This document shows positions 1 through 63,678 of a DNA stretch of 63,678 nucleotides, piece by piece; positions within the stretch are counted from its first letter, which is position 1; the number at the start of each line of letters is the position of its first letter. The notes below the pieces were generated by a model that ran no database searches, had not been told where the DNA came from, and worked only from the letters and a program-made list of their open reading frames with translations. A program made the translations under genes and the position numbers. Source of the stretch: Schmidtea nova. Taxonomy: Eukaryota. The DNA lies in assembly GCA_044892505.1 (NCBI GenBank), contig CM097883.1, positions 189,348,323-189,412,000 on the forward strand. Direction: 5' to 3'.

Positions 1-819
1 ACATAAATAGTATATAATACATCTCATAACTTGCTGGTGCACTGTTTACGTTAAAAGAAATTCTTCATGAAGATTAGTTCTATTATTAATCTAAATAAGC
101 AGAATCTTAATGGAACAATTTTGGTAAATACTATTTTCTAGTCCATTTGATGATTATCAAGCCTAGCACTGATAATAATTGCCTTCAACATCCAAATGAT
201 TAATATTTCCCTATTACATGAAAACAGTGTCAATAAAGTTGTAACTCACCTGTTGATACAAATTCTCTATTGTTTGCATTTATATTTGTCATGCCAGAAT
301 CAAATTGAAAAATTTTGTCTTAGAGAAATTATCTTTTTTTTAAAATAATTGGTTTTCAATGAATAAGAAAGCAAAAATTTATCAACTCGTAACCCTAAAC
401 TATATAAATTTTTCTATTTTATTCAATTTAGTTAAATTAAATAATAAAATAAATTGATATATTACCGATGAAGTTTTACATGCTATTAAAATAGATAATA
501 ATGAGCCCGTTCAATTAAAGTTCTTTGACAGATTACTATTATAAATAAAACGTGTCATACGGCAACAGTGTAGGATTTACTAAAGAGATAAATTTATTAT
601 TCGCACGCTAATCACTTACCTAGTATGAGCTAAAATTATTGTATGGACCAAAGTAAAATTATTGATTAATGATTGGGATATCTTTAGAAACTAATAATAG
701 AAAGTGATACAATATAAAAATTATTTTCGTATTTTAATTATCATTCTATTTAATTTAAATACTTTATATTATTTATATTTTAAAATAATTTTTGATTTTG
801 ATTAATACTGCTGTTTTAG

Positions 820-1169
820 TCATGCGGCTGTGTTATTCGACCATTGGTTGATAAATCCGAAATACACGTTGGGCCTAACGGTTTTCATTTTAGTTCCATT
901 CGGGATGCTATATCAAGCATACATCCATATTGTACAGTTATTGTTCATCCTGGCAACTATGATGAACAAGTAACGATATTACTTTCGACGTAATGGAACC
1001 GTACAAAATAAAAATTTTTCAGGTTAAAATATCAGTCATGATGCCTTTTCAAATGATTGGATCTGGAATGAATAGCCCAATAACAATTTATTTTGACTGT
1101 GATACTTCGGCTGTGAGAATGTGTAATTTATTCATCAAACCTCCTTGGTTTAGTGAAATTTTGCTGAGA
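820..1169 (+). CDS. Host beta-helix (PbH1, FBXO10/11-like) gene, exons 820-969 and 1023-1169
   Basis: AG/GT-bounded exons of 150 and 147 nt around a 53-nt intron. They read ...HFSSIRDAISSIHPYCTVIVHPGNYDEQ|VKISVMMPFQMIG..., the typical start of a pectin-lyase-like beta-helix as in FBXO10/11. Confidence 0.75.
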
Positions 1170-1295
1170 GTTTGTTTTTTATTTAATTTTAATTAATTTT
1201 AAATTGTTTTTGCTTAAAATGGAAATATGTGAAAATTTTTAAAATTTTTAATTATTAGGTTTTTATATTAAATTATCATTACTATTGTTTTTTAT

Positions 1296-1952
1296 AATAA
1301 GGTAACAGTGTTAAGCCTTTCTATGCAATGTTTATTAAATGAAATATTTCGATCTTAAAATTATCCTGATCTCTCCAGTACGAAATTATTTCCAATCGAC
1401 TTCTACTTCTTGTTGGATATTTTCTTTCTCCTGAATTCTGATTTAATTTTAATTATTAAAAGAAATTAAGATTTATGCATTAGACAAATTAAATTAAATT
1501 AAAAAATTTTTCAAATATTATTTGACAAATTTAAACTTTTTAAACTTTTTATTAATTTTCAATAATTAAAGCGTTTTTTTATTTAAAAAATTTTAAAAAT
1601 CACATATAGAACCAATGTTTTCTTATTAATTAAATGATCTATTTTTTAATTAGAATATTTAAAAAAAATTGAAAACCACTTCCATACACAAAATTAAAAT
1701 CATTTTCTCAACAAAAAGCTCATTTTATGAATTTCTCAAGGACAAATTTCACTCTGAATTTTAATATTTTTAAAATTTTATCCGTAGCTTATTTTGAAGA
1801 CAACGTTAATCTGGCTCAAATTGTAAATTATAAAAATAAAAATTGTTTTAGTCAATTGGAAAAAATTTCGTATTGGAGTGATCATGATCTTTTTAAGATC
1901 GAAATATTTCATCAAATGAAGATTGCAGAGAAACACTGTTACCTTATTATTA
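1296..1952. mobile_element. MITE-like element with about 100-bp degenerate terminal inverted repeats
   Basis: 1296-1395 (ataataaggtaacagtg...gaaattatttccaat) is an imperfect reverse complement of about 1856-1952. A related copy starts near 23432. Confidence 0.55.
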
Positions 1953-2496
1953 TATTTTAATAAACTCTGCTAACGACAAAACAATTTATATTTATATTGT
2001 TTTTTATGTTGTCGTAAAACTATTTTTTTTAAATATATTATTTGATTTAACACACATTTCATTTTTTTGTTTGTTTTTTTTTCAACACGTATTTTCAGCA
2101 CTACCCTTTCAAGTGTTATTTATTATAATTAAATTTATCATTTTACTTATATAATTACACTTTGTGTGAAGTTTTGTCTCAATTTTGATCGCAAAATGTT
2201 ATATTCGAATAAAGTCTAATGAATTGAGACTCAGTGATGCAATTTGTAATTTATTCAAAATATATTTATAAAGCAAATAAAAATTATTTTTTTAAGTTGG
2301 ACTATATTGTAGTCATTGGAGAACAGGGCAATTACATATTTCCTTTCATCAATAATATCAAAGTGGTTAATAGGTCGAAAAATAAATTTTAAATTTTATG
2401 TGCTAATGTAAAAAAAATGAATAATTCAGAATGAAATTGTTCGACAATACATCATTATTTCTTATTAATTAAATGATGGAAAGTTTTCTATTCTAG

Positions 2497-2697
2497 GTTC
2501 GAGGAGGTTTCGCTCAGATGGAAACATGTGATTTAGCAAACGGAGAAATTCACGTAACGAGCCCCGGGGTATTGGCCATGCGTTATTGCAATTTAAATAA
2601 TGCCAAAATTTCTTTCTTTAAAAGTTGTTGTTCAACAATTGAACATTGTGAATTCAAAAACAATACAGATTTTAACGAATTTATACACGTTGAAGGT
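2497..2697 (+). CDS. Host beta-helix gene exon (3' boundary uncertain)
   Basis: ttctag acceptor in phase with the previous exon; VRGGFAQMETCDLANGEIHV...STIEHCEFKNN has a beta-helix pattern. Confidence 0.65.
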
Positions 2698-3223
2698 GGC
2701 CCACGATATGAAAGGATAACTGCGTGTACATTCTTATTGAATCAGATAAAAAAATCTCTTCCATTTCATCTAGAATCGCACAACAGATACAAAAGCAACT
2801 CAAATAGAAATGAGTAGAACAATTTTACTTTATTATGATATTATTAATAAATATTTATAGTCTCATTGTAAAGTAAAAATTATAAAATAATAATTCTATT
2901 CAATCTAATATGAGACCTATCTAAATTCATTAGTAGAATTAAAAAAATTGTTGCTACAATAAAGCTAGGAATATTTATTATTCCATTCTTAAGTCAGGTA
3001 CAATTCATAGGAGACGAAAATTGATTTTTACTTCGAGAAATTGAATTACTATCTTCCAGCATTATAGACTTAGATTGGATTTTTATTTTCAAATTTTGTT
3101 TATATTAAATTACTTACAAAAATATTACTTGTAATAATCAGTAGATAATCATATAGCGTTGGCGAGTCACTCACGTACCTAGTGAATTATTTAAATAAGA
3201 TAATAATTATCATATATGTATAT

Positions 3224-4601
3224 CATGGGTTCTCAAGGTGTGTCGCGAAATTTTTTGAAATTTTATTTATATTTGATGTTGGATATAAAGTTATTTATTG
3301 ATAAACAATACTAATAAATTTTAAATTTAATTGTTATTTGCTGTAATTGCATAATATATCTAAAAATTATGTTTATATTTACTAATTTTTAGTTTCTAAA
3401 GCTTTACATATTTTAATTATTTAAATAGAAAATCAAACTAAAATATTAAGTGAGATCAGAGTATATAAAAAATACCCCATATATTTAATGGATAAATTTA
3501 TTGATATTAAAAAGAAGAATTCAAATGAAAAGGATGATGAACCCCCAAAGCAAATTGAAACCAAAAAATTTTTAAAAAAATCACAAAAAGAAAATATAGA
3601 GATGCCTATTTAAAATTTGGATTTGATTATAAAGTTGAAAATGAAACGCATATACCAGTTTGTATAATATGTTGTGTAAAATTATCAAATGAATCTCTTG
3701 TTCCTAGCAGGCTTGGTAGGCATCTTATTACTTGCCATCCAAGTTTGAAAGATAAACCAATAGGTTATTTTGAGCAGCTGAAAGAGTCTTCAAAGACATC
3801 AAAGCACAAATTTAGAAAATTTGCGAAAATTTCTGAAACAAGTCTAATGATTTCTTAAAAATCTCAGAATTAATTGTAATAAAAAAGAAATCTCATAATA
3901 TCGGAGAGGAATTAATTTTGCATGCCTGCAAAGTTATCATGAAAGAATTGTATGGACCTCAAAGTGAAGTGGATATTATCAGCATTTCGCTTTCAAATGA
4001 TACTATTAGAAGAAGAATATCGGATATGTCTGCTAATATAGAATTTACAATTTCAAACTATATTTCAAAAAAATTGCAATTTGAACTTCAGTTGGATGAA
4101 AGTATGGATATTTCCGGGAAAAGTTAACTTTTTTTGTTTTATTAGATTTATTTACAACGAAGATTTTTTTGACCAGTTTTTATTTTGCAATGAATTCTAA
4201 ACAACTACTACAGGAAAAAATATTTTTGAAATTGTAGATATATATTTCAAAGAAAATGCAACATCATGGGAATGTTGTATGTCGATTTGCTCAGATGGTG
4301 CAGCAGCCATGATAGGTCATATTAAGGGATTTCTTGCATTTTCCAAATTGCAAAATTCTAGTATTATCTTTACACATAGTTTTCTTCATCGTGAAGCTTT
4401 GGTAATTAAGTCTATGAAAAATGGAATATTTACCGATGTAATTAAATCTACTATTGAAATGGTGAATTATATCAAGATGAGACCCGTAAAATCCTGGATA
4501 TTTGAGAAATTATGTGAAGAAAACGATTCAGAATATAAAAATTTATTAATGCATACAGAAGTAAGATGGATTTCCAAAGGAAATATGCTTGAAAGGCTAC
4601 T
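3224..4601 (+). pseudogene. Degenerate hAT transposase (Buster/Charlie, ZBED8/SCAND3-like), truncated by an assembly gap
   Basis: End-like catgggttctcaa at 3224. From ATG 3488: BED-like CIIC...LGRHL, SLSNDTIRRRI, LQLDES, CSDGAAAMIG, HSFLHREAL and HTEVRWISKG motifs, with several in-frame stops. Confidence 0.85.
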
Positions 4602-7600
4602 NNNNNNNNNNNNNNNNNNNNNNNNNNNNNNNNNNNNNNNNNNNNNNNNNNNNNNNNNNNNNNNNNNNNNNNNNNNNNNNNNNNNNNNNNNNNNNNNNNN
4701 NNNNNNNNNNNNNNNNNNNNNNNNNNNNNNNNNNNTGTTTATAAATTCTAAAAAATTTGACCGTTATTTGATGGGCTAGTTATTATTATTCTTGTATAGA
4801 AAATATTAAACTAAAACTATTTTATAAATTTGCTTGAAAACAAGTCTTCAACTTTATTTAACTTTCATTTGTCCGTCAAAATATTTAACACTTAAGTACC
4901 TTGGTTCAATATAGGCCAATATATAAATTTATATTAAAAAGCAATATATTATATACTTTTATTTTTTTGGTAATTTATTATTAATAAATTCAAATAGAAG
5001 AGAACAAAATATTCCAAATAAATTCAATACTAAAATCTTTCCTTTGGGTCAAAATAGACCCGAGGGACGGGTGAAGGTCAATAGTTATTAAAATTATTAA
5101 TCAAAAATTTACTATTTCTTCTTTGTTTCTTGGTTTATCATGTTTGAATGTTATTCACTGTTTAGGTAGCTAATCAGTCACTTTCCAGTAAATTGGTAGA
5201 CATTTATCACTTAAAGATTTTGCGGCATCCAAACGCATTTTACTAAAATAATCGGGCAAATACTAATAAAATTCAAGATTGACAACTTCATTATACTTTT
5301 CTTTTATCACCGTATTGCTTTGTATTTAAATTAATTTCATCTCCATATGACTTTTTGCTTCTTCGGCGTTAAAAGAAAACGGAGCACTAAAAAAGTAAAA
5401 AATCGTTTTTGCATTATTTGAATCCTTTAAATCAGTTTTCATAATTATGCTATAGGTCTTAAGTATTTGAAGCTTTTTTGCAAAAATCAAAACTGTAAAA
5501 GAATTGCTGGTAATTTTCGTATGAAAAAAATGAACTAAATTACAATTTTGCATTTGTCTTTTTCTGGATTACGAGTTTGAACTTAAAAGCTTTAATGAAG
5601 TTCTTCATAAATATGACAACTATATTTCGACCGTAAAATTTTAAATTTAATTAGTTTACTTTTCGCGTAATGATGCCCAACTTATGTAACCAGTTTTATT
5701 TTCAAGTTGTTCTACTGACTCTTCATTTCGAAAAACATTTTGATTTCATTGCAAAGTTACAAAAATCGTTACAAAAAGCTAAAGTACTTCCCTGTAATAA
5801 AAACACCCATATTCACTTTCGATTTCCGAGAGTAATGAGAAAAACAAGTGTTGATTCAGTTCTCAAGATCGTATAAAATTTATAGTTTTCTTTTTAAAAT
5901 TGTATTCTATCATAATTATCTTTTGGTTTCATATTTGATCGCTTTTTATTTATATCAATAATTTTCATAATTGTATGACTACAGATCAAAAAACAAAGTT
6001 TTATATAAGATTTTTAACATAGCATTTATCAAGTGTGTATTTCCTTGATACATACTTGTACACACTTAATAAAGGCTGTGCTGAAATATCGTGAATAAAA
6101 AATATTTTTTGATCTATAGCTATACAATTATGTAAATGATTGATAAAAATTGTATATAAAAATCAAAAATCTGACATATCTCTACAAATTAAACAAAAAA
6201 CTATCTTTCAGTTCTATAAAAATAAGTTAACTCCAATCTTGACTGAAAAAATATATTTTCATCTTGTGATAAATCTTTGCTTTGCGCTTTTAGAAATGAT
6301 TTTTTTCCTATAAAATAAAGACTTAAAATAAATAAAATTATTTATTAATTAATTTTTAAATAAATAAATTAAAAAATAATTTTTAAAATAATTTATTTTT
6401 ATGTTTTAGTATTTATGTCACTCTTCACTGTCATGAGCCAACGAGCTTTACCATCGTATCTGGAGTAAAAATGTGAAATTTGTGTTTTTTTATGATTTAT
6501 GTGTTGGGCCAGCAGAAATCTTTACGTTTCTTCTTTACTGACGTGGTGGTTTAACGAACATCTGAGGTGCTAGTGTGAAGCAAGCCTTCTTCAACAAATG
6601 AGATCAGACGAAGCCTTAATTGCCAACGGTTTCAGGTGTATTGAGCATAAAATTTGCCTCATTTTTTGCTTTATGTATTCAAACCTTTTTTTCGAAAAAC
6701 TTAAGCCTCAAATTTTTTTGTTCATTTCAATCATCTTCAAGTCTTACTAAAGTGTTTTAAAGATCACTGTAATAAGCATTTTTATTTTACCTGTTTTTAA
6801 ATAGATATTATTTTAATAAATATATATTTTTTCTTTTCTTGGTACCTTTTGTGGACCGACAGGTGAATGCCCACAGATCGACACCGGTCCTCGGCCACCA
6901 ATTTCAAAAGCACTGATATATGCAGTGATATATTAATAAATCACATTGATCTTTTACTTGATATTTTAGACGAATCTTAGATTAGAAAACCACCTCTTTG
7001 TCTATCTATAAAATACATTTCATTCTATGGAATATAAATAATTTTATTGTCATAGAATGGTAAAATAACTTCAGATCTTGCATTATTTAGTTTTCATTAT
7101 TTAAATTTTACTTTTGTCAATGCTCTAAAAGCATATTATTCAGATATTTTCTTCCTATACTGAGGAAAACAAAAAGTTGTGACAATCTCAACTTTCTTCG
7201 AAAGACTTCAATAAGTTCTATGAAATCATCACCAATCCAAAAGTAATTTTTTATTTCTATTTCATTATTTTTATTTCATTGATAAACTTTATCACATTTT
7301 CCATTTTAAGTACGTTGGAACACAATATTTTCTGATGTATAATACAGTGAAGAGTTTTTTAAACAATAAATCAAAAGAAAATTTAATTTTCCAATTTAAA
7401 GAAAATTGTCGTAACTGCATTTTTTAACACCAGATAAAGGAAGTGCCAAAAAAGTGTATAAAATTTGGAAAAAAATTTGATTATTTTTTTCTAGTTCCTC
7501 ATAACTTTTTTAGCGGAAATTTATAGTGTACATATCCATTTTGATTGATCATAACATTTTTAAAAACAATTTTTATTGTAGTAACATTCACAGGTTCAAC

Positions 7601-8102
7601 AATAGATTTTCTTTACCAAAAAATGTATTTATAGTGCTTACAATACTTGCAAAACCTAAGCTGTTTTTACATTTTTTATTTGTATTACCTCTCAGTGACA
7701 ATCTATTTATATTAATTATGATAAAATATAACAAAAGAATACATTGTTGAGGATGAATATGTCGATTTCATTCATTGTATAATTTTTACAAAAATGTTTT
7801 TGAAATTTCATAATAATTTTTTTTTCATAATAATTTTTTTTAAAACCCCTAGACAATATTTTGAAATTGGAAATCATTTCATTCTAAAACATAGAACATG
7901 CATTTTGAAATTTTAATTAATTTTACTAAGTAGTCAATCTAGAAATAAATAAATAAAATTTATTAATGAATTGTTGATTGTTTTATTCAATCAAGTTGGT
8001 TGCAGTTTTTGTATTGTAAATTAAAAAATGAATGATATTAATGGATTTCTTAAAATTCAATTTTCTCTATTTGAGTTATTTTTTTTGAAAGTTTATTCGA
8101 CG

Positions 8103-8201
8103 ATGTTAATTTACAAAGACATGATTTTTACAGATGAAATAAGCAATGATTCGTACCCGATGAAATTAATTGATGATATTATATATGAATTCAATGGAAA
8201 G
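8103..8201 (+). pseudogene. TCTP (translationally controlled tumour protein)-like N-terminal fragment
   Basis: MLIYKDMIFTDEISNDSYPMKLIDDIIYEFNGK follows the conserved TCTP N-terminus (MxIYKD..DE..DxY.MKLxDDxIYE..GK); similarity stops soon after. Confidence 0.6.
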
Positions 8202-8470
8202 AATAGCACCATTAAAAATTTCATAATCTCACCAACAATATGTTAAGTTCTATTGTTTCTGAAAACAAAAGCGACAAAATCAGTACCACGATGCCGTTTT
8301 TAATTGAAGAAGATTGATTTGCTTGCCAAGAAGGCAGAGAAGTTATCTCAAATTTAGCGAAAGCTACCGGATTAGCTGGCATGATATCGGCTCTCCGTCC
8401 TGATAGAGACAAAATTGATGAAGCTGAGAGAGAGAAATATATTGCAAAATTATATTTTAAAAAATGGTGT

Positions 8471-8476
<6 letters not shown>

Positions 8477-8535
<59 letters not shown>
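8477..8535. repeat. (TA)n microsatellite abutting the pogo element end
   Basis: Direct observation. Confidence 0.95.
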
Positions 8536-8538
<3 letters not shown>

Positions 8539-10838
8539 CTAATTCTGTTTTTACGCGATAGATACGTTCCTCAAAAATTCCCGTAAAAAAGATATAGTAT
8601 CCATATAAAAGTATGATATTGGTTCCGAATTTTCAAAATCAACCAAGATAATGTGATTAAAATATACAAATTTATATTTTTAGGTGTTTTACAAATTTTA
8701 TATTTATTTAAACATATATTTATAAGTATAATATTAAAGGACAAACGAAAAAAATGATAAAAATACTAATTAAACAAAAATATTCATAATTTAACAAAAT
8801 ATCACAAAAAAATTCATTTTAATAAAACAAAAAATGGCAAAATATATTATAAAACATATTTTTTAATTGCTGTCACTTCCTGATGATATACGCATTCGTT
8901 TATGTGAGACTTGAACGTCACTGTCATCACTAGAAATATTTGCAACTTCATTTTCATGTTCAAGTGTTGTTGATGTTTCAGTTGTTTTGAGTTTAGTCAC
9001 AAATTCAGTTATCAATCGTTGTGTTCTCGGTTTGATAATGCTGTTATATAATTCACGATAATTACCCATTAATAATTTCACGTCCCGTTCAAATTTCCGA
9101 GCTCTTTCCTCAATATGATCATGCTTGCTAAAATGATCGCTCAATTTAGCTGCTCGTTGCAGTCCTTCTTTGATTAGATCTGGGGTGAGGGTAGGAATCT
9201 CTACTTCATCTTCACTTATTTCTTGGGCATCAGGCGTTTCAAGCGCAAAACCAATGATTTCATCAGTGCTAAGTCCCTTATCCACTAATAATTCTTCGAT
9301 ATCTGCAGACGAGAGATCATCAAAACCTTATCCGCCTACTTCATGAGCTAAGGCTATAAAATTGGTATACTCGACTGTATTAGACGACATTGGATCTTTA
9401 TTTTTGACTCATTCTGGCCAAAGGGACTTCCAACATGCGTTTAAAGTTAATGGTTTTAGTTCTGATAGTGCCAATCCAGCATGTTTAATGCAGTCATTAA
9501 TAGAAAATTTCTTCCACGCGTCCATGACTTTTAAATTTTCATCATTCATTAATTTATCTAAAATGTATCGGAATGTTTGCTTTAGATAATAGGTCTTAAA
9601 GGTTGCTACGATTCCTTGATCCAGTGGTTGTATCAACGAAGTCGTATTAGGCGGCAAAAAACAAAATTCGACATTTGGGTGCTCCATATGGGGATGACCT
9701 GGTGTGTTGTCTATAATCAACAGAACCTTGAATTCGAGACCTTTATCGCTCATAAAGCGCCGAACTTCTGGTACAAAATTTTTTAAGAACCATTCCTTTA
9801 AAGTTTCAGTAGTCACCCAGGCTTTTTTATTTGCTGTCCAGTGGACTGGCAATCTACTAAAATTTACATCTTTCATTGACCGTGGTTTTAGTGCTCGATT
9901 TACAAGTAAAGGTTTCAGCATTCGATCTCTTGAAGCGTTAGAACAAAATAAAAAGGTCACGCGATCCTTGGCTACTTTAAACCCACTTGTAATTTTCTGG
10001 GATTAGGCTACGTATGTTCTGCTCGGCATTCTTTTCCAGAAAAGGCCTGTTTCATCTGCATTCCATACCTGATCCGGAGTGTAGCCACGTTCTTCAATTA
10101 TTTTATCCAATTTTTGGGGAAATGCTTTAGCTGCATCCTCATCTGCAGATGAAATTTCACCCCTAATTTTTATTTTATGAAGCGCGTGCCTTTGCAGATA
10201 ACCTGTCATCCAACCTGTACTTGCAGAAAATTCAAATTTTTTATCTTTCTGGCGTGATGTTTGTGGTTCCATTTCTTTCATCTGCTTATAAATTCGTAAT
10301 GCCATCTGCTTTATGCCATTTCCATCAACAGGTATCCGTTTTTGTGAGCAATTCTTCATCCATATTACAAGAGCATTCTCCATTTTCTCTTTTACAGTGT
10401 CTCTTATGTATGATGTTGTATGAGCACTCATATTTGTTCCAGCAATCACAGATTTTCTGATAGCTTCTTCATTTTTTATAGTTCTTATGGTTGATTCTTT
10501 TAAATTAAAATATTTCCCTAAAGAAGTGGCACCTTCTCCAGTGGCTAGTCTATCCAAAATTTTGATTTTAATTTCCAAAGAAATAGCTTTTCTATTCGTT
10601 TGTTTTTTAGCTGACATTATTAATTGTAATGAGGTTCCTATAAAAAAAAATTATTTGCATGTAATAAATGATTGGACTTAAAATTATAAATTACCTTTAA
10701 CTTTAATTGAATTTATATTTGAATTTTTTTTGCTAAAAATGAATTTTTTTGCATCGCGTTAAATCAAATCAAATCGCGTAAAAACAGAACGAAATAATTT
10801 TGTTGAATCGCGTTAATTCAAATTCGCGTAAAAAAAGT
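8536..10838 (-). mobile_element. pogo/Tigger-family DNA transposon remnant; transposase pseudogene 8863-10617
   Basis: One frame with about 3 premature stops: HTH (RKAISLEIKIKIL), CENP-B-type HTH, WNADETGLFWKRMP and DDE_1 (LLIIDNTPGHP, LPPNTTSLIQPLDQG). End sequence cacctaattctgtttttacgcg follows TA, with the inverted motif at about 10774-10790. Confidence 0.9.
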
Positions 10839-13800
10839 NNNNNNNNNNNNNNNNNNNNNNNNNNNNNNNNNNNNNNNNNNNNNNNNNNNNNNNNNNNNNN
10901 NNNNNNNNNNNNNNNNNNNNNNNNNNNNNNNNNNNNNNNNNNNNNNNNNNNNNNNNNNNNNNNNNNNNNNNNNNNNNTACTAAAATTACAATATTTATTT
11001 ATCAAGTTAAATTGCTATTTGAAATCAATTTGAAATTGGTCATAATGCTCCTATAAATTCTTAAAATAATTATCAAGCTTTTAATTTTGTTTTTAGGTTT
11101 TTGTTCAAAAATCTTGTACTTAGTGATTTGAATATTGTAATATACATCTAAGATAGGTGCGATATTATTAGATTAGGAGTTGGTAACCGCCGGCCGCGAA
11201 CATGTGCAGATGTTTCGAAATATGTATGATAAACGATCTTCGAATAATACATCTTATGAAATATTGCTGTTTTTATTTAATGTTTCTATTAAATTGGTTA
11301 TCATTTACATCCTTTACTTTTTTCAACTTTGATCACTTTTTTTCTATTTCAGAAATTTTTATTCTTTCTATATAAAATAGTTATTTTTTATGTAAAGTCC
11401 ACGAATTTTGATTCATAGTCTATAAACATGAAAATTTTTTAAATTGGTTATAAAATATTAAGTGTGATTTAAAATAAAAATATTTTAAAATTTCATTTAG
11501 ATTTGTGCCACGAGTAAAAACGTGAATATGTTCACACGAAGCGCAATGAATAACATAAAATTGTAATAGAATTTTTTTATAAGAAATATAAAGGGTTTCT
11601 ACTTTAAATATTTAATTTTCTACTTATTTCGTAAAATAATTTATTTACTCCGTAAAATATTTTTAAAGATTATGAAAGTTTGGTAAAATCGCGCAGATGC
11701 TCCCGGTCATTTTAGAATGAAAAAAGCAAAAAAACTCTATATCAAAAATTAAAATCCAAACATAAAGATATTTTTCCTTTTTACAATTTTTCCTTCAACC
11801 ACATTACTTAGGTCAAAATATTTGATTGTATTGTTGACAACAAGTTTCACATAATTTTTACACAGCTCTTTTGTTATAAAAGTTACAAAATAATCCAGTT
11901 TTATCGAAAAATACCAAGTTTCTTTCTTCGTTTGTGGTCTTTAATAACCATTAACTGTATAATTTTGCGATATTAATGACTCAGTGACTGCAGATATTAA
12001 ACTTGTAAAATTCTTTTAGTGGGATTTTAGGAGGATTTGAGCCAATTAGCACAAACACAAGACCCATCTTAGTGGGAAAATCTGCGCCACTCACTTTTTG
12101 GCTTACATCATGTATGTGTATAATGGCCTTATACAAATTTAAGCGTGAGAATTCTGTGCTACTCACTTTTTGGCTTACTTCGTGTGCGTGTGTGTAATGG
12201 GCCTATATAAATTTAGACGAGGGAAAATTAGTTTACTCAGTTCTTGGTTTACATTGTGTATATGTGTTTTGGTACAGAATTTTTCAGACTTTTCTGGCTC
12301 AATATTTGTGACCTACATTTTACGTTTTAGTTTTAATTTTAACAATAATGTGTGTTTTTATTTTAATAATGTTAGTTAATCTTGTTTGAATTTTCAAAAC
12401 AATGTTCTTTTTTAATTTAAAAAATAGTGTGTTTTTTGTTTTATTCTTAAATAATGTGTGTGTTTTGTTTTAATTTTGTTATTCCTGTCAACTAGTAATT
12501 TTTGTTTTAATTTTAAAAGGTTTTCAGTCACTTTATAAATAAATTAAATTTTCAAACTTGAAATTAATAAACTGAAAAAATAAAATGAATTCTAACATCT
12601 TGAAATTTGTGGACTTATTAAACAAATGAGTTTTTAAAATGTAAATCATATTTTTAAAACTTTTTTTTAAGTTTTACTAATTATTTTAAAAATGTTCCCA
12701 CGTTCAAAGTCTTAATTTCTTCTAACGCTTCTCACCCAGGTTACTCTTTTTTTCTCGCAAGAATATCCAAAATCAAAGGTTTTTTTTAATTATCAATATT
12801 ATTGTTCAAATGTTTTATATAATTACATAATTTTCATTAAATTATCATATTAGAGGTCGTTTAAATTCCTTTCAATCTGACTTCAGTGAGTATATCTGTG
12901 TCGTAAAGTAGCATGACTATATTGTTGTTGTGTTGTGGAATTGAAAACTTTCAAATAATTATCAAATTAAAATTAAAATTTCATTAAAATAGGTAAAATT
13001 CAGAAAATCCACACTCAAGTTAATCTCGCGTTACTCAAGGACCATCGAATTATGCACTTATTGCCTGTTTTTGGTAATGAAAGTAGGTTGAATAATTGCA
13101 CCAGAAGAAAATCCAGTACTAGCTCCTTTGATGATCTTCAATTTAATTTTTACAAAGCTTCAGTAAAGTAGTCAATTTAATTTGTTTTTTATGATTTAAT
13201 TTTAATTAAAATACAATGAATTTTCGATAAGTGTCATACTCGTTAAGTATCAGACTCAATAGCTTTTTAAAATTGATTCATTAAAATTCGATAACTGTTA
13301 AATGATTTTAAAATAATAAATTAACCCCTTGTGACACTTGTCGAAAATTTTCTATATTAAATATATTGGTTAATAGAGGCAGAATCTCATAAATAATCAT
13401 CATGTCATTAATGACTTTATTTAGTAAAAATATGATTTATCTTATATTTAAAAAAACTTTCTTTGCATAAGAATAATCTGACTTATTTAATATTATATAT
13501 TTTACTAAAAATTATAAACAATGATTTTCAACAAATAAGACAAAATCATCTCTTCGGAAAGAGACACAGATCTTTACGGTGAAAGAAATTTGTTATTGGA
13601 GGTTTTTTAAGTTGTGATTTAGAGGTACCAAGGTGAAAAAGGTTGTGTTGATGAAGACAGTTAAAACTAGGTTATGGATTTGTCCTCGTGTCTCCGAGAT
13701 TCTCATTTAGGAAGTATTTTGATAAAAAAAATTCAGGTAGTTATCATTCATCCTCTATTATTATTATATTTACTAAAAAATTCTATTTTCAGGACGTATA

Positions 13801-16800
13801 AAAACTTCATTGCTGGATTCGAAATATGATTTATTAATTATAATTAATAAAATTAAAATACATTGTTCTAATCATATCTCAATTATTTAATCTTGCTATT
13901 TGAAATTGTTTATATTCACACATCATCACCATGCACAAACTATATTTACAATGGACGAAAATGCTTTAAAAGTATGCACAATAGAAAATTTTGAAAACTT
14001 CGACTTTTGGGCGTCCCGAAAAGTTGGTTCGGAACAATGGGACAATAGACTTAAAACTTGTGACAATCCAAATTAATCAGGACGCCTGACAACCATAAAT
14101 ATAACAGTGAAATAAAATAAATCTATCGATAATAATCCTCTTATTTAATATTCACATTTAATATTCACGTTTAATAAAACACTGATTTAATTCATTGAAT
14201 AAATTTTAATTACCAATTTAAATTTTTTACTAGGTGAACAATAATGCGATGTGACAGTAAAAATAATTACTGTAAAACATTAAGAGTAAAAGTGAATTAA
14301 AAAATTAGGTCCATTAAAAATAATGTATGAAAAAAATATTTATAAAAGATCTTGTGGATTACTAATCTAAATTCAAAAAATAAATTCTTTAAGCACAGAG
14401 TTCAATTAAAATTCACAGGATATTTTTATTTAATTAATTCTAAATTATTAATTAATCTTTAATTCGATCAATAAGGACAAATAAACCTAGACTTCGTCTT
14501 TAAACTCAGTCTAGAAACAATTATTCCTGCCTCTGTATTGCACGAGACAACAATAAAAGCTTTCTCAAATGCATTATCGAAAAAAAGCAAAAATTTAACA
14601 GGTAAAGGTGAGAAATAGTTCAGTGAAGTTTAAGTAAATTTATTCTTTTTCACTGACAAAAACAGTTAAGCGGATATTGCTTGATAATTATTATAATAAT
14701 GTTGTTAATTATTGGCTCAAATATTGTTGTTTAAATAAGTTAATTTTTTTTAATTTTTTTATGTTTTATAATTTTTAAACTTATCGATTATTTTACAAAC
14801 ATATTATAATGAAAATAAATAAATAATAAAGACAAATTTTTTTCGAAAGATTTTTTAAAATTCCTGAAGCATATTTTTTAAAAAAATTTTGAACTATTTT
14901 TTGAAAAATTTTCTAAATACATTCATATTTGCAAACAACAATATGGTTGAAGAACCAAATCCAATTGACAATGCTCTAAAACTCGAGTTCAGAGAAGACG
15001 GATATGACACAAGAAAAATTTAAAAGAATATAGAAGAAAACTAAAAAAATCTATTTATTTGGTCATTATATTTTGTGATATCGAATTGAAAGCCCCTGAA
15101 TATAAGAATGATTTTATCGAAATATAATTTTGGATTGGTATTTGTTATTAATTATTTCTGCATTGCCTGTGTGCCAACATATTTAAAATATAATTGTTAA
15201 AATAAATTTTGATGACTCTGAGTCATCTTTTATTTTTTTTAATTTTTAGTGACAAAGACCATTTTTTGTACTATATCAAAATAACAAAACTTTAATTTAT
15301 TATTCATAACTTTTTTATGACTGTATTTATTAAAAATAGTTATCAATTCAAAATTAAAAAAAATATTAAAGGCTTAGGTAGGTATTTATTTTAGTTTTTA
15401 TAAAAAAAAATTCTGTTCAACAAAATATTAAATAATCATCTAAAAATTCAATTGAGTACGATGGAATATTTAATACGACTATGCGTATAACCATACATTG
15501 AAATATTTGTGACAATATCTTTTTCCCTTATTCTCTCCTTTCTGCTATCCTTTGTGGCAACGAACAGTGTAGTATTTACATAAAATAATTTTGTTTTGGT
15601 TTCATTTACCGGGAAATTTTGCTTGGTCAGCTCACATTTTTTCTACATTAGAACTTCTAAATTTGTCTTTGGTCTTTATTTTACATGTTTTGTAAAATAA
15701 TAATTTGTAGTTCTTGACTTTTTGATTTTATTTTCAAAATATTCCAGTGGTTTATTTTCGTATCTTCCGTGCAACTTAGCTTAATATCACAATAGTTTTC
15801 CTAGACTCATCCAGTTATTTGACAGTTGGTTTAAACAATTACACAGGTCACTCTTAATTATTAAGTGTTAAACAAAAATACACTATTTCAAATAAACAGT
15901 TTTATATTTCCGAATTTTATATCATCTGTTAGTGCTATTTTTCTTTTTTAATACAGAAACTTCTGAGACACTTGAATATTCTAAAAGAGATTATTCCCTC
16001 ATTTGCTCCTTTACTTATTTTTTATTGTATTATCGTACTTGGTTGTCTTTATTACTCATTTATTAATTTTGAAGACCAGCTTCGAATATCAGTAAAATCT
16101 TTTATTCATCAGTATAATTATCGATTTCCCTTATCTTCATTTCAAAAATAGATCAATATTTTTATTTATTTGCGTCAATATTTACTGAAAATATTTAACA
16201 CTGATAAATTTGTATTAAATTTAAAACTACTGAAATATTGCAATAGCCACCAGTTCGAGAAACTCTGGATTACACTATTTATTTCTATTCTTTCAGCATA
16301 TAGATCAAACTGTTTTGAACTTAGCAAAAGTTTTTACACTGCCTTTTTCAGATAAAATACAATTCTTTCAGAAGTAGAATAAATTAGACAAAATGTAATC
16401 CATTATTGAATACCTTTTTAGTTTTTTTCATAATTTAAAAGTAATTTAACTAACAAAATTACTTTTTATCTATTCATTTAATTATTAAGCATTTTTATGT
16501 TTTACTATAAGCGAAAATCTTTTCTCTTTAGATTTTTAATGAATGCTTTTATAATTTCATTTTTTACTTTTTATTGAAACATTAAATGTAGCATCGAAAC
16601 AATTTGCATATAATTCGTAGAAAGAAATATGGAATTGAGTTCAAATACTAGACAAAATGTTCTCTAATAAATAATAATTTTATTATGAGGATTCTCAATG
16701 GAAAATCTTGTATTAGGCAATTAATTCGATGAGAAAAGATAAATTAATTGAAAAAAAGCCTGAATTGAGATTAAAAGTCAGAAATCAATTTTAGGCGTAT

Positions 16801-17444
16801 TGGGAAAGTTTTGTTTAAAATTTTTCACAGTTATATTTCTTGTAATTTTATTAATTTTTTATGAGTTTCAAACAGCCAAGTAGAGATTAGGGGAAAATAA
16901 GTTCGAACGTAGAAATATTTTTTTCTTCGAAAGATAACCTTTTTCTTAATCAATAAAAGATGAATTTAAGTGAACATTCTAGCCTCTTCAAAATTCAGTA
17001 TTTAGTTGTCGATTATTAAAAACATAAATGCAAAAATATGTGTCTGCTCGAAAAGTAAAGATAGCTGTAAAATAGACAATCACTGTTCATAATTACTGTT
17101 ATATGTGCGAGTGTCAAGGGGACAGAAGTATCTCAGAAATTTGATCCTTCTCCGCTTTTAAAGGAATACATTAGATAAAGTTAATCTGACGATGTTACTG
17201 ATCAAATTACTTCACTTAAAGATATAAGAATTAATTTGCTGTAGAACTAGCCTATATATTTTACATAATGTTGAGTCCTTGTCATAATATAGTTTTTAAT
17301 GTAACGAAAATTAAAATAAGATTATTAAAAAAAAATTATCTGAGCTCACACATTTCAAAACACACACAGTCAGAAAGAGAAAAAAGTTTTCTATCTGACT
17401 GCAAGTTTGACCGAAACAATATTATTAAATACCATGACTAAAGC

Positions 17445-17960
17445 AGAGGCGTAGCTAGGGGGGTGCGGGGAGTGCGGGCCGCACCGGGTGACCACATTAC
17501 AGGGGTGACACCAAAATGAAAATGGCATTTCAATAGAGAGAAGATTACGGTTCAAAAAGAAAATGGCAGGGGAACAACCAGGAATGCTGGACTCACTATG
17601 CAAGAAGAGAACAAAAGAGCGATGCTAGAGTGTATCGATCGTTTTCATTCTGAACTTCAGACCAGATCAATAGTGATCAAGGAAGTAGCTGATATGTTTG
17701 AGGCTGTTCAAACCAAGAGTCTTCTATCAGCATCTGAAGAAGAGTTGCATGTGTCAGTTCCAAAATTGACCGCGTTCTACGATGAGCTATCTGAAGTTGA
17801 TCTTTTAAAAGAAATACCAAGACTGTGAAGGCACCTGAAGGCAGCAGATATTGATTTCCACAAAGCCAAAGACTGGTCAATATTTGATTTTTCGAACTTT
17901 ATAGCTGAATGGGACTTCAATGAATCTCTCCCTATACTTTCGCTAAGCCTAGAACTATTT
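17445..17960 (+). mobile_element. hAT-like transposon fragment (end motif plus degenerate transposase C-terminal piece)
   Basis: GC-rich cagaggcgtagctagggggggtgcgggg end-like motif followed by a disrupted ORF (IDRFHSELQTRSIVIK...). Confidence 0.5.
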
Positions 17961-20900
17961 GATTTTATCAATTTCTATAAGCTGTTATTTGTTAAAATTC
18001 ATCATGTTGTCTTCGGAGTGCTGATGATAAGTCTACGTTATTCAACAAGCTACCAACAATTCATAACGGGAAAAAATATAATTCTACAATTTAAAACTAA
18101 GGTGCTATATAATTCGGATAAGTTCATTTTTAATGTTAAAAGAAAATTTTTAAGTTTATCCTAAATTTATAAATGAATAAATAATCATTAATTTTTAATT
18201 AAATTAAACATTTACATAACAAACAGATAACAAACATTTACATAACAAATCAGCATAAATCATACAAAAGACAAAAGAAAAATTTGTTATTCAGGGATCA
18301 GTTTAATATACATAAGATTCCGTTTTCACTATAGGTCTTGCCTTCAATAGTCAAAGACTTCGATTCAGGACCAATTCAGATAACTCGTACTAACTTAAGA
18401 AAAATAAAATATGATAATAAGACATTAATAAACTATCAAGAATTTTGTAAATGGGAAACTTTCAATTTAACAGTAGGCAAGTAAATTTGATAAATAATTT
18501 ATAAGCTCCTTTTCATATAAATTTAATAAACTTCGTCTATAAACTCTCATGTTTATCAATCAAGGAACTTTCTTACAATTTTTCCAAAGAAATACTTTAT
18601 TCTAGGCATTTGATCTTGTGATGGCATGACTTTTTTAAAATTTATGAAATTAGTTGAATAATTTGAAATAAAATGTAAGTAAAATATAAATCAGTACCAC
18701 GCTAAATGTCAATAAATTCACAAAGTGACTTTAATCAAATCGTAAACGAAAGGATTTTGCAACCTTGCATCTTTAAGGTTTCAAATTATTATTCAATGTA
18801 ATCAATTTTCTACACTTTTAAAGTTTTCATATCTCTTTTTTGTCGTTTAATGCTAATTTGATCAGCGTGGATATGATTAAGTGATTTTTCAACCAAATTC
18901 GCATTTATTTTGGATTGATTTACGCAGGTGAGACAATTTATTCCACTTTTTCAAGTTACAACAATTGTTTTATTAACACTAGATCAAGTATTCGTTAGAA
19001 TATGACTGTAGGTTTTAGTAAAATTCATTTAGACTACGAAATCGGTTGGGTTTTTGTTGTTTTTATATTTATTAGTTTGGCTAAGAGAGACGTTTTGATA
19101 CATAGATATTTGAAATCTTTCAGCTTTTAATCATCATGTTTGTAACGCAAGTGTATTTTATATTTCAAATTTATGATTTTTAAGTCACGACATTATAAAT
19201 AAGAATAGAAACGATTTTATAAATAAAGAGAAAATTACTATGATAATACCTTGCTCTTGGTCAGGCCCCCGTCCATGCACATCAACACTACAGGATGAGG
19301 TGATTGAGAATGTGTGAGCGTTGTCATTATAAATACATTGGCACAGAAAGTAGGGTTACACTACTTACCGGCGATCTACACAGGCTACATAATTGACACT
19401 GGCTTTGCTATTCGCTCAACCAGTACCAACGTTGGAAGGTATAAAGAAATTTTTTAATAAAAAAGAAATTCTATACTGTTTAAATAAGTTAGGTTTATCT
19501 TGTATGAAATATTTTTAGTAATAATAGGAAAAAGCAACAAAATTTATAAGTGGGATATTGGTTTAAAATAATTTATTATATGAAAAATATAAAATAATTT
19601 CATAATTTCATAATTAATAATAAGAATAATATAAATGATAAAAAATAAAATACCTGGTATACAACCAACAAGGGCATGATCCGATGTTCCATACCGCGAC
19701 ATAAAGGCCATTCTTACATTTTAAATTAGTTCGCGGGAAAAAAAATTGTTTCGGCTTGCTGGTTCTGTTTTGAGATATCAGCAATTGTCGATTTTGAAGT
19801 TTGACGATCCTAGTTCCGAACTAAGTTGTGTTTTCAAGAACAAGTTTTAAAATTACAAGTTTGAAGAAGTGAGGAAGTGTGATGTGGAAGTGTTGACGAA
19901 AACTGAAAGTAAATTTTTTGTTCTAATGGACATCAGTTTATATATCGATTCTCGTTGCATTTCCTAGTTGATGCGTTTAAACAAATTTTCAAGATCGAAT
20001 TTTTCGATTTTACCGAAAATTAAATCAATATTTTTGTCCAAATCTTATAGGAATTCTAAATAAATTTATTTTAACATCAAATTTTTATTAGTCAAAGGTT
20101 TTACTAATTTATATAAATTTTAGTAAATTTTTATTTAAATCATTTTTTTCTTTTACATTTTATTATTTAAATTTGTAAAAATCGAAAGATTTTCCCATAA
20201 ACCATTTAGATTTTTTCTAATTTGTAGTTAGATTTTGTAATTAGTGTTTTATGGTTTTTCTTGTGTGTTTTCACGCATTTACTTGATGCTTCTTTGTTCA
20301 TTTTAATTTTTAGATGCGTTTTATTTAATTTTTGATGTGTTTTTGTTATTAATTTGTTTACTTGGTGTTTTTTGTTGATAAAGTTCATTTCTTGCACGAT
20401 CTCTGCGTGCTGTGTTACGGCTGCGATTAAACAAAACTTGTTGGGCTTAATTTTTACCCAACATTACCATCTCATTTTAACTTTTTAACTTTAATTTTCT
20501 CCTTCCTAATTTTCATTTTTTTATTAAAACTTAATATCAAATTATACTTTAAAAAAAGTATACGAATTTTCGACAGTCTTTTTAAAGTGCATATTTCTTC
20601 TCACTTGAAAAATTCTGTGTCGTAAATTTGTGTACCTTTAATGAACTCTAGTCTTTATAAAATTGAATTAAAATCATTATTGTTTTTTACCTCCGATCTT
20701 TTTTGATTTCATCTTTTCAGACAATAGATCAACAACTTTTGTTGAATAAAAAAAGAAATTTTATCTAATGACTTAAAAAAATGAAAATAACGAAATTAGT
20801 TCACTTAATACTATAATATTTTCTTTAATTTTTTATTTTAAAGTATTTACTTAATATTATTTTATCACAACAAAAATATAATATATAATATATACAACTT

Positions 20901-21398
20901 AAAAATAATTAATTATTATAGAGAGGGACAATGACGTATACCCTCCGTGAGCCACACTGGGCCATCTTATTTGTATTTCGTTAAAAAAAATTTAATTTTA
21001 TAATTTTCATGACAATCGAATTTTATTAAAATTATATTTTAGAGAATCGGATGCAAAGAGTATCGAGAGAAAATCTTATTCAAAATTCATTCGAAAATGT
21101 TGCTGTAAAGACGAAGTTAAACAAATTATGAATAACATTAACGGGTAAATATTAGTTCATTTAGTGATTATTTATTACAAAATATTTTAAATGAAATATA
21201 TTTTAAATATTCATAGAAAGACTAGAGTGTTTCAAAACTTTTAAAGATTATTAAAAATTTTACAATTAATTAAACACTGAAAAAGGAAAGTGATGGAGTA
21301 AAATAATATAACATAATTTATCATGTTAACTCTTACTGTGATAGAAATCTTTTTTAAAAACATTTATTTTTTGTTTTGTCTTAATTGATGTGCTACAC

Positions 21399-21870
21399 CA
21401 GCGTTTCCCAAAAAGTTTTTTTCACCGCGGCACCCTTTTTGATTTCAAATTTTTGACGGAACCCTATTTACAAAATTCTTAGAATTTTATTATCGTGAAT
21501 ATTAATAAGAGTTATAGTATTATAGGAAATTATAGTATTTATTAAAAAAAATAACAATAATACAAAAAATAAAATAATTTTCATTCGATTGTTGATTAAT
21601 AATATAAAAAAAATTAAACTTATGAATGTTATTAATGTGAAAAGTTGTTGTTGTTTTTTTTCCCTTTCAAATCCTTGTTATATCTGGTTTTATTGTTCAT
21701 AATTGGATGCGCATATCTGCCCAGCAATTCAATCTATTACGAATTATTTATTAATCTTTATTTATAAATCTTTATTTTTATTAATTATTTATTTACAAAA
21801 AGTTCGCGGAACCCCCGCTATCAGCCTATGGAACCCCAGGGTTCCACGGAACACACTTTGGGAAACGCTG
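21399..21870. mobile_element. 472-bp non-autonomous hAT (Buster/Charlie-type) MITE
   Basis: 14-bp TIRs cagcgtttcccaaa / tttgggaaacgctg; 8-bp TSD tgctacac/ggctacac with central TA. Confidence 0.9.
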
Positions 21871-23214
21871 GGCTACACTATTTTGACAAAATAGAACATT
21901 ATTTTGAGTAAAATACGTGGTAATACAGAAAATATAAAGAAAATTGAAATCTTCAATTTTATTGCCATTTTTCAGGATGGACCCAGCTTCCATTGGACGT
22001 ATGTGATAGAAAGAGTCTGTAAAAGAATTAGAAAGCTTTATGTATTTAATATTTTTGGTTTTTAAAATTTTCATTTAGTATTTGTTTAACACAAAATTTT
22101 AGACAATTGTTTGAAACTTGAAAATTATTTATTTTACAGAATTAAAAAGAAAAAGTAAACTGTATTCTTTGATTGACTAAATTAAAATCTACCGCCGCTG
22201 TTCAAAGAGGATTTAGAACACAGTACAAGTAAAAAGTACCATACAAGACTTCCATATCCTAGTGGATGAAAAAATATAAAGAAAAAGATTCTGTCAATAA
22301 TAAACTACAGTCTGGGAGGGCACGTGTTTCTGAAGAAACTGTAGAAAAAACCTTCAAAGCAAGTTCAAAAAAATCATTAAGATTGGCATCAATTTAACTT
22401 AGGCTTTTAAAGTCTAAGTTAAATGGTTTCTAAATGAAAAATTCCTTAACATATGAATTGGGGTTGGACCATTTATTAACATCCATGTTCACAAGATTTG
22501 ACTCCATTGGATTTTTTTATCGGTACATGTGAAAACCAATGTTTATTTAACCTAACCTTGACCATTAGAAGACTTATGAGATAGAATAACTGATGTCATT
22601 GCTGGCATTACTGAAAGTCAGCGAAAAAAATATATTCAGAGAACTACATAGCTGCGTTCTTCTTTGTATTAGTAATGATGGGGATATATTTAAAATTAAA
22701 AAGACCAATAAAAATTGAAGTGCTTCTTCTTTCTTTTGCTTTTTACATATTCTTTCTATCTCATATGCTTACAAAGTTACAAGTATTTTATTGCAGACGG
22801 ACTTTATAGACAATCTTTATAACTAAGTTGGCATGAATATTTCTTATCTATATTACCAATATCAATGTCAACAATATTTAAATAATAAATAACAAAACAA
22901 TATTTAATTGAAAAATCAAAATGGAGTTTTATTCAAGATTTATTGAAAATATAAAAAATACCAAAATATGCCTCAAGAATTAATTAAGCTTTTTTTATTC
23001 AAAGATTGTATGAACAAATATAGTAGAAATCATACTGATAAAAATGAGAGAAAGTAGAAGGAAAAGTAAATTTTTTTTTATCTTTATGTGTGTAATTATA
23101 TTTATGTGACAGTATTAGGCTAAGGAACAAATAACTTTAAAGTTTGTTTTGTCACATCAATAACCATTAAAAAAATAAAACTTACAGATTTAAAATACGA
23201 AAATGGAAAACAGG

Positions 23215-23215
<1 letters not shown>

Positions 23216-23267
<52 letters not shown>
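23216..23267. repeat. (TA)n microsatellite
   Basis: Direct observation. Confidence 0.95.
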
Positions 23268-23270
<3 letters not shown>

Positions 23271-23669
23271 AAAATAATAAATAACCAGCAAAGTAAATAG
23301 AGAGCGATGTATAAACAATTGAAAATCAACAGAAAACAATTAAACAAGGCTATCGTCATTTGACGGGCTTTATATACAACTTGTATTATTTCAAATCTAA
23401 ATTTAAAGTGAAACATATTTGGTTTTAATAATCAGGTAAAAGTGATAAGCCTTTCTCCGGAATGCTTATATTTCGATCTTAAAAAGATCCTGATCACTCC
23501 AATACTAAATTCTTTCCAATTCACTTAGCATGATTTTTCTGAATATTTTCTTTCTCCTGAATTCTGATTTAATGTAAATTATTTTAACAAATTAAGACTC
23601 ATTCTCGAGATAAATTAAATTGAAATTGAAATTTTTTACACATTAAATTTTATTTTTCAATCTTCAACC

Positions 23670-24010
23670 AGTGTCATACTATCGCAAGTGCAACAAGTGC
23701 AATCACTCTGGGCTCCTTAATTTTTAGGGGCCCCCAAATATTAAATAAATCAGAAGAATTTTGAGTTCATTTTAGAATGGAGTTTGGAAGAATTATATCC
23801 CAATGTATGTATCGTATATCGAATAATTTTAACAATACTCATTTTCGTTGCTCATTGTGAACGATCATTTTCAAAACTAAAATTAATTGAAAATTATCTA
23901 CGGTCTACAATGTCACTGGAAAGACTTTCTGAATTAGCAATACTATCGATTGAAAATGAACCAGCCAGAACAATTGATTACAATGATATAATTAATTAAT
24001 TTTCCAGCAA
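23670..24010 (+). mobile_element. hAT transposase dimerisation-domain fragment
   Basis: YPNV...CERSFSKLKLIENYLRSTMSLERLSELAILSIE is the hATC dimerisation motif; an end-like ccagtgtc lies upstream. Confidence 0.8.
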
Positions 24011-24502
24011 AATAGCTAAAATATTGCTTTGTTATTTATTTGAATAATTTTTTTAATCAAAATCAATAAAAATGAATTCAATTGAAGACGGCGTTGTCTT
24101 CAACAAATTAGAACATTTTAAGAAATTAAAAAATTCAATATAAAATTAAATTTTGCTTAATAAAATGATCTTTTTCTATCTTCTCGAAAAATAAATCTTA
24201 TTAAAAAAATTTTTCTGAAGCTATTTTAAAGACGACATCTTAATCTGGGTTACATTAAAAATTTTAGAGTGTCGTTAAAAACTCAAATTGAAGCAAAATG
24301 TATTGATAAGATTGAGGTTTTATAAATCAATTAAGTCTGCGAATGTAAAATGACTCTACATTCCACCCTACACACGGAATTGCGATAATTTGATTTCAAA
24401 GAAGATAATGCAAAATGAAAATGGATTATTTTTGATCTTAAATTCTGTAATTTACTTGAAGGAAATACAAATGCATTTGACAACTTTAGTAATAATTTGT
24501 AG

Positions 24503-25028
24503 ACCTCTGTTGATGAATTGCAATTTCTCTCGCAGCAAATTTGTGGTAAATTGCATGCTTGAGTCGAATGTCGTAATTGTCAATTGTGAAATGTATGACT
24601 GCGGAGATATTATTCGGCTTTCTCGATTCAGCAAGGTGACGTTTTATGTTTTATATAATAAAAATTACAATTAAATTACTTTTAATTTTAGGCTTTTATT
24701 TATCATAATAGAATGCACCATTCATCTGGCAGTGCCATATGCTTGAAGCATGGTTCTGAAGCAGTTATCATTGGTAATGAAATATACGGAATGGTTGAAG
24801 GCGCAATTGAAATTCGAAAGAATACATCGCCTATTATTTTAGTTAATATTAATTAATTTTTTAAAATTTAATATTAATATTTGATTGTAATTATTAGGCT
24901 AATAAAATCCACTCAAACGAAAAATGTGGAATTTCTTTCGTTTCCAATGGTGGCCAAGTTGAATTCAATGACATATGTTTTAATAAAGTCGGTATCAACA
25001 TTTTGCACTCAGCCAATCCAATTATTCG
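24503..25028 (+). CDS. Host beta-helix gene, exons 24503-24635, 24692-24841 and 24898-25028
   Basis: Two 56-nt GT-AG introns. The spliced frame gives AFIYHNRMHHSSGSAICLKHGSEAVIIGNEIYGMVEGAIEIRKNTSPIIL|ANKIHSNEKCGI...SANPIIR, which are PbH1 repeats. Confidence 0.85.
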
Positions 25029-26685
25029 GTATGTATCATTTGTATATTATTTGGTTATGTGAAATTTATGTTATTATTTGATAAAAAATTTGGATAAAAT
25101 ACCTCACTACTACCGTTCTTGAACCTTTTAGGTACGGGTAACATCAATAAGCGTTTTTTGCGTAATACATCATATGATTATTTATTAATGATATGATATA
25201 CCTCTTATTCTAAATTAAAAATCAACAATCATTTTTAATCTTTAAATTTATCTTTAATTTGGAATCATCTTTTGTGACAGTAACACATAAATCTTTGTTT
25301 GAAAAAATATTTTTTTGCGTCCTGGGAGTGCGATTTTGCGAAATATACCTTTGCATAAAAAGTTAACTCGTTAGCTGCTATGAGATAGTAACCTTGATCA
25401 ATTTCCCACCAAATCGAAAAGCGCTAATTTTATTGACCTCAATGCAAATCGATTAAACGTGACTTCTCAAATTCTAGTTTACGAATATATGATATCTCGG
25501 TTTGGCTTTTGGGTGCAATCATTTCAGCTAAATGGGTTCACACTCAATTCGTTAATATATAAAAATTAGCACAAAGACCTATTTTAAATGAAATTTATTC
25601 AACAATAATAGTTTTCATTAATTTTTTTTATTGTAAGACTTTAAAATAATTCTTTTTTTGATCTATAGACTATAAAACAAAAGATATGAAAATTTTAAAA
25701 TACGTCGCCTTCCCGATATTTTAGAATGTGCTCTAGAGTAAAAAAAGGTTGGGAACCACTGCCCTGAATAGTAATGTTTAATTTAAAGTGTCATTAATTT
25801 GATCTTGACATACGTTTTTGACCTTAGTGTCGTCAAAGTTATTTAATTGTAAAATTTGACTTTAAATTGGCCTACATTAGTACCTGATATTAGACAAAAA
25901 ATAAGTATATTAAAATTACTTCATTAAAACCTTTCTCTTTGACCTACTTTATTCTAGGGGATCGACAAATATATGACTGAGACACATACTAATACTATTA
26001 AAAGATGTTTTTCATTTCAAATCTCGTACATACTATCACTGAAAAAACAGTCTAAACTGAAATTTGACAAACAACAAATATATATTTAAAACAAGAAGTC
26101 TTTAAGATGAATGCAAACAAAACAATTTTAATCACAAATTATGCCATGATACAAAAACAATAATAAAAAGGATTCGATACAAAATAAGATTCGTACCTGA
26201 TATTAGACAAAAAAAGAAATATATGAACCTTACTAAAGCTATATTAACAAATGGAAATTGATATTAAATTGGAGTAGATAAGATATATTTTTCGGTCATA
26301 AAAAGAAGTATGTATATTTTGTTGGGCCAGCCAAATAGAGGGAACAGTGAAATAAAAGTAGATTAATTAAAACAAAAAAGAGAAAAATAAGATAAAAAGG
26401 GGAATATTTATTTATTAAAAGAAAGGAGTAATATAATAAAAATATAGATAAACTAAGTACAAGCTATAAATAAAAATAAAGGAATTTCGAGATATTAACT
26501 GGCCCAGGAGACATCTAAAAAACAAAATAAATACAAATAATGGTAATTAAAACAAAATAAAAGTACTTGTTATTGAATAATTGTTTTTGAAACCCAGACC
26601 TCCGAGGAAGAATACAATCTAAAAAATAAAAATTAATTAGAATCAAGAACAATAATTAAAAACCACCCTGAAAATGGCCGAACCT

Positions 26686-26730
26686 GATTGGTCGGTCTAG
26701 ACACGACTGATCAGTATAAATACTGATCAG
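26686..26730 (+). promoter_or_regulatory. Candidate LTR promoter: inverted CCAAT box plus TATAAA inside a palindrome (copy at 52117-52161)
   Basis: GATTGG at 26686, TATAAA at 26715-26720, and AATAAA with a T/G-rich tract about 150 nt downstream. Confidence 0.6.
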
Positions 26731-27629
26731 ATTTTTCATAAAATCAGACGTTTTGACTAGAGTGAGACTTTAGTAGACTTTGTTAGACTGAAATTTAGAC
26801 TTTAACTAAAAATTCGCATTAGATTGTACATTGCCCCGACGACGATCACCGTTTAGACCGATTTTGATCAATAAATTTTCAGAATTCAATTGAGGTATTT
26901 TTGGTATATTTACGTTTATGATATCGTTGTATTCGTATGTCATTATCATATTATAATTTATTAGTTATCTCATTTTGATTTATGTTATATTTAAACTATT
27001 TAATCTATCATATTAATCTCGCGCCGTTGGGAGCTTTAGGTTCCCAAGGTGTCCGTCCGTGGCGTGGTGCTCGAGGGCTCCACACACGGTAAAGTAATAA
27101 ATAGTAAAGCATAATTTTATTAGTAGTGGTTGAGACTTGCACATGGGACACCCAACAAATCCGGGGAGTTATTTTCCGATCATTTTAGCTACAGAGGGGA
27201 CGATAATTTTTTGATAAAGCTTAAAGATATGAAAGAATTCTTTAACCGTGGGGAGGCACGAATTGTTGCTAGATAAACGTCTAATAAACCTTAGAAAATT
27301 AGGTCGACCGCATTTGGTACAAAGGAGCGTTTTTTCGAATAAGCTAGGGATACATGACGGGAGAGAGCTTCCGTTTTGAGGTATCAATATTTTGAAAATC
27401 CAAGCAGACAAATCACCATTTTTTCAACTATAATATTGATCGTAAACAGATAAAGCTAACTAGATACGAGAGTAATGCATACCGTAACGAACGACAGTTT
27501 CTCTTGATTTCAGCTAAGGTCTAAGGGGAAGGCAAATAATAAGGGTATCACGATGAGAGATAACATTTACTATGATTAATTATTGATGTAAATTGTAACT
27601 ATTATAAAATTCAGCATCGTTTTGGAATC

Positions 27630-28097
27630 ATGACTAAGCATAGATACACTATCAAAAAACGACAAGAACGAGCCCGAGTTAGCCCATTAAAGCCGGCTCC
27701 TTTCGAGATTTTACAGCAAATCCATCAAAAAATGTGGGCATGGCGCCGAGAGCTTGAAACCGCCTGTCCATTTACAGTATGGGACCATCCACGGCACCAT
27801 GTATGGTACCGGGGATGCGCTAGTTGGCCAATCATTCCAGATGAGGAATTCGAATCATGGCACGCCGCCTGGTTCGTTCTGATGCTAGATCAACGAGGAT
27901 TCCCGAAATGCGTGATATATTGGGGGTTCATTCCAGCCTCTACCTTCAAGGAATTGGGGTTCAAGTTCAATACAGCAATACGACCCCTTCGGGAAGCTGA
28001 GAGGATCCGTTTTCAGCAGGCCTCGTCCAATATCAACACAAATTTGCAAATTAAATCGATATTTTCGTATCGGGGAAAAATGACCGGAGATGGATAA
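27630..28097 (+). CDS. LTR-encoded ORF A, 155 aa, unknown function (Trp/aromatic-rich)
   Basis: ATG-initiated ORF in a GC-richer island, AATAAA about 30 nt after the stop, identical copy in the 3' LTR. Confidence 0.6.
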   Translation: MTKHRYTIKKRQERARVSPLKPAPFEILQQIHQKMWAWRRELETACPFTVWDHPRHHVWYRGCASWPIIPDEEFESWHAAWFVLMLDQRGFPKCVIYWGFIPASTFKELGFKFNTAIRPLREAERIRFQQASSNINTNLQIKSIFSYRGKMTGDG

Positions 28098-28415
28098 TTG
28101 AATAAATGGCCACCTATTTTTGAATTTAATAAATGTTTTAAAGAAGTCTGAAGTGTCTCATTTTGTTAATAGTGTTGTCATGTAGATTTAGTATTGTAGT
28201 TGTTATAGTCATTAGGAAATTCATTTATTAATACAAAATTAGTTCAATAAACCTTTTGAGTCTTCAATGGTTAGATAGTTAAATACTTTTGTAAAGAACT
28301 CGATAATTAAAAACATTAGTATACATCTCGTTTAATAATAATAAAGAGTAGACTAAATAAAATAACATTGTTGATAGGTCCTCCAGCGAATTTATCGTTA
28401 TAATATTCAGACAAC

Positions 28416-29000
28416 ATGCCGACTACCGAAAATTCCAAGAAAATCATGGGACAAATCCAAGAAAGGAAGTTGAGGGACCAGCAGCGACAGATCAAGCGAC
28501 TCACGGTCGCCAATGATGAATTAAGGGCGAAGTGGTTCTCGCCCGGACAAATGAAGGACCAGTCGAAAAAACTTGAGCGGATGCAGGAAGCACTGGCCGC
28601 AACCAAATTGGAACTAGATGCCGTCCAGCGGGAACTCCGAAATTGCCTGAACGCAGTAACAAGAAGTTACCTCGACTCCGAATTGCGAGCGCTAATCCGG
28701 CCGATCACGGCTCAGCGCTGGATACAATGCACTCACCAAGATGTCGCTTGCGGGACAGAAGATGATATCATCATGGCACCCACTCTTACAACGGAAGATT
28801 TGCCTATTTTTCTCAGTGATCCCCCGAGAATAATAGCGTCAGCACCGGTCATAAACCAACAGCTTCGAAAACATCGAATGGGATCGCGACAGCGCCGTCG
28901 TCGCCGAGAATTTGCAAAGCGCCTGGACGAACAAATCCACCACCTGAACTCCTTAACCGAAGCAGAGTTAATCCAGGAGATTAGCCTGGAGCTTGAATAG
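28416..29000 (+). CDS. LTR-encoded ORF B, 194 aa, coiled coil plus Arg-rich motif
   Basis: ATG-initiated, heptad-like N-terminal half, RQRRRRR motif, AATAAA about 40 nt after the stop. The single LTR difference inside it is synonymous (CTG/CTT). Confidence 0.7.
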   Translation: MPTTENSKKIMGQIQERKLRDQQRQIKRLTVANDELRAKWFSPGQMKDQSKKLERMQEALAATKLELDAVQRELRNCLNAVTRSYLDSELRALIRPITAQRWIQCTHQDVACGTEDDIIMAPTLTTEDLPIFLSDPPRIIASAPVINQQLRKHRMGSRQRRRRREFAKRLDEQIHHLNSLTEAELIQEISLELE

Positions 29001-29564
29001 GAAAACCTCAATGTAAAATAACAACCTGTCTTTATTATTTTAATAAAAGTATTACTGTGTAAAATTTTTCTCTCATCGTGTGAATTCACTAAATAAAATA
29101 AAATAACAATAGCTAAATCCTAGAAGTAAAAAATCGCAGCCGCATTTTCTCAAACCGACCGTTTCTACGCAGGGACTGATTAATTACATTGTAGATCAAT
29201 TAAGGAAAGTCGTTGGGAAAAGCGTATGATAGATCATAAGGATATGTAATACAAAATGCAGTAAGAAACGAACATCCATAGAATGTAAATGCGTAAGACC
29301 TTCTATCGGCAGCAAGGACCCGAGGGAAGATAAATGGGGAGTAGTTTTGGCAACAAAGCTCACCTGCCCATCATTTTTCCACCACCGTATGCAGTACCAA
29401 CTTGGCTAGTAGGGAATAGTCAAGGGCATACGCGTGTAGTAGTCATGTTATGTATGGTTATGGGCGTGGAATCCCTAGTATACGTACTCATCAACAGTCG
29501 TTCAATTAATGATTAACTATTTATTTGAATTACTTAAAACCCACCCATAATCCCAGCATAAATT

Positions 29565-29582
29565 TGGGGGCTCAGCCGGGAT
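29565..29582 (+). promoter_or_regulatory. Primer-binding site, tRNA-Pro
   Basis: TGGGGGCTCAGCCGGGAT lies 6 nt after the LTR end and is complementary to a tRNA-Pro-type 3' end (ATCCCGGCTGAGCCC-CCA). Confidence 0.85.
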
Positions 29583-29887
29583 CAACTTTGATTTTATGCG
29601 GAAAATGTGAACCCAATGACAACAGAGAAATTTAAAATCAGAATTTTGTGAGTAGAAATAGTAACCGAAAGAGTAATCGAGATAAAAGTGAGTTGCGTGT
29701 AAATAGATAATTACAAACAGAGAATTAAAACAAATTAGTAGATAAATTGAACAAATGCATTCATAAATAACAGGTCGGGACGACAATTTACTGAAACACG
29801 GGGGGAGGCTATAAAACTGTCAGAAACGAAACACAGTACTACTTTTCGAATAATATTAACACAGTAATTAAATAAATTATCTAGGAA

Positions 29888-30349
29888 ATGGAGGAAAAAC
29901 TGAAAGAAATCGAGGAATTTTTCAACACCGAGAACGATACATTTGAGACAGTCTGCGAAAAAATAACCCGAATAAGAGCATCCGAATATGAGGAACCTAC
30001 GACACAAACTGAGGAAACAACTGAGTTAATAAAAATCATAGAGAAAGTAAATAAACTCGATATAAATACGCGATATAAATGGTACAAAGCACGATTAGAG
30101 GATGCCGAGTTGAATATCAGATGCCGACATATAGAACAGCAGTTAAGCCTAACATATAACCGATGGATGTCGCAAGGGGTCGAAGCAGCAAAACAATATA
30201 AACAATGTTACATATGCGAAGACAGTGAAATCCAAATAATGTTTTTGCCATGTGGACATTTTCGATTCTGTAAAAACTGTGCGAATAAGTGTGATGAGTG
30301 CCCCATGTGCAGTTTCTCTGTAGCTGATAAAATTGTAGTTTATTTATAA
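29888..30349 (+). CDS. IAP-type C3HC4 RING finger protein (no BIR domain), 153 aa
   Basis: C-terminal CYICEDSEIQIMFLPCGHFRFCKNCANKCDECPMC...KIVVYL*, with the spacing and hydrophobic C-terminus of IAP/MDM2-class RINGs. AATAAA overlaps the stop. Confidence 0.85.
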   Translation: MEEKLKEIEEFFNTENDTFETVCEKITRIRASEYEEPTTQTEETTELIKIIEKVNKLDINTRYKWYKARLEDAELNIRCRHIEQQLSLTYNRWMSQGVEAAKQYKQCYICEDSEIQIMFLPCGHFRFCKNCANKCDECPMCSFSVADKIVVYL

Positions 30350-30821
30350 TAAATATTTAGAGTGTTAATATATTGTATCGAATGACAAAGTCAGGGGAGC
30401 AATCAACAATGTTAATTAATTTTTGAGCTACTATCAAGTAGTCCGTTAAGCACCCATTGGGAGGTACCAGTTGATCAACCCACTCGGGGTATATAGAAAG
30501 GGGCCAATCGCAAATGTTGGAAAGCTTTTGTGATGTGATTGATCACCACATCCCGCATTAGTAGACCAACGCGATCTTTTTGTATATTTTGGTTGGGGAG
30601 AGAAATAGGGAAAACCCTGATGAGGTAAGATGCGCGCAGAGAAAATAATAAAAATTGAATTATGACTGATCAGCGAAAGAATTAGTAGTAAAACAAAGAA
30701 TCGAGGAATTATAGAGGAAAATAAGAGGTGCATAATCAGCTCGCATGAAATTGAGAGAACTCAGCTGAGAAATTGTAGTCGCTAGCGAAGTTAAGAATTA
30801 CGATTAACCGGTTAAGGAAAA

Positions 30822-31190
30822 GTTATCAGCGGTTTGTCCCTTGAAACAAAGGGTTATTAGAATTTGTCCCTTGAAACAAAGGGTTATCAGCGGTTTGTCC
30901 CTTGAAACAAAGGGTTATTAGAATTTGTCCCTTGAAACAAAGGGTTATCAGCGGTTTGTCCCTTGAAACAAAGGGCTATTAGAATTTGTCCCTTGAAACA
31001 AAGGGTTATTAGAATTTGTCCCTTGAAACAAAGGGTTATCAGCGGTTTGTCCCTTGAAACAAAGGGCTATTAGAATTTGTCCCTTGAAACAAAGGGTTAT
31101 CAGCGGTTTGTCCCTTGAAACAAAGGGTTATTAGAATTTGTCCCTTGAAACAAAGGGTTATCAGCGGTTTGTCCCTTGAAACAAAGGGTT
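30822..31190 (+). repeat. Tandem array of 12 units of 30/31 bp
   Basis: Invariant core TTTGTCCCTTGAAACAAAGGG with two alternating linkers (ttatcagcgg and (t/c)tattagaa). Confidence 0.95.
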
Positions 31191-31617
31191 GAGGCCAAAG
31201 AGCCATATTGAATGACCTAGCTAGGCGTTATTGAGATATGATTTAAGGCCAATAGAGCCATTTGAGATAATTGAGATATGAATTTAAGGCCAATAGAGCC
31301 ATTTGAGATAGTTGAGATATGAATTTGAGGCCATAAGAGCCATTTGAGATAATTGATATTAATTAGAGGCCAAAGGAGCCAATAGGGATATCCGGATATA
31401 TAGTAACGGAGGGAATATAGGCCCAGGGTTACAATTGTTGAGTAACAACGGAGGGAATATAGGCCCAGGGTTGCAATTATTTAAAATTAAAGGAAGATAG
31501 TAACGGAGGGAATATAAGCCCAGGGTTACAATCGTTTGAGTAGCAACGGAGGGAATATAGGCCCAGGGTTGCAAGTGATAAGAAATAACAACAGAGGGAA
31601 TATAGGCCCAGAGTTGT
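31191..31617 (+). repeat. Two further degenerate repeat blocks in the leader
   Basis: About 5 copies of (A/G)GGCCAA..GAGCCA(TTTGAGATA) at 31191-31385 and 5 copies of ACGGAGGGAATATAGGCCCAGGGTT at 31403-31617. Confidence 0.9.
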
Positions 31618-32164
31618 GATCGTCGACGATAATGAGAATAGTGCGCACCAGGAATTGAGAAATGCGAGTAAAGCTGATTATGCGACCTAAAATAATGCAT
31701 GCAAGTAGAATCGAGAAATAGGAGCTGACCGGAAAGACCGGCAGAATTAATAATTAGAGGCTAGCAGAGAGAAAGATAAAGAGATGATAAAATAATAATC
31801 GAGCCAAATGACTCAGGGAATTAGAGCGTTCGAACGACAAATAGATTGGGAGACCGCGGGAAAAATAATTGATGTATTTTAATAACCGATAGATAATTGT
31901 TATGACTAAATAGATAATTGTGACTAGTATATAGATAATTTAAATAGACTTAAATAAAGGGGAATCTGGGAATGGGGAAAATAATAGAAACCCAGTAATG
32001 AGAAGTCCCGTAAAAAGGGAATAAAAGCGCAACGATAACAATAGAGTATCGTTGAAGTGACATTTGTATTTTAGATAAATCAATCAAACCAAACCAAGCA
32101 ACCAAGGAAGAAAAGAATCGGAACACGATAAGACAGGAAAATTGAGTATACAAAAGTAATCCCG

Positions 32165-35100
32165 TTGAGAAAAGGAGAAAAGAGTGTCATAATAAAACCA
32201 GCAGAAAAGAATAAAGCTACCAAGAATAATAATCAGAAAGGCCTAAAAGGAAGTAAAGCAAGGCAGATAATAATACAAAAGTCGATTATCGAAAACGATA
32301 AATTATCAGTAACAAGCAACAGTTCAAGCAACAAAGAAAATCAAGCAGAACCCGAGAGAAACCCAATAAGTGAAATAGAAGTCGACAAAACCAACAACGA
32401 TTATATAGAAGAAATAGAAGACGAAGTAGAACAAGAAACAGAAAGTGACGATACCGATAACGATAGTAAAGCATCAGATAACGAATCAGCAAAAGAAACT
32501 GAGATCGACCGAAATTCGAGTGACGAACCTAACAGTGAACTAGAAACAAGAGGAAACGAAAGTAAAATAACTACAGACAGCGGAATTGAAATGAGCGAAC
32601 CCAGAGAAGAGATAAAAGACAAATTTTCCGGAGAACCGTTTAATGGAGATGCGAGTAAACTGGAAACTTTCTTAAAGGAATTTGGCATATTCGTGGAAGT
32701 ATGCAAGTGGAAACCAGAAACAACTGTAAGCAGAATTCAGCTATATTTGAAAGATAGCGCATTAGATCTATATTTGGAAGCAAAAAATGGAACTAATCCA
32801 CCTACAAGTTGGTCAGCGATAAAGGACTTTTTCCAACAAACCTTTGGAATAAACAAAGTATTGAATGAGGCATTCACGGAATTCTCAATGAGGAAACAAA
32901 AGATAAATGAATCGAATGCGGTATATGCAAGCGAATTGAAAAAGTTAGCAAAGTTGATCTTTAATCAAGACAGCCCAATAAATGAGGAGTTAATGGCAGC
33001 TATCTTTGTGGGAGGATTACGAAGACCCGACATAAGAGCGCAAGTTGGATGTCAAGGTTGTAAAACCATCGACCAAGCACTAGAAACAGCTAATAGATTT
33101 GAACTACACATGATAGGAAATGATGGTAGAATCTATTTAGCTATGGATACAGCACAAAACGAACAAGAAGTGAACCTGAATAACCACATTCCAAATTCAC
33201 AACAATTAAACCGACCACCACCGCAACGAAGGAATGAAGGGAATAAAGTATCAAATTACGGAAATCAAAACAATTACAACCCCCAAGGACCAACGAAACA
33301 ATGCAAAACATGTGGGAAATTGGGACATTGGCAACAAGAATGTTATCAGAACTTGAATTGTGGAAAATGTGGAGTAAAAGGGCATTCAGAGAGCAGATGT
33401 TACACAATAACCTGTTTTAATTGTGGACGACCTGGACACCTATCAAGAAATTGCGGACAAAGAAGCAATCAACGAGGAAACTGGCAGAATACCGGAAACC
33501 GACAAAACTATGGAAACCAACCAACTGTTGGAAACCGACAGAATTATGGAAATCAGCCAAATAATGGAAACCAACTGGAATACGGAAACCAACCAAATAG
33601 TAATAATAATAACCAAAATAAAAATACCACTAAAGAGATACATTTAATGCAAGAGGTTCAAAGATTGACGGAGCTGATAAACAATACAACCAGAGGAAAT
33701 CCGCAAACAGGTCAACAACAAATCAATATGATGAGAAAAATAGAAAGCGAAAACGAACGATTGAATCGGGAAAGTCAAGCACGACATGCTCAGGAATGGG
33801 CAAGAGTACAAAGAGAAGAGGAACAAAAACAGCAAGAAAGAGAACGACAACCTCTGAGAATCAATATGATGAGAGCAACCAATCAAACAAATTCCCACGA
33901 GAAAGAGACTACGCCGGAAATAAATTCAATGAAACCGAATCCAACTAACAATGAAGGACGAAAAGAAATAGTAAAAGAAGATGAAGAAGTAGAAAAAGAA
34001 ATAGAGAAGGAAGTGGAAACAGAGGCAAACCAGGAAGAGAAAAGAATGATTTGGAAAAAGGGAATGATGGTAATCCTGCCAAACGGTCATATGTTTCGAT
34101 TCCAATATAACATAAAGGAAGAAGTAGGAACATTGTTCAACAAAGTGAATGAAATGGCTCCAGGAGTAACGAAACTGCCCAGAGAAGCATTCCTAAAAAT
34201 AGAAGGTGCACCAGAAGTAAAATTGAAACTAACGGATACATGGGAAAACATGGGAGTAGTAGAGACAAAAAGAAATGTGATGGTAATCAAGGAAATAGAA
34301 CCAGAAGGAATTCCATCGCCAGTGCGTCACGAAACACGAATCAGTCGAATATTTAAAGGGAAAATGATACGAAGACGGTTGGGAGAAATAGACGAGTTAG
34401 AACGAAAATTGAGAAAGGTCGGAGTAGTAGACGACAAGAGTGAATCAACACAAAAAGCTATTAAAAGTGAAACAAGACCAACGGAAAATACACCAAGTGA
34501 AATCAACCAAATAAAACACATTAACATGTTGAGAGGCCAGGCAAAGAATTTTTCCGACGACGAAGAGGATAGTGACGTCAGTAGTCTAGCAGGGGACATG
34601 CTAGACGAACCGGAAATTGAAGACAAAAAGATAGAAGTAGTAAAGACACCAGAAACTATTCAAGTAAAAGAGGATGAGATCCAGAAATTATTAGATAACG
34701 CACTAGAAGTAATATATAATGAGGAATTCATCGACAAGAAACACTATCGGAAATTCATGAGAGCGATATTACAAATGAACTATAAAGAGTGGTTGCCAGG
34801 CCGGGAAGTAGAAACACTAAGCCAATACGTAGGAAAATTATTAAAAGAACCACTCCATGAATATATAATCCTAATAGAGATAAAAACATGTTTGCCAAGG
34901 ATTTGGATCAAAACTCCACTCACGGAAGATATTTATCAATGGGTAGAAGATAGATTAGGGAGTTCATATAAAAACAAATTCCTCTATTCACAGAATGGAC
35001 TAGTGAAGAAAAGGACGCATTTGATAGAAACAGGCATATGGCCAGGAGAGGTGACAACATTATCGATATGCGATGATAAGAGAGAAGAGAACCTACAAGA

Positions 35101-35170
35101 AGTAGCAAAGGAAGCAAATATGTGTTTCGAGAAGAAGATAAAACCACGGTTAGAATATGAGAAAGGATAA
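32165..35170 (+). CDS. gag: Gag (Ty3/gypsy capsid, 3 CCHC knuckles, Q/N-rich region) with a long C-terminal extension
   Basis: Capsid-like FNGDASKLETFLKEF...KQKINESNAVYASELKKLA; knuckles CKTCGKLGHWQQEC, CGKCGVKGHSESRC and CFNCGRPGHLSRNC. First in-frame ATG is at 32591. Confidence 0.93.
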   Translation: MRKGEKSVIIKPAEKNKATKNNNQKGLKGSKARQIIIQKSIIENDKLSVTSNSSSNKENQAEPERNPISEIEVDKTNNDYIEEIEDEVEQETESDDTDNDSKASDNESAKETEIDRNSSDEPNSELETRGNESKITTDSGIEMSEPREEIKDKFSGEPFNGDASKLETFLKEFGIFVEVCKWKPETTVSRIQLYLKDSALDLYLEAKNGTNPPTSWSAIKDFFQQTFGINKVLNEAFTEFSMRKQKINESNAVYASELKKLAKLIFNQDSPINEELMAAIFVGGLRRPDIRAQVGCQGCKTIDQALETANRFELHMIGNDGRIYLAMDTAQNEQEVNLNNHIPNSQQLNRPPPQRRNEGNKVSNYGNQNNYNPQGPTKQCKTCGKLGHWQQECYQNLNCGKCGVKGHSESRCYTITCFNCGRPGHLSRNCGQRSNQRGNWQNTGNRQNYGNQPTVGNRQNYGNQPNNGNQLEYGNQPNSNNNNQNKNTTKEIHLMQEVQRLTELINNTTRGNPQTGQQQINMMRKIESENERLNRESQARHAQEWARVQREEEQKQQERERQPLRINMMRATNQTNSHEKETTPEINSMKPNPTNNEGRKEIVKEDEEVEKEIEKEVETEANQEEKRMIWKKGMMVILPNGHMFRFQYNIKEEVGTLFNKVNEMAPGVTKLPREAFLKIEGAPEVKLKLTDTWENMGVVETKRNVMVIKEIEPEGIPSPVRHETRISRIFKGKMIRRRLGEIDELERKLRKVGVVDDKSESTQKAIKSETRPTENTPSEINQIKHINMLRGQAKNFSDDEEDSDVSSLAGDMLDEPEIEDKKIEVVKTPETIQVKEDEIQKLLDNALEVIYNEEFIDKKHYRKFMRAILQMNYKEWLPGREVETLSQYVGKLLKEPLHEYIILIEIKTCLPRIWIKTPLTEDIYQWVEDRLGSSYKNKFLYSQNGLVKKRTHLIETGIWPGEVTTLSICDDKREENLQEVAKEANMCFEKKIKPRLEYEKG

Positions 35171-35377
35171 AGTTCATATAAAAACAAATTCCTCTATTCA
35201 CAGAATGGACTAGTGAAGAAAAGGACGCATTTGATAGAAACAGGCATATGGCCAGGAGAGGTGACAACATTATCGATATGCGATGATAAGAGAGAAGAGA
35301 ACCTACAAGAAGTAGCAAAGGAAGCAAATATGTGTTTCGAGAAGAAGATAAAACCACGGTTAGAATATGAGAAAGGA
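34961..35377 (+). repeat. Exact 207-bp direct duplication (34961-35167 and 35171-35377) separated by an in-frame TAA
   Basis: Direct comparison; period 210 nt. Confidence 0.95.
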
Positions 35378-35911
35378 CGAATCCTACTAGGACATCTAAA
35401 TTCCATGATAGAACAAATCATCCCACAAATCAAAAAACATAGAAAGGAGTTAATGAGAAGCGAATACGAAAAGTTGAAACGATGTATCGAGTGCATACGT
35501 GACACAAGTCACACGAGATGGTCACAGATCTCATACGGAAAAGTAATTGCCAAAATGGGAAAAGCAATGTTTAGACAAGGAAAAATAACAGATCTAAAAA
35601 TTTCAGTGGAACTGCCTAATGAGGATACCAAGGAAATTGAAGTGGTAGCAGATTGTACCATAAAAGAATTAGTAAATGTCATCAACGAGACACTATTACA
35701 AAGAGAACCAGAAGAAGAATGGGAAGATGACATAATCATGAAATACAACGAACATGTATTATGGGATCACGATGAAAGACGGCTATATAAAATTGGTATA
35801 TGGGATAATCATCAAACCATCCACGTTATCAGAATGGACGATACACCAAGAGAAACTGCTAAGGATGAGAAAAGAGAACGGGAACGACAAAAAGAAGTTG
35901 TGCATAAATAA
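35171..35911 (+). CDS. In-frame continuation of the Gag extension, with a ubiquitin-like fold
   Basis: Same frame as gag; LKISVELPNEDTKEIEVVADCTIKELVNVINE...YKIGIWDNHQTIHVI has a beta-grasp pattern. Confidence 0.7.
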   Translation, partial: SSYKNKFLYSQNGLVKKRTHLIETGIWPGEVTTLSICDDKREENLQEVAKEANMCFEKKIKPRLEYEKGRILLGHLNSMIEQIIPQIKKHRKELMRSEYEKLKRCIECIRDTSHTRWSQISYGKVIAKMGKAMFRQGKITDLKISVELPNEDTKEIEVVADCTIKELVNVINETLLQREPEEEWEDDIIMKYNEHVLWDHDERRLYKIGIWDNHQTIHVIRMDDTPRETAKDEKRERERQKEVVHK

Positions 35912-38611
35912 CAACAAATAGTAGACATTTATCGAAATTGGCGGATTTGGCCAGAATGGGAAGATGTATTAGAAGAACTCAATCTCAACAGACGATTACT
36001 AACACCCGTAGAAAAGAAATGGAACGAACGAGGAAAATGTTGGGAACCAAAAGCAGGCGAATACGAAGAAGAATATGAAATGGGCATAGAAGACGATCAC
36101 AAACCGGAAACCGGAAGAGTCTGTATGGTAACAAGAAAAGCCATGCCAGCGGATTTAGACGGACCAGAAACGGCAACCATGTGGTTGGAAAGAGAGAAAC
36201 AAAAAACGGAAGAATTTGTCGAAATATTAAAAACCAATGCGCACGGCAAGAGAAAAGTAGTAAAAGGTCTCGCAGATTTTTTCGTAGTTAATGGAGAAGA
36301 CATAACATGCTTGCGTAAAGTAGCAAAAGCAATCGCCGAATACAAAAGAGTTAACGAGTGGTGTCCAGAACAATTGGATCACGTAATTAAAAAATGGAGA
36401 AACCAAGAATTCTCGCAGGAATCACCACAGAAAGTACACCTAAGAATAGTATATCCGAACCAAGAAAAGGAAGAATTTTGGGTAGGAATAGCGGAGAAAG
36501 TCCGAGACATTAAAAAGAAATTGAGATACGAACCACCATTCCATTTACAACACCAAGGACGATCATTAGATAACAGCTTGGAAATTGGAATAACGCCAGC
36601 GCAATTAGATATCGCAAATACATTGACAGTGGCAGCAATAGCAGGCCAACCATTGAAATTGAAAGAGGAAAAGAAACCAAAAGGAAGTATGAGTACGCCG
36701 AGCCCAATGAAATCTGTAATGACTCCAGGAACAAGCTCAGAACAAGCTAGAACAACACCAAGAGAGACAAGAGAAAGAACACCACCAGAACCATACGATG
36801 TAGACGAAAATTTTACAGATAGCGATGATATGTTAGAGGAGTTAATAGAGCTAACAAAAGAGAAAGATGATAATATTTTCGAAAGAATTCAAGAATTACC
36901 AACAGCAATACCGGTAACCAACACCGAAGATGAAGTTGAACAAGAAATAATCATCGAAGAAGTAAATGAAATAGCAGAAGAGGAAGCAAGGAGGGCAAAT
37001 GTAGAAAATGTACAATTCACACAAGAAATGGAAAGATGGTTAGAAGAAAGAGCCAATGAACCAAGAGACGTCACAGAAGAAACGGGACGAGAAACAAGAT
37101 TAGTAGAAACGGGCACGACAATGGACAAACGACCTAGAGGTAGACCCAAGATGGATCCAGCAAATGTAGTTATAAAATCAAGAGAGGAAAAAAGACGGGA
37201 TCAATGGGATTTGTGTCTAAAGAAACTAAATAAAATAGCCGAAACGAAAGAAAAAGAAACAACACAAACATACCAAGGCGAGGAATGGATATCAAAGATG
37301 TTAATGGAAATACTGGCAATAATCGATCCGGAATTAAAGAAATGGTGGAGAATAAACGAAATAAGCGAAAGGGCGAAATCACTGCATAGCGCCATCGCAC
37401 CAATCCTACCAGAACTAATAAAAGAGAAGACAATGTCAAACCACCTAGATTGGCAAGGAACCACGATGTTGATAAAGAAGTTAACGGAAGGAGCAGAGAC
37501 GGATAACAAATATTTAATAGCTATGGCATACACCATTTACAATCTGTTGACACTGAGTAGAGGTCGACTGAAACCCACAGCACTCGAAAGACATATAAAG
37601 AATACAGCCAAAATTATAGAGAAGGAAATAGAACCGTACATCATCAGTAAAGGAGGATGGGAAACATTCACAAAAACGAACCAAAAGAAAAACCAAGCCA
37701 AAAATATGAAAAGGAAATTCGAAGAGATATTGGGAGAATTGGAAAAGGAAAAGTCGGGAACAGGAAACGGGAAATCATCACTAAACTTGAGTTCTATCAT
37801 TATGATGATGTTAATATGGATGATTAGTACTGACGGAGCAACAGCATTTGAAGTATTCGATTGTGATCAAATGGCATTAGGTGAGAAATATTCACTACGA
37901 GGGACAGAACAATGTAAGGACGCAACCCCAACGGAGCTAAAAACATTAAAAAAGAGACAATTATACCACGTATATCAGGAAGCTGAACTGATAAGAACAA
38001 TGGTCAGAGAATGCAAAGTTTATAAAACCAGATTTGCTTTTTATTGTGGGCACCGCCATTATTCAGCAATCGTGATGCCAGGAACGGAAAGAGAATCGGT
38101 AATGCTGCAAGGAGAAGACTGTGAAAAATTATTCAAACATGGAGAAGTAGAGACTAGAGATAGAGTAAAGATAAGAGGAAAAACGGGAGTAATATTACAA
38201 CAAACATATTATGTAGCAGGAGCTATTACGGGAGGAGAAGGGTACTGCCAAGGAGCAACATATCCAATATTCGGAGTAGCAGCAACAAACCTAGTGGTAA
38301 TAGATACGTATACAGTGGAACTAAAAACGTACGAGGCATTCTTCGATCCAACGACGGGAGAAATGAAAACTCTACCTATGTGCAAAATCGAGTCAAACAC
38401 TTGTCAGACTGGTATGTCAACCCTAACCTACCAGATACGAGGAAAGGAATGTCAACTACAATTGCTAAAAGAAGCAGAATTCGACGAGATACAAGGGAAA
38501 ACCTTCCAAGAGGAAGAAGAAGACGAGGCAGCAAGAGGAAAAATACTTCAAGACACCGTACGAGGAGAGAAAAAGATCGAAATACGAACACAAGAAAACA
38601 AATTAAAATGA
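35912..38611 (+). CDS. Polyprotein segment: Ubl-like domain, AT-hook, Bcl-2-like domain, signal peptide, N-half of chuvirus-like glycoprotein
   Basis: The frame is open directly after TAA 35909-35911 (ORF-track start 36080). Motifs: KRPRGRPK; EIEPYIISKGGWETF; IIMMMLIWMISTDG followed by FDC...ECKVYKTRFAFYCGHRHYS. Confidence 0.8.
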   Translation, partial: QQIVDIYRNWRIWPEWEDVLEELNLNRRLLTPVEKKWNERGKCWEPKAGEYEEEYEMGIEDDHKPETGRVCMVTRKAMPADLDGPETATMWLEREKQKTEEFVEILKTNAHGKRKVVKGLADFFVVNGEDITCLRKVAKAIAEYKRVNEWCPEQLDHVIKKWRNQEFSQESPQKVHLRIVYPNQEKEEFWVGIAEKVRDIKKKLRYEPPFHLQHQGRSLDNSLEIGITPAQLDIANTLTVAAIAGQPLKLKEEKKPKGSMSTPSPMKSVMTPGTSSEQARTTPRETRERTPPEPYDVDENFTDSDDMLEELIELTKEKDDNIFERIQELPTAIPVTNTEDEVEQEIIIEEVNEIAEEEARRANVENVQFTQEMERWLEERANEPRDVTEETGRETRLVETGTTMDKRPRGRPKMDPANVVIKSREEKRRDQWDLCLKKLNKIAETKEKETTQTYQGEEWISKMLMEILAIIDPELKKWWRINEISERAKSLHSAIAPILPELIKEKTMSNHLDWQGTTMLIKKLTEGAETDNKYLIAMAYTIYNLLTLSRGRLKPTALERHIKNTAKIIEKEIEPYIISKGGWETFTKTNQKKNQAKNMKRKFEEILGELEKEKSGTGNGKSSLNLSSIIMMMLIWMISTDGATAFEVFDCDQMALGEKYSLRGTEQCKDATPTELKTLKKRQLYHVYQEAELIRTMVRECKVYKTRFAFYCGHRHYSAIVMPGTERESVMLQGEDCEKLFKHGEVETRDRVKIRGKTGVILQQTYYVAGAITGGEGYCQGATYPIFGVAATNLVVIDTYTVELKTYEAFFDPTTGEMKTLPMCKIESNTCQTGMSTLTYQIRGKECQLQLLKEAEFDEIQGKTFQEEEEDEAARGKILQDTVRGEKKIEIRTQENKLK

Positions 38612-41600
38612 GAAATACACCAACGGTACTAATTACCTCAGATGCAGATATCGGAATGAGGTTTGTAAAAGGAAAAACAGCTTTGAAATGCGGAGTAGCC
38701 ATGTTGGAAACCAACTACCCCGGCATTTTTGTATCAAAGCAAGAAGTACCTAGAGCGAAACGCAAAGTGCACACGAACGATGTTAAATTACACCTGTACA
38801 TGAACAATAAAATGGATTTTCTATTCCATAGAGGACAAGCGTCACTACAAAAAGTGTATTACGATTTAATAAATAACGATTGTATATTAAATAGGGAAAT
38901 ATTAAAGACAAAACTAGCAGTAGCAATCACAAACCCGGATAGTGCAATGCCACTATTACCATTAAGAGAAGGTCATTTTGGAAGAGTAGTCGGAGAGGTC
39001 ATGTACGTATACATATGTAAAAAGACAAATGCGAAGGTAGCGACAATGACAAAACTACAACCAGGTCAGTGTACTAACGAACTAGAAATCGAATATAAAG
39101 GGAAAGTAAGATATGTACAACCAGTGACAAGAATCATAAATCCAGTAAGTTTCGAACCAAACCCTTTCAATTGTAGCAACGCATATGGACCACTATACCA
39201 AAAACCAGACGGAAATTGGGTTATGTTTCCGTCAAGAACAGAGGTACCAGCACCAAGGGAATTTGAATTGATGCAACTATCAAAAGGGCGAAAATTCAAA
39301 GACGTAGATGTAAGTAATATGGGATTCTATAGCGCAAAAGACTTAGAGGCAGCGAGACAAAACATACTATTTCCAGCAAGAAGGGAAGCGGTGTTATCCA
39401 GCATTGTAACAATAACAGGAGGAACAAATTACCAAGGTGGACCAAATTACGAATTATTATTGTCACCAGCCCACTTTAAGAAGGCAACGGAAAACATGAT
39501 GAAAGCGATGTGGGGAAGATTTTTAATATTTGGACAAATGATGGCAGGAATACTTGGTGTTATACTAATTATACAAATAATACGGGTAATAATAACGCAA
39601 ATGTTAGCCTGTTTTGACATCTATAAACGAGAAAAGAAAGTAAATTGGAAATTGGTGGTAGGATTCTTACCATTTCTGGCTAAAACAATGGTATTACACG
39701 GTCATTCAAAAGATATTCACCGAATAAAGAGACTCCTAAAAATACTGGCAAAAATGAAAGGAACCGATGAAGAGGTGGGACGAAAATTTAAAAAGATAAT
39801 GAATAACGAGCAAGCAAGACAACGACTCAAGAAAGAGAGAAAAGGACTATGGGAAAGAATGAAAGGGTACAGAACCCAAGACGATTCCAGTGACGACGAT
39901 GATGATGATAACGAAGGAGGTCAAGTATTTAAAAACCAAGTACCAAAGTACGTCGAAAAGAATCCAGCGGAAATGTGGAAGTGTTACGCACCCCCACCAA
40001 CCATGTACCAAGAACCAACACCAGGGATGAGACAAAATACAATGCAAATGATGCCGATGACAAACATATATCCTATGATACCAGAAGACTATAGAACGAG
40101 ACGGTGCAGAAGCGTAGATCCGCAAGGAGACTCACATACAATTGCAGTAATGTCATCAAACACCGGTCCAGTATTAACTACAACAATCGAAATTAACGGA
40201 AGGGAAATTGAAGCGATGATTGATACAGGAGCAAATATCTCAGCAATAGATATAAAATGGATACCACAAGAACAAAGACGGGATATTGAGAGAACCAACG
40301 TTCACGTAATAGCATGCAGTAAAGAAGTAGTAGAAGTTGCCGGAAGATGGTGGGTAAAGATAAAACATCAAAACACGGAAATCGAAACGTACGTAGCAGT
40401 AATACCAGCACTGAGCGTACCATGCATTATAGGCACGGATCTGATGCCAGCATTATTTAAAGAAATAGTTATTGACCTCGGAACAATGAGATTAAAGGAT
40501 AGGACAGGACAGATATGCGCAATAGAAGCAAAAGTAACAAGTTCGAAACAAATAATCGTACCAGCACGGAGAGAGAAAATATGCTTCGTAAAAATAGATC
40601 CTACAATAGAAGGTGATATGATCTTTGAACCCAGTAAAAGATTTGAAAAGAGAAAGTCGTTGCCAATGGCAAGGGGATTAGTGAGTGCGAATGACAACGG
40701 AGAAATCCCAATAAATGTAGTAAATTTCGATGAAGAGGATAAAATAATTTATGAAAATGAAAGACTAGGTAAACTAACTCCAATGATGGATATCGAAATA
40801 CCAATAAAAGAAGGAGTAAAAGAGGAGGAACCCACCTGGAACATTGATAGCCAACTACTAAATGAGGATCAAAAGAAACAGCTAGAAAGGTTACTGATGG
40901 AATATAAAGACATATTCGCAGCATCCGATTTAGATCTAGGGACATGCGACGTCACACTACATACGATTCCACTAACAGACGAAACGCCTATTGCGTTAAG
41001 ACCATACAAGTTAGCTGAAGCGCAAAAATCAGTAGCAGAAGCAGAAGTACAGAAAATGCTAGACGCAGAAGTAATTGAACCAAGCTGCTCACCGTGGCAA
41101 TTCCCAGTTGTAATGGTGAAAAAGAAAGACGGAACACAACGGTTTTGTATTGATTATCGGAGATTAAATGCGGTAACAAAAAGGGATACATACCCATTAC
41201 CAGACATCAACGAGATGTTATTGACATTACAAGGAGCGGCATACTTTACATCATTGGATTTGAAAAGCGGATACTGGCAAATTAAAATGAAAGAGGAAGA
41301 CAAAGAGAAAACTGCTTTCACTATCGGAAGAGACTTGTACCAGTTTAGGAAAATGCCATTTGGACTAACCAATGCGCCAGCATCATTTCAAAGATGTATG
41401 AATTTCGTTACCCACGGCATAAAACAATGCATGGTTTACATTGACGACCTACTGATCTACTCAAGCACATTTGAACAACACATCCAAGATATCAGAGATG
41501 TATTTGTTAGATTGAGACAATGGAAACTCAAGCTCAAACCATCGAAATGCGATTGGGCAAAGGAGAAAGTGACATTCTTAGGACATATTGTGTCCGCAAA

Positions 41601-42843
41601 AGGAAAGGAACCAGATCCCAGAAACATTGATAAAGTAAAAGAATGTCCAGTACCAAAGACGATAACGCAGATCCAAGAATTTCTCGGATTATGCGGTTAC
41701 TATAGAAAATTCATAAAGGATTACGCAGGAATTGCAAAACCAATCCAGGAGCTAGTAAAGAAAGACGTATCGTTCATATGGGGAAGCGAACAACAAACAG
41801 CCTTCGAAACATTACGAGATAAGTTAATAACTGTACCAATATTGGTTCACCCGGATTTCAAGAAGCCATTTTTACTCGCAACCGACGCAAGTGGATATGC
41901 AGCAGGAGCAGTGTTAGGACAATATGATGACGAGGGAAAAGAGCGGGTAAACGGATATTATAGCAGAACATTCAAGAAACACGAGAAGAATTATTCAGTA
42001 ACGGAAAGAGAAGCATTGGCAATAATATTAGCAATAAAACACTTTAAATATCTATTATGGGGACACGTTATATGCATAACCACGGATCATCAACCACTTG
42101 TATGGCTAGGACAACATAAGGAAACATCCAGCAGATTAATGAGATGGGCGATGCAATTACAAGAATATTCACCAGATATAAAATTCAAATCAGGGAAAGC
42201 GAATGCCAACGCAGATTGCATGTCAAGATTAACGTTTCCAGAACTAACAGACCCAGAAGTGCAAAGAATATGCATAGTGATAGCAGAGGATTTGGATTTC
42301 AGCGAGTTAAAGAAAGATCAGCAAGAGGATAAAGAACTAAGACCCATCATAGAATTCCTAAGCTCACGGAATATGGATGTATTCAAAGACAATACGGAGT
42401 TAAAAGAACACATGAGGAAATACCAACATCGATACACAATAGAAAAAGGATGGTTGTTAATACAAGATGGAGAAAAACGATTAATGTGTCTGCCAGGTAA
42501 TAGACGAAAAGAGATAATAACTCAATACCATGACGGAAAGTTGGGAGGACACATGTCCGATAAGAAAACATTAGATCGCATGAGACAAAAATATTATTGG
42601 CCAACAATGGACGAAGACGTAAAGGAATGGATAAAGAACTGTTTAACTTGTGCCACAAGAAAGGATAGTGGGAAGAAATGGAAAAATCCCTTAAAACCCA
42701 AGCCGATACCAGCAGAACCAATGACTACCATTGCAATGGATGTAATAGGACCATTGCCAGAAAGTTTAAACGGGAATCAATATATATTGGTAATAACGGA
42801 TTATTTGACTAAATTCCCTGAAGCATTTGCGATGCCGGATTAA
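38380..42843 (+). CDS. pol: C-half of the glycoprotein (with TM) fused in frame to Pol: protease, RT, RNase H, integrase zinc finger
   Basis: PR MIDTGANIS (40222); RT FCIDYRRLN, PFGLTNAPASFQR and YIDD (41437); RH LATDASGYAAGAVL; IN HDGKLGGH...CLTC and MDVIGPL. Ends at a TAA where the consensus has Gln (MPD*KAKTVA). Confidence 0.96.
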   Translation: MQNRVKHLSDWYVNPNLPDTRKGMSTTIAKRSRIRRDTRENLPRGRRRRGSKRKNTSRHRTRREKDRNTNTRKQIKMRNTPTVLITSDADIGMRFVKGKTALKCGVAMLETNYPGIFVSKQEVPRAKRKVHTNDVKLHLYMNNKMDFLFHRGQASLQKVYYDLINNDCILNREILKTKLAVAITNPDSAMPLLPLREGHFGRVVGEVMYVYICKKTNAKVATMTKLQPGQCTNELEIEYKGKVRYVQPVTRIINPVSFEPNPFNCSNAYGPLYQKPDGNWVMFPSRTEVPAPREFELMQLSKGRKFKDVDVSNMGFYSAKDLEAARQNILFPARREAVLSSIVTITGGTNYQGGPNYELLLSPAHFKKATENMMKAMWGRFLIFGQMMAGILGVILIIQIIRVIITQMLACFDIYKREKKVNWKLVVGFLPFLAKTMVLHGHSKDIHRIKRLLKILAKMKGTDEEVGRKFKKIMNNEQARQRLKKERKGLWERMKGYRTQDDSSDDDDDDNEGGQVFKNQVPKYVEKNPAEMWKCYAPPPTMYQEPTPGMRQNTMQMMPMTNIYPMIPEDYRTRRCRSVDPQGDSHTIAVMSSNTGPVLTTTIEINGREIEAMIDTGANISAIDIKWIPQEQRRDIERTNVHVIACSKEVVEVAGRWWVKIKHQNTEIETYVAVIPALSVPCIIGTDLMPALFKEIVIDLGTMRLKDRTGQICAIEAKVTSSKQIIVPARREKICFVKIDPTIEGDMIFEPSKRFEKRKSLPMARGLVSANDNGEIPINVVNFDEEDKIIYENERLGKLTPMMDIEIPIKEGVKEEEPTWNIDSQLLNEDQKKQLERLLMEYKDIFAASDLDLGTCDVTLHTIPLTDETPIALRPYKLAEAQKSVAEAEVQKMLDAEVIEPSCSPWQFPVVMVKKKDGTQRFCIDYRRLNAVTKRDTYPLPDINEMLLTLQGAAYFTSLDLKSGYWQIKMKEEDKEKTAFTIGRDLYQFRKMPFGLTNAPASFQRCMNFVTHGIKQCMVYIDDLLIYSSTFEQHIQDIRDVFVRLRQWKLKLKPSKCDWAKEKVTFLGHIVSAKGKEPDPRNIDKVKECPVPKTITQIQEFLGLCGYYRKFIKDYAGIAKPIQELVKKDVSFIWGSEQQTAFETLRDKLITVPILVHPDFKKPFLLATDASGYAAGAVLGQYDDEGKERVNGYYSRTFKKHEKNYSVTEREALAIILAIKHFKYLLWGHVICITTDHQPLVWLGQHKETSSRLMRWAMQLQEYSPDIKFKSGKANANADCMSRLTFPELTDPEVQRICIVIAEDLDFSELKKDQQEDKELRPIIEFLSSRNMDVFKDNTELKEHMRKYQHRYTIEKGWLLIQDGEKRLMCLPGNRRKEIITQYHDGKLGGHMSDKKTLDRMRQKYYWPTMDEDVKEWIKNCLTCATRKDSGKKWKNPLKPKPIPAEPMTTIAMDVIGPLPESLNGNQYILVITDYLTKFPEAFAMPD

Positions 42844-44793
42844 AAAGCAAAGACCGTAGCAAGAATTTTAGTAGAGGAAATATGTTGTCGATACGGAACC
42901 CCGAAACAAATACTAACAGATCAAGGAACAAATTTTATGAGCGAAATACTAGATGAAGTAACAAATTACTTCAGAATAGCCAAATTACGAACGTCACCAT
43001 ATCATCCGCAAACCAACGGACAAACGGAAAGATTTAACGGCACATTGATTCGAATGTTATCCAATTATGTAAGCAAACACCAAACAGATTGGGATGAATA
43101 CGTAAAGCTATGTCTAATGGCATACCGAATGTCGATACACGCAGCAACAAAATTGAGTCCATTTCAATTAATGTATGGAAGGGAATGCAATATGCCAATA
43201 GATCTTGAATATCAACCACCTTTGTCTCAATATATGGAGGAAGATGATTACGTCACCAAATTCAAAGAACGAATGCAAGAGATATGGAAGACAGCAGAAC
43301 TAAACATAAAGTTTTATCAAGAAAGTTACAAGGACCTACACGATCAAAAGAAAAATGTTAAAACAAATGATCTTAAACCCGGAGATTGGGTAATGATAGA
43401 AACCCCAGAAATAATACCAGGAACCGTTAAAAAACTACAAAGACCAGGAAAAGGCCCTTACGAAGTTATATACAAAAAGGAAAACAATGTGAAGGTAAAA
43501 CTTGTTAATCGACCATTGATACGACCAATATACGTTAATACATGCAGATGTAAGAAAGTACCAAAAACAATAACCACAGCGCCAGAAGAACGAATAATAA
43601 CCAGATCCCAGACAGCCAGAATGAATATGCTCAGAGCAACCAATGAAAGTACCGAAGCAGAAAACAATCAACAAGAAAAAAGAAACAAGGAAATGGTACT
43701 AAAAGCCAGAGAAATAATGGGAAAATGGCATGTCAGAGACGATATATTAAGAGATATTCAGTCGATAATTAGTGATTACGCAAGGGGACTACCAACAAAA
43801 CCAGTCATTTCAGAACTACTGGAAAAAATTCCAGAAATACTTTCACTAGAAGACATAGGAGGACAACCAGCATTACATAACGCCATAAAATGGGGAGAAG
43901 TAGAGAGAGTAAAAGAATTTCTAAAAATCGCTAAGGAAACAAACCAACACCTTGGTTTTGGGAATAGCGAACAAGAAACACCATTAATGGTAGCAGCCAT
44001 CTACAAATCGGATAAAGCAATAATAGACGTTTTGATAAATGCCGATTTCAACTGGACGGAACGCGATAGAGAAAACAAAACAGTCTTGAATCACGCAATA
44101 TGGAGCTCAAATCAGATAATGCTCAAACAAATAATCGAGAAGGCCACTTGGGAAATAGACGAACTGATCAAAGGTGATATAATCAAGGAGGCAATAAAAA
44201 TCGGTAACTGCAAAACAATACGCAAGCTAATAAAATGGAAAAGATCCGAAAATGATACATGGGTGTTAAATATAAACGAGGTATACAGTGAAGGGCAAAA
44301 CACGTTATTACAATTCCTATTAAAATTAGTTTGTGATCAGAAAACACTGTTAATATTATTGGACAGAAGAAATATTACAATTTCCAAAAACAAAGAGGAG
44401 TGTAAATTCGAAAGTGAAAAAGAAGCATTATTCAGGAAAATTAGGGAATGGTGTGCAAAATCGCTAACCAAGACGATGACTTACAAAGATATATCCAATT
44501 TTCAAGATAAATACAAAACGGTGGAGGAAGAGTATGACAAACTAATAGACATATTAAACCACCCCGAAAAATGCAAACAATTCCTATGTCAAAAGGAAAG
44601 AGAAAGCAAAAGGAAATTTACACCACTTTTCAGCGCAGAGGTACCCTATCAAGAAAGGTTAGATGCGATACAGGACAAAGCAAAAGAACTATTACCAGAA
44701 TTCGAAAATTCTAAACATACACTGGAGATACTCGGATCAATTGTGGAAAGGTACACGCATATGCGGAAGGGACTTACAATGAAAACGATATGA
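42844..44793 (+). CDS. Integrase core and GPY-like C-terminus followed by ankyrin repeats
   Basis: Same frame as pol. ILTDQGTNF, TSPYHPQTNGQTERFN and KGPYEV, then GGQPALHNAIKWG, ETPLMVAAIY and KTVLNHAIW. Confidence 0.9.
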   Translation, partial: KAKTVARILVEEICCRYGTPKQILTDQGTNFMSEILDEVTNYFRIAKLRTSPYHPQTNGQTERFNGTLIRMLSNYVSKHQTDWDEYVKLCLMAYRMSIHAATKLSPFQLMYGRECNMPIDLEYQPPLSQYMEEDDYVTKFKERMQEIWKTAELNIKFYQESYKDLHDQKKNVKTNDLKPGDWVMIETPEIIPGTVKKLQRPGKGPYEVIYKKENNVKVKLVNRPLIRPIYVNTCRCKKVPKTITTAPEERIITRSQTARMNMLRATNESTEAENNQQEKRNKEMVLKAREIMGKWHVRDDILRDIQSIISDYARGLPTKPVISELLEKIPEILSLEDIGGQPALHNAIKWGEVERVKEFLKIAKETNQHLGFGNSEQETPLMVAAIYKSDKAIIDVLINADFNWTERDRENKTVLNHAIWSSNQIMLKQIIEKATWEIDELIKGDIIKEAIKIGNCKTIRKLIKWKRSENDTWVLNINEVYSEGQNTLLQFLLKLVCDQKTLLILLDRRNITISKNKEECKFESEKEALFRKIREWCAKSLTKTMTYKDISNFQDKYKTVEEEYDKLIDILNHPEKCKQFLCQKERESKRKFTPLFSAEVPYQERLDAIQDKAKELLPEFENSKHTLEILGSIVERYTHMRKGLTMKTI

Positions 44794-47762
44794 TGATCAT
44801 AAAAAGAGAAATGCCAGTGACTTTCTTATTAACAAAGAATGGAGTATTGCCAATACATAGAGCCTTACGAGCAGGAAAAGATAGGAGGGTAGTCGAAATT
44901 GCACGGTTGATGCAAGATTGCGGAAGTGACATGAACATGAAAGATAAAAAGGGAGATACCCTCATGATATTCGCAGCAAGAGCGAACACAAAAACCCGAG
45001 TGTTACAGGAACTGTACGAAGCAGGTGCAGGACTCATGGGAAGAACTAACAAAGACAGCTCAATACTAGACGTAGCGTTGTTAGCGCACAATTGGGAGGT
45101 GATAAATTTCATAAAAACAATCACAAATCAGGAGGAAATAGAATACCTTACAAGGACAGTTAAAAAAGCTAGCGTACATTCCATGATGCATAACGCTGAA
45201 CTAACTGAAGCAATACTCAATTGGATGAACCCAAACACCAATGAACCAGCATTCAGGATCAACGAGTGCATGGAACAAGGCCAAAATTTGTATATAAAGT
45301 GTGCATTAATAATAAACAAATGGCCAAAGATAATAGATATCTTCATGAGAAGAAAAGATTTACGATTCACAAACCACCCAAAGGAAACAGAACGTACGGA
45401 CAAATGGAAAGAACTAATGAAAACGTACCTCAATAATTGGATAAAAGCCAAGAAAGAGATTCTAGATTGTAAATTAACCGATAAGGAAATACCTAAGCAG
45501 GCAGAAACACAAGAATATGAAGCAAGTATACTCACAACCATAACGTATGAAAAAATGATAGAAGCAATTAATGTCGAGGACGACATTTTCAACGACCAAA
45601 GGGAAGGCGACAATACAGGAAACGACGACGATAGTACTCGAGAAAATCCAGAGGATCATGAGTTATCAGATAAAGAGGACAGTGAAGAGAAAGGAAGGGA
45701 CACAGAGAAAAATGATAAGAACAATGAATTTGGGAAACAAAGAAACAACAACTATAAAAATAAAAACGAAATAAAAAGAACAGGCTACAAACAAACAATA
45801 AACCCATTCTTTAAACCAGAACTATTATTACTAACGGTAATCATGACCTTAATTAGTCCAACTCAAGGAATGATATGTGAAGAAAGAGCGACAATACAAA
45901 TTGGAAACGCAAAAGGAATCGAACGAGTATGTTGGTCAAAAAAGGACAAAATATCGGGACAAAATAGTCCAATGGATTGCAAGATCTCAGAATACGAACA
46001 AGAAATCATAGAGATCGATGACCTAGAGCTAGATACTTGGTACAGAATGTGCACCGTTCGGAAACCAAAGGATCCGAGATCACATAAGACAATTGCATGT
46101 GCAAACTACCTAACGCCCAAAGTAACCATAACAATACAGCAGTCATCCAAAGGAGACTATGTTGTAGGAAAGTGTGGAAGAACAGAGACACAAGGAACAA
46201 AAAACAAGAAACCCCAGACAATAGACAGACGAACAACGCCAACTATACGAATTACCATAGACAAGCCCGAAGCAAGAGTAACCACAAACGAGACCGAAAG
46301 AGTGACTTACCAAACAGAATTACTATGTTTAGCACTCATATTAACAATGTTAAAACGGTTAGAAGAAGGGATAGACATTGACACAATGGCAGTAACAGAG
46401 ATGAACGACACCCAAAACACCAACCCAAAGTGTTATGCCAGAAGCAACGAAGAAATTGGCGTAAGCGAAATAAAGACGAGTCGGAAAAGGGAAACAAATA
46501 AAGTAACCAAGATATCAGAAGTAAAAGCAGACAGGACGTATGAACTATGTTTACTAGAAAAAGAAAGACACAAGAAAGGAACGACAATTTGTAAAACATT
46601 TCAACCTGGGGAAACAATAAAGTTCATAAGAAGAAGAAGAAGAAATATACGCACCAAACGGAGGACAACTACAATGTTAGAGTTAACCGGAATAGAACCG
46701 GACGTCAAAGGCGTATGCTGGAAGAAGCAGGAAAAGAAAACAAACCAGAATACACCGCCGCAATGTCGAACAAACAGAGGAACAACCACAATACAGATAG
46801 AAGGGTTAGAAAGTAATCAAACGTACGAAATATGCCTGATCAGGAAGAGCGACAAAATAACAGTAAATGAACTGGAATGCAAAATATATAAAACACCCAC
46901 CAGAACAAAAATTGGAAAGACATCGCGAAAAAGCAGAAGACAACGGAACAAAGGAAAAGCGAGGTATACCACTACTTTTAAACCTAATGGACAACAGAAA
47001 AACCAAGAAATACAAATAAAAACCGAAAAGAATACTACAGCAACTCTTATACTATGGAGAATAGACAATAAAACGTTAGAAATATGTTGGGTAATAGTTC
47101 AGAAACAAAGGGAAAGACAGCCACGAGACTGTGGAAACGTGAAAGGAAAAGAGGAAATAAGTATCAGGAACCTGAAATTCAATAGCGAATACGAGATATG
47201 TGCGATAGAAAAGACGGACATATTGGGAAATCAGCAGGAAAGATGCGAAACGTACTACACACCGGTAAACTCAACGTCCAAAGGGAAAGTGAGAAAACTC
47301 GAATTTAAAGAATTAAGTCAGACAACGAAACAAATGGACGCGGAACAAGTAGTAATAGACCCTTACGCAAGATGGACGCCGGAAGAAGTAATTAAAGAAG
47401 TTAAAAGAAAACAACAAGAACGAGAACAACTACTAAATAAACTAAAGGGACAATACGGACCAATGATTAACCAGAGTGAAATTACGAAGATGGACGTAAA
47501 CAAACAAGTTAGAGAACTAATTGGTCTAGGAATACTAGCAGCAACTATTCCAGTAATAACAGTATTATTAATAATATGGATATATGATGTATTCAACAAG
47601 AAACCAATAACACATTGGCCAGATATAAAGATTATGAACTACAGTATAGAATTACCGGAAGAAGTACATAAAGAATTCCAAAGGAGGACGAAAGGTAAAG
47701 AATTTTGGAGACAAATAGAAGATGAAGAGCGATACGAAGGAAAGACAGTGATGGTGATATAG
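44790..47762 (+). CDS. Ankyrin repeats plus internal signal peptides, FN3-like repeats and a C-terminal TM helix, 990 aa
   Basis: ANK: VLPIHRALRAG, GDTLMIFAARAN, SSILDVALLAH. Repeated ..CW.....C....I.I.GL....YEIC units. TM LIGLGILAATIPVITVLLIIWIY. Confidence 0.75.
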   Translation: MMIIKREMPVTFLLTKNGVLPIHRALRAGKDRRVVEIARLMQDCGSDMNMKDKKGDTLMIFAARANTKTRVLQELYEAGAGLMGRTNKDSSILDVALLAHNWEVINFIKTITNQEEIEYLTRTVKKASVHSMMHNAELTEAILNWMNPNTNEPAFRINECMEQGQNLYIKCALIINKWPKIIDIFMRRKDLRFTNHPKETERTDKWKELMKTYLNNWIKAKKEILDCKLTDKEIPKQAETQEYEASILTTITYEKMIEAINVEDDIFNDQREGDNTGNDDDSTRENPEDHELSDKEDSEEKGRDTEKNDKNNEFGKQRNNNYKNKNEIKRTGYKQTINPFFKPELLLLTVIMTLISPTQGMICEERATIQIGNAKGIERVCWSKKDKISGQNSPMDCKISEYEQEIIEIDDLELDTWYRMCTVRKPKDPRSHKTIACANYLTPKVTITIQQSSKGDYVVGKCGRTETQGTKNKKPQTIDRRTTPTIRITIDKPEARVTTNETERVTYQTELLCLALILTMLKRLEEGIDIDTMAVTEMNDTQNTNPKCYARSNEEIGVSEIKTSRKRETNKVTKISEVKADRTYELCLLEKERHKKGTTICKTFQPGETIKFIRRRRRNIRTKRRTTTMLELTGIEPDVKGVCWKKQEKKTNQNTPPQCRTNRGTTTIQIEGLESNQTYEICLIRKSDKITVNELECKIYKTPTRTKIGKTSRKSRRQRNKGKARYTTTFKPNGQQKNQEIQIKTEKNTTATLILWRIDNKTLEICWVIVQKQRERQPRDCGNVKGKEEISIRNLKFNSEYEICAIEKTDILGNQQERCETYYTPVNSTSKGKVRKLEFKELSQTTKQMDAEQVVIDPYARWTPEEVIKEVKRKQQEREQLLNKLKGQYGPMINQSEITKMDVNKQVRELIGLGILAATIPVITVLLIIWIYDVFNKKPITHWPDIKIMNYSIELPEEVHKEFQRRTKGKEFWRQIEDEERYEGKTVMVI

Positions 47763-47887
47763 GAGGCGGGATATGACTGTAAATAATAGTGTAAATAACA
47801 ATGCATTACCGTAATAGTATGGGTATCGATATTATAAAAATATAAAAAGAGAAATCGAGAAAACGATTAATGTATATAATTTAGAAA

Positions 47888-48244
47888 ATGAACGAACAGG
47901 AAGAAATAGCAGAAACTACTATGGCTATGCGATGGAAAGCCCAGTGTGACATGTTAATACGAACAATCAACTCACTACAAAATCAGTTAATTGAGAAACA
48001 GAATTTGTTATCCGAAAGTTATAATAATAGTTTTGAACAACTCCACAGAATCGAGGAGCAACAGAGATTGATAACGCAACTTACCAGAGAGAATCAAGTG
48101 ATGAGCGACATAAATCAGAGACAAGCAATAGAGATAGACCGTTTAACAATGGGAGAGACAGAAGAAGCAGAGGATGGATGGACAAATTGGGCAATAAACA
48201 GATCAGAAAATGACCCAGAACCAGATTCAACAAACGAGCCGTAG
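47888..48244 (+). CDS. Small coiled-coil accessory protein, 118 aa
   Basis: ATG-initiated, heptad-rich, flanked by AT-rich spacers, AATAAA just after the stop. Confidence 0.7.
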   Translation: MNEQEEIAETTMAMRWKAQCDMLIRTINSLQNQLIEKQNLLSESYNNSFEQLHRIEEQQRLITQLTRENQVMSDINQRQAIEIDRLTMGETEEAEDGWTNWAINRSENDPEPDSTNEP

Positions 48245-48335
48245 ATAAATAAAGCGAAAAATTGTAAATATGTAAAAACAAAAACAAGAAAAATCAAAAA
48301 ATAGATAACAAATCAAGTGTATATATCATTGTAGA

Positions 48336-49718
48336 ATGAATACAGAAGGAAAAGCCGAAGAGCGGATAATCGAAATTTTGAGAGCCGAGAACAGGAAATG
48401 GAGTCAGAGACTCACTTGTGTAAATTGTAAAAACATAATATTGAAACCAAGACAAACCCTATGCGGATGCAGAGTATGTACCAAATGCATACACGAGTTA
48501 AGTATGAAAAGACCACCAGAATGTCCAGAATGCAAAGAAGGACAAATAAAATTCGAAGAAACCGGACCAGATAGAGCAACTCAGAGAGAAATCATGAACA
48601 CGAAAACCGAATGTATAAATCAACCATGTATATGGCAAGGACAAATACGCGATCTCGAGAACCATCTGGAGAACTGCGAAGAGAAGAGAACTGAATGTAA
48701 CAAATGCCAACAAAAAATAACTATAAAGAATAAAGAGCAGCACAAAGATGAATGTAAAGAAGAGGAAAGTCTATGCGAATATTGTGGAACTCGAGAAACG
48801 AGGAGAAAGATCGAAGAAGAACACCTGAATGTAAAAGAGGAGAAAGTATGTAGACAATATGTAGGAATATGTTCAAACGAATGCGATATAACGGTAGAAG
48901 TAAAATTACAAGAACATTGGAAAGTGTGCACGGAGAAACCAAGGGAATGCCCTTATAACAAACAGGGATGTATGGAGAAAAGAACGCAAAAAACCATGAA
49001 ACAACATCTGGAGGAAGCATTGCTAAAGCATGCGGAAATGACAAACGAAGCAACAAAGGAAACCGAACAAACAATCAAAAAATTAGAAAGAGAAATAGAG
49101 TCACACAAGATAATGGTAAACCTACTGTTGGAAACCAGAGAGCAATTCGAACTAACACGAGAAAAGATGGAGGAAAAGATAAAAGCTATCGAAGAACTGG
49201 CTAAAGGAATGAAAATCCAGTACAACAAACTCACCCAGGATACCGAGGAAAAGTTACCAATCGCACCATATGTGTGGAAAGTGACAGATTTTAGAGACAA
49301 ATTAACAGAGGCCAGAAATATGACGAAAACAGCAGTAATAAGCCCACCATTTTATTTATGGAGAAACGGAGCTAAAGTGAGATTGAAGCTATACCCAAAT
49401 GGAGACGGAAGAGGACGAGGAACACATGTGTCAATATTTTTCTCGCTATGTAAAGGAGAATACGACGACCTAGTAGAATGGCCCTTGAAAGTAGGAGTCA
49501 TTGTAAGAATCAGAAGTGTAACAAAACCAGTAGAAAAATTCTTTGAGACAGAGAAACATGCGAGTACGAGCGAGAAACCAACCACAGAATGTGGATTAGC
49601 AGCGGGAGAACCGATGTTTATAACGAAAGAAAGCCTATGGGAACGATTATATGCAGACACCCTATACATAGAAATGGAAAGGAATGAGAAAGCGGATAGA
49701 AAAGGATGGTTGACGTAA
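48336..49718 (+). CDS. Full-length intronless TRAF-like protein (RING, TRAF zinc fingers, coiled coil, MATH/TRAF-C), 460 aa
   Basis: RING CVNC...PRQTLCGCRVCTKC...CPEC; C.N..C.W.G...LENHL..C; TRAF-C YVWKVTDF...SPPFY...LKLYPNGDGRGRGTHVSIFFSLCKGEYDDLVEWP. Confidence 0.93.
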   Translation: MNTEGKAEERIIEILRAENRKWSQRLTCVNCKNIILKPRQTLCGCRVCTKCIHELSMKRPPECPECKEGQIKFEETGPDRATQREIMNTKTECINQPCIWQGQIRDLENHLENCEEKRTECNKCQQKITIKNKEQHKDECKEEESLCEYCGTRETRRKIEEEHLNVKEEKVCRQYVGICSNECDITVEVKLQEHWKVCTEKPRECPYNKQGCMEKRTQKTMKQHLEEALLKHAEMTNEATKETEQTIKKLEREIESHKIMVNLLLETREQFELTREKMEEKIKAIEELAKGMKIQYNKLTQDTEEKLPIAPYVWKVTDFRDKLTEARNMTKTAVISPPFYLWRNGAKVRLKLYPNGDGRGRGTHVSIFFSLCKGEYDDLVEWPLKVGVIVRIRSVTKPVEKFFETEKHASTSEKPTTECGLAAGEPMFITKESLWERLYADTLYIEMERNEKADRKGWLT

Positions 49719-49831
49719 CCAGAAAAGTGATCATGTAAATAATATGTACAGTTAAATACCCAAAAATTATTATATAAACAAAAATAACTGATATATAAAC
49801 CGATTAAAATTTTCATTCTGTAATTATAGCA

Positions 49832-50892
49832 ATGGGAAATATCGAGGTATGCTTACAGGAAATTACGATGCATCAAGCAGAAGCGATTAGCGATCATCTA
49901 GAACAGATTGAAATATGGGTCAATGCATATTATGGAAAGCAAGAGGAGATAGAGAGACAAGCCGAATTATTAAAAGAAGCGGAAAGATCAAGTCAAAGAA
50001 GTCGAGAAAAAATAGAAGAAGTATACAAAATGCTACAACAACAAAAGGAATATTACCAGAGAATGATGAAAGAGCGACGAGAGGAAAGAGACAGACAGCA
50101 GATGGAAGCTGAACACAAGATGTATTCGATTACAGAACAAGCAAGATACTGGAAGAAAGAAGCGAAAGAATCTTACGAAAAAGCTAGAGAAATAATAGAA
50201 AGGACAGCTTATAGTGATGACTGGAAGTTATATAAAGAGATCGATGAACTAAAAGACGAGTTAGAACAAAAAATCAACCAGGAAGTGTTAAATAAAAGAT
50301 GGAATACAAAAAGACAGCAATTTATCCGCGAACAAGCAAAGAAAATTAAAGGACTAACCTATCAAGTTCAAAGAATGGGAGAAGAACTAGCTAATCAAGA
50401 ACAACTGAAAACTATGCTCACCGGAATATGGAATCAGAAAGAAGAAGAGATGAAGAGAGATATAAATGGTTATCAAGGGGTGATTACTCAAAAGAAAATA
50501 GAGCTAAAAAGAACCAGGGAAAGGTTAAAGGAAGAGAAACAAAGTTACGAGGAAAATTAACGAATTTGATGAAAGAAAACGAAGAATTGAAACAGAAACG
50601 AGTAACAGTATCAGTAATACCCAAAGAAGCAAGTATAACGGCAGCCGTAACAAAAATGATAAAAGAAGACGAACAAAAGACAAAAGTAATCGAATTAGAG
50701 AAACAAATAGAAACATTAACAGAACAAGCAAATTACCTAGAATATTTGCTAGACGAGGAGATCCAGATATCTCACATGTATCGAGATGAAGTCGAAATGT
50801 GGAGGAGCAGGGTTGTTTGGATACCACTCCCCACGAACCAAGTAGAGCCTCAGGACGAAGGTTTCTATGAACCAAATGAGACGATTGTGTAA
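49832..50892 (+). CDS. Long coiled-coil accessory protein, probably one gene split by a -1 frameshift near 50553
   Basis: ORFs 49832-50560 and 50428-50892 join (YEEK|LTNLMKENEELK) if one A is added to the run gaggaaaattaa. Confidence 0.65.
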
Positions 50893-50973
50893 ATAAAGCG
50901 GAAAATATATTTTTGTAAATAATTGTATGAAATGTAGTGTCAAATTGTATTGACCTATCTGTAAAGAAACAGT

Positions 50974-51546
50974 ATGAAAAAGCTCAGAATACCGATATTC
51001 CTATACCTAATAACAATCACCCTACAAAGAGAAGATCTTCAACTCACAGAGAAGGAGCTACGAGCCCTACCCGAGAAAACCTATCAAGAGCTAGATAAAC
51101 TAATCGGCGAAGCAACACAAGAAATCACCCAACTTCAACAGATAACATTAGACAACCCAAACGACGAAAAATTTCAACAGGTCCTAGATGAACATCAAAT
51201 CAAATTGAAAGCAATCAGAAAAACCCTAAAAGAAGGTCGAGAACCCATAAAAAGCTTAGCCCAAGCAGAGATAGAATATCAAGAAAAATGGATCATCGCA
51301 ATTATAATAATCCTTGCACTCAGCGTGACCATTATCGCGATCACAATCCTCATAACATCATACCGAGTGAAGATCTTAAAACAAAAACATGTCATCCTGA
51401 ATCGAACAACAATACAAGACATCAGAACCCAAAAGCGAATGAGAAAACACCTAAACCGAATCCAAAGCCACTACGAACTACGAACAATCAGCGAAAGAAC
51501 CCCAATCCAATCCAATACCAATCATGAAATCAAAGAGCTTGTGTAA
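50974..51546 (+). CDS. Small type-I-like membrane protein (hydrophobic N-terminus, coiled coil, TM, basic tail), 190 aa
   Basis: MKKLRIPIFLYLITITL...; TM WIIAIIIILALSVTIIAITILIT; basic cytoplasmic tail. Confidence 0.7.
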   Translation: MKKLRIPIFLYLITITLQREDLQLTEKELRALPEKTYQELDKLIGEATQEITQLQQITLDNPNDEKFQQVLDEHQIKLKAIRKTLKEGREPIKSLAQAEIEYQEKWIIAIIIILALSVTIIAITILITSYRVKILKQKHVILNRTTIQDIRTQKRMRKHLNRIQSHYELRTISERTPIQSNTNHEIKELV

Positions 51547-51720
51547 AACTGATATATTACATTCACTTTATGTATGATCCACTTACATTTAACAATAATA
51601 TGACTTTGTGCTTACGTATAAAATCTATCACCTTACGTGATTCTTTGTGTATATGTAAATTGACATTTATCTGCTTAATTTTTATGTATGATGATATAGG
51701 TGTAAATGTATAATTAATTG

Positions 51721-51750
51721 CGGGACGCAATTTTAGGGGTCCCCGAGTGA
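51721..51750 (+). promoter_or_regulatory. Atypical polypurine-tract region
   Basis: cgggacgcaattttaggggtccccgagtga directly precedes the 3' LTR TG. It has the gypsy-like GGGACG...TTTTAGGGG context but is interrupted by TCCCC. Confidence 0.5.
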
Positions 51751-53060
51751 TGTTGGGCCAGCCAAATAGAGGGAACAGTGAAATAAAAGTAGATTAATTA
51801 AAACAAAAAAGAGAAAAATAAGATAAAAAGGGGAATATTTATTTATTAAAAGAAAGGAGTAATATAATAAAAATATAGATAAACTAAGTACAAGCTATAA
51901 ATAAAAATAAAGGAATTTCGAGATATTAACTGGCCCAGGAGACATCTAAAAAACAAAATAAATACAAATAATGGTAATTAAAACAAAATAAAAGTACTTG
52001 TTATTGAATAATTGTTTTTGAAACCCAGACCTCCGAGGAAGAATACAATCTAAAAAATAAAAATTAATTAGAATCAAGAACAATAATTAAAAACCACCCT
52101 GAAAATGGCCGAACCTGATTGGTCGGTCTAGACACGACTGATCAGTATAAATACTGATCAGATTTTTCATAAAATCAGACGTTTTGACTAGAGTGAGACT
52201 TTAGTAGACTTTGTTAGACTGAAATTTAGACTTTAACTAAAAATTCGCATTAGATTGTACATTGCCCCGACGACGATCACCGTTTAGACCGATTTTGATC
52301 AATAAATTTTCAGAATTCAATTGAGGTATTTTTGGTATATTTACGTTTATGATATCGTTGTATTCGTATGTCATTATCATATTATAATTTATTAGTTATC
52401 TCATTTTGATTTATGTTATATTTAAACTATTTAATCTATCATATTAATCTCGCGCCGTTGGGAGCTTTAGGTTCCCAAGGTGTCCGTCCGTGGCGTGGTG
52501 CTCGAGGGCTCCACACACGGTAAAGTAATAAATAGTAAAGCATAATTTTATTAGTAGTGGTTGAGACTTGCACATGGGACACCCAACAAATCCGGGGAGT
52601 TATTTTCCGATCATTTTAGCTACAGAGGGGACGATAATTTTTTGATAAAGCTTAAAGATATGAAAGAATTCTTTAACCGTGGGGAGGCACGAATTGTTGC
52701 TAGATAAACGTCTAATAAACCTTAGAAAATTAGGTCGACCGCATTTGGTACAAAGGAGCGTTTTTTCGAATAAGCTAGGGATACATGACGGGAGAGAGCT
52801 TCCGTTTTGAGGTATCAATATTTTGAAAATCCAAGCAGACAAATCACCATTTTTTCAACTATAATATTGATCGTAAACAGATAAAGCTAAGTAGATACGA
52901 GAGTAATGCATACCGTAACGAACGACAGTTTCTCTTGATTTCAGCTAAGGTCTAAGGGGAAGGCAAATAATAAGGGTATCACGATGAGAGATAACATTTA
53001 CTATGATTAATTATTGATGTAAATTGTAACTATTATAAAATTCAGCATCGTTTTGGAATC

Positions 53061-53528
53061 ATGACTAAGCATAGATACACTATCAAAAAACGACAAGAAC
53101 GAGCCCGAGTTAGCCCATTAAAGCCGGCTCCTTTCGAGATTTTACAGCAAATCCATCAAAAAATGTGGGCATGGCGCCGAGAGCTTGAAACCGCCTGTCC
53201 ATTTACAGTATGGGACCATCCACGGCACCATGTATGGTACCGGGGATGCGCTAGTTGGCCAATCATTCCAGATGAGGAATTCGAATCATGGCACGCCGCC
53301 TGGTTCGTTCTGATGCTAGATCAACGAGGATTCCCGAAATGCGTGATATATTGGGGGTTCATTCCAGCCTCTACCTTCAAGGAATTGGGGTTCAAGTTCA
53401 ATACAGCAATACGACCCCTTCGGGAAGCTGAGAGGATCCGTTTTCAGCAGGCCTCGTCCAATATCAACACAAATTTGCAAATTAAATCGATATTTTCGTA
53501 TCGGGGAAAAATGACCGGAGATGGATAA
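53061..53528 (+). CDS. LTR-encoded ORF A, 3' LTR copy
   Basis: Identical translation to 27630-28097. Confidence 0.6.
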   Translation: MTKHRYTIKKRQERARVSPLKPAPFEILQQIHQKMWAWRRELETACPFTVWDHPRHHVWYRGCASWPIIPDEEFESWHAAWFVLMLDQRGFPKCVIYWGFIPASTFKELGFKFNTAIRPLREAERIRFQQASSNINTNLQIKSIFSYRGKMTGDG

Positions 53529-53846
53529 TTGAATAAATGGCCACCTATTTTTGAATTTAATAAATGTTTTAAAGAAGTCTGAAGTGTCTCATTTTGTTAA
53601 TAGTGTTGTCATGTAGATTTAGTATTGTAGTTGTTATAGTCATTAGGAAATTCATTTATTAATACAAAATTAGTTCAATAAACCTTTTGAGTCTTCAATG
53701 GTTAGATAGTTAAATACTTTTGTAAAGAACTCGATAATTAAAAACATTAGTATACATCTCGTTTAATAATAATAAAGAGTAGACTAAATAAAATAACATT
53801 GTTGATAGGTCCTCCAGCGAATTTATCGTTATAATATTCAGACAAC

Positions 53847-54431
53847 ATGCCGACTACCGAAAATTCCAAGAAAATCATGGGACAAATCCAAGAAAGGAAG
53901 TTGAGGGACCAGCAGCGACAGATCAAGCGACTCACGGTCGCCAATGATGAATTAAGGGCGAAGTGGTTCTCGCCCGGACAAATGAAGGACCAGTCGAAAA
54001 AACTTGAGCGGATGCAGGAAGCACTTGCCGCAACCAAATTGGAACTAGATGCCGTCCAGCGGGAACTCCGAAATTGCCTGAACGCAGTAACAAGAAGTTA
54101 CCTCGACTCCGAATTGCGAGCGCTAATCCGGCCGATCACGGCTCAGCGCTGGATACAATGCACTCACCAAGATGTCGCTTGCGGGACAGAAGATGATATC
54201 ATCATGGCACCCACTCTTACAACGGAAGATTTGCCTATTTTTCTCAGTGATCCCCCGAGAATAATAGCGTCAGCACCGGTCATAAACCAACAGCTTCGAA
54301 AACATCGAATGGGATCGCGACAGCGCCGTCGTCGCCGAGAATTTGCAAAGCGCCTGGACGAACAAATCCACCACCTGAACTCCTTAACCGAAGCAGAGTT
54401 AATCCAGGAGATTAGCCTGGAGCTTGAATAG
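53847..54431 (+). CDS. LTR-encoded ORF B, 3' LTR copy
   Basis: Identical translation to 28416-29000. Confidence 0.7.
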   Translation: MPTTENSKKIMGQIQERKLRDQQRQIKRLTVANDELRAKWFSPGQMKDQSKKLERMQEALAATKLELDAVQRELRNCLNAVTRSYLDSELRALIRPITAQRWIQCTHQDVACGTEDDIIMAPTLTTEDLPIFLSDPPRIIASAPVINQQLRKHRMGSRQRRRRREFAKRLDEQIHHLNSLTEAELIQEISLELE

Positions 54432-55197
54432 GAAAACCTCAATGTAAAATAACAACCTGTCTTTATTATTTTAATAAAAGTATTACTGTGTAAAATTTTT
54501 CTCTCATCGTGTGAATTCACTAAATAAAATAAAATAACAATAGCTAAATCCTAGAAGTAAAAAATCGCAGCCGCATTTTCTCAAACCGACCGTTTCTACG
54601 CAGGGACTGATTAATTACATTGTAGATCAATTAAGGAAAGTCGTTGGGAAAAGCGTATGATAGATCATAAGGATATGTAATACAAAATGCAGTAAGAAAC
54701 GAACATCCATAGAATGTAAATGCGTAAGACCTTCTATCGGCAGCAAGGACCCGAGGGAAGATAAATGGGGAGTAGTTTTGGCAACAAAGCTCACCTGCCC
54801 ATCATTTTTCCACCACCGTATGCAGTACCAACTTGGCTAGTAGGGAATAGTCAAGGGCATACGCGTGTAGTAGTCATGTTATGTATGGTTATGGGCGTGG
54901 AATCCCTAGTATACGTACTCATCAACAGTCGTTCAATTAATGATTAACTATTTATTTGAATTACTTAAAACCCACCCATAATCCCAGCAATTTTATGATA
55001 ATTGTTTCCCCTTAGTCAGATTGGTTATTATTATTGTTATCATTATTGCTTTTACTATTATTGCACTCGGAATTCTCCCTTCAACAGATCTTCAAACATT
55101 AATTACTTCTATTCAATATAATTATAAATTACTTAATAAAATAAATAATATTTTAATAAATTGTAGAACTATTTAAATTTTAAAAAGTTTATTTTAG

Positions 55198-55268
55198 ATC
55201 TAATACAATTCGTTCAAATAATTCATGTGGCATCATTATCAATGAAAGAAGCATCAGTATTTTAGAAG
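55198..55268 (+). CDS. Host beta-helix gene exon immediately downstream of the retroelement
   Basis: ttttag acceptor. Its phase 2 start matches the donor at 25028, giving PIIR|SNTIRSNNSCGIIINERSISILE. Confidence 0.8.
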
Positions 55269-55639
55269 GTGATTTTTTTTTATTTTCAGATTTGTTTTGT
55301 ATTAGAATTTTAATTTACTTTATTGCCAATGTGGTTCAATTTATGTAAAATATTTAGAAACCTTAATTTCTTCGCTTAATTTCTAATTATTTAAATTTTG
55401 AATATAATAATTGTTATAAAATTGATATGTGGTGTAACCAATAACCAATGAGACTCATAGAAGAAAACAAATAAAATAAACCAAACTGTCAATATATATT
55501 CGGTCGTGGTTACAGGTAAATATACTGTTATTTTTTAATCAGTTATTACTTAATTAAGAAATTTTAGCATTTATTTTAAAATGTTAATAGAACTGCAATA
55601 TTGCAGTGTTATTCGTTGTCTCTTTATGGAAGACATGAG

Positions 55640-56230
55640 GAGAGAAGATGTCAATAAAGAGTTGAGTGATGTTTATGGCAGAGAGTGTTTATCAAAAGCA
55701 TCTATTTATCGTTGGTACAATTACTACCAAAGTGGTAAAACCTCAATTTATGACTAGTGAAGGCCAGGAAAGCCTTGTAAATCAAAGAAAAATAAAAGAC
55801 TCGAAAGACATGTTCAGACTGAGAGGTAAATTACAGCCAGTGAGCTTAAAATGCACCTGTATGTAAGTAAAGGCACTATAGATACATTACTCAGTGAGAG
55901 TGGCATAAAAGAATTATGCTCTCGCTTTGAACCTTGTTTTATAACTGTTGAAATATGAAATCGATGTCTGTAGTGCTGCGAAGAAAACCTTCACATTTTG
56001 TAAGATTTTGAAAAGAGGATTTTGGAAAATATTATTAATATGAATAAAACACTTCTTTCACTACATGTTTCACAATCTAAACGGGAATCGGAAGAGTGGA
56101 AACTGTCTGGAGAGGTTTGTTCTAAGAAGAACAGGTAATCAACAAATCACCGAAAAGCGCTCATGTTGACTGTGTTTTGGGATATCTATGGCATTATTCT
56201 GGCTGATTCTGCGCAAAGTTTGTTTCTAAT
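55640..56230 (+). mobile_element. Degenerate mariner transposase remnant
   Basis: Translated fragments DVYGRECLSKASIYRWY...G...RPGKP (HTH) and MLTVFWDIYGII (DDD core), with stops and frameshifts. Confidence 0.7.
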
Positions 56231-57549
56231 AACAACTTCTACTACTCTAAACTTGTGTTTCGTATCTTAAACGATGATAATGCTTGCACTTGTTTGATTA
56301 TATTTACTTATTCCTAAAAACTGAAATTTCCAAGCAGATCAAGTTCATAAGCCGTTAATTTAATTCCAATATCTATTTTTAAAAGTATCAACAACAATTA
56401 ACAACCCTTTATATTTTTTAGAAAATCCAAACAATTTACAAAATTCTAACAAAATCTAAATTATTAAAACAATCTCCCAAAAAAAGTCAAAATAAATGAT
56501 ATATTTTTATATAATATAAATTTCTTTTTAAAAATTTTAATTTAACTAATTTTTCTTTTTAATAGTCTAAACTCTTTTTTCTTTTGCAGTTTTATTTTCA
56601 GTATTTCTTTAAATTAAACTTTTATGTTCATTCATCTGTTAAGCTGCATAATTGCCAATAATTTGAAAATAATATATCTGGAATAGATTTGGGATAATCT
56701 ATATGGCATTTAATACGCAGTTTAAGAATAATAGAATTATCATAGGACTATTTGATTGAACTTGAAAAACCCGATAGATTATCAACCATGTGACTTTCTT
56801 TCGAATTTGGCACGATCATTTAAAATGCTTCGAGTTGAAACGAATTTTAGCGATTGTACTTTTTTCAAACTCATTCTATTGGAACTTCTTTCAAATTCAA
56901 CAAATCCCACAACAAAGGTACTCATGTCGGCACTGCCGACACATGTTAATCCACCGGTTCGAGACGATTTGAATTTTAGTTTCTTTCGTTTCATAAATCG
57001 TATGAGTGAAGAAGGAGATTTGCGAGTGACTAGTGGTTTTTGGTATTCTGTCATTGAAGGTGGTTGGAGAAAGAAGTCATTTATGGAGGTGACCAATCGG
57101 ACGTTTGAACGGCATGTTGAATGATTTTTTTGGCGAAGAAAATTAAGTTCTTTTGATCAACATCCAAAATCTTTGTAACAAGATGATGAACAGGTGGATA
57201 TAGAGTTTTTCAGTTTACCATTTGTCAAATTTTTTGAACAAAATATTCCAAATAGAAAATGTAAAAGTATCCGGTTCACATCTCTGTATCATGAATTCTT
57301 CTCAGAAATTCACACACATTCGGACATGCATGCCGAACAAACACCCCCACATTGTGCAAGAAACAAGAAATGGTATGTGGACAGTAGGTAGATGTGAGGA
57401 GTCAAACACAAAGACATGAGTGGTCGAAAAATTTTAAACAAAGACCATGAGTCATCGAACCCCTTCTCCCGGGGAAGAGGAGGGGTAATTTTTTTGTGTG
57501 GGCGAGGAGGGTCAAAGTTTTTAAAAAATTTTTTTCATGACTCATCGTT

Positions 57550-60500
57550 ATGATGTCAAAAAAAATAAAATACCTCAACGTAATATTTATTTATTTTCCT
57601 ACCCATTTTAACAATGCAATCCATGTGCAATATTAACAAAGACATCGCAATACAGATGCAAGTTAACAATGAAATTGCAATACCCGTGCAAGCCAAATTT
57701 ACAAAGACATACATGCAAGTTAATAATAATTATAATAAAAATAATAATAATAATAATAATAATATCATAATTATCTTTTTTCACCTTTGATCTTTTTTTA
57801 TTATTATTATCAATAATTCTCATAATGCTGACTATAGATCAAAAAAATTTTTTTATAAACAAAAATAATTATTGTTTATAAAAAAAAATTTTTGATCTAT
57901 AGTCAGCNNNNNNNNNNNNNNNNNNNNNNNNNNNNNNNNNNNNNNNNNNNNNNNNNNNNNNNNNNNNNNNNNNNNNNNNNNNNNNNNNNNNNNNNNNNNN
58001 NNNNNNNNNNNNNNNNNNNNNNNNNNNNNNNNNNNNNNNNNNNNNNNNNNNNNNNNNNNNNNNNNNNNNNNNNNNNNNNNNNNNNNNNNNNNNNNNNNNN
58101 NNNNNNNNNNNNNNNNNNNNNNNNNNNNNNNTTAGACAGCCTAAGTATAATATAAAATGCGATATCGACATTCTTACAAAATTATTCAAATCCTTCAATA
58201 ATAAATTAATTATTGGTTTAACAGACTCAATCGGATATGATAAATCTATGATAAAATTATCCAGTTTTATTATGATTCTTAATGATATCGATTCTACAGA
58301 ATTCAATATTAATACCATTTTCTGGTCATGTATGGAATTTCGAATTGGAAAATATCGTACTTTTATTCGAACTTGCATGCTGAGTGTGGATATTTAAGAA
58401 GTAAATACCAACAATAAATTGGAAGAAACCAAACAAAGATTTCTCACATGTTCAATATTTAATAATAATAGTTTGTATTTTATTTTTACCTTGTGGACAT
58501 ATTATTATTTATTCAAAATGTTTAAAAAACATTAATAAGTGTGAATCTTGTGGTATAANNNNNNNNNNNNNNNNNNNNNNNNNNNNNNNNNNNNNNNNNN
58601 NNNNNNNNNNNNNNNNNNNNNNNNNNNNNNNNNNNNNNNNNNNNNNNNNNNNNNNNNNNNNNNNNNNNNNNNNNNNNNNNNNNNNNNNNNNNNNNNNNNN
58701 NNNNNNNATTTTCATTTAACTTTACTAAAACAAAAAAAATTGTTTCCACTCAAACATTAAAATTGACTATATAATATCAAATTTACTGAATTCATAGCTA
58801 AATTTACTTGCTGATATTAAGAAAATTTCAATATTTTACCAATGATACTCAGAAAATTATCATTAATTTTCAACTTGCTTTTTATTGATACACATAGGAA
58901 TTTTTTTTTGAATTTATTATCGATCATATTACATTATCAATTTTGTATATATAGGAATAAATATTTACTGATACACTTTCATCAATGATATTTTTAGCAG
59001 AACCTTGCTAAGAGAATGCGCTTTATGTTTTATTATAATTATTATTAGTCTTTAAAATTTTATATTACATAAGTTATTATTATTATTGTTATTATTATTA
59101 TTAATATTATTAAATTAATTAATAAATAAGTAACAAAATAAGCCTTTGCTGCAAAAATAATTTTATTAAGTGAGAAAATTTCCGATTATAAAAAAATCCT
59201 CGTCAATCTCTAATTCGGCAATTAACTAATATCTTCATTCATTCTGTTGTTTCTTTTTTCGTGATTTCTCTTCCTTTTCATTGAATGTTAATCTGATTAA
59301 TATAAATTTTTTAAATTCTTAATTGTTTTTAAAAGTTTTTTGTTAAAAATTTAAAAATATAAAATAAAAACTCTAAAAATTCTTAAAAATATTTTCTAAA
59401 TTTTTTTCAGAATAAATAAATTTATCCTTTTTTTAAAAATTGAAAATTTTTAAATTTTTCATTGTCTCTATTCTACACTTAATTTTCCAACCCTTTATAT
59501 TTGAATTTTATTTTGTTTTATTTTAAAATTTAATTATATCTCTTTGAAATGCCCATAAATTCTCTGTACTATCACGTTTCTTTCTTCTTTTTTTATATCT
59601 TGCTTTTACTTTTATACTTTCGTCTTTGTAGAACCACATTTTTTTAACAAGATAACAAGTGGGCGATTTCGCTTACTTCCTCTTTAGAGTTATTTTTTTG
59701 GTGTTTGTCTCTAAAGAAAATAGCTTCTTTAAGTCTGAGATGTTTTTCATCGTTTTCGTTTGTCAATATTCTCACTGATATTAATTTTTCCTTATTTTTT
59801 GTCTGACATTGGTGAAGATGTCTATATACAGATGACTTTCCACCAAAATCAAGATGTTCTTTAATTCTCTGACGCAAAGTCCGAAGGGTGCTTCCGATGT
59901 AAATTTTTTCGCATTTATTACACATGATGCTAAAAACAATGTTCTTGCGAAAGCATAATTTCTTTGGTGTTTGGCAATTTTCCATCTTACATATATTTTC
60001 CTTTCTCGTGTTGTTAGCTAGAGCTTGCCCTTATGTCTTAGATCTATGTGCCAAACGAATCGGAAGGCCACTGAGATTAAGTTCTTTGATGATCATGAAA
60101 TTTATTCGGTCACTGATGAAAGGAATTCGAAGGTAGAAATATTTCTTTTCCTTTTGTAGGTCTTTCTGCCTTCTCTGGTTGAATTTTACTTTGTTGATCT
60201 CGTTAATATTATGGTATCCATAANNNNNNNNNNNNNNNNNNNNNNNNNNNNNNNNNNNNNNNNNNNNNNNNNNNNNNNNNNNNNNNNNNNNNNNNNNNNN
60301 NNNNNNNNNNNNNNNNNNNNNNNNNNNNNNNNNNNNNNNNNNNNNNNNNNNNNNNNNNNNNNNNNNNNNNNNNNNNNNNNNNNNNNNNNNNNNNNNNNNN
60401 NNNNNNNNNNNNNNNNNNNNNNNNNNNNNNNNNNNNNNNNNNNNNNNNNNNNNNNNNNNNNNNNNNNNNNNNNNNNNNNNNNNNNNNNNNNNNNNNNNNN

Positions 60501-60890
60501 NNNNNNNNNNNNNNNNNNNNNNNNNNNNNNNNNNNNNNNNNNNNNNNNNNNNNNNNNNNNNNNNNNNNNNNNNNNNNNNNNNNNNNNNNNNNNNNNNNNN
60601 NNNNNNNNNNNNNNNNNNNNNNNNNNNNNNNNNNNNNNNNNNNNNNNNNNNNNNNNNNNNNNNNNNNNNNNNNNNNNNNNNNNNNNNNNNNNNNNNNNNN
60701 NNNNNNNNNNNNNNNNNNNNNNNNNNGTTAATTTGGCTTGCACAGTTATTGCAATGTCTTTGTTAACTTGCATATGTATTGTAATGTCTTTGTTTTTGTT
60801 AATATTGCACATGCATTGCAATGTCAAAATGGGTAGGAAAATAAATATATATTACTTTGAAGTATTTTAATTATTTTTTTTAACATCTTG
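57550..60890. repeat. Inverted pair of a dispersed repeat (about 57550-57720 versus 60726-60890) with internal ~21-bp ttgcaatgtctttgttaa units; further pieces near 61200-61300 and 61820-61890
   Basis: ttttcctacccatttt...aatattaacaaagac is the reverse complement of ...gttaatattgcac...aaaatgggtaggaaaa. Confidence 0.6.
59644..60180 (-). mobile_element. Penelope-like element 3' fragment (GIY-YIG endonuclease)
   Basis: NIVFSIMCNKCEKIYIGSTLRTLRQRIKEH...SSVYRHL...LRLKEAIFF is the PLE GIY-YIG signature. Confidence 0.8.
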
Positions 60891-60923
60891 AAGGTTTGAG
60901 GATATCATCAAATACCTTTTGAA

Positions 60924-60925
<2 letters not shown>

Positions 60926-60990
<65 letters not shown>
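60926..60990. repeat. (TA)n microsatellite
   Basis: Direct observation. Confidence 0.95.
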
Positions 60991-60993
<3 letters not shown>

Positions 60994-62823
60994 TGAAAAT
61001 TTTGAACNNNNNNNNNNNNNNNNNNNNNNNNNNNNNNNNNNNNNNNNNNNNNNNNNNNNNNNNNNNNNNNNNNNNNNNNNNNNNNNNNNNNNNNNNNNNN
61101 NNNNNNNNNNNNNNNNNNNNNNNNNNNNNNNNNNNNNNNNNNNNNNNNNNNNNNNNNNNNNNNNNNNNNNNNNNNNNNNNNNNNNTGTATATTTTATAAG
61201 TTATTGTATGTTACATATCTGCATTGCAATGTCTTTGTTAATTTGCATTGGTATTGCAATGTCTTCGTTAACTTGCATTGGCATTGCAATGTCCTTGTTT
61301 AAATTGGGGTAAGAAATCTTTTAAAATAGTGGTAGAAAAATCTTTGAAACACTCACACACATATACACCATCTCTGGTATGATACTCATATGTCAAAGCT
61401 TGCCAATCAACCCATCCGTTTAGAAAAGAAAATAGCACTTGTGCGAGTTACAATGAAATATGTGTTAACTTAAACATTGAATGCAACCAAATACCATTAC
61501 AGTGTGATCATTGTCCTTCAAAACATGATTTGATTAAGAATGAAATAGAAAAAATGATTACTAAAATATATGAGTTCAAACTGAAAACGAAAATACGGCA
61601 TTAGCATTACATTATATCAGTTTATTCATACTAATCGTGATCTTGCTAATAATTGAACGACGATAAGGTTAGAGAAAATGTCTAATATTTATAAGGATAA
61701 TCCTTCGAATAATATTCATATGAATAATTTTGAGTCGAAATTTTGTACACGTACCCAGCGTTATTTATAATTAAATTTTATTATTTAGTCTTTGTCTTTA
61801 TTATTATTATTCCTAAGTTGCACGGGCATTGTAATGTCTTTGTTAATTTACATCTGCATTGCAATGTCTTTGTTAACTTGCAATGTCGTCTTTAAAAAGG
61901 GTATGAAATTATATTTGCACACCATCATCGCTATTACCTTTTGATATACATAGTTTTAATTATTTTGAGCCTTGATTGTTATGACCATGAAAAAACCTTT
62001 TCAATTATATATAATTTGTTTGAAAAAATTTGAATATTTCTTTTGTTTCAAAATTTTATTTTTCAATCACATACCTTCAAAAATAAAATCATCGTGTGCA
62101 GCTTGCGAAGGCCTTTCGAATGATACCAAATTTTACCTTGGTACTTTAAATTTTTAAAAATGTTTTATTTTATTCAAATTTTTAATTAGTCATCGATGCG
62201 TCATCAGATGAATCATCGATGAATCATAACGATGAGTTATGAAAATGATGAGTCATCGATAAATTATCAATTAACAAATTTTAAAAATATTTAAAATATA
62301 AAAAAAACTTTTAATCAGTCATAGGTGAGTCAAAATTTAAAAAAATTCCTTAAAACCTATGTTAATGCAAATGGAAATGACTTGCTTATTGTAAACACGA
62401 AATATATTTATATTCATTTATTTATTTCTATACTAGTCTCACTATTTTTTGGCGCACCACATATATATATTATTTACATATGAAGATATATTATTTACAT
62501 ATGAAAATAAATATTTTCAATTCAATTTATTTTTGAACTTTGATTGTTTTGCAATATTATTGTCTAAAGTAAATAATATTACAATAAATAAATTTTTAGT
62601 AGGCACATTCGTCAATTTTGCGATTCTTCGACTAATAGAATGATCTCTATTTTAGAGTTATATATCTCTATACATTAAGTGACTTTAATATCCTTTGAAG
62701 AAATAATAGACAAATAAGAGAAGATTTTTTAAAAGCGTTTTTATGAAAAAGTTCTCTTCTCTATCGACTTTCAATTATCAACAATAAATTATTTTAATTT
62801 TCTGTATTTTATATTTTTTTCAG

Positions 62824-63130
62824 ACAACTTAATTTTTAAAAATCGAGAATCAAATATTTGGATTCGGAAATTTTCGGCACCCGTTATAAGCTGCAATTTC
62901 ATTTGTCAAGCTCACAACGACGGGATCATATTAGATGATGGAAGCAAAGGTACAATAGCAAACAATATAATAATGGGTTAATTTTAACTAATTTTTGTTG
63001 AATTTATCATTGCATTTTTTTATCACAGATAATTTCAAAAATGGTATTTTATTGCTGAATTCAGATTTGCCATATATTTATGGAAATCAAATTTGTCAGA
63101 ATAAACAACATGGCATTCATATTGCAAGGG
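62824..63130 (+). CDS. Host beta-helix gene, exons 62824-62976 and 63029 to about 63130
   Basis: Phase 1 matches the donor at 55268. Reads DNLIFKNRESNIWIRKFSAPVISCNFICQAHNDGIILDDGSKGTIANNIIM|DNFKNGILLLNSDLPYIYGNQICQNKQHGIHI with a 52-nt intron. Confidence 0.8.
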
Positions 63131-63678
63131 TCATAATGGTTAGATCATGACGCATATCTTTATAAACATGCTATTTTGAAGTCATTTAACTCTTAGATAC
63201 TTTCACTGCGTTGCAGCGCCTATTTTAAATTTGAATATTATATAATTTATTTATTGTAAATATTATATTCTTTAACATGTATCGAGTCTTTTCTTACTTC
63301 TTTCTCATCATAACTCACATAATACCTAACTTCGCACAATTCAATTTTTAGTGAGGCATTTCAAATTCGAAAATACAAACGTAAACACTATTAAGAGTCG
63401 TAGTGGCTACCCATATGGTAAGTGTCATTAGTGCTTCATTGTTGTTGCATCGTTTATTTTAGTTATTTCGTGCCGCTGTTAATGGCTAACAGGAAGACGT
63501 AACTATTTGTTTACTAATTTTCATATTCATTGATGCAAATAATATGCGTTGATTTGTCGAATTCAGGTTGTGAGTAATTTTACTAGCTAACACAGGATTA
63601 TTTTACGAGGATTATTTTATAATTGAAAATTTTCTCGCTTAATAAAATTGTTTTTCAGCAAAGGCTTATTTTGTTAAT

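What the first reader, a model, noticed from the sequence alone, without database searches (positions are those of the whole stretch)
26320..54989. A 28.7-kb, young, virus-like Ty3/gypsy element carrying an envelope and at least 8 accessory genes or domains
Seen: complete LTR-PBS-gag-pol-LTR structure with TSD, 3.2-kb LTRs differing at about 2 positions, and far more non-core than core coding sequence. Known: most Ty3/gypsy elements are 5-10 kb; giant precedents are plant Ogre and planarian Burro elements. Inference: the glycoprotein, Bcl-2-like, TRAF, IAP-RING, ANK, Ubl and FN3 modules together suggest a complex invertebrate endogenous retrovirus with a large-DNA-virus-like host-manipulation toolkit. 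I do not know this architecture from any described family.
Basis: partly seen in the sequence, partly recalled or inferred. Interest (0 to 1): 0.95.

Follow-up and report, generated by a model that had tools for sequence, protein, structure and literature searches.

The report
Giant Burro-type gypsy retroelement, defective copy
This is a real, recently inserted 28.7-kb virus-like LTR retroelement with a captured viral fusion glycoprotein and cell-death and ubiquitin-related genes, but its architecture matches the giant "Burro" elements already described in planarian flatworms, and this copy has broken reading frames.

Summary
The anatomy is confirmed. There are two 3,239-nt LTRs (2 mismatches, no indels), TG..CA ends, a 4-bp target duplication, a tRNA-type primer site, and gag with three CCHC knuckles followed by PR-RT-RNaseH-IN. 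The envelope gene is real and sits between gag and pol in the polyprotein frame. By Pfam and by fold it is a class III fusogen of the kind found in chu- and rhabdo-like negative-strand RNA viruses. Confirmed accessories are an IAP-type RING ORF, a full-length TRAF (RING, TRAF zinc fingers, MATH) and ankyrin repeats. A Bcl-2-like domain just upstream of env has only weak support. Ubl and FN3 were not confirmed, and no BIR was found. The novelty claim fails. Gag, Bcl-2-like, in-frame env, pol, plus RING, TRAF and ANK in a roughly 30-kb Ty3/gypsy element is the published Burro/GYPSM1 architecture (PMC6431247). Unnamed database relatives (32-49% identity) carry CCHC, env, PR and pol in single ORFs. 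This copy differs in module placement (TRAF as a separate gene 3' of pol, RING-only ORF in the leader). It is not intact: the gag-env-pol frame has three in-frame stops and one frameshift. The host was not identified. Verdict: a new member of a known kind, of moderate to low interest.

The parts
26316..26319 (+). Target-site duplication, left copy (ATTT)
   Evidence: It is identical to 54990-54993, with a chance probability of about 0.009.
26320..29558 (+). 5' LTR (3,239 nt, TG..CA). It contains two ORFs, 27630-28097 and 28416-29000.
   Evidence: The ORFs are longer than the longest in any of 500 shuffles. They have no Pfam match.
29565..29583 (+). Primer-binding-site-like sequence starting with TGG. 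Its complement ends in ...CCA, like the 3' end of a tRNA.
   Evidence: The cognate tRNA was not identified, and there is no tRNA gene in the window.
29888..30349 (+). Upstream accessory ORF of 153 aa, intact, with a coiled-coil N-terminus and a C-terminal IAP-type RING. It has no BIR.
   Evidence: Pfam zf-C3HC4_3, E 1.2e-11. The best PDB sequence matches are XIAP and cIAP RINGs, E 5e-11. No BIR signature was found.
30761..31633 (+). Three tandem-repeat arrays in the 5' leader: about 12 units of about 30.5 nt, 3.8 units of 41 nt, and about 5 units of 43-55 nt.
   Evidence: The first array does not fold better than shuffled sequence (z -0.55).
32591..44793 (+). ORF1, the giant gag / Bcl-2-like / env / PR / RT / RNase H / IN / ANK polyprotein gene, from first ATG to last stop. 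It is broken by three in-frame stops and one frameshift, and it also carries one perfect 210-nt in-frame tandem duplication.
   Evidence: Relatives are contiguous across the env and IN interruptions.
32741..33454 (+). Gag core: Retrotrans_gag-like region followed by three CCHC zinc knuckles (33302-33454).
   Evidence: Pfam Retrotrans_gag E 3.3e-4 and zf-CCHC E 1.6e-9. Retroviral nucleocapsid matches in PDB. Knuckle count.
37184..37711 (+). Candidate Bcl-2-like all-helical domain directly upstream of env.
   Evidence: A BH2-like GGW motif is present. The AF2 model is all-helical but poor, pLDDT 49. The top ~50 Foldseek PDB hits are all Bcl-xL/Bcl-2, but at E 0.08-0.4 and TM 0.37-0.50. There are no sequence homologues in Pfam, among the word-sharing candidates from the 5.8-billion-protein database or among 1.84 billion representatives.
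37775..39630 (+). env: a Monjiviricetes-type (class III) fusion glycoprotein gene, with a signal-peptide-like hydrophobic start and a C-terminal transmembrane segment (39517-39621). It is broken by one frameshift.
   Evidence: PF24664 on both pieces, E 2e-19 and 2e-51. Hydrophobic segments. The fold of natural relative P0008 matches herpesvirus gB (E ~1e-10) and chu-, qin- and rhabdo-like glycoproteins (E ~1e-30).
40180..40452 (+). Retropepsin (PR); DTG present.
   Evidence: Pfam RVP, E 1.4e-8.
41116..42168 (+). Reverse transcriptase (YIDD present) and RNase H.
   Evidence: Pfam RVT_1 E 5.6e-38, RT_RNaseH E 1.1e-36, RT_RNaseH_2 E 1.1e-34.
42493..43629 (+). Integrase: HHCC zinc domain, rve core and C-terminal region. 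It is broken by one in-frame stop.
   Evidence: Pfam Integrase_H2C2 E 2.7e-22 and rve E 3.8e-4. It is collinear with the integrase of relative P0025 at 42-46% identity.
43873..44142 (+). Ankyrin repeats, block 1, at the C-terminal end of ORF1.
   Evidence: Pfam Ank_2, E 4.6e-10.
44790..47762 (+). ORF of 990 aa overlapping the end of ORF1 by 4 nt. It has ankyrin repeats (44793-45152), then about 790 aa with no recognisable domain, then a C-terminal TM-like segment (47514-47594). Whether it is a natural second ORF or part of ORF1 reached by a frame change is undecided.
   Evidence: Its length exceeds the longest ORF in every shuffle.
47888..48244 (+). Small ORF of 118 aa, coiled-coil-like, function unknown.
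   Evidence: Its length (119 codons stop-to-stop) is only just above the 95th percentile of shuffles (112 codons) and below the longest shuffled ORF.
48336..49718 (+). Intact, intron-less TRAF-like gene of 460 aa: RING, TRAF zinc fingers, coiled coil and MATH/TRAF-C.
   Evidence: Pfam MATH_2 E 6.6e-21 and zf-TRAF E 8.4e-5. PDB matches: TRAF5/3/2 TRAF-C at E ~1e-22, TRAF6 RING-zinc finger at E 4e-11. The nearest database proteins are only 23-30% identical.
49832..51546 (+). Three further ORFs: 242 aa (49832-50560), 154 aa (50428-50892, overlapping the first in another frame) and 190 aa (50974-51546, with a TM-like segment). No recognisable domains.
   Evidence: They are longer than the longest ORF in any of 500 shuffles.
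51751..54989 (+). 3' LTR.
54990..54993 (+). Target-site duplication, right copy (ATTT).

Best explanation
The region is one copy of a giant Ty3/gypsy (Metaviridae-type) endogenous retrovirus-like element of the Burro kind described from planarian flatworms. The following steps are inferred from the anatomy. It is transcribed from the 5' LTR and reverse transcription is primed at a tRNA-type site. It encodes one very long polyprotein: gag with three zinc knuckles, a spacer ending in a probable Bcl-2-like domain, a class III fusion glycoprotein captured from a chu/rhabdo-like negative-strand RNA virus, then protease, RT, RNase H, integrase and ankyrin repeats. Separate accessory ORFs flank the polyprotein gene. 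An IAP-type RING ligase lies in the leader. Downstream lie a large ANK-plus-unknown ORF with a membrane anchor, a complete TRAF adaptor and several unknown ORFs. The RING, TRAF and Bcl-2-like modules most plausibly act on host ubiquitin, NF-kB and apoptosis pathways to keep expressing cells alive. The glycoprotein has its own signal-like start embedded in the polyprotein, so it is probably made from a subgenomic message or by internal processing. It would allow particles to fuse with other cells. What is shown: this copy inserted very recently (LTRs 99.94% identical, with a target duplication) but cannot encode the full polyprotein. It has three in-frame stops and one frameshift in gag-env-pol. 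That is more than post-insertion decay predicts, so it was probably copied from an already defective template with proteins supplied by other copies.
For: LTR pair, target duplication, primer site and composition. Domain order and catalytic signatures. Env identity and fold. Signal-like and TM segments. RING and TRAF identities. Bcl-2-like: (weak). Natural relatives carry CCHC + env + PR in single ORFs (P0006), env + PR (P0003, P0005, P0007), and env + PR + RT-RH-IN in one 4,844-aa ORF (P0025). [quoted passage not shown] The Burro1 RING+BIR region is reported to protect stem cells from caspase-mediated apoptosis (cited in PMC13465017). The internal region is uniform in GC (0.33-0.40) and A-over-T skew (+0.27 to +0.51), with all long ORFs on one strand and no internal LTR or inverted-repeat pairs. 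The stop count exceeds the expectation from LTR divergence (P about 0.002 to 0.03). The flanks are about 73-74% A+T, in line with the '>70% A/T' reported for Schmidtea (PMC11410931).
Against: The host was not identified, and no sequence-level comparison with Repbase or Dfam Burro entries was possible. The closest database proteins are only 32-49% identical in env and pol, and the accessory ORFs have no close relatives. Module content and placement differ from published Burro1. Here TRAF is a separate gene 3' of pol rather than between gag and BCL2. No BIR is present. No SUMO-like or dUTPase-like domain was detected by Pfam. Bcl-2-like support rests on a low-confidence model. Some 'breaks' could be assembly errors or natural features such as readthrough sites or ORF boundaries. 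Function of any accessory gene is inferred, not shown.
Confidence: 0.8

Rival explanations
1. It is a previously undescribed family with a new architecture: a complex invertebrate endogenous retrovirus unrelated to any catalogued group.
For: No protein in the databases searched is more than 49% identical. The accessory ORFs are orphans. Module placement differs from published Burro1 (PMC6431247).
Against: The defining oddities are exactly those published for Burro. They are giant size, env in frame between gag and pol, a Bcl-2-like domain before env, RING, TRAF and ANK modules, and three CCHC knuckles. That paper also says modules move between polyprotein and accessory-ORF positions among Burro-like elements. 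Relatives with the same env-PR fusion exist.
Confidence: 0.1
2. The internal region is a chimera. On this reading it is either a smaller gypsy element into which unrelated elements or host genes were recently nested, or an assembly join of different repeats.
For: Its size is unusual. Many ORFs have no recognisable domain. Two frame changes and a perfect 210-nt tandem duplication could be assembly symptoms.
Against: GC and A/T skew are uniform across 32-51.7 kb, including the accessory genes. All long ORFs lie on the same strand. There are no internal LTR pairs, inverted terminal repeats or matches to the flanks. The LTR pair is nearly identical and has a target duplication. The env-pol fusion is conserved in relatives. 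There are no N runs inside the element.
Confidence: 0.05
3. It is a currently competent provirus: the interruptions are not lesions but programmed readthrough or frameshift sites, or sequencing errors.
For: The LTRs are nearly identical. Catalytic signatures are present. All three internal stops are the same codon type, TAA. The RING and TRAF accessory ORFs are intact.
Against: Relatives read straight through the positions that correspond to the env frame change and the integrase stop. TAA is also the terminator of the intact RING and TRAF ORFs, and it is the expected nonsense codon in so A-rich a strand.
Confidence: 0.05

Closest known systems
[quoted passage not shown] 2018; annotated in PMC6431247)
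   Same: It is a giant Ty3/gypsy element of about 30 kb with multi-kb LTRs. Gag has three CCHC knuckles. A BCL2-like region lies directly before an env that sits in frame between gag and PR. The pol order is PR-RT-RH-IN. RING, MATH-TRAF and ankyrin modules are present, as are tandem repeats, and the host DNA is AT-rich.
   Different: Here TRAF is a complete, separate gene 3' of pol rather than a domain between gag and the SUMO-like/BCL2 region. The RING sits alone in an upstream ORF with no BIR anywhere. No SUMO-like or dUTPase-like domain was detectable by Pfam. Sequence identity to the Repbase entries could not be measured.
Burro-like element of Dugesia (Girardia) tigrina (PMC6431247)
   Same: Some modules are encoded by accessory ORFs outside the polyprotein. 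[quoted passage not shown]
   Different: In that element the upstream ORF carries MATH-TRAF and gag has two knuckles. Here the upstream ORF carries a RING, TRAF is downstream, and gag has three knuckles. No midasin-like region was detected here.
Unnamed database polyproteins P0003, P0005, P0006, P0007 and P0025 (ENA contigs, origin unknown)
   Same: CCHC + Monjiviricetes-type env + retropepsin(s) occur in one ORF. In P0025 (4,844 aa) this continues through RT-RH-IN. Identity to the window's env and pol is 32-49%.
   Different: They have no match to the window's RING, TRAF, 3' ORFs or most of the gag-env spacer. P0025 has several protease-like copies and a C2H2 finger that are absent here.
Mosquito Bel/Pao retrotransposon that captured a chuvirus glycoprotein (PMC7642597, PMC10084718; known to me as 'Anakin', a name recalled from memory, not from a tool result)
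   Same: An LTR retroelement captured a glycoprotein from Jingchuvirales/Monjiviricetes-type negative-strand RNA viruses.
   Different: It belongs to a different superfamily. No Bel/Pao protease or associated Pfam families were hit here. It has a conventional size and no apoptosis or ubiquitin modules. From my own knowledge, its env is not embedded between gag and pol.
Insect errantiviruses (Drosophila gypsy and relatives)
   Same: They are Ty3/gypsy elements with an envelope gene, and therefore retrovirus-like. Gypsy also has a repeat array in its 5' leader (my own knowledge).
   Different: From my own knowledge, errantivirus env is a separate, spliced ORF 3' of pol and is related to baculovirus F (class I). 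Here env lies between gag and pol and has a class III fold.
Plant Ogre elements and fish foamy-like ERVs with accessory ORFs (PMC6431247)
   Same: They are oversized LTR elements or ERVs that carry extra ORFs.
   Different: Ogre's size comes largely from its LTRs and one or two unknown ORFs. Neither group has the in-frame env or the RING, TRAF, Bcl-2 and ANK set.

Membership tests
Ty3/gypsy (Metaviridae-type) LTR retrotransposon | Long terminal direct repeats with TG..CA ends and a short target-site duplication | tested here: met
   3,239-nt LTRs with 2 mismatches, TG..CA ends and a 4-bp ATTT duplication.
Ty3/gypsy (Metaviridae-type) LTR retrotransposon | pol domain order PR-RT-RNase H-IN (integrase after RT) | tested here: met
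   Pfam RVP, RVT_1, RT_RNaseH, Integrase_H2C2 and rve in that order. No Bel/Pao or copia-type families were hit.
Ty3/gypsy (Metaviridae-type) LTR retrotransposon | tRNA-complementary primer-binding site next to the 5' LTR and a polypurine tract before the 3' LTR | tested here: inconclusive
   A TGG-initiated 19-nt site lies 6 nt after the LTR, but the tRNA was not identified. Only short purine-rich strings precede the 3' LTR.
Burro / GYPSM1 group of giant planarian gypsy elements | Giant size (internal region up to about 25 kb, total about 30 kb) | tested here: met
   28,670 nt in total with 22,192 nt internal, compared with the description in PMC6431247.
Burro / GYPSM1 group of giant planarian gypsy elements | Mononegavirus-like env located in frame between gag and PR | tested here: met
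   PF24664 lies between the CCHC knuckles and RVP. The N-terminal piece shares gag's frame and the C-terminal piece shares pol's frame, with one frame change in this copy. Relatives are contiguous.
Burro / GYPSM1 group of giant planarian gypsy elements | BCL2-like domain directly upstream of env | tested here: inconclusive
   A BH2-like motif is present, the helical model is low-confidence, and the top Foldseek hits are all Bcl-xL/Bcl-2 at E 0.08-0.4. There is no Pfam or sequence hit.
Burro / GYPSM1 group of giant planarian gypsy elements | MATH-TRAF module | tested here: met
   It is present as a complete separate TRAF gene 3' of pol. Its position differs from Burro1.
Burro / GYPSM1 group of giant planarian gypsy elements | IAP-like region with BIR plus RING | tested here: not met
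   An IAP-type RING is present. There is no BIR by Pfam and no BIR-type zinc signature in any + frame of the element. This feature is described for Burro1. It is not known whether all Burro subfamilies have it.
Burro / GYPSM1 group of giant planarian gypsy elements | SUMO/ubiquitin-like domain, and a dUTPase-like domain between PR and RT | tested here: inconclusive
   Neither was detected by Pfam, even at E up to 10. The published calls used profile-profile comparison (HHpred), which was not available here.
Burro / GYPSM1 group of giant planarian gypsy elements | Ankyrin repeats; gag with Retrotrans_gag and two or three CCHC knuckles | tested here: met
Burro / GYPSM1 group of giant planarian gypsy elements | Host is a triclad planarian (Dugesiidae or Geoplanidae) | not testable with these tools
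   The flanks hold only transposon remnants, with no tRNA or Rfam hit. Exact look-ups of a flank ORF and of the RING ORF found nothing. The flank A+T of about 73-74% is compatible.
Burro / GYPSM1 group of giant planarian gypsy elements | Sequence similarity of LTR and RT to catalogued Burro entries, and placement in their RT clade | not testable with these tools
   Repbase and Dfam are not available, and no named Burro protein came back from the protein searches.
Errantivirus (insect gypsy-like viruses) | env as a separate ORF 3' of pol, baculovirus F-like | tested here: not met
   Here env lies upstream of PR and has a class III gB/chuvirus-like fold.

The most novel reading that the evidence does not exclude
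This may be a distinct Burro-like lineage organised like a 'complex' retrovirus. Several accessory genes would be independent expression units rather than polyprotein domains. These are an upstream RING ligase, a downstream ANK-plus-unknown membrane-anchored protein, a full TRAF, three or four unknown ORFs, and possibly two ORFs inside the LTR. The lineage would currently spread as a coding-defective form that relies on proteins from other copies.
Probability: 0.3. Interest if true: 0.55.

Novelty: new member of a known kind. Interest (0 to 1): 0.3.

Why it matters
Burro-type elements are the largest known LTR retroelements, and they carry an unusual set of captured host cell-death and signalling genes beside a captured RNA-virus fusogen. 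A copy with a different arrangement adds to the evidence that these modules are shuffled between polyprotein and accessory-ORF positions. Here TRAF is a stand-alone gene, the RING has no BIR, and there are extra unknown ORFs, including ORFs in the LTR. The fold evidence places the env among class III fusogens of chu- and rhabdo-like viruses, not among the class I F-like proteins of insect errantiviruses. This sharpens the picture of independent envelope captures by LTR elements. A very young but multiply interrupted copy also suggests that defective lineages are propagated in trans. None of this overturns current understanding, because the family and its main peculiarities are published.

Tried and rejected
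Sequence searches for the disputed modules:
- Pfam at E up to 10 on overlapping pieces found no Bcl-2, ubiquitin/SUMO-like, FN3, BIR or dUTPase family.
- PDB sequence searches of the gag-env spacer, both env pieces and the large ANK ORF gave only nucleocapsid or ankyrin hits, or nothing.
- A word-indexed search of the pre-env region and an exhaustive HMMER search of the Bcl-2-like candidate against 1.84 billion representatives both returned zero hits.
- A profile of the env relatives against PDB hit only retropepsins.

Host identification:
- The window has no tRNA and no Rfam family.
- Exact look-ups of a flank transposase ORF and of the RING ORF were not on record.
- No primer or probe sequences for BURRO1 were held for PMC8532177.
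- Grohme et al. 2018 and Lee et al. 2026 are not held in the library.

Other checks:
- The flanks hold no further copies or fragments of the element.
- The leader repeat array is not an unusually stable RNA structure.
- I considered stop-codon reassignment or programmed readthrough for the internal stops. I rejected it as unsupported, because the internal stops are the same codon type as the terminators of the intact ORFs.

Full report
**Observation.** A direct-repeat scan and an in-register comparison show two 3,239-nt repeats at 26320-29558 and 51751-54989. They differ at 2 positions and have no indels. They begin with TG and end with CA. The four bases on either side are both ATTT, which has a chance probability of about 0.009 given the flank composition. 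Six bases after the 5' LTR lies a 19-nt TGG-initiated string (29565-29583). Its complement ends in CCA, like the 3' end of a tRNA. The tRNA itself was not identified, and the window holds no tRNA gene and no Rfam match. The element has 34-42% GC against 24-28% in the flanks. From 32 kb to 51.7 kb its + strand is strongly A-rich (A 43-44%, T 19%). All long ORFs are on the + strand. The element carries no N runs.

**Core genes.** Pfam finds a weak Retrotrans_gag match followed by three CCHC knuckles (33302-33454). Further downstream it finds retropepsin, RVT_1, RNase H, the integrase HHCC domain and the rve core, in Ty3/gypsy order. DTG, YIDD and HHCC signatures are present. These and the other short signatures I used as regular expressions were recalled from general knowledge, so they are leads and not tests.

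**Envelope.**
- Between gag and the protease lies a match to PF24664 (Monjiviricetes_fusion, 'viral fusion glycoprotein'). It falls in two pieces (E 2e-19 and 2e-51). The first piece is in the gag frame and the second is in the pol frame.
- A signal-peptide-like hydrophobic stretch, preceded by a methionine, sits at its start. A transmembrane-like stretch sits near its end.
- Neither piece matches a solved structure by sequence.
- To find the fold I predicted the structure of a natural relative as it stands: P0008, which is 33-38% identical to the window's env pieces. I used an alignment of seven natural relatives. The overall confidence was low (pLDDT 50), but the β-rich core reached 66-89.
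- Foldseek against PDB returned only herpesvirus gB in the top 46 listed hits (E 4e-11 to 7e-9).
- Foldseek against BFVD returned glycoproteins of chu-, qin-, xinmo- and rhabdo-like invertebrate negative-strand RNA viruses (E 4e-30 downwards).
- TM-scores are low because domain packing in the model is poor, so I read this only as assignment to class III.

**Accessory modules.**
- **RING.** A 153-aa intact ORF in the leader (29888-30349) ends in a RING. Its best matches in PDB are XIAP and cIAP RINGs (E 5e-11). There is no BIR in that ORF, and no BIR-type zinc signature in any + frame of the element.
- **TRAF.** An intact 460-aa ORF 3' of pol (48336-49718) is a complete TRAF. Its RING and zinc fingers match TRAF6 (E 4e-11), and its TRAF-C/MATH domain matches TRAF5/3/2 (E ~1e-22). 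The nearest database proteins are only 23-30% identical.
- **Ankyrin.** Repeats occur at the end of the polyprotein and at the start of the next ORF, which is 990 aa. The remaining roughly 790 aa of that ORF have no recognisable domain and end in a TM-like stretch.
- **Bcl-2-like.** Directly upstream of env there is a helical region with a BH2-like GGW motif. It has no hit in Pfam. The word-indexed search of the 5.8-billion-protein database scored its 8,000 best candidates and found nothing. The exhaustive search of 1.84 billion representatives also found nothing. A single-sequence model is poor (pLDDT 49, eight helices). Even so, the top ~50 Foldseek hits are all Bcl-xL/Bcl-2 (E 0.08-0.4, TM 0.37-0.50). 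I count this as weak support.
- **Ubl and FN3.** These could not be confirmed. The best hit was Fn3_ELFN at E 0.47.
- **Unknown ORFs.** Four further ORFs 3' of pol (118, 242, 154 and 190 aa) and two ORFs inside each LTR (155 and 194 aa) have no matches. All except the 118-aa ORF are longer than the longest ORF in any of 500 composition-matched shuffles.

**State of the copy.** The gag-env-pol reading frame (ORF1, 32591-44793) is interrupted by three in-frame stops, all TAA, and one frameshift.
- By gene, env has one frameshift and integrase has one stop. The stretch between the gag core and the Bcl-2-like domain has two stops and one perfect 210-nt in-frame tandem duplication.
- A further frame change separates ORF1 from the 990-aa ORF. 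The two overlap by 4 nt, so this may be a natural ORF boundary.
- Relatives read straight through the positions that correspond to the env and integrase interruptions.
- From the LTR divergence I would expect about 0.2 new stops in ORF1 since insertion. Three or more has P about 0.002, rising to 0.03 if the rate were three times higher.
- So the lesions mostly predate the insertion (a defective template copied with help in trans), or some are assembly errors or natural features. I do not give the places of the interruptions.

**Relatives.** The pol-containing piece found 15 proteins, the best 32-49% identical.
- Several carry PF24664 plus retropepsin in one ORF.
- P0006 also has a CCHC knuckle upstream.
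- P0025, a cluster member of P0007, is a 4,844-aa ORF with env, several protease-like copies, ankyrin, RT, RNase H and integrase.
- The in-frame env between gag and pol is therefore a conserved lineage trait and not an accident of this copy.
- These relatives do not match the window's RING, TRAF, 3' ORFs or most of the gag-env spacer.

**Comparison with what is known.** Arkhipova and Yushenova (PMC6431247) describe Burro1/GYPSM1 of Schmidtea mediterranea and a Burro-like element of Dugesia tigrina.
- The elements exceed 30 kb in total and have a 4,873-5,140-aa ORF1.
- ORF1 holds gag with three or two CCHC knuckles, MATH_TRAF_C, a SUMO-like domain and BCL-2. [quoted passage not shown] It ends with PR, a dUTPase-like domain, RT, RH and IN.
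- RING, BIR and ankyrin modules are also present.
- A 2026 study, cited in PMC13465017, reports that the Burro1 RING+BIR region protects stem cells from caspase-mediated apoptosis. It also reports that the family expanded in Dugesiidae and Geoplanidae.
- BURRO1 is described as highly abundant and active, and as piRNA-controlled (PMC8532177).
- The flanks here are about 73-74% A+T, like the '>70% A/T' Schmidtea genome (PMC11410931).
- The window's element therefore has the published Burro plan.
- It differs in four ways. TRAF is a stand-alone gene 3' of pol. The RING is alone in an upstream ORF with no BIR. No SUMO-like or dUTPase-like domain is detectable by Pfam. The accessory ORFs are orphans.
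- Capture of Monjiviricetes-type glycoproteins by LTR elements also has a precedent in mosquitoes (PMC7642597, PMC10084718).

**Chimera test.** I found no sign of nesting.
- Composition and strand skew are uniform across the whole internal region, including the accessory genes.
- There are no internal LTR or inverted-repeat pairs.
- There is no similarity to the flanks.
- The flanks hold only a pogo/Tc5-like transposase remnant and a GIY-YIG fragment.

**Verdict.** This is a young, coding-defective copy of a Burro-type giant Ty3/gypsy endogenous retrovirus-like element. I cannot tell whether it equals a catalogued subfamily (Burro-2 to -4 or another species' entry), because Repbase and Dfam were not available and the host was not identified. 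I therefore file it as a new member of a known kind.

- I did not look up or fetch the contigs that encode the related polyproteins (P0025 and others). That step would have named their source and shown their gene order.
- I built no splice model.

- My first notebook entry, some script code and my working carry the bounds of stop-free query pieces. Several of these bounds coincide with interruptions of ORF1.
- One script held the stop positions in its code in order to read their codon type, although it printed none.

Noticed in passing
window 30761-31633: There are three different tandem-repeat arrays in the 5' leader, between the RING ORF and gag: about 12 units of about 30.5 nt each holding a short palindrome, 3.8 units of 41 nt, and about 5 units of 43-55 nt. 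Published Burro maps also show tandem repeats. From my own knowledge, Drosophila gypsy has a protein-binding repeat array in the same position.
   Followed up: partly
window 27630-28097 and 28416-29000 (repeated at 53061-53528 and 53847-54431): Two ORFs of 155 and 194 aa lie inside each LTR, both in the same frame. They are longer than the longest ORF in any of 500 shuffles of the LTR, and they have no Pfam match. They may be LTR-encoded accessory proteins.
   Followed up: partly
window 8221-10617, minus strand: This is a remnant of a pogo/Tc5-type DNA transposon. It has DDE_1 (E 4e-39) and HTH_Tnp_Tc5/CENP-B_N domains split over several ORFs, and it lies next to an N run.
   Followed up: partly
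window 59644-59985, minus strand: An ORF with a GIY-YIG nuclease domain (E 5.6e-7) lies in a very AT-rich stretch full of N runs. It may be a fragment of a Penelope-like element.
   Followed up: no
window 33476-33596: An 18-nt (six-codon) coding tandem repeat of about 6-7 units lies directly after the third CCHC knuckle of gag.
   Followed up: no
inside ORF1, between the gag core and the Bcl-2-like domain (place not given, by rule): There is a perfect two-copy tandem duplication of 210 nt (70 codons, in frame). With no differences between the copies, it is very recent or an assembly artefact.
   Followed up: partly
window 47514-47594 and within 50974-51546: There are TM-like hydrophobic segments near the C-terminus of the 990-aa ANK-plus-unknown ORF and in the 190-aa 3' ORF. 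The element may therefore encode membrane proteins besides env.
   Followed up: no
window 37700-37830: Env starts with a signal-peptide-like hydrophobic stretch embedded in the polyprotein frame, and a methionine lies about 35 codons upstream. This hints at separate (subgenomic) expression of env.
   Followed up: no
proteins P0025 and P0006 (relatives, not in the window): The relatives carry three or four retropepsin-like copies between env and RT, where the window's element has one. P0025 also has a C2H2 finger and ankyrin repeats in that stretch. Module content varies widely within this group.
   Followed up: partly
window 32000-51750, + strand: The coding strand is uniformly and extremely A-rich (A 43-44%, T 19%) across core and accessory genes alike, unlike the LTRs and flanks. 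This is compatible with a long-term mutational or reverse-transcription bias acting on the whole internal region.
   Followed up: partly

Follow-up and report, generated by a model that had tools for sequence, protein, structure and literature searches.

The giant planarian Ty3/gypsy element Burro (GYPSM1), more than 30 kb long in S. mediterranea with an internal region of up to 25 kb, was reported, in the available part of PMC6431247, to contain a polyprotein span of ~5000 aa with an N-terminal Gag (retrotrans_gag, 2-3 CCHC knuckles) and a mononegavirus-type env that lies between gag and PR and shares the reading frame of pol. The account further lists cargo with RING, ankyrin and MATH/TRAF domains, tandem repeats, a dUTPase-like domain between PR and RT, and weak Bcl-2-like and ubiquitin/SUMO-like signals before env; expression of the accessory ORFs is not covered in that part of the account. 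In the C. elegans gypsy element Cer1, a subgenomic mRNA was found to be cis-spliced with or without SL1, and the long RNA skips those sites (PMC3315495, available part). In complex retroviruses such as WDSV, accessory mRNAs are spliced as a rule; WDSV contains three accessory genes, placed before gag and after env, of which the downstream ones are expressed via spliced subgenomic RNAs and orf c has no known transcript of its own in the part of PMC3185748 available. The spliced-leader (SL) operons of flatworms and nematodes were described, in the excerpts available, to contain same-strand host genes ~100 nt apart, each preceded by a UNYAG-type acceptor (PMC8629364, PMC12582326). The literature searched gave no SL-resolved multi-gene retroelement operon. 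The expression of many cargo genes from a 25-kb Burro-type RNA was likewise unaddressed in the literature searched; the primary Burro descriptions may cover transcripts.

The window, i.e. the whole stretch of 63,678 nucleotides of Schmidtea nova DNA that was analysed, was found to contain an LTR element of 28,670 bp, with about 22 kb internal, inside a host intron of ~38 kb provided that no exon intervenes (Table 1). Putative exons of the flanking host gene lie at 820-969, 2497-, 24692- and 62824-, and a search with a host exon gave no match. The LTR pair differs by 2 mismatches and an ATTT target-site duplication flanks both sides; the 18-mer next to the 5′ LTR is taken by us to be a primer-binding site (PBS) of the tRNA-Pro type. 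Eight genes were found in total, the polyprotein and seven accessory genes, two overlapping ORFs (49832-50560 and 50428-50892) being probably one gene that is split in this copy. The polyprotein contained the order gag-env-pol-ankyrin, with PR-RT-RH-IN in pol, and its span of 15,688 nt is compatible with a single product of ~4900-5100 aa; this copy is disrupted by a 210-nt duplication as well as by stops and changes of frame. Gag was found to contain a Retrotrans_gag match (E 7e-5) and three zf-CCHC_4 stretches, and the env (PF24664), followed by RVP and RVT_1, was contained in one ORF (38449-42843). Weak matches to Bcl-2 (E 0.11) and Ubiquitin_4 (E 0.028) precede the env, and a PDB search with the Bcl-2 region gave no match. 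The TRAF ORF had 12 matches of 23-30% identity across long alignments.

Table 1. Positions of the features of the element in the window, with the basis or a remark where available.
Feature	Position	Strand	Basis or remark
5′ LTR, 3239 bp, TG...CA, holds ORFs A and B	26320..29558	+	LTR pair comparison
Alternative promoter/leader candidate: TATAAATA at 26715, TCAG ~30 nt on, AATAAA at 26870, donor-like GAG/GTATTT at 26895	26715..26900	+	putative
TATA-like box TATTTAAA, ~31 nt 5′ of candidate leader	26988..26995	+	putative promoter role
Candidate leader exon shared by the mRNAs; rich in GC, with two hairpins and free of ATG	27019..27088	+	predicted start site
Donor-like ACG/GTAAAG, then AATAAA at 27096	27089..27101	+	
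Acceptor-like CAG, 15 nt 5′ of ORF A	27612..27614	+	rank 13 of 2214
ORF A, 155 aa; LTR copy 53061-53528	27630..28097	+	no Pfam match
Acceptor-like CAG, 5 nt 5′ of ORF B	28408..28410	+	rank 10
ORF B, 194 aa; LTR copy 53847-54431	28416..29000	+	no Pfam match
PBS-like 18-mer, 6 nt past LTR	29565..29582	+	sequence
Donor-like AAA/GTGAGT shortly 3′ of PBS	29688..29693	+	
G run, TATAAAA at 29810, CAGT ~25 nt on	29800..29840	+	possible RING-gene promoter
Acceptor-like TAG, 3 nt 5′ of RING ORF	29882..29884	+	rank 14; tops 56 AGs in spacer
RING-finger ORF, 153 aa	29888..30349	+	zf-C3HC4_3, E 1e-11
Strong donor-like GAG/GTAAGA, RING-gag interval	30625..30630	+	
Three tandem-repeat arrays (30/61-nt, 41-nt, 43-nt units), untranslated leader	30822..31633	+	
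Eighth acceptor-like site, TTTTAG	32072..32074	+	rank 17 of 2214; 3rd of 168 in segment
ATG-free coding-like stretch, 516 nt, Gag phase; one in-frame stop (32129-32131)	32075..32590	+	
Polyprotein region: Gag, fusion glycoprotein, PR-RT-RH-IN, ankyrins, C-terminal tail	32591..47762	+	Pfam
Spacer 1, 125 nt: TGTAAATA at +16 and +28, acceptor-like TAG to 47884	47763..47887	+	
Accessory ORF, 118 aa	47888..48244	+	no convincing family
Spacer 2, 91 nt: AATAAA at +4, TGTAAATA at +19, acceptor-like TAG to 48334	48245..48335	+	
TRAF-like ORF, 460 aa	48336..49718	+	zf-TRAF, MATH
Spacer 3, 113 nt: TGTAAATA at +16, acceptor-like TAG to 49829	49719..49831	+	
Two overlapping ORFs	49832..50892	+	
Spacer 4, 81 nt: stop-adjoining AATAAA, TGTAAATA at +22, weak acceptor-like CAG to 50972	50893..50973	+	
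Accessory ORF, 190 aa, hydrophobic stretch	50974..51546	+	no Pfam match
3′ LTR	51751..54989	+	

The CCHC Gag, env position, cargo and repeats are shared with Burro, and the size (giant, but under 30 kb), the polyprotein span (fitting in length, but broken in this copy) and the weak Bcl-2- and ubiquitin-like signals may be; the element appears to be a Burro-like giant Ty3/gypsy, as judged by architecture and domains. Unlike Burro as described in the available part of PMC6431247, the element is 28.7 kb in length, its TRAF domain lies in a separate downstream ORF, and BIR and dUTPase were unmatched: BIR was found in 0/14 ORFs in Pfam, the RING ORF included, and no Pfam match to dUTPase was found between PR and RT at E 0.01 (HHpred was used in the Burro paper). 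The absence of BIR in Pfam is the reason that the element is not filed as Burro1. In the RT tree, the window grouped with the env-before-protease polyproteins P0025, P0026, P0134, P0136, P0169 and P0171, which have its env-PR-RT order, in a clade of 13/56 sequences (support 0.97) with RT-RH identity of at most 59%. A scan of the genome contig collection gave 78 loci with ordinary gypsy pol, 0/78 of which contained env or any accessory ORF.

The earlier note had claimed a YAG 1-5 nt upstream of the ATG in nearly all accessory genes, and all the YAG contexts quoted in it were found to be present. Such a YAG was found before 6/8 stand-alone ORFs, with the G of the AG at 28410, 29884, 47884, 48334, 49829 and 50972 (gaps to the ATG of 5, 3, 3, 1, 2 and 1 nt, respectively); the YAG of ORF A, placed by the note at 15 nt, was confirmed with its G at 27614. 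The test set was limited to ORFs on the + strand that follow non-coding DNA and reach 100 aa or more, i.e. the seven accessory ORFs and gag; ORF 50428 was merged into the 49832 gene for counting, and a 60-aa ORF at 29334, without a YAG within 5 nt, was excluded. When the 60-80 nt before each ORF were dinucleotide-shuffled for comparison, the 1-5 nt window, picked post hoc, gave 6/8 against 0.79-0.81 expected (P 1.6-1.8e-5), and a widened window of 0-8 nt gave a P of about 5e-4. A YAG at this distance was found at 75/551 of the remaining ATGs of the element, followed by 2/13 minus-strand shadow ORFs and 0/6 internal ATGs of the polyprotein pieces as controls.

The nucleotide T at -5 was found in 6/7 sites versus 33/157 other non-coding YAGs (P 8e-4), and the tract at the sites was T-richer than at other non-coding YAGs (P 1e-3). 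An acceptor matrix built from seven inferred host acceptors within the window, by which 2214 AGs were ranked, placed 6/8 sites among the top 17; the matrix favours any T-rich spacer, and 11 of the top 17 AGs were not situated before an ATG. The site ending at 49829 had rank 2 and the TRAF site ending at 48334 rank 152, and that ending at 50972 scored poorly as an acceptor, at rank 1065. The motif UNYAG was fitted by 7/8 sites and the complete flatworm SL-acceptor motif UUNYAG by 3/8. Host cis acceptors were found to contain T at -5 likewise, so that this nucleotide does not discriminate between cis- and trans-splicing. The view of the earlier note that the YAGs are 3′ splice sites of a polycistronic RNA is supported by T at -5, the T-tract and the gag site described below, and the sequence is compatible with both cis and trans. 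That the pattern reflects chance or the context of start codons in spacers rich in AT, the downstream genes being translated from the genomic RNA after reinitiation, shunting or internal entry, is very improbable as an explanation: the distance window was post hoc, the 50972 site is poor, and short spacers are compatible with reinitiation and on general grounds favourable to it, but the wider window retains its significance with the controls at background, two independent acceptor features are significant, and the 5-kb leader before gag contains three ORFs and many ATGs.

The eighth acceptor-like site, beyond those listed earlier, precedes the Gag region, and the longest ATG-free gap of the element (31998-32591) starts just 5′ of it. 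When 32075-32590 was shuffled, ATG was absent in 2/2000 shuffles, and a 153-codon open frame in Gag phase was matched in 0/5000; the in-frame stop of the stretch is codon 19. Two other routes to gag were rejected: 32580 as the acceptor had rank 1035, and donor 30625, as the source of a Gag-phase start codon, did not appear in the list of in-phase donors.

On these features, the RNA is likely to be spliced into mRNAs of one gene each, and cis-splicing of an LTR leader is tentatively and slightly favoured over SL operon processing, at a little under an even chance. A promoter in the 5′ LTR would give a single long RNA with the eight genes in series, on which the YAGs would serve as functional 3′ splice sites. 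A short ATG-free LTR leader would be joined to the chosen acceptor, the best candidate being 27019-27088 with the donor at 27089 and the alternative donors being 26895, 29688 and 30625. With no ATG in the leader, the ATG of each gene itself would be encountered first; the polyprotein mRNA is probably spliced likewise at 32074, and the unspliced RNA would be the genome. The transcription start, the use of donors and acceptors and cis over trans are what we infer here, and partial use of the same acceptors by SL is compatible with cis-splicing.

For cis-splicing, the structured ATG-free block (z -3.37 for the fold of 27015-27110) has a donor-like GT at its 3′ end and the TATA-like box before it; the alternative leader region was unstructured (z 0.17). 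The absence of ATG in so short and GC-rich a leader is uninformative, as all shuffles were also without ATG. The GTs at 27089 and 26895 tie for the top score within 26700-27614; on the crude donor scale both LTR candidates score 5.0, neither being a strong consensus match, and 18 other GTs score at least 6.0. A cis donor reportedly outcompetes SL for a downstream acceptor (PMC4558846, available part). The spliced accessory mRNAs of complex retroviruses such as WDSV (PMC3185748, available part) and the host intron of ~38 kb, if no exon intervenes, also speak for it. Against it, every donor candidate is imperfect, the 153-codon open frame is unexplained by an ATG-free leader, and introns of 21-24 kb would have to traverse several AATAAA-bearing spacers. 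Among further candidates, a bipartite leader using an acceptor at 27039 was rejected (rank 914), an ATG/GT at 26543 was read as chance (one of 25 in the element, region unstructured, z -0.13), and an element-encoded SL RNA was rejected, as Rfam gave no match across the window and none in 26320-32600 even with E values up to 5 allowed.

The 3′ spacers were all found to contain TGTAAATA 16-22 nt past the stop (4/4 spacers of ~100 nt; 6 copies versus 0.5 expected). The AATAAA that the earlier note had seen at the end of several upstream genes was not significantly enriched (5/8 versus 2.8 expected, P 0.07), nor was A[AT]TAAA (5/8 versus 3.8 expected, P 0.28), and 2/4 3′ spacers contained no AATAAA in the first 72 nt past the stop. 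ORFs A and B are 318 nt apart and B and RING 887 nt, followed by the 3′ array with 4/4 spacers of at most 300 bp. The same RNA might be resolved in operon mode, with cleavage/polyadenylation in each spacer and SL trans-splicing re-capping at the YAG for at least the four 3′ genes, a reading that is rather unlikely. The lengths of 125, 91, 113 and 81 nt are close to the operon peak of ~100 bp of Macrostomum and C. elegans (PMC8629364, available part) and under the 300-bp operon cut-off for parasitic flatworms (PMC12582326). The recurrence of TGTAAATA, the UNYAG and UUNYAG fits and a gypsy RNA receiving SL in Cer1 (PMC3315495, available part) agree with it. Flatworm SLs terminate in AUG, and in operon mode this AUG would be the start codon of a Gag extension from 32075; the long gaps of 15 and 516 nt are both divisible by three, so that the junction AUG would be in frame there, and where it is out of frame the true ATG is at most 5 nt away.

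Operon mode is opposed by AATAAA being unenriched and missing past the stop in 2/4 3′ spacers, by a junction AUG in frame at only 4/8 sites (2.7 expected), by the codon-19 stop in the Gag-phase frame, and by a cis route (ATG 31998 with a 65-nt intron starting at 32010) that yields the Gag phase too. There are candidate donors upstream, the T at -5 fits either mode, and internal cleavage would be expected to deplete the genomic RNA. A true eukaryotic operon, with cleavage at a repeated UGUAAAUA cassette in the ~100-nt spacers, SL re-capping and the SL AUG starting an extended Gag, is slightly more doubtful still.

A promoter for each small gene in its own spacer, with the YAG initiator-like or incidental and TGTAAATA acting as a forkhead-type DNA site, is improbable. 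The RING gene has the G run, TATAAAA and CAGT listed in Table 1, and several spacers contain TATA-like words, but these are variably distant, with none ~30 nt 5′ of the sites of TRAF and 50974; transcription starting at the YAG would give 5′ UTRs just a few nucleotides long, and the T-tract and T at -5 are unexplained by promoters.

Among the known systems, Cer1 yields a single subgenomic product without a multi-gene array or operon resolution (PMC3315495, available part). Unlike WDSV, acceptor-like sites were found here even at the LTR-internal ORFs and the polyprotein. The SL operons described in the excerpts of PMC8629364 and PMC12582326 contain host genes, whereas candidate cis donors lie upstream here and SL use is hypothetical. 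The earlier note had called trans-splicing of such an array a new expression strategy for a retroelement; an SL1 trans-spliced gypsy subgenomic RNA is already known from Cer1 (PMC3315495, available part), and only a multi-gene SL operon would be new.

Burro-type cargo includes regulators of apoptosis and ubiquitin, and the Burro1 IAP reportedly protects planarian stem cells (PMC13465017, available part). A repeated cassette of stop, motif, acceptor and ATG would account for cheap gene gain by such elements. If the splicing is in cis, a Ty3/gypsy element would have carried complex-retrovirus-style splicing as far as eight acceptors; if in trans, a mobile element would be exploiting the operon machinery of its host, and in a true operon its expression would depend on the cellular supply of SL RNA.

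The YAG-before-ATG arrangement was found to be a real, well-supported sequence feature. All seven YAG contexts cited in the earlier note were present as described, and its claim of a 1-5 nt gap held in a test set of eight stand-alone ORFs (seven accessory ORFs and gag), six of which contained a YAG at this distance versus 0.8 in shuffles (P ~2e-5). The YAG frequency was also above expectation against shuffled upstream sequence (0-8 nt window, P ~5e-4). The background at other ATGs of the element was 75/551, with 2/13 in shadow ORFs and 0/6 at internal polyprotein ATGs. A T at -5 marked 6 of 7 sites; among other non-coding YAGs the figure was 33 of 157 (P 8e-4). The sites also had a T-richer tract (P 1e-3), and both features, neither of them used in the earlier note, support acceptor function. 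An acceptor matrix was built from seven host acceptors, themselves inferred from reading-frame continuity, and ranked six of the eight sites 17th or better out of 2214 AGs; it was taken as supportive only, since the TRAF site ranked 152nd, the site ending at 50972 ranked 1065th and 11 of the top 17 were not pre-ATG sites. The best-scoring acceptor-like site of the element was found at 28816, inside ORF B. The AATAAA signals said to end upstream genes were not significantly enriched (5/8 versus 2.8 expected, P 0.07).

A single LTR-driven RNA would carry eight genes needing separate 5′ ends, which the acceptors would provide. The proposal that splicing resolves the array stood in part: splicing of some kind is quite probable, with the T at -5, the T tract and the eighth acceptor-like site in its favour, and the sequence is compatible with cis and trans routes. 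Cis-splicing of an LTR leader to the acceptors is tentatively favoured, because no special host is required, every acceptor has candidate donors upstream of it, a cis donor reportedly outcompetes the spliced leader (SL) (excerpt of PMC4558846), and complex retroviruses express their accessory genes by this same route (excerpt of PMC3185748). The LTR contained a GC-rich, ATG-free two-hairpin block (fold z -3.37), ~31 nt downstream of TATTTAAA and with its 3′ end at ACG|GTAAAG (27089), followed by the presence of AATAAA 7 nt past this donor-like site. Two ORFs without a Pfam match lie inside the LTR (27630-29000, and 53061-54431 in the 3′ copy). Since both promoter candidates are upstream of them, U5 or R would have to be very long and the strong-stop DNA would measure ~2.5 kb. 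Separate promoters are improbable overall, although the RING gene, at least, could plausibly have its own.

The four 3′ spacers (125, 91, 113 and 81 nt) contained a common cassette, in which the stop is followed by a short run of purines, then TGTAAATA (+16 to +22), an AT-rich tract, the YAG and the ATG. The motif TGTAAATA, chosen post hoc, was found in 7 copies in the element, 6 of them in or at the 3′ spacers (0.5 in shuffles), and was absent from the 15.7-kb polyprotein region; it matches the Pumilio element and includes the CFIm UGUA word. These spacer lengths agree with the ~100-bp operon peak (excerpt of PMC8629364), as would be expected of an operon resolved by host SL trans-splicing. 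This somewhat less likely route has genuine support, although the patchy poly(A) signals count against it. Flatworm SLs terminate in AUG and use UUNYAG acceptors (excerpt of PMC12582326); both long acceptor-to-ATG gaps were in frame for a junction AUG, but over all sites only 4/8 were. Both routes can use the same acceptors, and in parasitic flatworms 66% of SL sites on average also serve as cis acceptors (same excerpt).

Coordinates of the element and its surroundings (window positions)
Feature	Position	Strand	Basis or location
5′ LTR	26320-29558	+	self-comparison, direct repeat 3239 bp
3′ LTR	51751-54989	+	self-comparison, direct repeat 3239 bp
Second TATA/donor set	26715/26895	+	LTR
Further donor-like sites	29688, 30625	+	
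Eighth acceptor-like site TTTTAG	ends 32074	+	border of repeat-rich leader and A-rich coding sequence
Exact 210-nt duplication	34961-35377		within polyprotein 32129-47762
Host right-handed beta-helix gene	820-63140	+	
Element-bearing intron	~25029-62823		host gene
Mobile-element fragments	3680-4600, 9060-10650, 17360-17960, 55600-55980, 59640-60160		host introns
Tc5/CENP-B (Tigger-like) fragment	10006-10650		confirmed by Pfam

The eighth site is followed by 32075-32590, which contained no ATG (same in 2/2000 shuffles) and lies in a gap (31998-32591) longer than any other ATG-free gap in the element. This stretch was open for 153 codons in Gag phase (0/5000 shuffles match) and coding-like in positional bias, with a single stop at codon 19; therefore the polyprotein mRNA probably also takes its 5′ end there. 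The early stop counts against the SL-operon route, as does a possible 65-nt cis intron starting at 32010, which would give the same Gag phase. The leader contained three tandem arrays (30822-31633), possibly a packaging signal; the short inverted repeat of the 30/61-nt unit did not fold significantly (z -0.62).

The element (28,670 bp; GC ~37% versus ~25% in the flanks) was found to contain LTRs differing at 2 mismatches over 3239 bp, TG...CA termini, an ATTT target-site duplication and, just internal to the 5′ LTR, a primer-binding-site-like 18-mer, presumably of tRNA-Pro type. Pfam searches over 14 ORFs found a CCHC Gag, ankyrins, and RING and TRAF/MATH on separate ORFs; one frame contained, in order, a Monjiviricetes-type fusion glycoprotein, protease, RT, RNase H and an integrase zinc domain, followed by the ankyrins. 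Scans of sub-regions added Retrotrans_gag (E 7e-5) and, weakly, Ubiquitin_4 (E 0.028) and Bcl-2 (E 0.11). The element fits what has been published on planarian Burro elements, down to an env placed in frame between gag and pol (excerpt of PMC6431247), and was filed as Burro-like, not Burro1, because no BIR match was found in the 14 ORFs. The host is probably a planarian. When 56 RT sequences, picked from 227 full-length matches, were placed in a tree, the element fell within a 13-member clade (support 0.97) alongside all six env-before-protease proteins. In this copy the polyprotein is disrupted by stops, frame changes and the duplication; its breaks outnumber the expectation from 2 LTR mismatches, and a defective parent, assembly errors or hypermutation are candidate causes. 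The post-integrase tail (45870-47600), without a convincing Pfam or BLAST match, contained recurring Cys/Trp motifs together with a hydrophobic stretch, by eye like the tails of relatives P0018-P0022. A GC-rich stretch and no clear polypurine tract was seen before the 3′ LTR (51720-51750). Eukaryotic gypsy pol was present in many bacterial genome bins (loci L001-L078; nearest L001, 49% in RT-RH), probably as host contamination.

The family and its cargo are already known. The suggestion that SL resolution would be a new expression strategy was narrowed: SL trans-splicing of gypsy RNA is known from C. elegans Cer1 (excerpt of PMC3315495), and SL remnants at flatworm LTR/LINE loci are likewise interpreted (excerpt of PMC12582326). 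Literature searches, which included excerpts of PMC8532177, PMC6109357, PMC13238120, PMC11410931, PMC10899757 and PMC13465017, turned up no account of gene arrays separated by acceptors, or of operons resolved by an SL, for Burro or any other LTR element; the two primary Burro papers may already report transcripts. The host introns contained hAT-, mariner- and GIY-YIG-like pieces, assigned by eye. The element lies in sense orientation inside an intron of the beta-helix gene, which has short introns of 52-56 nt, and could capture host transcripts through its own acceptors and AATAAA sites.

Follow-up and report, generated by a model that had tools for sequence, protein, structure and literature searches.

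How would a retroelement make its polymerase if a viral-type membrane fusion protein stood between its gag and its pol, in one reading frame with both? This question is raised by a locus of Schmidtea nova, which we examined within a stretch of 63,678 nucleotides (the window; assembly GCA_044892505.1, contig CM097883.1, positions 189,348,323 to 189,412,000 of the forward strand). An initial annotation, made from the letters of the window, had described a chuvirus-type glycoprotein placed between gag and pol and running into a DTG protease. On re-reading the sequence, we found each of the motifs that it quoted in place.

The element that carries the env region

The env region belongs to a 28,670-bp LTR element that spans 26320-54989 and has an internal part of 22.2 kb. 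Its TG...CA LTRs, its target-site duplication and its PR-RT-RH-IN order, with gypsy-type profiles, are features of Ty3/gypsy elements (Metaviridae). The 5' and 3' LTRs show 2 differences over 3,239 bp, and the 18-mer listed below as primer-binding-site-like is one that we take to correspond to tRNA-Pro. Within the long coding region the A-over-T skew is 0.39, compared with about -0.03 and -0.06 in the flanks. Outside env and the C-terminal region, which are listed later, the element has the following features.

26315..26319 (left) and 54990-54994 (right), plus strand: target-site duplication, 5 bp, ATTTT (sequence)
26320..29558, plus strand: 5' LTR, 3,239 bp, TG...CA ends, two short ORFs within (LTR comparison, sequence)
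29565..29582, plus strand: primer-binding-site-like 18-mer (sequence)
29885..30349, plus strand: accessory ORF with a C-terminal IAP-type RING finger (PF13920, E 1.2e-11; open in 20/20 copies)
32591..33500, plus strand: Gag from its first Met, with three CCHC knuckles; opens the long ORF (PF00098, E 4e-8)
34961..35377, plus strand: 210-bp tandem duplication with a stop (absent from 20/20 copies)
35582..35851, plus strand: ubiquitin-like domain, weak (PF18036, E 0.029)
37202..37690, plus strand: BCL2-like helical domain, weak, immediately 5' of the env signal (PF00452, E 0.13)
40180..40452, plus strand: aspartic protease, DTG at 40222 (PF00077, E 1.5e-8)
41116..42168, plus strand: reverse transcriptase and RNase H (PF00078, E 4.6e-38; PF17917, E 1.2e-36)
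42493..43500, plus strand: integrase, with an in-frame stop in the window copy (PF17921, PF00665)
43870..45113, plus strand: two ankyrin-repeat blocks (PF12796, E 3.9e-9 and 0.0013)
48309..49718, plus strand: accessory TRAF-like ORF with RING, zinc fingers and MATH (PF22486, E 6.9e-21)
51751..54989, plus strand: 3' LTR (LTR comparison)

The Pfam matches follow the order RING (in its own ORF), zinc knuckles, Monjiviricetes_fusion (in two frames), aspartic protease, RT, RNase H, integrase, two ankyrin blocks and TRAF/MATH (in its own ORF). This order, together with the sister copies described below, confirms that env lies between gag and pol. Giant size, a single ORF1-like frame and an env in frame between a BCL2-like domain and PR are features of Burro elements (GYPSM1). 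Of the Burro-type cargo, ankyrin, MATH and RING are strong by Pfam and the ubiquitin-like domain is weak. The BCL2-like region scores E 0.00096 in one relative among public proteins (P0006) and is similar to another (P0004) at E 2e-7, and the TRAF-like ORF is complete or almost complete in 19 of 20 copies. A BIR domain gave no Pfam match in the ORFs of the element that were scanned. A dUTPase-like domain was also sought between PR and RT, where 40531-40791 has no Pfam match at E<=1; the region is conserved in sister families. Its sequence identifies the region as the env gene of a giant Ty3/gypsy element of the Burro type, of which this is a new copy, the Burro assignment being made by likeness to published descriptions.

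Several other conserved or repetitive features accompany these domains. Three tandem-repeat blocks, with units of 30/31, 41 and about 45 bp, lie at 30761-31633, in the part of the 5' leader that separates the RING ORF from gag. The two ORFs inside the LTR (27576-28097 and 28404-29000, and again in the 3' LTR) are open in nearly all of 20 copies and have no convincing Pfam match. Near the 3' end there is a conserved coiled-coil-like accessory ORF (49808-50892), which is frameshifted in the window and about 365 aa long in 20/20 copies, and a conserved 193-aa ORF (50965-51546) with a strong TM (KD 3.16). Outside the element, a second short IAP-type RING-like fragment at 58405-58719 adjoins a masked stretch, and decayed pieces at 3559-4779, 8863-10650 (minus strand), 17520-18164, 23745-23999, 55554-55757 and 59644-60030 (minus strand) resemble hAT, Tigger/pogo, mariner and Penelope-type elements in their motifs.

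The window copy itself carries lesions. Its duplication, stops and frameshifts are common to none of the other copies read, and its coding region has 35 synonymous and 28 non-synonymous changes and 2 stop codons unseen in 20 other copies. The two ankyrin blocks, for example, are separated by a frameshift in the window and lie in one frame in 20/20 other copies. The LTRs, by contrast, are nearly identical. Many of these lesions may predate the last insertion, with movement in trans; alternatively, the LTRs may have been homogenised, or some of the lesions may be assembly errors.

Identity of env and its reading frame

The env region consists of the following parts.

37787..37846, plus strand: predicted internal signal peptide 1, predicted cut after ...GATA (sequence)
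37847..39519, plus strand: ectodomain of a predicted class III (chuvirus G / gB-like) fusogen (Pfam, sister copies, predicted model)
39538..39594, plus strand: env transmembrane helix, KD 2.57 (hydropathy)
39595..40179, plus strand: predicted cytosolic tail from the env TM to the protease, without a stop (sequence; open in 39/39 copies)

In the window these parts are divided between two ORFs: 35912-38611 carries the signal-like stretch and the ectodomain's N-half, and 38164-42843 carries the C-half, the TM, the tail and the DTG protease. The N-half matches PF24664 (Monjiviricetes_fusion) at E 2.4e-19 over profile positions 6-208, and the C-half matches the same entry at E 2.5e-51 over positions 244-579. 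Both are above the curated cut-off for PF24664 and are therefore not chance. Eleven Cys are nearly invariant across 122 sequences, and the h-region of signal 1, followed by a YDC or FDC start, is the same in relatives and sister families.

We folded the env of a sister copy (L004) with a 102-sequence alignment rich in chuvirus-like proteins, obtaining a model with a mean pLDDT of 89.1 and a pTM of 0.72. When this model was compared with viral models using Foldseek, chu-like virus glycoproteins were the best matches (E 1e-41), a result that is partly built in because the folding alignment was rich in chuvirus-like proteins. Among solved structures, herpesvirus gB was best (E 6.7e-14), with TM-scores of only 0.35-0.42 in most of the top rows. 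The env sequence profile reaches gB weakly (E 0.006), and a single env sequence gave 0 matches to solved structures. The initial annotation had made its reading depend on profile or structural matches to viral glycoproteins, and such matches were found to PF24664, chu-like glycoproteins and gB. Env is a class III fusogen with a gB-like fold according to the predicted model, and it would presumably be active in fusion.

The label 'chuvirus-type' stands at the level of the protein family, by PF24664 and the model matches, and goes no further, since env is only about 20-28% identical to chuvirus-like G; of the ten top env matches looked up, the one that bore a virus name was a chuvirus glycoprotein. 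These comparisons point to kinship with chuvirus G at family level only and do not imply a recent or direct capture from a chuvirus.

For the reading frame, we searched the genome of origin at the DNA level, scored the best 40 of 1,085 candidates (97-100% identical) and read the 39 copies besides the window. The copies were picked as best matches over env, so the sample favours intact env. The frameshift that had been placed at about 38,600 is real in the window and is absent from 39/39 other copies, and so is private to the window. The run from the env TM and tail into the DTG protease without a stop, which the initial annotation described, is present in the window and in every one of the 39 copies. 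The order is likewise conserved, since the env halves lie in one frame in 39/39 copies with no stop between TM and protease, and 37/39 are open all the way from the signal to the protease. What had been missed is that env is also in frame with the upstream gag; since it is in frame with both gag and pol, the unit is one gag-env-pol frame. In 20 of the 39 copies we read three overlapping stretches of 10 kb one at a time: 19 copies have an open gag stretch, 14 an open middle, 18 an open downstream stretch, and 12 are open in all three. The frame of the family comprises about 5,140 codons from stop to stop, from gag to beyond integrase, or about 4,990 from the first Met.

Further families were found in the same genome by a search with a divergent env homologue (87 scored of 3,300 candidates). 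Compared with the window, they are 33-41% identical in env and 46-52% in RT. TM and PR share one frame in 21/22 copies of each of two other families, and in 7/7 stretches of others. A set of stretches, L080-L096, represents at least three more single-frame gag-env-pol families of about 3,000-3,400 aa, without BCL2 or ankyrin matches to the probes from the window. Having the same fusion in 39/39 copies and in divergent families excludes an assembly artefact or a chance fusion of env.

Among public proteins, 990 match env at E<=0.001. We scanned 18 of these relatives, taken from the top and the longer matches: in 11 a single chain holds env followed by an aspartic protease, and in 5 of these RT is present too; the other 7 end early, have no protease match or are env-only. 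Six relatives (P0001, P0002, P0003, P0004, P0009 and P0015) have at least two aspartic-protease-like domains 3' of env in one chain.

Selection on env and predicted membrane topology

Across 20 copies, piN/piS is 0.03 and 0.02 in the two halves of env, 0.00 in the TM, 0.04 in RT, 0.02 in RNase H and 0.06 in integrase. It is 0.23-0.31 in the ankyrin regions and 0.35 in the C-terminal ectodomain described below, which evolves faster than env (0.02-0.03). Variants shared between copies in the env ectodomain comprise 44 synonymous changes and 1 amino-acid change. Among these copies, which were picked by env match, env is under purifying selection as strong as that on RT, and the combination of many shared synonymous with almost no shared amino-acid variants indicates that env is needed while the element multiplies. 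Two other families have few variants, with piN/piS of 0.21 and 0.09 in env versus 0.15 and 0.31 in RT.

The frameshift inside the window's env could be taken to mean that env is a decaying captured viral passenger whose frame with pol is incidental. This reading is refuted, however, because the break is private, with 39/39 other copies reading across it, because env has, with RNase H, the lowest piN/piS of the polyprotein, and because the env-protease fusion is kept in divergent families.

Between 39520 and 40270, which covers the TM, the low-complexity tail and the start of the protease, the 39 copies have 0 shared amino-acid variants in 250 codons, as would be expected if the stretch is translated. 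Synonymous variation also dips here, with 14 shared variants in 250 codons versus about 7 per 50 nearby. In single-ORF retroelements such as copia, splicing determines the Gag:Pol ratio, and with that precedent the dip could mark an RNA signal. The single genomic frame would then be real, but Pol and Env would come mostly from spliced or internally initiated messages, and Pol would not normally be the tail of a fusogen. We find this unlikely: the dip did not recur in two other families, for which reason an RNA signal between TM and protease was dropped as support; families whose env is only 33-41% identical retain the frame; and the stretch is free of shared amino-acid change. Three contig sets aligned on 31500-48500 have flat cover, low-depth joints and no shared splice pattern, and are uninformative on expression.

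Translation of the frame as one chain would have consequences for its topology, which we read from hydropathy and the translated sequence. In the long frame, the hydrophobic stretches that are strong or signal-like alternate as signal, TM, signal and TM (37787-37846, 39538-39594, 45822-45869 and 47520), with one further weak stretch inside the protease. Signal 1 lies below the 19-residue hydropathy cut-off and has a 13-residue KD of 2.36. The second signal and TM enclose a region near the C-terminus, as follows.

45822..45869, plus strand: predicted internal signal peptide 2 (hydropathy, translation)
45870..47519, plus strand: second predicted ectodomain, with four FN3-like repeats, 18 Cys and 7 N-glycosylation sequons (sequence, repeat comparison)
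46629-46661, plus strand: polybasic furin-like cluster (sequence)
47520..47762, plus strand: second TM (KD 2.65), short tail and stop of the long ORF (hydropathy)

The four repeats are mutually similar (pairwise E 2e-13 to 8e-4). Their matching to FN3 is weak, with Pfam fn3 at E 0.14 on one repeat and an Atlas score of 0.87 that is a lead only. Fibronectin gave the top structural matches (E 1.7e-4) to an ectodomain model of low confidence (pLDDT 40), and one FN3-like repeat compared with solved structures gave nothing below E 0.46. A search for relatives of similar length to the C-terminal membrane protein returned none at E<=0.001 among 5,933 candidates. An end made of signal, ectodomain and TM is nevertheless present in 3/3 long relatives that extend well past integrase (P0001, P0005 and P0012) and in 2/4 sister families; a third has only a TM-bearing tail in a broken frame. 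The fourth sister family (L080, L092) has a single hydrophobic stretch at the end and no clear second membrane protein. The four-repeat profile did not detect the C-terminal ectodomains of other families (best E 0.2), so position and topology are shared and sequence is not demonstrably so. From these patterns, the polyprotein likely yields a second surface protein beside env.

We consider it probable that this single frame, with env inside it, encodes a polyprotein of about 5,000 residues that passes the membrane four times and is cut by host signal peptidase and by its own protease. Gag, with the ubiquitin-like and BCL2-like domains, would be made in the cytosol. Signal 1 would send the env ectodomain into the ER lumen and then be cut, giving env a free N-terminus, and the Gag-BCL2 part would stay held by the signal stub. 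The env TM would stop transfer, so that the tail, PR, RT, RH, IN and the ankyrin repeats would be cytosolic. Signal 2 would then send the FN3-like ectodomain into the lumen, closed by the last TM. With membrane anchors on both sides of it, Pol would be a cytosolic loop anchored at both ends and no longer joined to Gag. The proposal of the initial annotation, in which Pol would be a tail of env on the cytosolic side and so tethered to the membrane, fits the hydropathy pattern.

On the 3' side of the env TM lie basic residues and another, weaker hydrophobic helix (KD 1.39). Since this helix is conserved in relatives and sister families, it might be a second membrane pass, which would make protease and RT luminal or change the whole topology. 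Its hydropathy in four families, however, is 1.16-1.44 where the TM scores 1.81-2.57, and Lys, Arg or Pro occur within it. In addition, RT and integrase need access to RNA and the nucleus, and signal 2, which comes after integrase, requires a cytosolic N-side. A second pass is accordingly very improbable.

In the four-pass arrangement, Pol would likely reach budding sites as the tail of env and then be released by the protease. A short motif resembling a protease site turns up repeatedly, on either side of PR, in the interval from RNase H to integrase and again beyond integrase; the pattern is loose and also matches inside domains, and the cuts are putative. A Gag:Env:Pol ratio of 1:1:1 is unusual for retroelements and may need regulation that is not seen here. 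Flavivirus and alphavirus polyproteins, in which capsid, internal signal, glycoprotein, TM and further proteins follow one another and are cut by host and viral proteases, offer an analogy only; their proteins are unrelated to env here (class II fusogens, RNA replicase), and no homology is claimed.

Env trimers would then likely mediate the entry of particles into other host cells. Processing could also take place as proposed while env acts without free particles, fusing or bridging neighbouring host cells for direct passage of capsids. An FN3-like protein at the cell surface, made from the same polyprotein, would be suited to such cell contact, and selection on env cannot tell particles from cell fusion, but class III proteins of the env family are virion proteins in the matched viruses, and we regard bridging as quite unlikely.

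Relation to published elements and significance

An in-frame env between gag and pol has already been published. Arkhipova & Yushenova 2019 (PMC6431247) describe, for planarian Burro elements, an env in frame with BCL2 before it and protease after it, an internal part of up to 25 kb in a total of about 30 kb, an ORF1 of about 4,900-5,100 aa, a 5,140-aa ORF1 in a Dugesia tigrina Burro-like element and a dUTPase-like domain between PR and RT of Burro. The element described here resembles Burro1-4 / GYPSM1 and the D. tigrina ORF1 in having near 30 kb and one ORF of about 5,000 aa. It shares with Burro the Gag with three CCHC, the ubiquitin-like and BCL2-like domains, the in-frame env, PR, RT, RH, IN and ankyrins, an env that matches mononegavirus fusion glycoproteins, and TRAF/MATH and IAP-type cargo. 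In contrast, TRAF/MATH here occupies its own ORF downstream of ORF1, whereas it is inside ORF1 in Burro1 and in an upstream ORF in D. tigrina, and the IAP-type ORF here has a RING and no BIR by Pfam, unlike Burro. For the Burro env the same text leans on gypsy Env/F-type homology, whereas the fold predicted here is class III, and it makes no mention of signal peptides or a second membrane protein. Elsewhere, BURRO1 RNA is reported in planarian tissues after loss of a PIWI protein (PMC8532177), and a 2026 study of a Burro1 IAP gene is cited in PMC13465017.

A 2026 eLife paper (PMC13524379) reports GAG-ENV-POL elements with a gB-type env in Nematoda, Bryozoa and Platyhelminthes, including six planarian elements, Smed_errantivirus_1-6, in Platyhelminthes group C1a; its LTR search left out LTRs >14 kb apart. 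The element here is like these HSV/gB-type errantiviruses in its GAG-ENV-POL order, class III env and many near-identical copies, and the printed env segment of Smed_errantivirus_5 is, judged by eye, the closest to the window env. In its main text we found no mention of single-frame processing under the usual terms, and we found none of the C-terminal membrane protein in the text of either this paper or PMC6431247 (figures aside). The four-pass topology or the C-terminal membrane protein may already be in print elsewhere. What we add to the published in-frame env is the selection data on env and the predicted four-pass topology with a second surface protein.

The glycoprotein G of Chuviridae (PF24664) and the env of the mosquito BEL/Pao element Anakin (PMC7642597) belong to the same protein family and share its Cys pattern. 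Chuvirus G is a stand-alone gene in viruses, whereas env here lies in the gag-pol frame and is no closer than the identity given above. In a BEL/Pao-like relative (P0052), env lies behind DUF5641 and no protease follows.

Burro-type elements might, as a tentative and rather doubtful extension of these findings, be retroviruses in all but name. Their particle would come from one four-pass polyprotein with a signal-anchored Gag, a class III fusogen whose Pol tail replaces the Gag-Pol fusion and takes Pol into the bud, and a faster-evolving FN3 surface protein that partners the fusogen in attachment or as an immune decoy. That env is kept as strictly as RT is an argument that the multiplication of these very abundant elements requires membrane fusion. 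If the proposed processing is true, Pol would be separated from Gag and have a membrane anchor on each side, a way of packaging unlike the Gag-Pol fusion of other LTR elements, and the envelope would gain a second surface protein.

Follow-up and report, generated by a model that had tools for sequence, protein, structure and literature searches.

Planarian genomes carry the giant Gypsy-like LTR retroelements Burro1–4 and GYPSM1, described in PMC6431247 with reference to Grohme 2018 and Jurka 2007. In the available text of that paper, a BCL2-like motif is noted in Burro-2, -3 and -4, a ubiquitin-like domain is described ahead of it, and Env is placed in frame, after BCL2 and before the protease (PR); an element from Dugesia tigrina contains an ORF of 5,140 aa. 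A Bcl-2-like domain before Env is thus already known for Burro elements, and the same text calls experimental confirmation wanting. Burro elements are expressed and abundant according to the accessible portions of PMC8532177 and PMC11410931, and an excerpt of PMC13465017 reports, second-hand, that the IAP cargo of Burro1 protects stem cells from apoptosis. Our literature search, whose coverage did not extend to Grohme 2018 and Lee 2026, returned no report in which the function of the Bcl-2 domain of Burro was tested. The presence of such a domain in a Burro-type element is no surprise, being on record. Here we add the bounds of the domain, selection data and a graded BH1 series over six element families, and we point to a possible donor lineage in the host.

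The window, a 63,678-nt stretch of the Schmidtea nova genome, contains an LTR retroelement of 28,670 bp (26320-54989) that encloses the Bcl-2-like domain and is flanked by a 4-bp target duplication, ATTT. Its modules run in the order Gag, Bcl-2, signal peptide, Env, PR, RT, RH, IN, ankyrin (Table 1). In size, the element resembles the Burro group, whose members are about 30 kb long with multi-kb LTRs. It shares with them one huge ORF, 5,140 aa there and stop-to-stop frames of 5134-5162 codons in sister copies here, the frame of the window copy being broken. As far as the available Burro descriptions go, the BCL2-like motif, the in-frame mononegavirus-like Env, PR, ankyrins and MATH/TRAF cargo are also shared, whereas the TRAF ORF follows the polyprotein here and is described as upstream or internal there. 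The three CCHC knuckles that we count by eye are another difference. Ubl and dUTPase-like domains went undetected by Pfam in the window. The segment 36440-36640, which has a ubiquitin-like appearance by eye, gave no Pfam match, and the homolog P0002 gave a weak one (E=0.0046). The RING of the first accessory ORF is presumably IAP-type. Unlike Burro1, published as BIR plus RING, neither this ORF nor the other window ORFs scanned gave a Pfam match to BIR; the element may lack a BIR exon, or splicing may join one to the RING.

Table 1. Positions of element features in the window
Feature	Position	Strand	Basis or detail
5' LTR	26320..29558	+	3239 bp, ends TG...CA, 2 mismatches against the 3' LTR
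Accessory ORF with C3HC4 RING	29885..30349	+	PF13920, E=1.2e-11
Gag part of polyprotein, CCHC knuckles	32132..35170	+	Pfam; stop at its end in window copy
Open frame of 899 codons with Bcl-2-like domain and Env start	35912..38611	+	ORF list, Pfam
Additional predicted helix before the Bcl-2 core, relaxed BH3-like pattern lacking Asp	37193..37255	+	structure model, motif scan
Bcl-2-like core, predicted helices 1-8	37280..37693	+	profiles, structure model
Eroded BH1 site	about 37487-37513	+	alignment
BH2	37634-37660	+	GGW at 37652-37660
Env signal peptide, candidate tail anchor: hydrophobic segment (37787-37828) and predicted signal-peptidase site	37787..37846	+	hydropathy; anchor role putative
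Env, Monjiviricetes-type fusion glycoprotein	37847..39630	+	PF24664, E=2.4e-19 and 2.5e-51; two frames in window copy
Protease, RT, RNase H, integrase	40180..43010	+	Pfam; stop 42841-42843 in window copy
Ankyrin-repeat blocks (n=2), after integrase	43870..45115	+	Pfam
Accessory TRAF-like ORF (zf-TRAF, MATH), downstream of polyprotein	48309..49718	+	Pfam
3' LTR	51751..54989	+	LTR pair comparison

The window copy itself is damaged. Its long polyprotein frame is interrupted by stops at 35168-35170, 35909-35911 and 42841-42843, and the frame changes near 38600 and 44750. Multiple stops and frame changes, set beside only 2 differences in 3239 LTR positions, suggest that the copy was already defective at insertion or that the assembly contains errors. 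Given the stops upstream, the domain likely cannot be made from the polyprotein of this copy. Neither these stops nor the Burro publication had been noticed in the original prediction. At 34961-35377, a perfect 207-nt tandem duplication (spacing 210) carries one of these stops at its junction. In many sister copies, by contrast with the broken window frame, the domain sits in an unbroken one. In a search of the genome, 150 of 1048 candidates were scored, and all of these match at 85-100% identity; 82 of the 150 reach at least 94% (hand count), 31 of these in the 5134-5162-codon frames, and a stop falls within the match in 5/150.

A Bcl-2-like domain inside a retrotransposon polyprotein had been predicted at 37280..37680 from the sequence alone, and our analysis confirms it. 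The predicted coordinates agree with the core as aligned by structure, which spans 37286-37693 or about residues 33-168 of the model. The 29 residues that had been likened to the helix 6-to-BH2 segment of Bcl-xL lie at 37583-37669 and the segment at the BH1 position at about 37478-37531, both in the + strand 899-codon frame. BH1 is indeed divergent, reading T-D-N-K where Bcl-xL has N-W-G-R, so the NWGR motif is missing from the window. Across families, this site is graded: N-W-D-R in the sister element L026, G-I-x-x-x-R/K in families B, C and D, and the basic residue alone in A, A' and E. BH2 is far steadier. Its two glycines are invariant in 16/16 element sequences, and its first Trp is a Tyr in the window. 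A strict-pattern, canonical BH3 was absent from all eight element sequences scanned. A relaxed BH3-like pattern occurs in 7/8, on a helix in front of the fold whose distance to the end of BH2 is 127-145 residues, compared with 99-102 residues in two host-type proteins; the chance rate of the pattern is 2-4% per sequence, and it was picked post hoc in related sequences. This extra helix before the fold is a small new point.

Whether the domain belongs to the Bcl-2 family cannot be read from the window sequence by itself. The 29-mer alone matches Bcl-xL at E=0.85, not beyond chance, with an unrelated NifU protein ranking first. The 177-aa domain scores 13.4 bits (E=0.12) on Pfam PF00452, under the curated cut-off of 31.4. 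Searched singly, it found no PDB match at E<=10 and nothing among longer proteins or in the ESM Atlas, and an alignment-based search of short proteins returned solely P0004, itself a member of the alignment. Significance comes instead from relatives. On a profile of families B, C and D only, with the window excluded, the window domain scores 14.8 bits, whereas none of 1983 reported shuffles exceeds 10.7; a profile built solely from host Bcl-2 exons gives it 16.6 bits, against 10.1 for the best of 1000 shuffles. The sister element L026 reaches 34.6 bits on PF00452, over the cut-off, and families B, C and D, with the gene order Gag, Bcl-2, Env, PR as in the window, give E=6e-7, 3e-8 and 9e-5. 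Overall, 15/16 aligned element sequences match PF00452 at E<=1 (best 2.8e-8). One family C copy alone finds Bcl-xL at E=2.9e-6, far above Bax, with N-W-D-R aligned to N-W-G-R. An 11-row element profile, 8 rows of which are sister families, has Bcl-xL as its top PDB match (E=1.6e-8), and comparison of the element profile with a host Bcl-2 profile gave 96%. Hence, the proposed Bcl-xL likeness holds through relatives and leave-out profiles, though not for the 29-mer taken alone, and the window domain is almost certainly a Bcl-2 homolog.

Wider searches place the domain in a family of elements. A PF00452 search of the genome (150 of 1679 candidates scored) put at least 33 loci over the cut-off; among the best 30, 16 match the window frame by tblastn, through the domain and/or Env, and the other 14 are host-type exons. 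In all, six element families were found (A, A', B, C, D, E). The sister families B, C and D (L047, L071, L072) have much shorter frames of about 2990-3080 codons, with the Bcl-2 domain retained and a better BH1. Among 1.84 billion representatives, 12 matched: six with Gag or Env context, three short fragments that group with the elements, and three of host type.

Structure prediction agrees with the sequence profiles. To avoid circularity, the folding alignment held no host Bcl-2 rows; from this 21-row, element-only alignment, AlphaFold returned an all-helical model with pLDDT 70.4 and pTM 0.70. A single-sequence model (pLDDT 49) was set aside. Both models bear out the all-helical character predicted for the region. 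The Foldseek and profile comparisons proposed with the prediction put Bcl-xL first in each case, and sister families match PF00452 as given above; in Foldseek, Bcl-xL has E=1.3e-3 and probability 1.00, and all 42 matches listed are Bcl-2 family, at modest scores with none at E<=0.001 and TM 0.3-0.6. The best viral match, in BFVD, is weak (E=0.085). In a VIA structure comparison, 15 of the best 50 rows are Bcl-2 family proteins aligned over 105-122 residues, with Hydra Bcl-2-4 (121 residues) and BHRF1 (116 residues) both at Z 8.1; unrelated helical bundles reach Z 8.9 over 77 residues. The model fits an eight-helix Bcl-2 bundle over residues about 33-168, which is not proof by itself. Taken together with profile comparison and leave-out tests, however, the Foldseek result upholds the proposal of a captured Bcl-2-family domain.

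Set beside cellular Bcl-xL and PF00452, the element domain retains BH2, a helix 5-6 hairpin, the predicted bundle and a hydrophobic tail past BH2. It differs in its identity of about 12-14%, its eroded BH1 and its lack of a strict BH3; its tail is farther from BH2 and doubles as a signal peptide, and the domain forms part of a polyprotein. The viral Bcl-2 proteins BHRF1, A179L, KsBcl-2, M11L, F1L and DPV022 align at VIA Z 7.2-8.1 with rmsd 2.8-3.8 over 105-120 residues. They too are captured host genes in which, according to the available text of PMC7022251, BH motifs may be absent, but each is a separate gene in a large DNA virus, and their activity has been shown.

The domain is under purifying selection. 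Between the window copy and A', an 86% subfamily, dN/dS is 0.058 (0.027-0.099) in the domain, compared with 0.148 in the acidic linker, 0.087 at the start of Env and about 0.015 in PR and RNase H, with dS near saturation. The core has an uncorrected pN/pS of 0.10; the value is 0.20 in family B, and two close family D copies give 0.82 with a broad interval (0.29-4.1). Within the domain, the groove-lining helices 2-4 have the lowest pN/pS (0.07), with a confidence interval that overlaps those of other parts. Purifying selection acts on the whole polyprotein, so a low dN/dS is no specific sign of an apoptotic role.

Phylogeny suggests a host source. In two trees, both without a root, the 16 element domains fall together on one side of a branch (support 99/96 and 99/99); the element homologs were gathered by the element profile, so that sampling is biased. 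The trees exclude those host loci whose frames contain stops (L027, L037, L041, L044), and the second also omits L018 and L024, which have long branches. Env and domain trees have two well-supported groups in common. From sequence comparison, this pattern suggests a single old capture of the domain from a host gene. Divergent host Bcl-2 paralogs from the same genome (L021, L023, L027, L035, L041, L044), together with P0008, group with the element domains, apart from other host-type Bcl-2s, at 87/84 and 97/99. They form an expanded, divergent subfamily on a long branch, with short frames, no clear BH3 and no element context; GT..AG intron signals are present in three of the five examined, and another has a GT donor-like site. 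Given the long branch, the group is only a hint of the donor lineage. A host Bak/Bax BH3 exon was not found in four stretches near L020 and L022. A poxvirus origin of the domain was considered and is not favoured. Sister families retain a cell-like BH1, and outside the elements the closest sequences are host genes with introns; BH1 has therefore eroded within the element lineage. The parallel drawn in the original prediction to poxviral Bcl-2-fold proteins therefore stands as an analogy alone: sister BH1 sites, the best match (Bcl-xL) and the host relatives all speak against more.

How might such a domain act? We propose that it was captured from a host mRNA and would be translated in frame within a Gag-Env polyprotein, whose Env signal peptide would bring the chain to the ER. 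Signal peptidase would release Env and leave the Bcl-2 part tail-anchored on the cytosolic ER face, and the element protease would cleave upstream of it. The original prediction had suggested that the signal peptide could double as a membrane anchor. Its placement fits in 11/11 element sequences, where a hydrophobic segment lies 28-57 residues past BH2, just before Env; in the window, segment 37787-37828 is followed by a small-residue site and then the start of the Pfam fusion-glycoprotein match. Anchoring itself is a plausible reading of this arrangement. The nearest candidate protease motif in family A lies 577 residues ahead of the signal-peptide site, and by pattern the motif is absent in four of six own-genome families tested, including the upstream stretches of B, D and E. 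The freed domain would then promote survival of the host cell during expression of the element, a pro-survival role that we consider on balance probable. A working Bcl-2 would give a retroelement control of the mitochondrial step, beside the reported IAP protection of planarian stem cells.

One weak point of this reading is the groove. The N-W-G-R residues have a role in BH3 binding, and T-D-N-K at their site argues against the canonical interaction. Judged from its motifs, a pro-survival or decoy role is likely, with BH3 binding uncertain given the eroded BH1 and the missing canonical BH3. As a decoy, the domain would act independently of the groove and interfere with innate-immune or NF-kB-type signalling, in the manner of vaccinia A52, B14, K7 or N1. 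Bcl-2 folds of this kind exist, as the consulted portion of PMC7022251 describes; BH1 is eroded in the clade of the window, and the same element carries TRAF and ankyrin cargo. Sequence and structure matches, however, are to pro-survival cellular and viral Bcl-2s, the review's available text places NF-kB activity in poxviruses and reports none found outside them, and the groove-lining helices are the most constrained, within overlapping intervals. We regard the decoy as unlikely. That A52, B14, K7, N1 and A46 have no entry among the best 50 VIA rows is not evidence either way. Still less probable is a structural spacer or matrix-like piece linking Gag to the membrane and Env in particle assembly: the site between Gag and the Env signal peptide is constant in all families with context, and other host-directed cargo sits in separate ORFs or past the integrase, but an invariant BH2 and a BH1-like motif retained in sister families exceed what a spacer needs.

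A BH3 marks pro-apoptotic Bcl-2 members (PMC7022251, in the part available), and its absence in strict form counts in favour of the pro-survival reading. The relaxed BH3-like helix in 7/8 sequences, with weak Bax and BAK matches, raises the idea of a pro-apoptotic or pore-forming Bax/Bak-like protein that aids particle exit. We consider this very improbable, as no strict BH3 is present, the helix stands farther from the end of BH2 than in the host-type proteins, and Bcl-xL ranks far above Bax. The least credible alternative is that a helical linker resembles BH2 by chance, as the insignificance of the window sequence alone and the poor single-sequence model might suggest; leave-out profile tests largely refute it, and the PF00452, profile and Foldseek matches across element sequences also speak against it. 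A further reading is a self-gated switch, in which the conserved BH3-like helix would occupy the domain's own groove until the element protease opened the groove or freed a BH3-like peptide. Such a switch is a long shot; if real, it would allow the element to tie the timing of survival and death of the host cell to its own maturation.

Further features of the element lie outside the polyprotein domains listed above. Each LTR contains open frames of 173 and 198 codons (27576-28097 and 28404-29000; 3' copies 53007-53528 and 53835-54431) without a clear Pfam family. Past the ankyrins, the frame gave no Pfam match over 45800-47600; this part contains another stretch resembling a signal peptide, repeated modules with Cys/Trp, and, near 47532, a strong transmembrane segment. 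Tandem arrays with units of about 30, 41 and 43 nt occupy 30761-31633, which separates the RING ORF from Gag.

Follow-up and report, generated by a model that had tools for sequence, protein, structure and literature searches.

The window, as the 63,678-nucleotide stretch of Schmidtea nova DNA analysed here is called, contains a giant Burro-type Gypsy retrotransposon, and within this element, downstream of pol, lies a complete TRAF gene. There is very little doubt that the gene is selected cargo of the element. The explanation that best accounts for the observations overall, that an intact and selected TRAF is carried as an active adaptor and likely ligase favouring survival of the host cell, seems on balance probable, by a modest measure. 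Its functional step, an active adaptor or ligase favouring host-cell survival, is argued by analogy and, taken separately, falls just short of an even chance.

The element that encloses TRAF is a 28,670-bp LTR element (about 28.7 kb; positions 26320-54989) with the following components.

26320..29558, + strand: 5' LTR, 3,239 bp, TG...CA, with the target duplication ATTT on its 5' side
29888..30349, + strand: accessory ORF of 153 aa with a C-terminal IAP-type RING (zf-C3HC4_3); YAG 3 nt ahead of the ATG
32132..47762, + strand: polyprotein region with gag (CCHC), env-like, PR, RT, RH, IN, ankyrin and a membrane tail, from Pfam and the frame list
47888..48244, + strand: small accessory ORF, 118 aa, coiled-coil-like; its position is kept in families A, B, C, E and F
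48336..49718, + strand: TRAF ORF, 460 aa, without interruption; Pfam, PDB matches, AlphaFold model and Foldseek
49832..50892, + strand: coiled-coil accessory gene, in two frames in the window copy, ending in ETIV
50974..51546, + strand: accessory ORF (orfTM type), 190 aa, with a hydrophobic N-terminus and a second hydrophobic stretch
51751..54989, + strand: 3' LTR, 3,239 bp, with the target duplication ATTT on its 3' side

The preliminary description had proposed that TRAF is retroelement cargo. Indeed the gene lies between paired LTRs, 3' of gag, env-like, PR, RT, RH, IN and ankyrin sequences, as the second of four small genes that follow pol and ankyrin. Pfam places an env-like Monjiviricetes fusion region (mononegavirus-like; PF24664, E 2.5e-51) before RVP, and Ank_2 after rve. 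The insertion is recent, because the two LTRs, bounded by a 4-bp target duplication (ATTT), differ at only 2 of 3,239 bases. The polyprotein of the window copy is broken into six frames, by in-frame stops ending at 35170, 35911 and 42843 and by changes of frame around 38.2-38.6 and 44.7-44.8 kb. Since a broken polyprotein accompanies LTRs that differ at two positions, it is likely that the element was mobilised in trans, or else the breaks are assembly errors. A 207-bp tandem duplication (34961-35377) is also present in this element, whose polyprotein is broken at five places despite the near-identical LTRs.

Each LTR contains two ORFs (27630-28097 and 28416-29000 in the 5' LTR) with homologues in other families. 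Neither has a Pfam match; the second has an arginine-rich tail. A BIR was suspected by eye in an LTR ORF and received no support from Pfam, which matched no BIR or BCL2-like motif in the frames of the window or the LTR ORFs that were tried. Beginning 6 nt past the 5' LTR, a G-rich word (window 29559-29585) resembles a tRNA-Pro primer-binding site. Tandem-repeat arrays with 30/31-, 41- and 42-55-nt units occupy 30761-31633, in the leader that separates gag from the RING ORF. In the flanks, frames at 8863-10650 (- strand) and 4201-4779 (+ strand) appear by eye to be degenerate Tigger-like and hAT-like DNA-transposon transposases.

The Burro/GYPSM1 elements of planarians are giant Gypsy-like elements of more than 30 kb, with long LTRs, a polyprotein of about 5,000 aa, and BIR and BCL2-like motifs (PMC6431247). 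The window element, near 30 kb in size, is of the same class, although its 28,670 bp with 3.2-kb LTRs fall just below the quoted >30 kb. It shares with them long LTRs, a CCHC gag, ankyrin repeats, MATH/TRAF-C cargo and, placed between gag and PR, an env with a mononegavirus-like fusion region. TRAF-C cargo in Burro elements is thus already known: PMC6431247, the sole report of it in the literature searched, describes MATH_TRAF_C both in S. mediterranea, where it is part of ORF1, and in D. tigrina, where it lies in an accessory ORF upstream. In contrast to the published Burro, the window element has a whole RING-bearing TRAF as a separate ORF downstream of pol, and no BIR match in Pfam. That review is silent on a TRAF RING, on tests of selection and on motifs in spacers. 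A full RING-bearing TRAF, its selection and the spacer cassette were not found in the literature searched; the figures or supplements of Grohme 2018 and Lee 2026 may show the whole ORF.

The TRAF ORF runs as a single unbroken frame of 460 aa from the ATG at 48336 to the TAA at 49716-49718, and the following features were located in it.

48417..48533, + strand: RING finger (residues 28-66), eight cysteines (C4C4), with CGC replacing CGH
49020..49238, + strand: coiled-coil helix (residues 229-301), 73 residues, pLDDT mostly >90 in the AlphaFold model
49269..49682, + strand: TRAF-C/MATH domain (residues 312-449), from Pfam, the model and the pocket alignment
Residues K351, Y353, F368, V390, F403, A409-S410-T411, S412 and E425, + strand: pocket positions, from the TRAF3 alignment

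In sequence and predicted fold the ORF is a member of the TRAF family, with a RING and zinc fingers, a coiled coil, and a C-terminal TRAF-C domain; the claim of a complete intronless TRAF is upheld for all four parts, in one frame, by Pfam, PDB alignment and the model. TRAF-C is matched by MATH_2 (E 6.6e-21, residues 312-447) and by TRAF-mep_MATH (E 1.8e-18). The zf-TRAF match (E 8.4e-5) lies under the curated cut-off in the window copy and above it in a family B copy. The RING has no Pfam match in the window copy; residues 21-115 align to the solved RING regions of TRAF2/5/6 (E 1.5e-9 to 1.8e-7), and all eight metal ligands are present. An AlphaFold model built on a 94-sequence alignment (mean pLDDT 93.2) predicts a helix at 229-301 and a beta-sandwich at 312-449; it replaced a single-sequence model of the coiled coil and TRAF-C with a pLDDT of 33. 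Its best Foldseek matches are the TRAF domains of TRAF3/2/5 (E 3.8e-17).

The window copy is one of many. Five sister families, A (that of the window), B, C, E and F, carry TRAF at the identical position after pol. When exact 20-mers common to the sampled copies of each family were used as TRAF-C markers, the genome contained 86 matches for A, 156 for B, 123 for C, 75 for E and 10 for F; reversed control 20-mers had none. The resulting 450 matches are a lower bound and refer to TRAF-C markers, not to complete genes. Element genes flank TRAF in 20/20 A, 20/20 B and 13/13 C copies, and stand beside it in all 11 further copies (6 E, 4 F and 1 B-like); RT, RNase H or integrase falls inside the 10-kb flank in 17/20 A, 17/20 B and 11/13 C copies. 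L103, one locus retrieved among the C copies, belongs to the host. Of the sampled copies, 5/6 E and 2/4 F (L139-L143, L144 and L146) have no RT, RNase H or integrase, and in them protease closely precedes ankyrin. Judged by their gene content, these copies are non-autonomous derivatives spreading with TRAF as cargo, and TRAF is open in those translated.

A sixth family, D, carries TRAF-C only, inside a polyprotein of about 4,990-5,006 aa that is intact at that length, and has 249 marker matches. This layout, TRAF-C within a polyprotein of about 5,000 aa, is that published for Burro1, and homologues of the downstream cassette are absent from family D. In total, at least 699 (about 700) element-borne TRAF-C markers compare with at least about 90 host-type loci found, 73 in one search listing and 17 more in another. 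The families and host loci account in part for some 2,400 first-look TRAF candidates in the genome.

Selection on the cargo is evident across copies. Under the simple NG86/JC model, with dS between families near or at saturation and with copies picked as best TRAF-C matches, dN/dS of the whole TRAF between A and B is 0.124 (RING 0.19, zinc fingers 0.10, TRAF-C 0.13; pairwise NG86), within-family values are 0.18 for A, 0.11 for B and 0.10 for C, and the window TRAF compared with copy L057 gives 0.11 (bootstrap 95% 0.07-0.16). Values of about 0.1-0.2 denote purifying selection; the cargo is neither single-copy nor neutral, two outcomes that would have refuted the first reading of the gene. A dN/dS of about 0.12 therefore marks TRAF as maintained cargo. 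Over the TRAF-C region, dS between A and B is 0.44, against 1.1-2.4 elsewhere (window 49260-49715 compared with L051-L070), which suggests recombination between these families over TRAF-C.

It is scarcely credible that TRAF is a neutral passenger, recently acquired and functionless. Its dN/dS is indeed several-fold higher than that of the pol domains (0.005-0.05), and 15/86 A matches are interrupted, the other 71/86 lying in an open frame of at least 467 aa without a stop in the match. Neutrality is contradicted, however, by the dN/dS of 0.11 with its upper bound of 0.16, by a frame retained between families although their TRAFs share only about 50% identity, and by a codon style that is fully element-like. 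Third-position A/T is 0.51/0.14 in the window TRAF and 0.48/0.20 in its own RH+IN; in the three element TRAFs measured, A is 0.44-0.54 and T 0.13-0.15, like their pol. In 30 host-type TRAF frames, A is 0.28-0.37 and T 0.26-0.43. The A-rich codon style shared with pol, noticed in the preliminary description, thus holds against host-type frames, and the long residence proposed with it is borne out by that style together with synonymous sites near saturation between families.

The origin of the cargo can be traced to the TRAFs of flatworms. A word-index protein search with the TRAF ORF returned 12 TRAFs, all distant; in a representative protein search the named top matches were triclad proteins, with D. 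japonica TRAF2-like A and D. lacteum TRAFs as the top single-unit matches. A careful full-length tree of 25 rows brings the TRAFs of families A, B, C, E and F together as a single clade (100/100), with the caution that the unusual amino-acid composition common to the element sequences can draw them towards one another. This clade is sister to proteins P0033 and P0073 (97/97) and nested in a 20-row triclad-type group (100/99) that also includes D. lacteum TRAF-2/4/5, D. japonica TRAF2-like A and host genes. The tree was rooted with five CGH proteins taken as outgroup, and it singles out no donor branch. The 25-row tree replaced a 33-row quick tree, from which 10 rows were dropped (including the long-branch L009, P0110, P0131 and P0061) and to which E and F were added. 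These sequence relationships indicate a capture that was likely a single event, with a member of the flatworm TRAF clade of the host itself as its source. For family D, TRAF-C groups with A/B/C in the best tree (96/86); an alternative grouping of D with five host genes (p-AU 0.149) was not rejected, and D may therefore share the capture of A/B/C or stem from a separate one. In other flatworms, P0033 and P0073 may be carried by related elements; a metagenome scan of their context gave 14 loci at 24-47% identity, none with element genes.

The resemblance to triclad host TRAFs, such as D. japonica TRAF2-like A (ADF47429.1), D. lacteum TRAF-2/4/5 and Smed-TRAF-2A/B (the last from the available portion of PMC7586133), extends to domain order, the CGC RING and a degenerate serine triad. 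The element TRAFs are 29-36% identical to these proteins and differ from them in forming their own clade, in their A-rich codons, in having serine or tyrosine at the F456 position, and in having mostly glutamate at the C469 position. The CGC in place of CGH to which attention had been drawn is therefore real and yet not element-specific: it occurs in 7/7 host full-length TRAF frames with a RING and in the named triclad TRAFs, as well as in 17/103 outside proteins matching the RING motif, of which 76/103 have H. At least seven host TRAFs are likewise single-frame from RING to TRAF-C, and thus 'intronless' is no mark of element cargo. Host TRAFs with both features rule out either one as an element-specific mark.

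Could the host TRAF expansion itself have arisen by domestication of element copies? Such an origin would accord with the excess of element-borne TRAF-C markers over host-type loci, with the single-frame host TRAFs, and with first-look candidates that are accounted for only in part. The trees argue against it: host rows inside the element clade number 0/6 in the 25-row full-length tree and 0/21 in the TRAF-C tree, so that the phylogeny with host TRAFs, proposed at the outset as a check, runs one way, with element TRAFs inside triclad TRAFs and no sampled host gene inside the element clade. Host frames are also without A-rich third positions, and 63 of the 73 host-type rows are clustered on C2:405-455 Mb, some in tandem; in the one tandem-cluster gene examined, a GT...AG gap separates the RING frame from the TRAF-C frame. 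Domestication is accordingly rated as quite unlikely. Near the single-frame host TRAFs, no close Burro-type genes were found in five 10-kb stretches (L103, L105-L108), two of which had weak matches at 24-38%.

Rather, the host expansion looks separate from the elements and mostly confined to one chromosomal cluster. The suggestion that retroelement carriage explains part of it survives as a statement about counting, which is inflated by element copies (about 700 element-borne against at least about 90 host), whereas the host genes form an expansion of their own. Within C2:404-455 Mb, at least 60 host-type TRAF genes were seen, some in tandem 4-5 kb units and with highly variable pocket residues; from its sequence this is a candidate immune-type gene cluster. 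The host gene L005 groups with D. japonica TRAF2-like A in the 25-row tree, and from this the planarian TRAF-2A/B that have been tested are probably host-type and not element cargo.

The predicted receptor-binding pocket is divergent. The available text of PMC6125299 gives as TRAF2 hot spots F410, L432, F447, F456 and C469, the serines S453-455, and R393 and Y395. When these numbers are transferred to the window TRAF through the TRAF3 alignment, 4/10 are identical (Y395, F410, F447 and S454), and six are substituted: R393 by K, L432 by V, S453 by A, S455 by T, F456 by S and C469 by E. The changes at F456 and C469 are non-conservative, and residues that bind PxQxE/T are partly lost. The window TRAF has the fold and core TRAF-C residues of vertebrate TRAF2/3/5, including those at the Y395, F410 and F447 positions, and differs from them in CGC for CGH, in the K at R393, in A-S-T at S453-455, in the S at F456 and the E at C469, and in being shorter (460 aa). 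It falls outside the TRAF2/3/5 receptor-binding type and, with pocket residues partly lost, may not bind the usual receptors. The divergence noted earlier is thus real, but it is largely a trait of the host clade too, which has a degenerate serine triad and no C469: among 21 host rows, C469 is kept in none and the full serine triad in one. Glutamate occupies the C469 position in A, B, C and E, and asparagine in F. This pattern suggests a pocket specificity that has changed under constraint rather than decayed.

A divergent pocket might be expected of a dominant-negative decoy, one that joins host TRAF trimers or occupies receptors without signalling and thereby damps innate or stress responses to the element. 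The 73-residue coiled coil is intact in the model, and family D, which retains TRAF-C only, is a RING-less form. It is nevertheless unlikely that the cargo acts in this way, since five families retain both the RING and the zinc fingers under selection (dN/dS 0.19 and 0.10), and the CGC RING and degenerate serine triad, being shared with the host clade, are no signs of inactivation. The original proposal of a decoy or modulator is therefore narrowed: with eight metal ligands retained in a RING under selection, a decoy is not favoured over an active modulator.

A different possibility is that TRAF serves the element itself, as an adaptor or ligase for particle assembly, membrane trafficking or removal of restriction factors, binding the element's own membrane or coiled-coil proteins in place of signalling receptors. 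In five families it stands in a fixed cassette together with ORFs for coiled-coil and membrane proteins; an env-like gene is present in the element; and A, B, C and E all retain the glutamate at the C469 position. The coiled-coil accessory gene, split in the window copy, is unbroken in the B and C copies sampled, at 353-386 aa in one frame, and the 50974..51546 product is, from its sequence, likely a membrane protein. No TRAF-binding motif shared by the cassette C-termini of A, B and C was seen by eye, however, and family D does without homologues of the downstream cassette. An element-internal role is on this evidence doubtful. The C-termini of the coiled-coil accessory gene in the five families are ETIV, ETLV, ETDV, ESLV and ETIV (window 50428-50892; L126, L081, L150 and L153). 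They resemble a class I PDZ-binding motif.

Since 22 kb and several stops separate the TRAF gene from the start of the LTR, it needs, we infer, an mRNA of its own. The spacers around it are consistent with such expression.

47763..47887, + strand: spacer of 125 nt, with three TGTA(A/T)ATA motifs and an acceptor-like end
48245..48335, + strand: spacer before TRAF, 91 nt, with AATAAA, two TGTA(A/T)ATA motifs, a T-rich tract, and TAG one base before the ATG
49719..49831, + strand: spacer after TRAF, 113 nt, with TGTAAATA and an acceptor-like end

The pre-TRAF spacer is conserved in families A, B and C, and the T-rich tract and TAG ahead of the TRAF ATG are nearly the same in all three (identical in 13/13 C copies) despite saturated synonymous sites. 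A YAG lies 0-4 nt from the ATG in 14/15 accessory ORFs of A, B and C, against 45/357 gag-pol ATGs. The rule is weaker in E and F, where both orfTM genes and the small ORF of F have no YAG within 4 nt; the E TRAF, which has an earlier ATG in the motif region, was left unscored.

The 12 spacers of A, B and C (73-125 nt), which are not independent because they are homologous across these families, contain TGTA[ACT]ATA 20 times, compared with 1.05 in 500 dinucleotide shuffles (maximum 4). The motif is confined largely to the sense strand, TGTA occurring 15 times and TACA once in four A spacers, and fits the Pumilio element UGUANAUA. All 12 spacers (47763-50973; L057, L126, L093 and L081) have 3-5 TGTA words, usually with TGTAAATA 12-21 nt past the stop. 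A similar motif pair directly follows the stop in host genes L004/L005, and TGTA[ACT]ATA was absent from the other 17 host flanks examined. A role for UGUA as a CFIm poly(A) enhancer is disfavoured, as planarian poly(A) sites without CFIm or UGUA enrichment are reported in the available part of PMC5068929. It is possible that the spacer motif is a DNA-level promoter motif, though it is one-stranded.

By these sequence features, TRAF would be expressed from its own processed mRNA, its ATG following a conserved acceptor-like motif, and Pumilio-type motifs in the spacers could confer post-transcriptional control. Spacers of about 100 nt would fit operon-style spliced-leader trans-splicing, although cis-splicing uses the same acceptor. 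In the flatworm Macrostomum, genes of spliced-leader operons lie about 100 nt apart, according to the portion of PMC8629364 at hand. The element cassette resembles such operons in having same-strand genes about 100 nt apart with an acceptor-like site before each ATG; it differs in sitting in a retroelement, where cis-splicing may act instead.

What the product does is suggested by its fold and by analogy. From the fold alone, TRAF would form a trimeric adaptor and likely ubiquitin ligase, and a retuned binding pocket would alter its partners. A pro-survival or immune-damping role is proposed by analogy with knock-down of host TRAF and with the anti-apoptotic IAP cargo of Burro1. RNAi of host planarian TRAF is reported to cause cell death and lethality (PMC7586133, in the part available), and the Burro1 IAP cargo to protect stem cells (Lee et al. 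2026, as cited in the accessible text of PMC13465017). Because every domain, including the RING, is under selection, because host TRAF knock-down is lethal and because the Burro1 IAP is protective, an active, survival-favouring TRAF is the reading we prefer. Burro1 B-IAP (PMC13465017, same portion) is likewise a host-derived cell-death regulator within a Burro, and the window element also has an IAP-type RING ORF; B-IAP is a different gene with functional data, whereas for the window TRAF a role is predicted from sequence.

Expansion of planarian TRAF/MATH genes has been described as 121 domains (PMC6109357) and as 282 contigs (PMC7586133); the available portions of both sources draw no link to elements, and those of PMC8532177 and PMC11410931 make no mention of TRAF. 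A planarian Pumilio is required for stem cells, as stated in the accessible part of PMC5855632. The most extended form of the proposal would have the elements run a spliced-leader, Pumilio-gated operon that delivers a working TRAF ligase from several hundred loci (about 5:1 over host TRAFs), supplies part of the TRAF/MATH transcript expansion, and helps stem cells to survive; in that full form we consider it improbable.

In this one genome, most of the TRAF-C copies found are element-borne and the host genes are a separate expansion; TRAF counts and RNAi designs must therefore separate the element and host sets. The anatomy of the spacers bears on how a 29-kb element expresses genes that are distant from its promoter. 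For a retroelement, a whole and selected TRAF, predicted to be an E3 ligase or adaptor, is unusual as an accessory gene; beside the IAP cargo already known, it suggests that survival or immune signalling is being manipulated.
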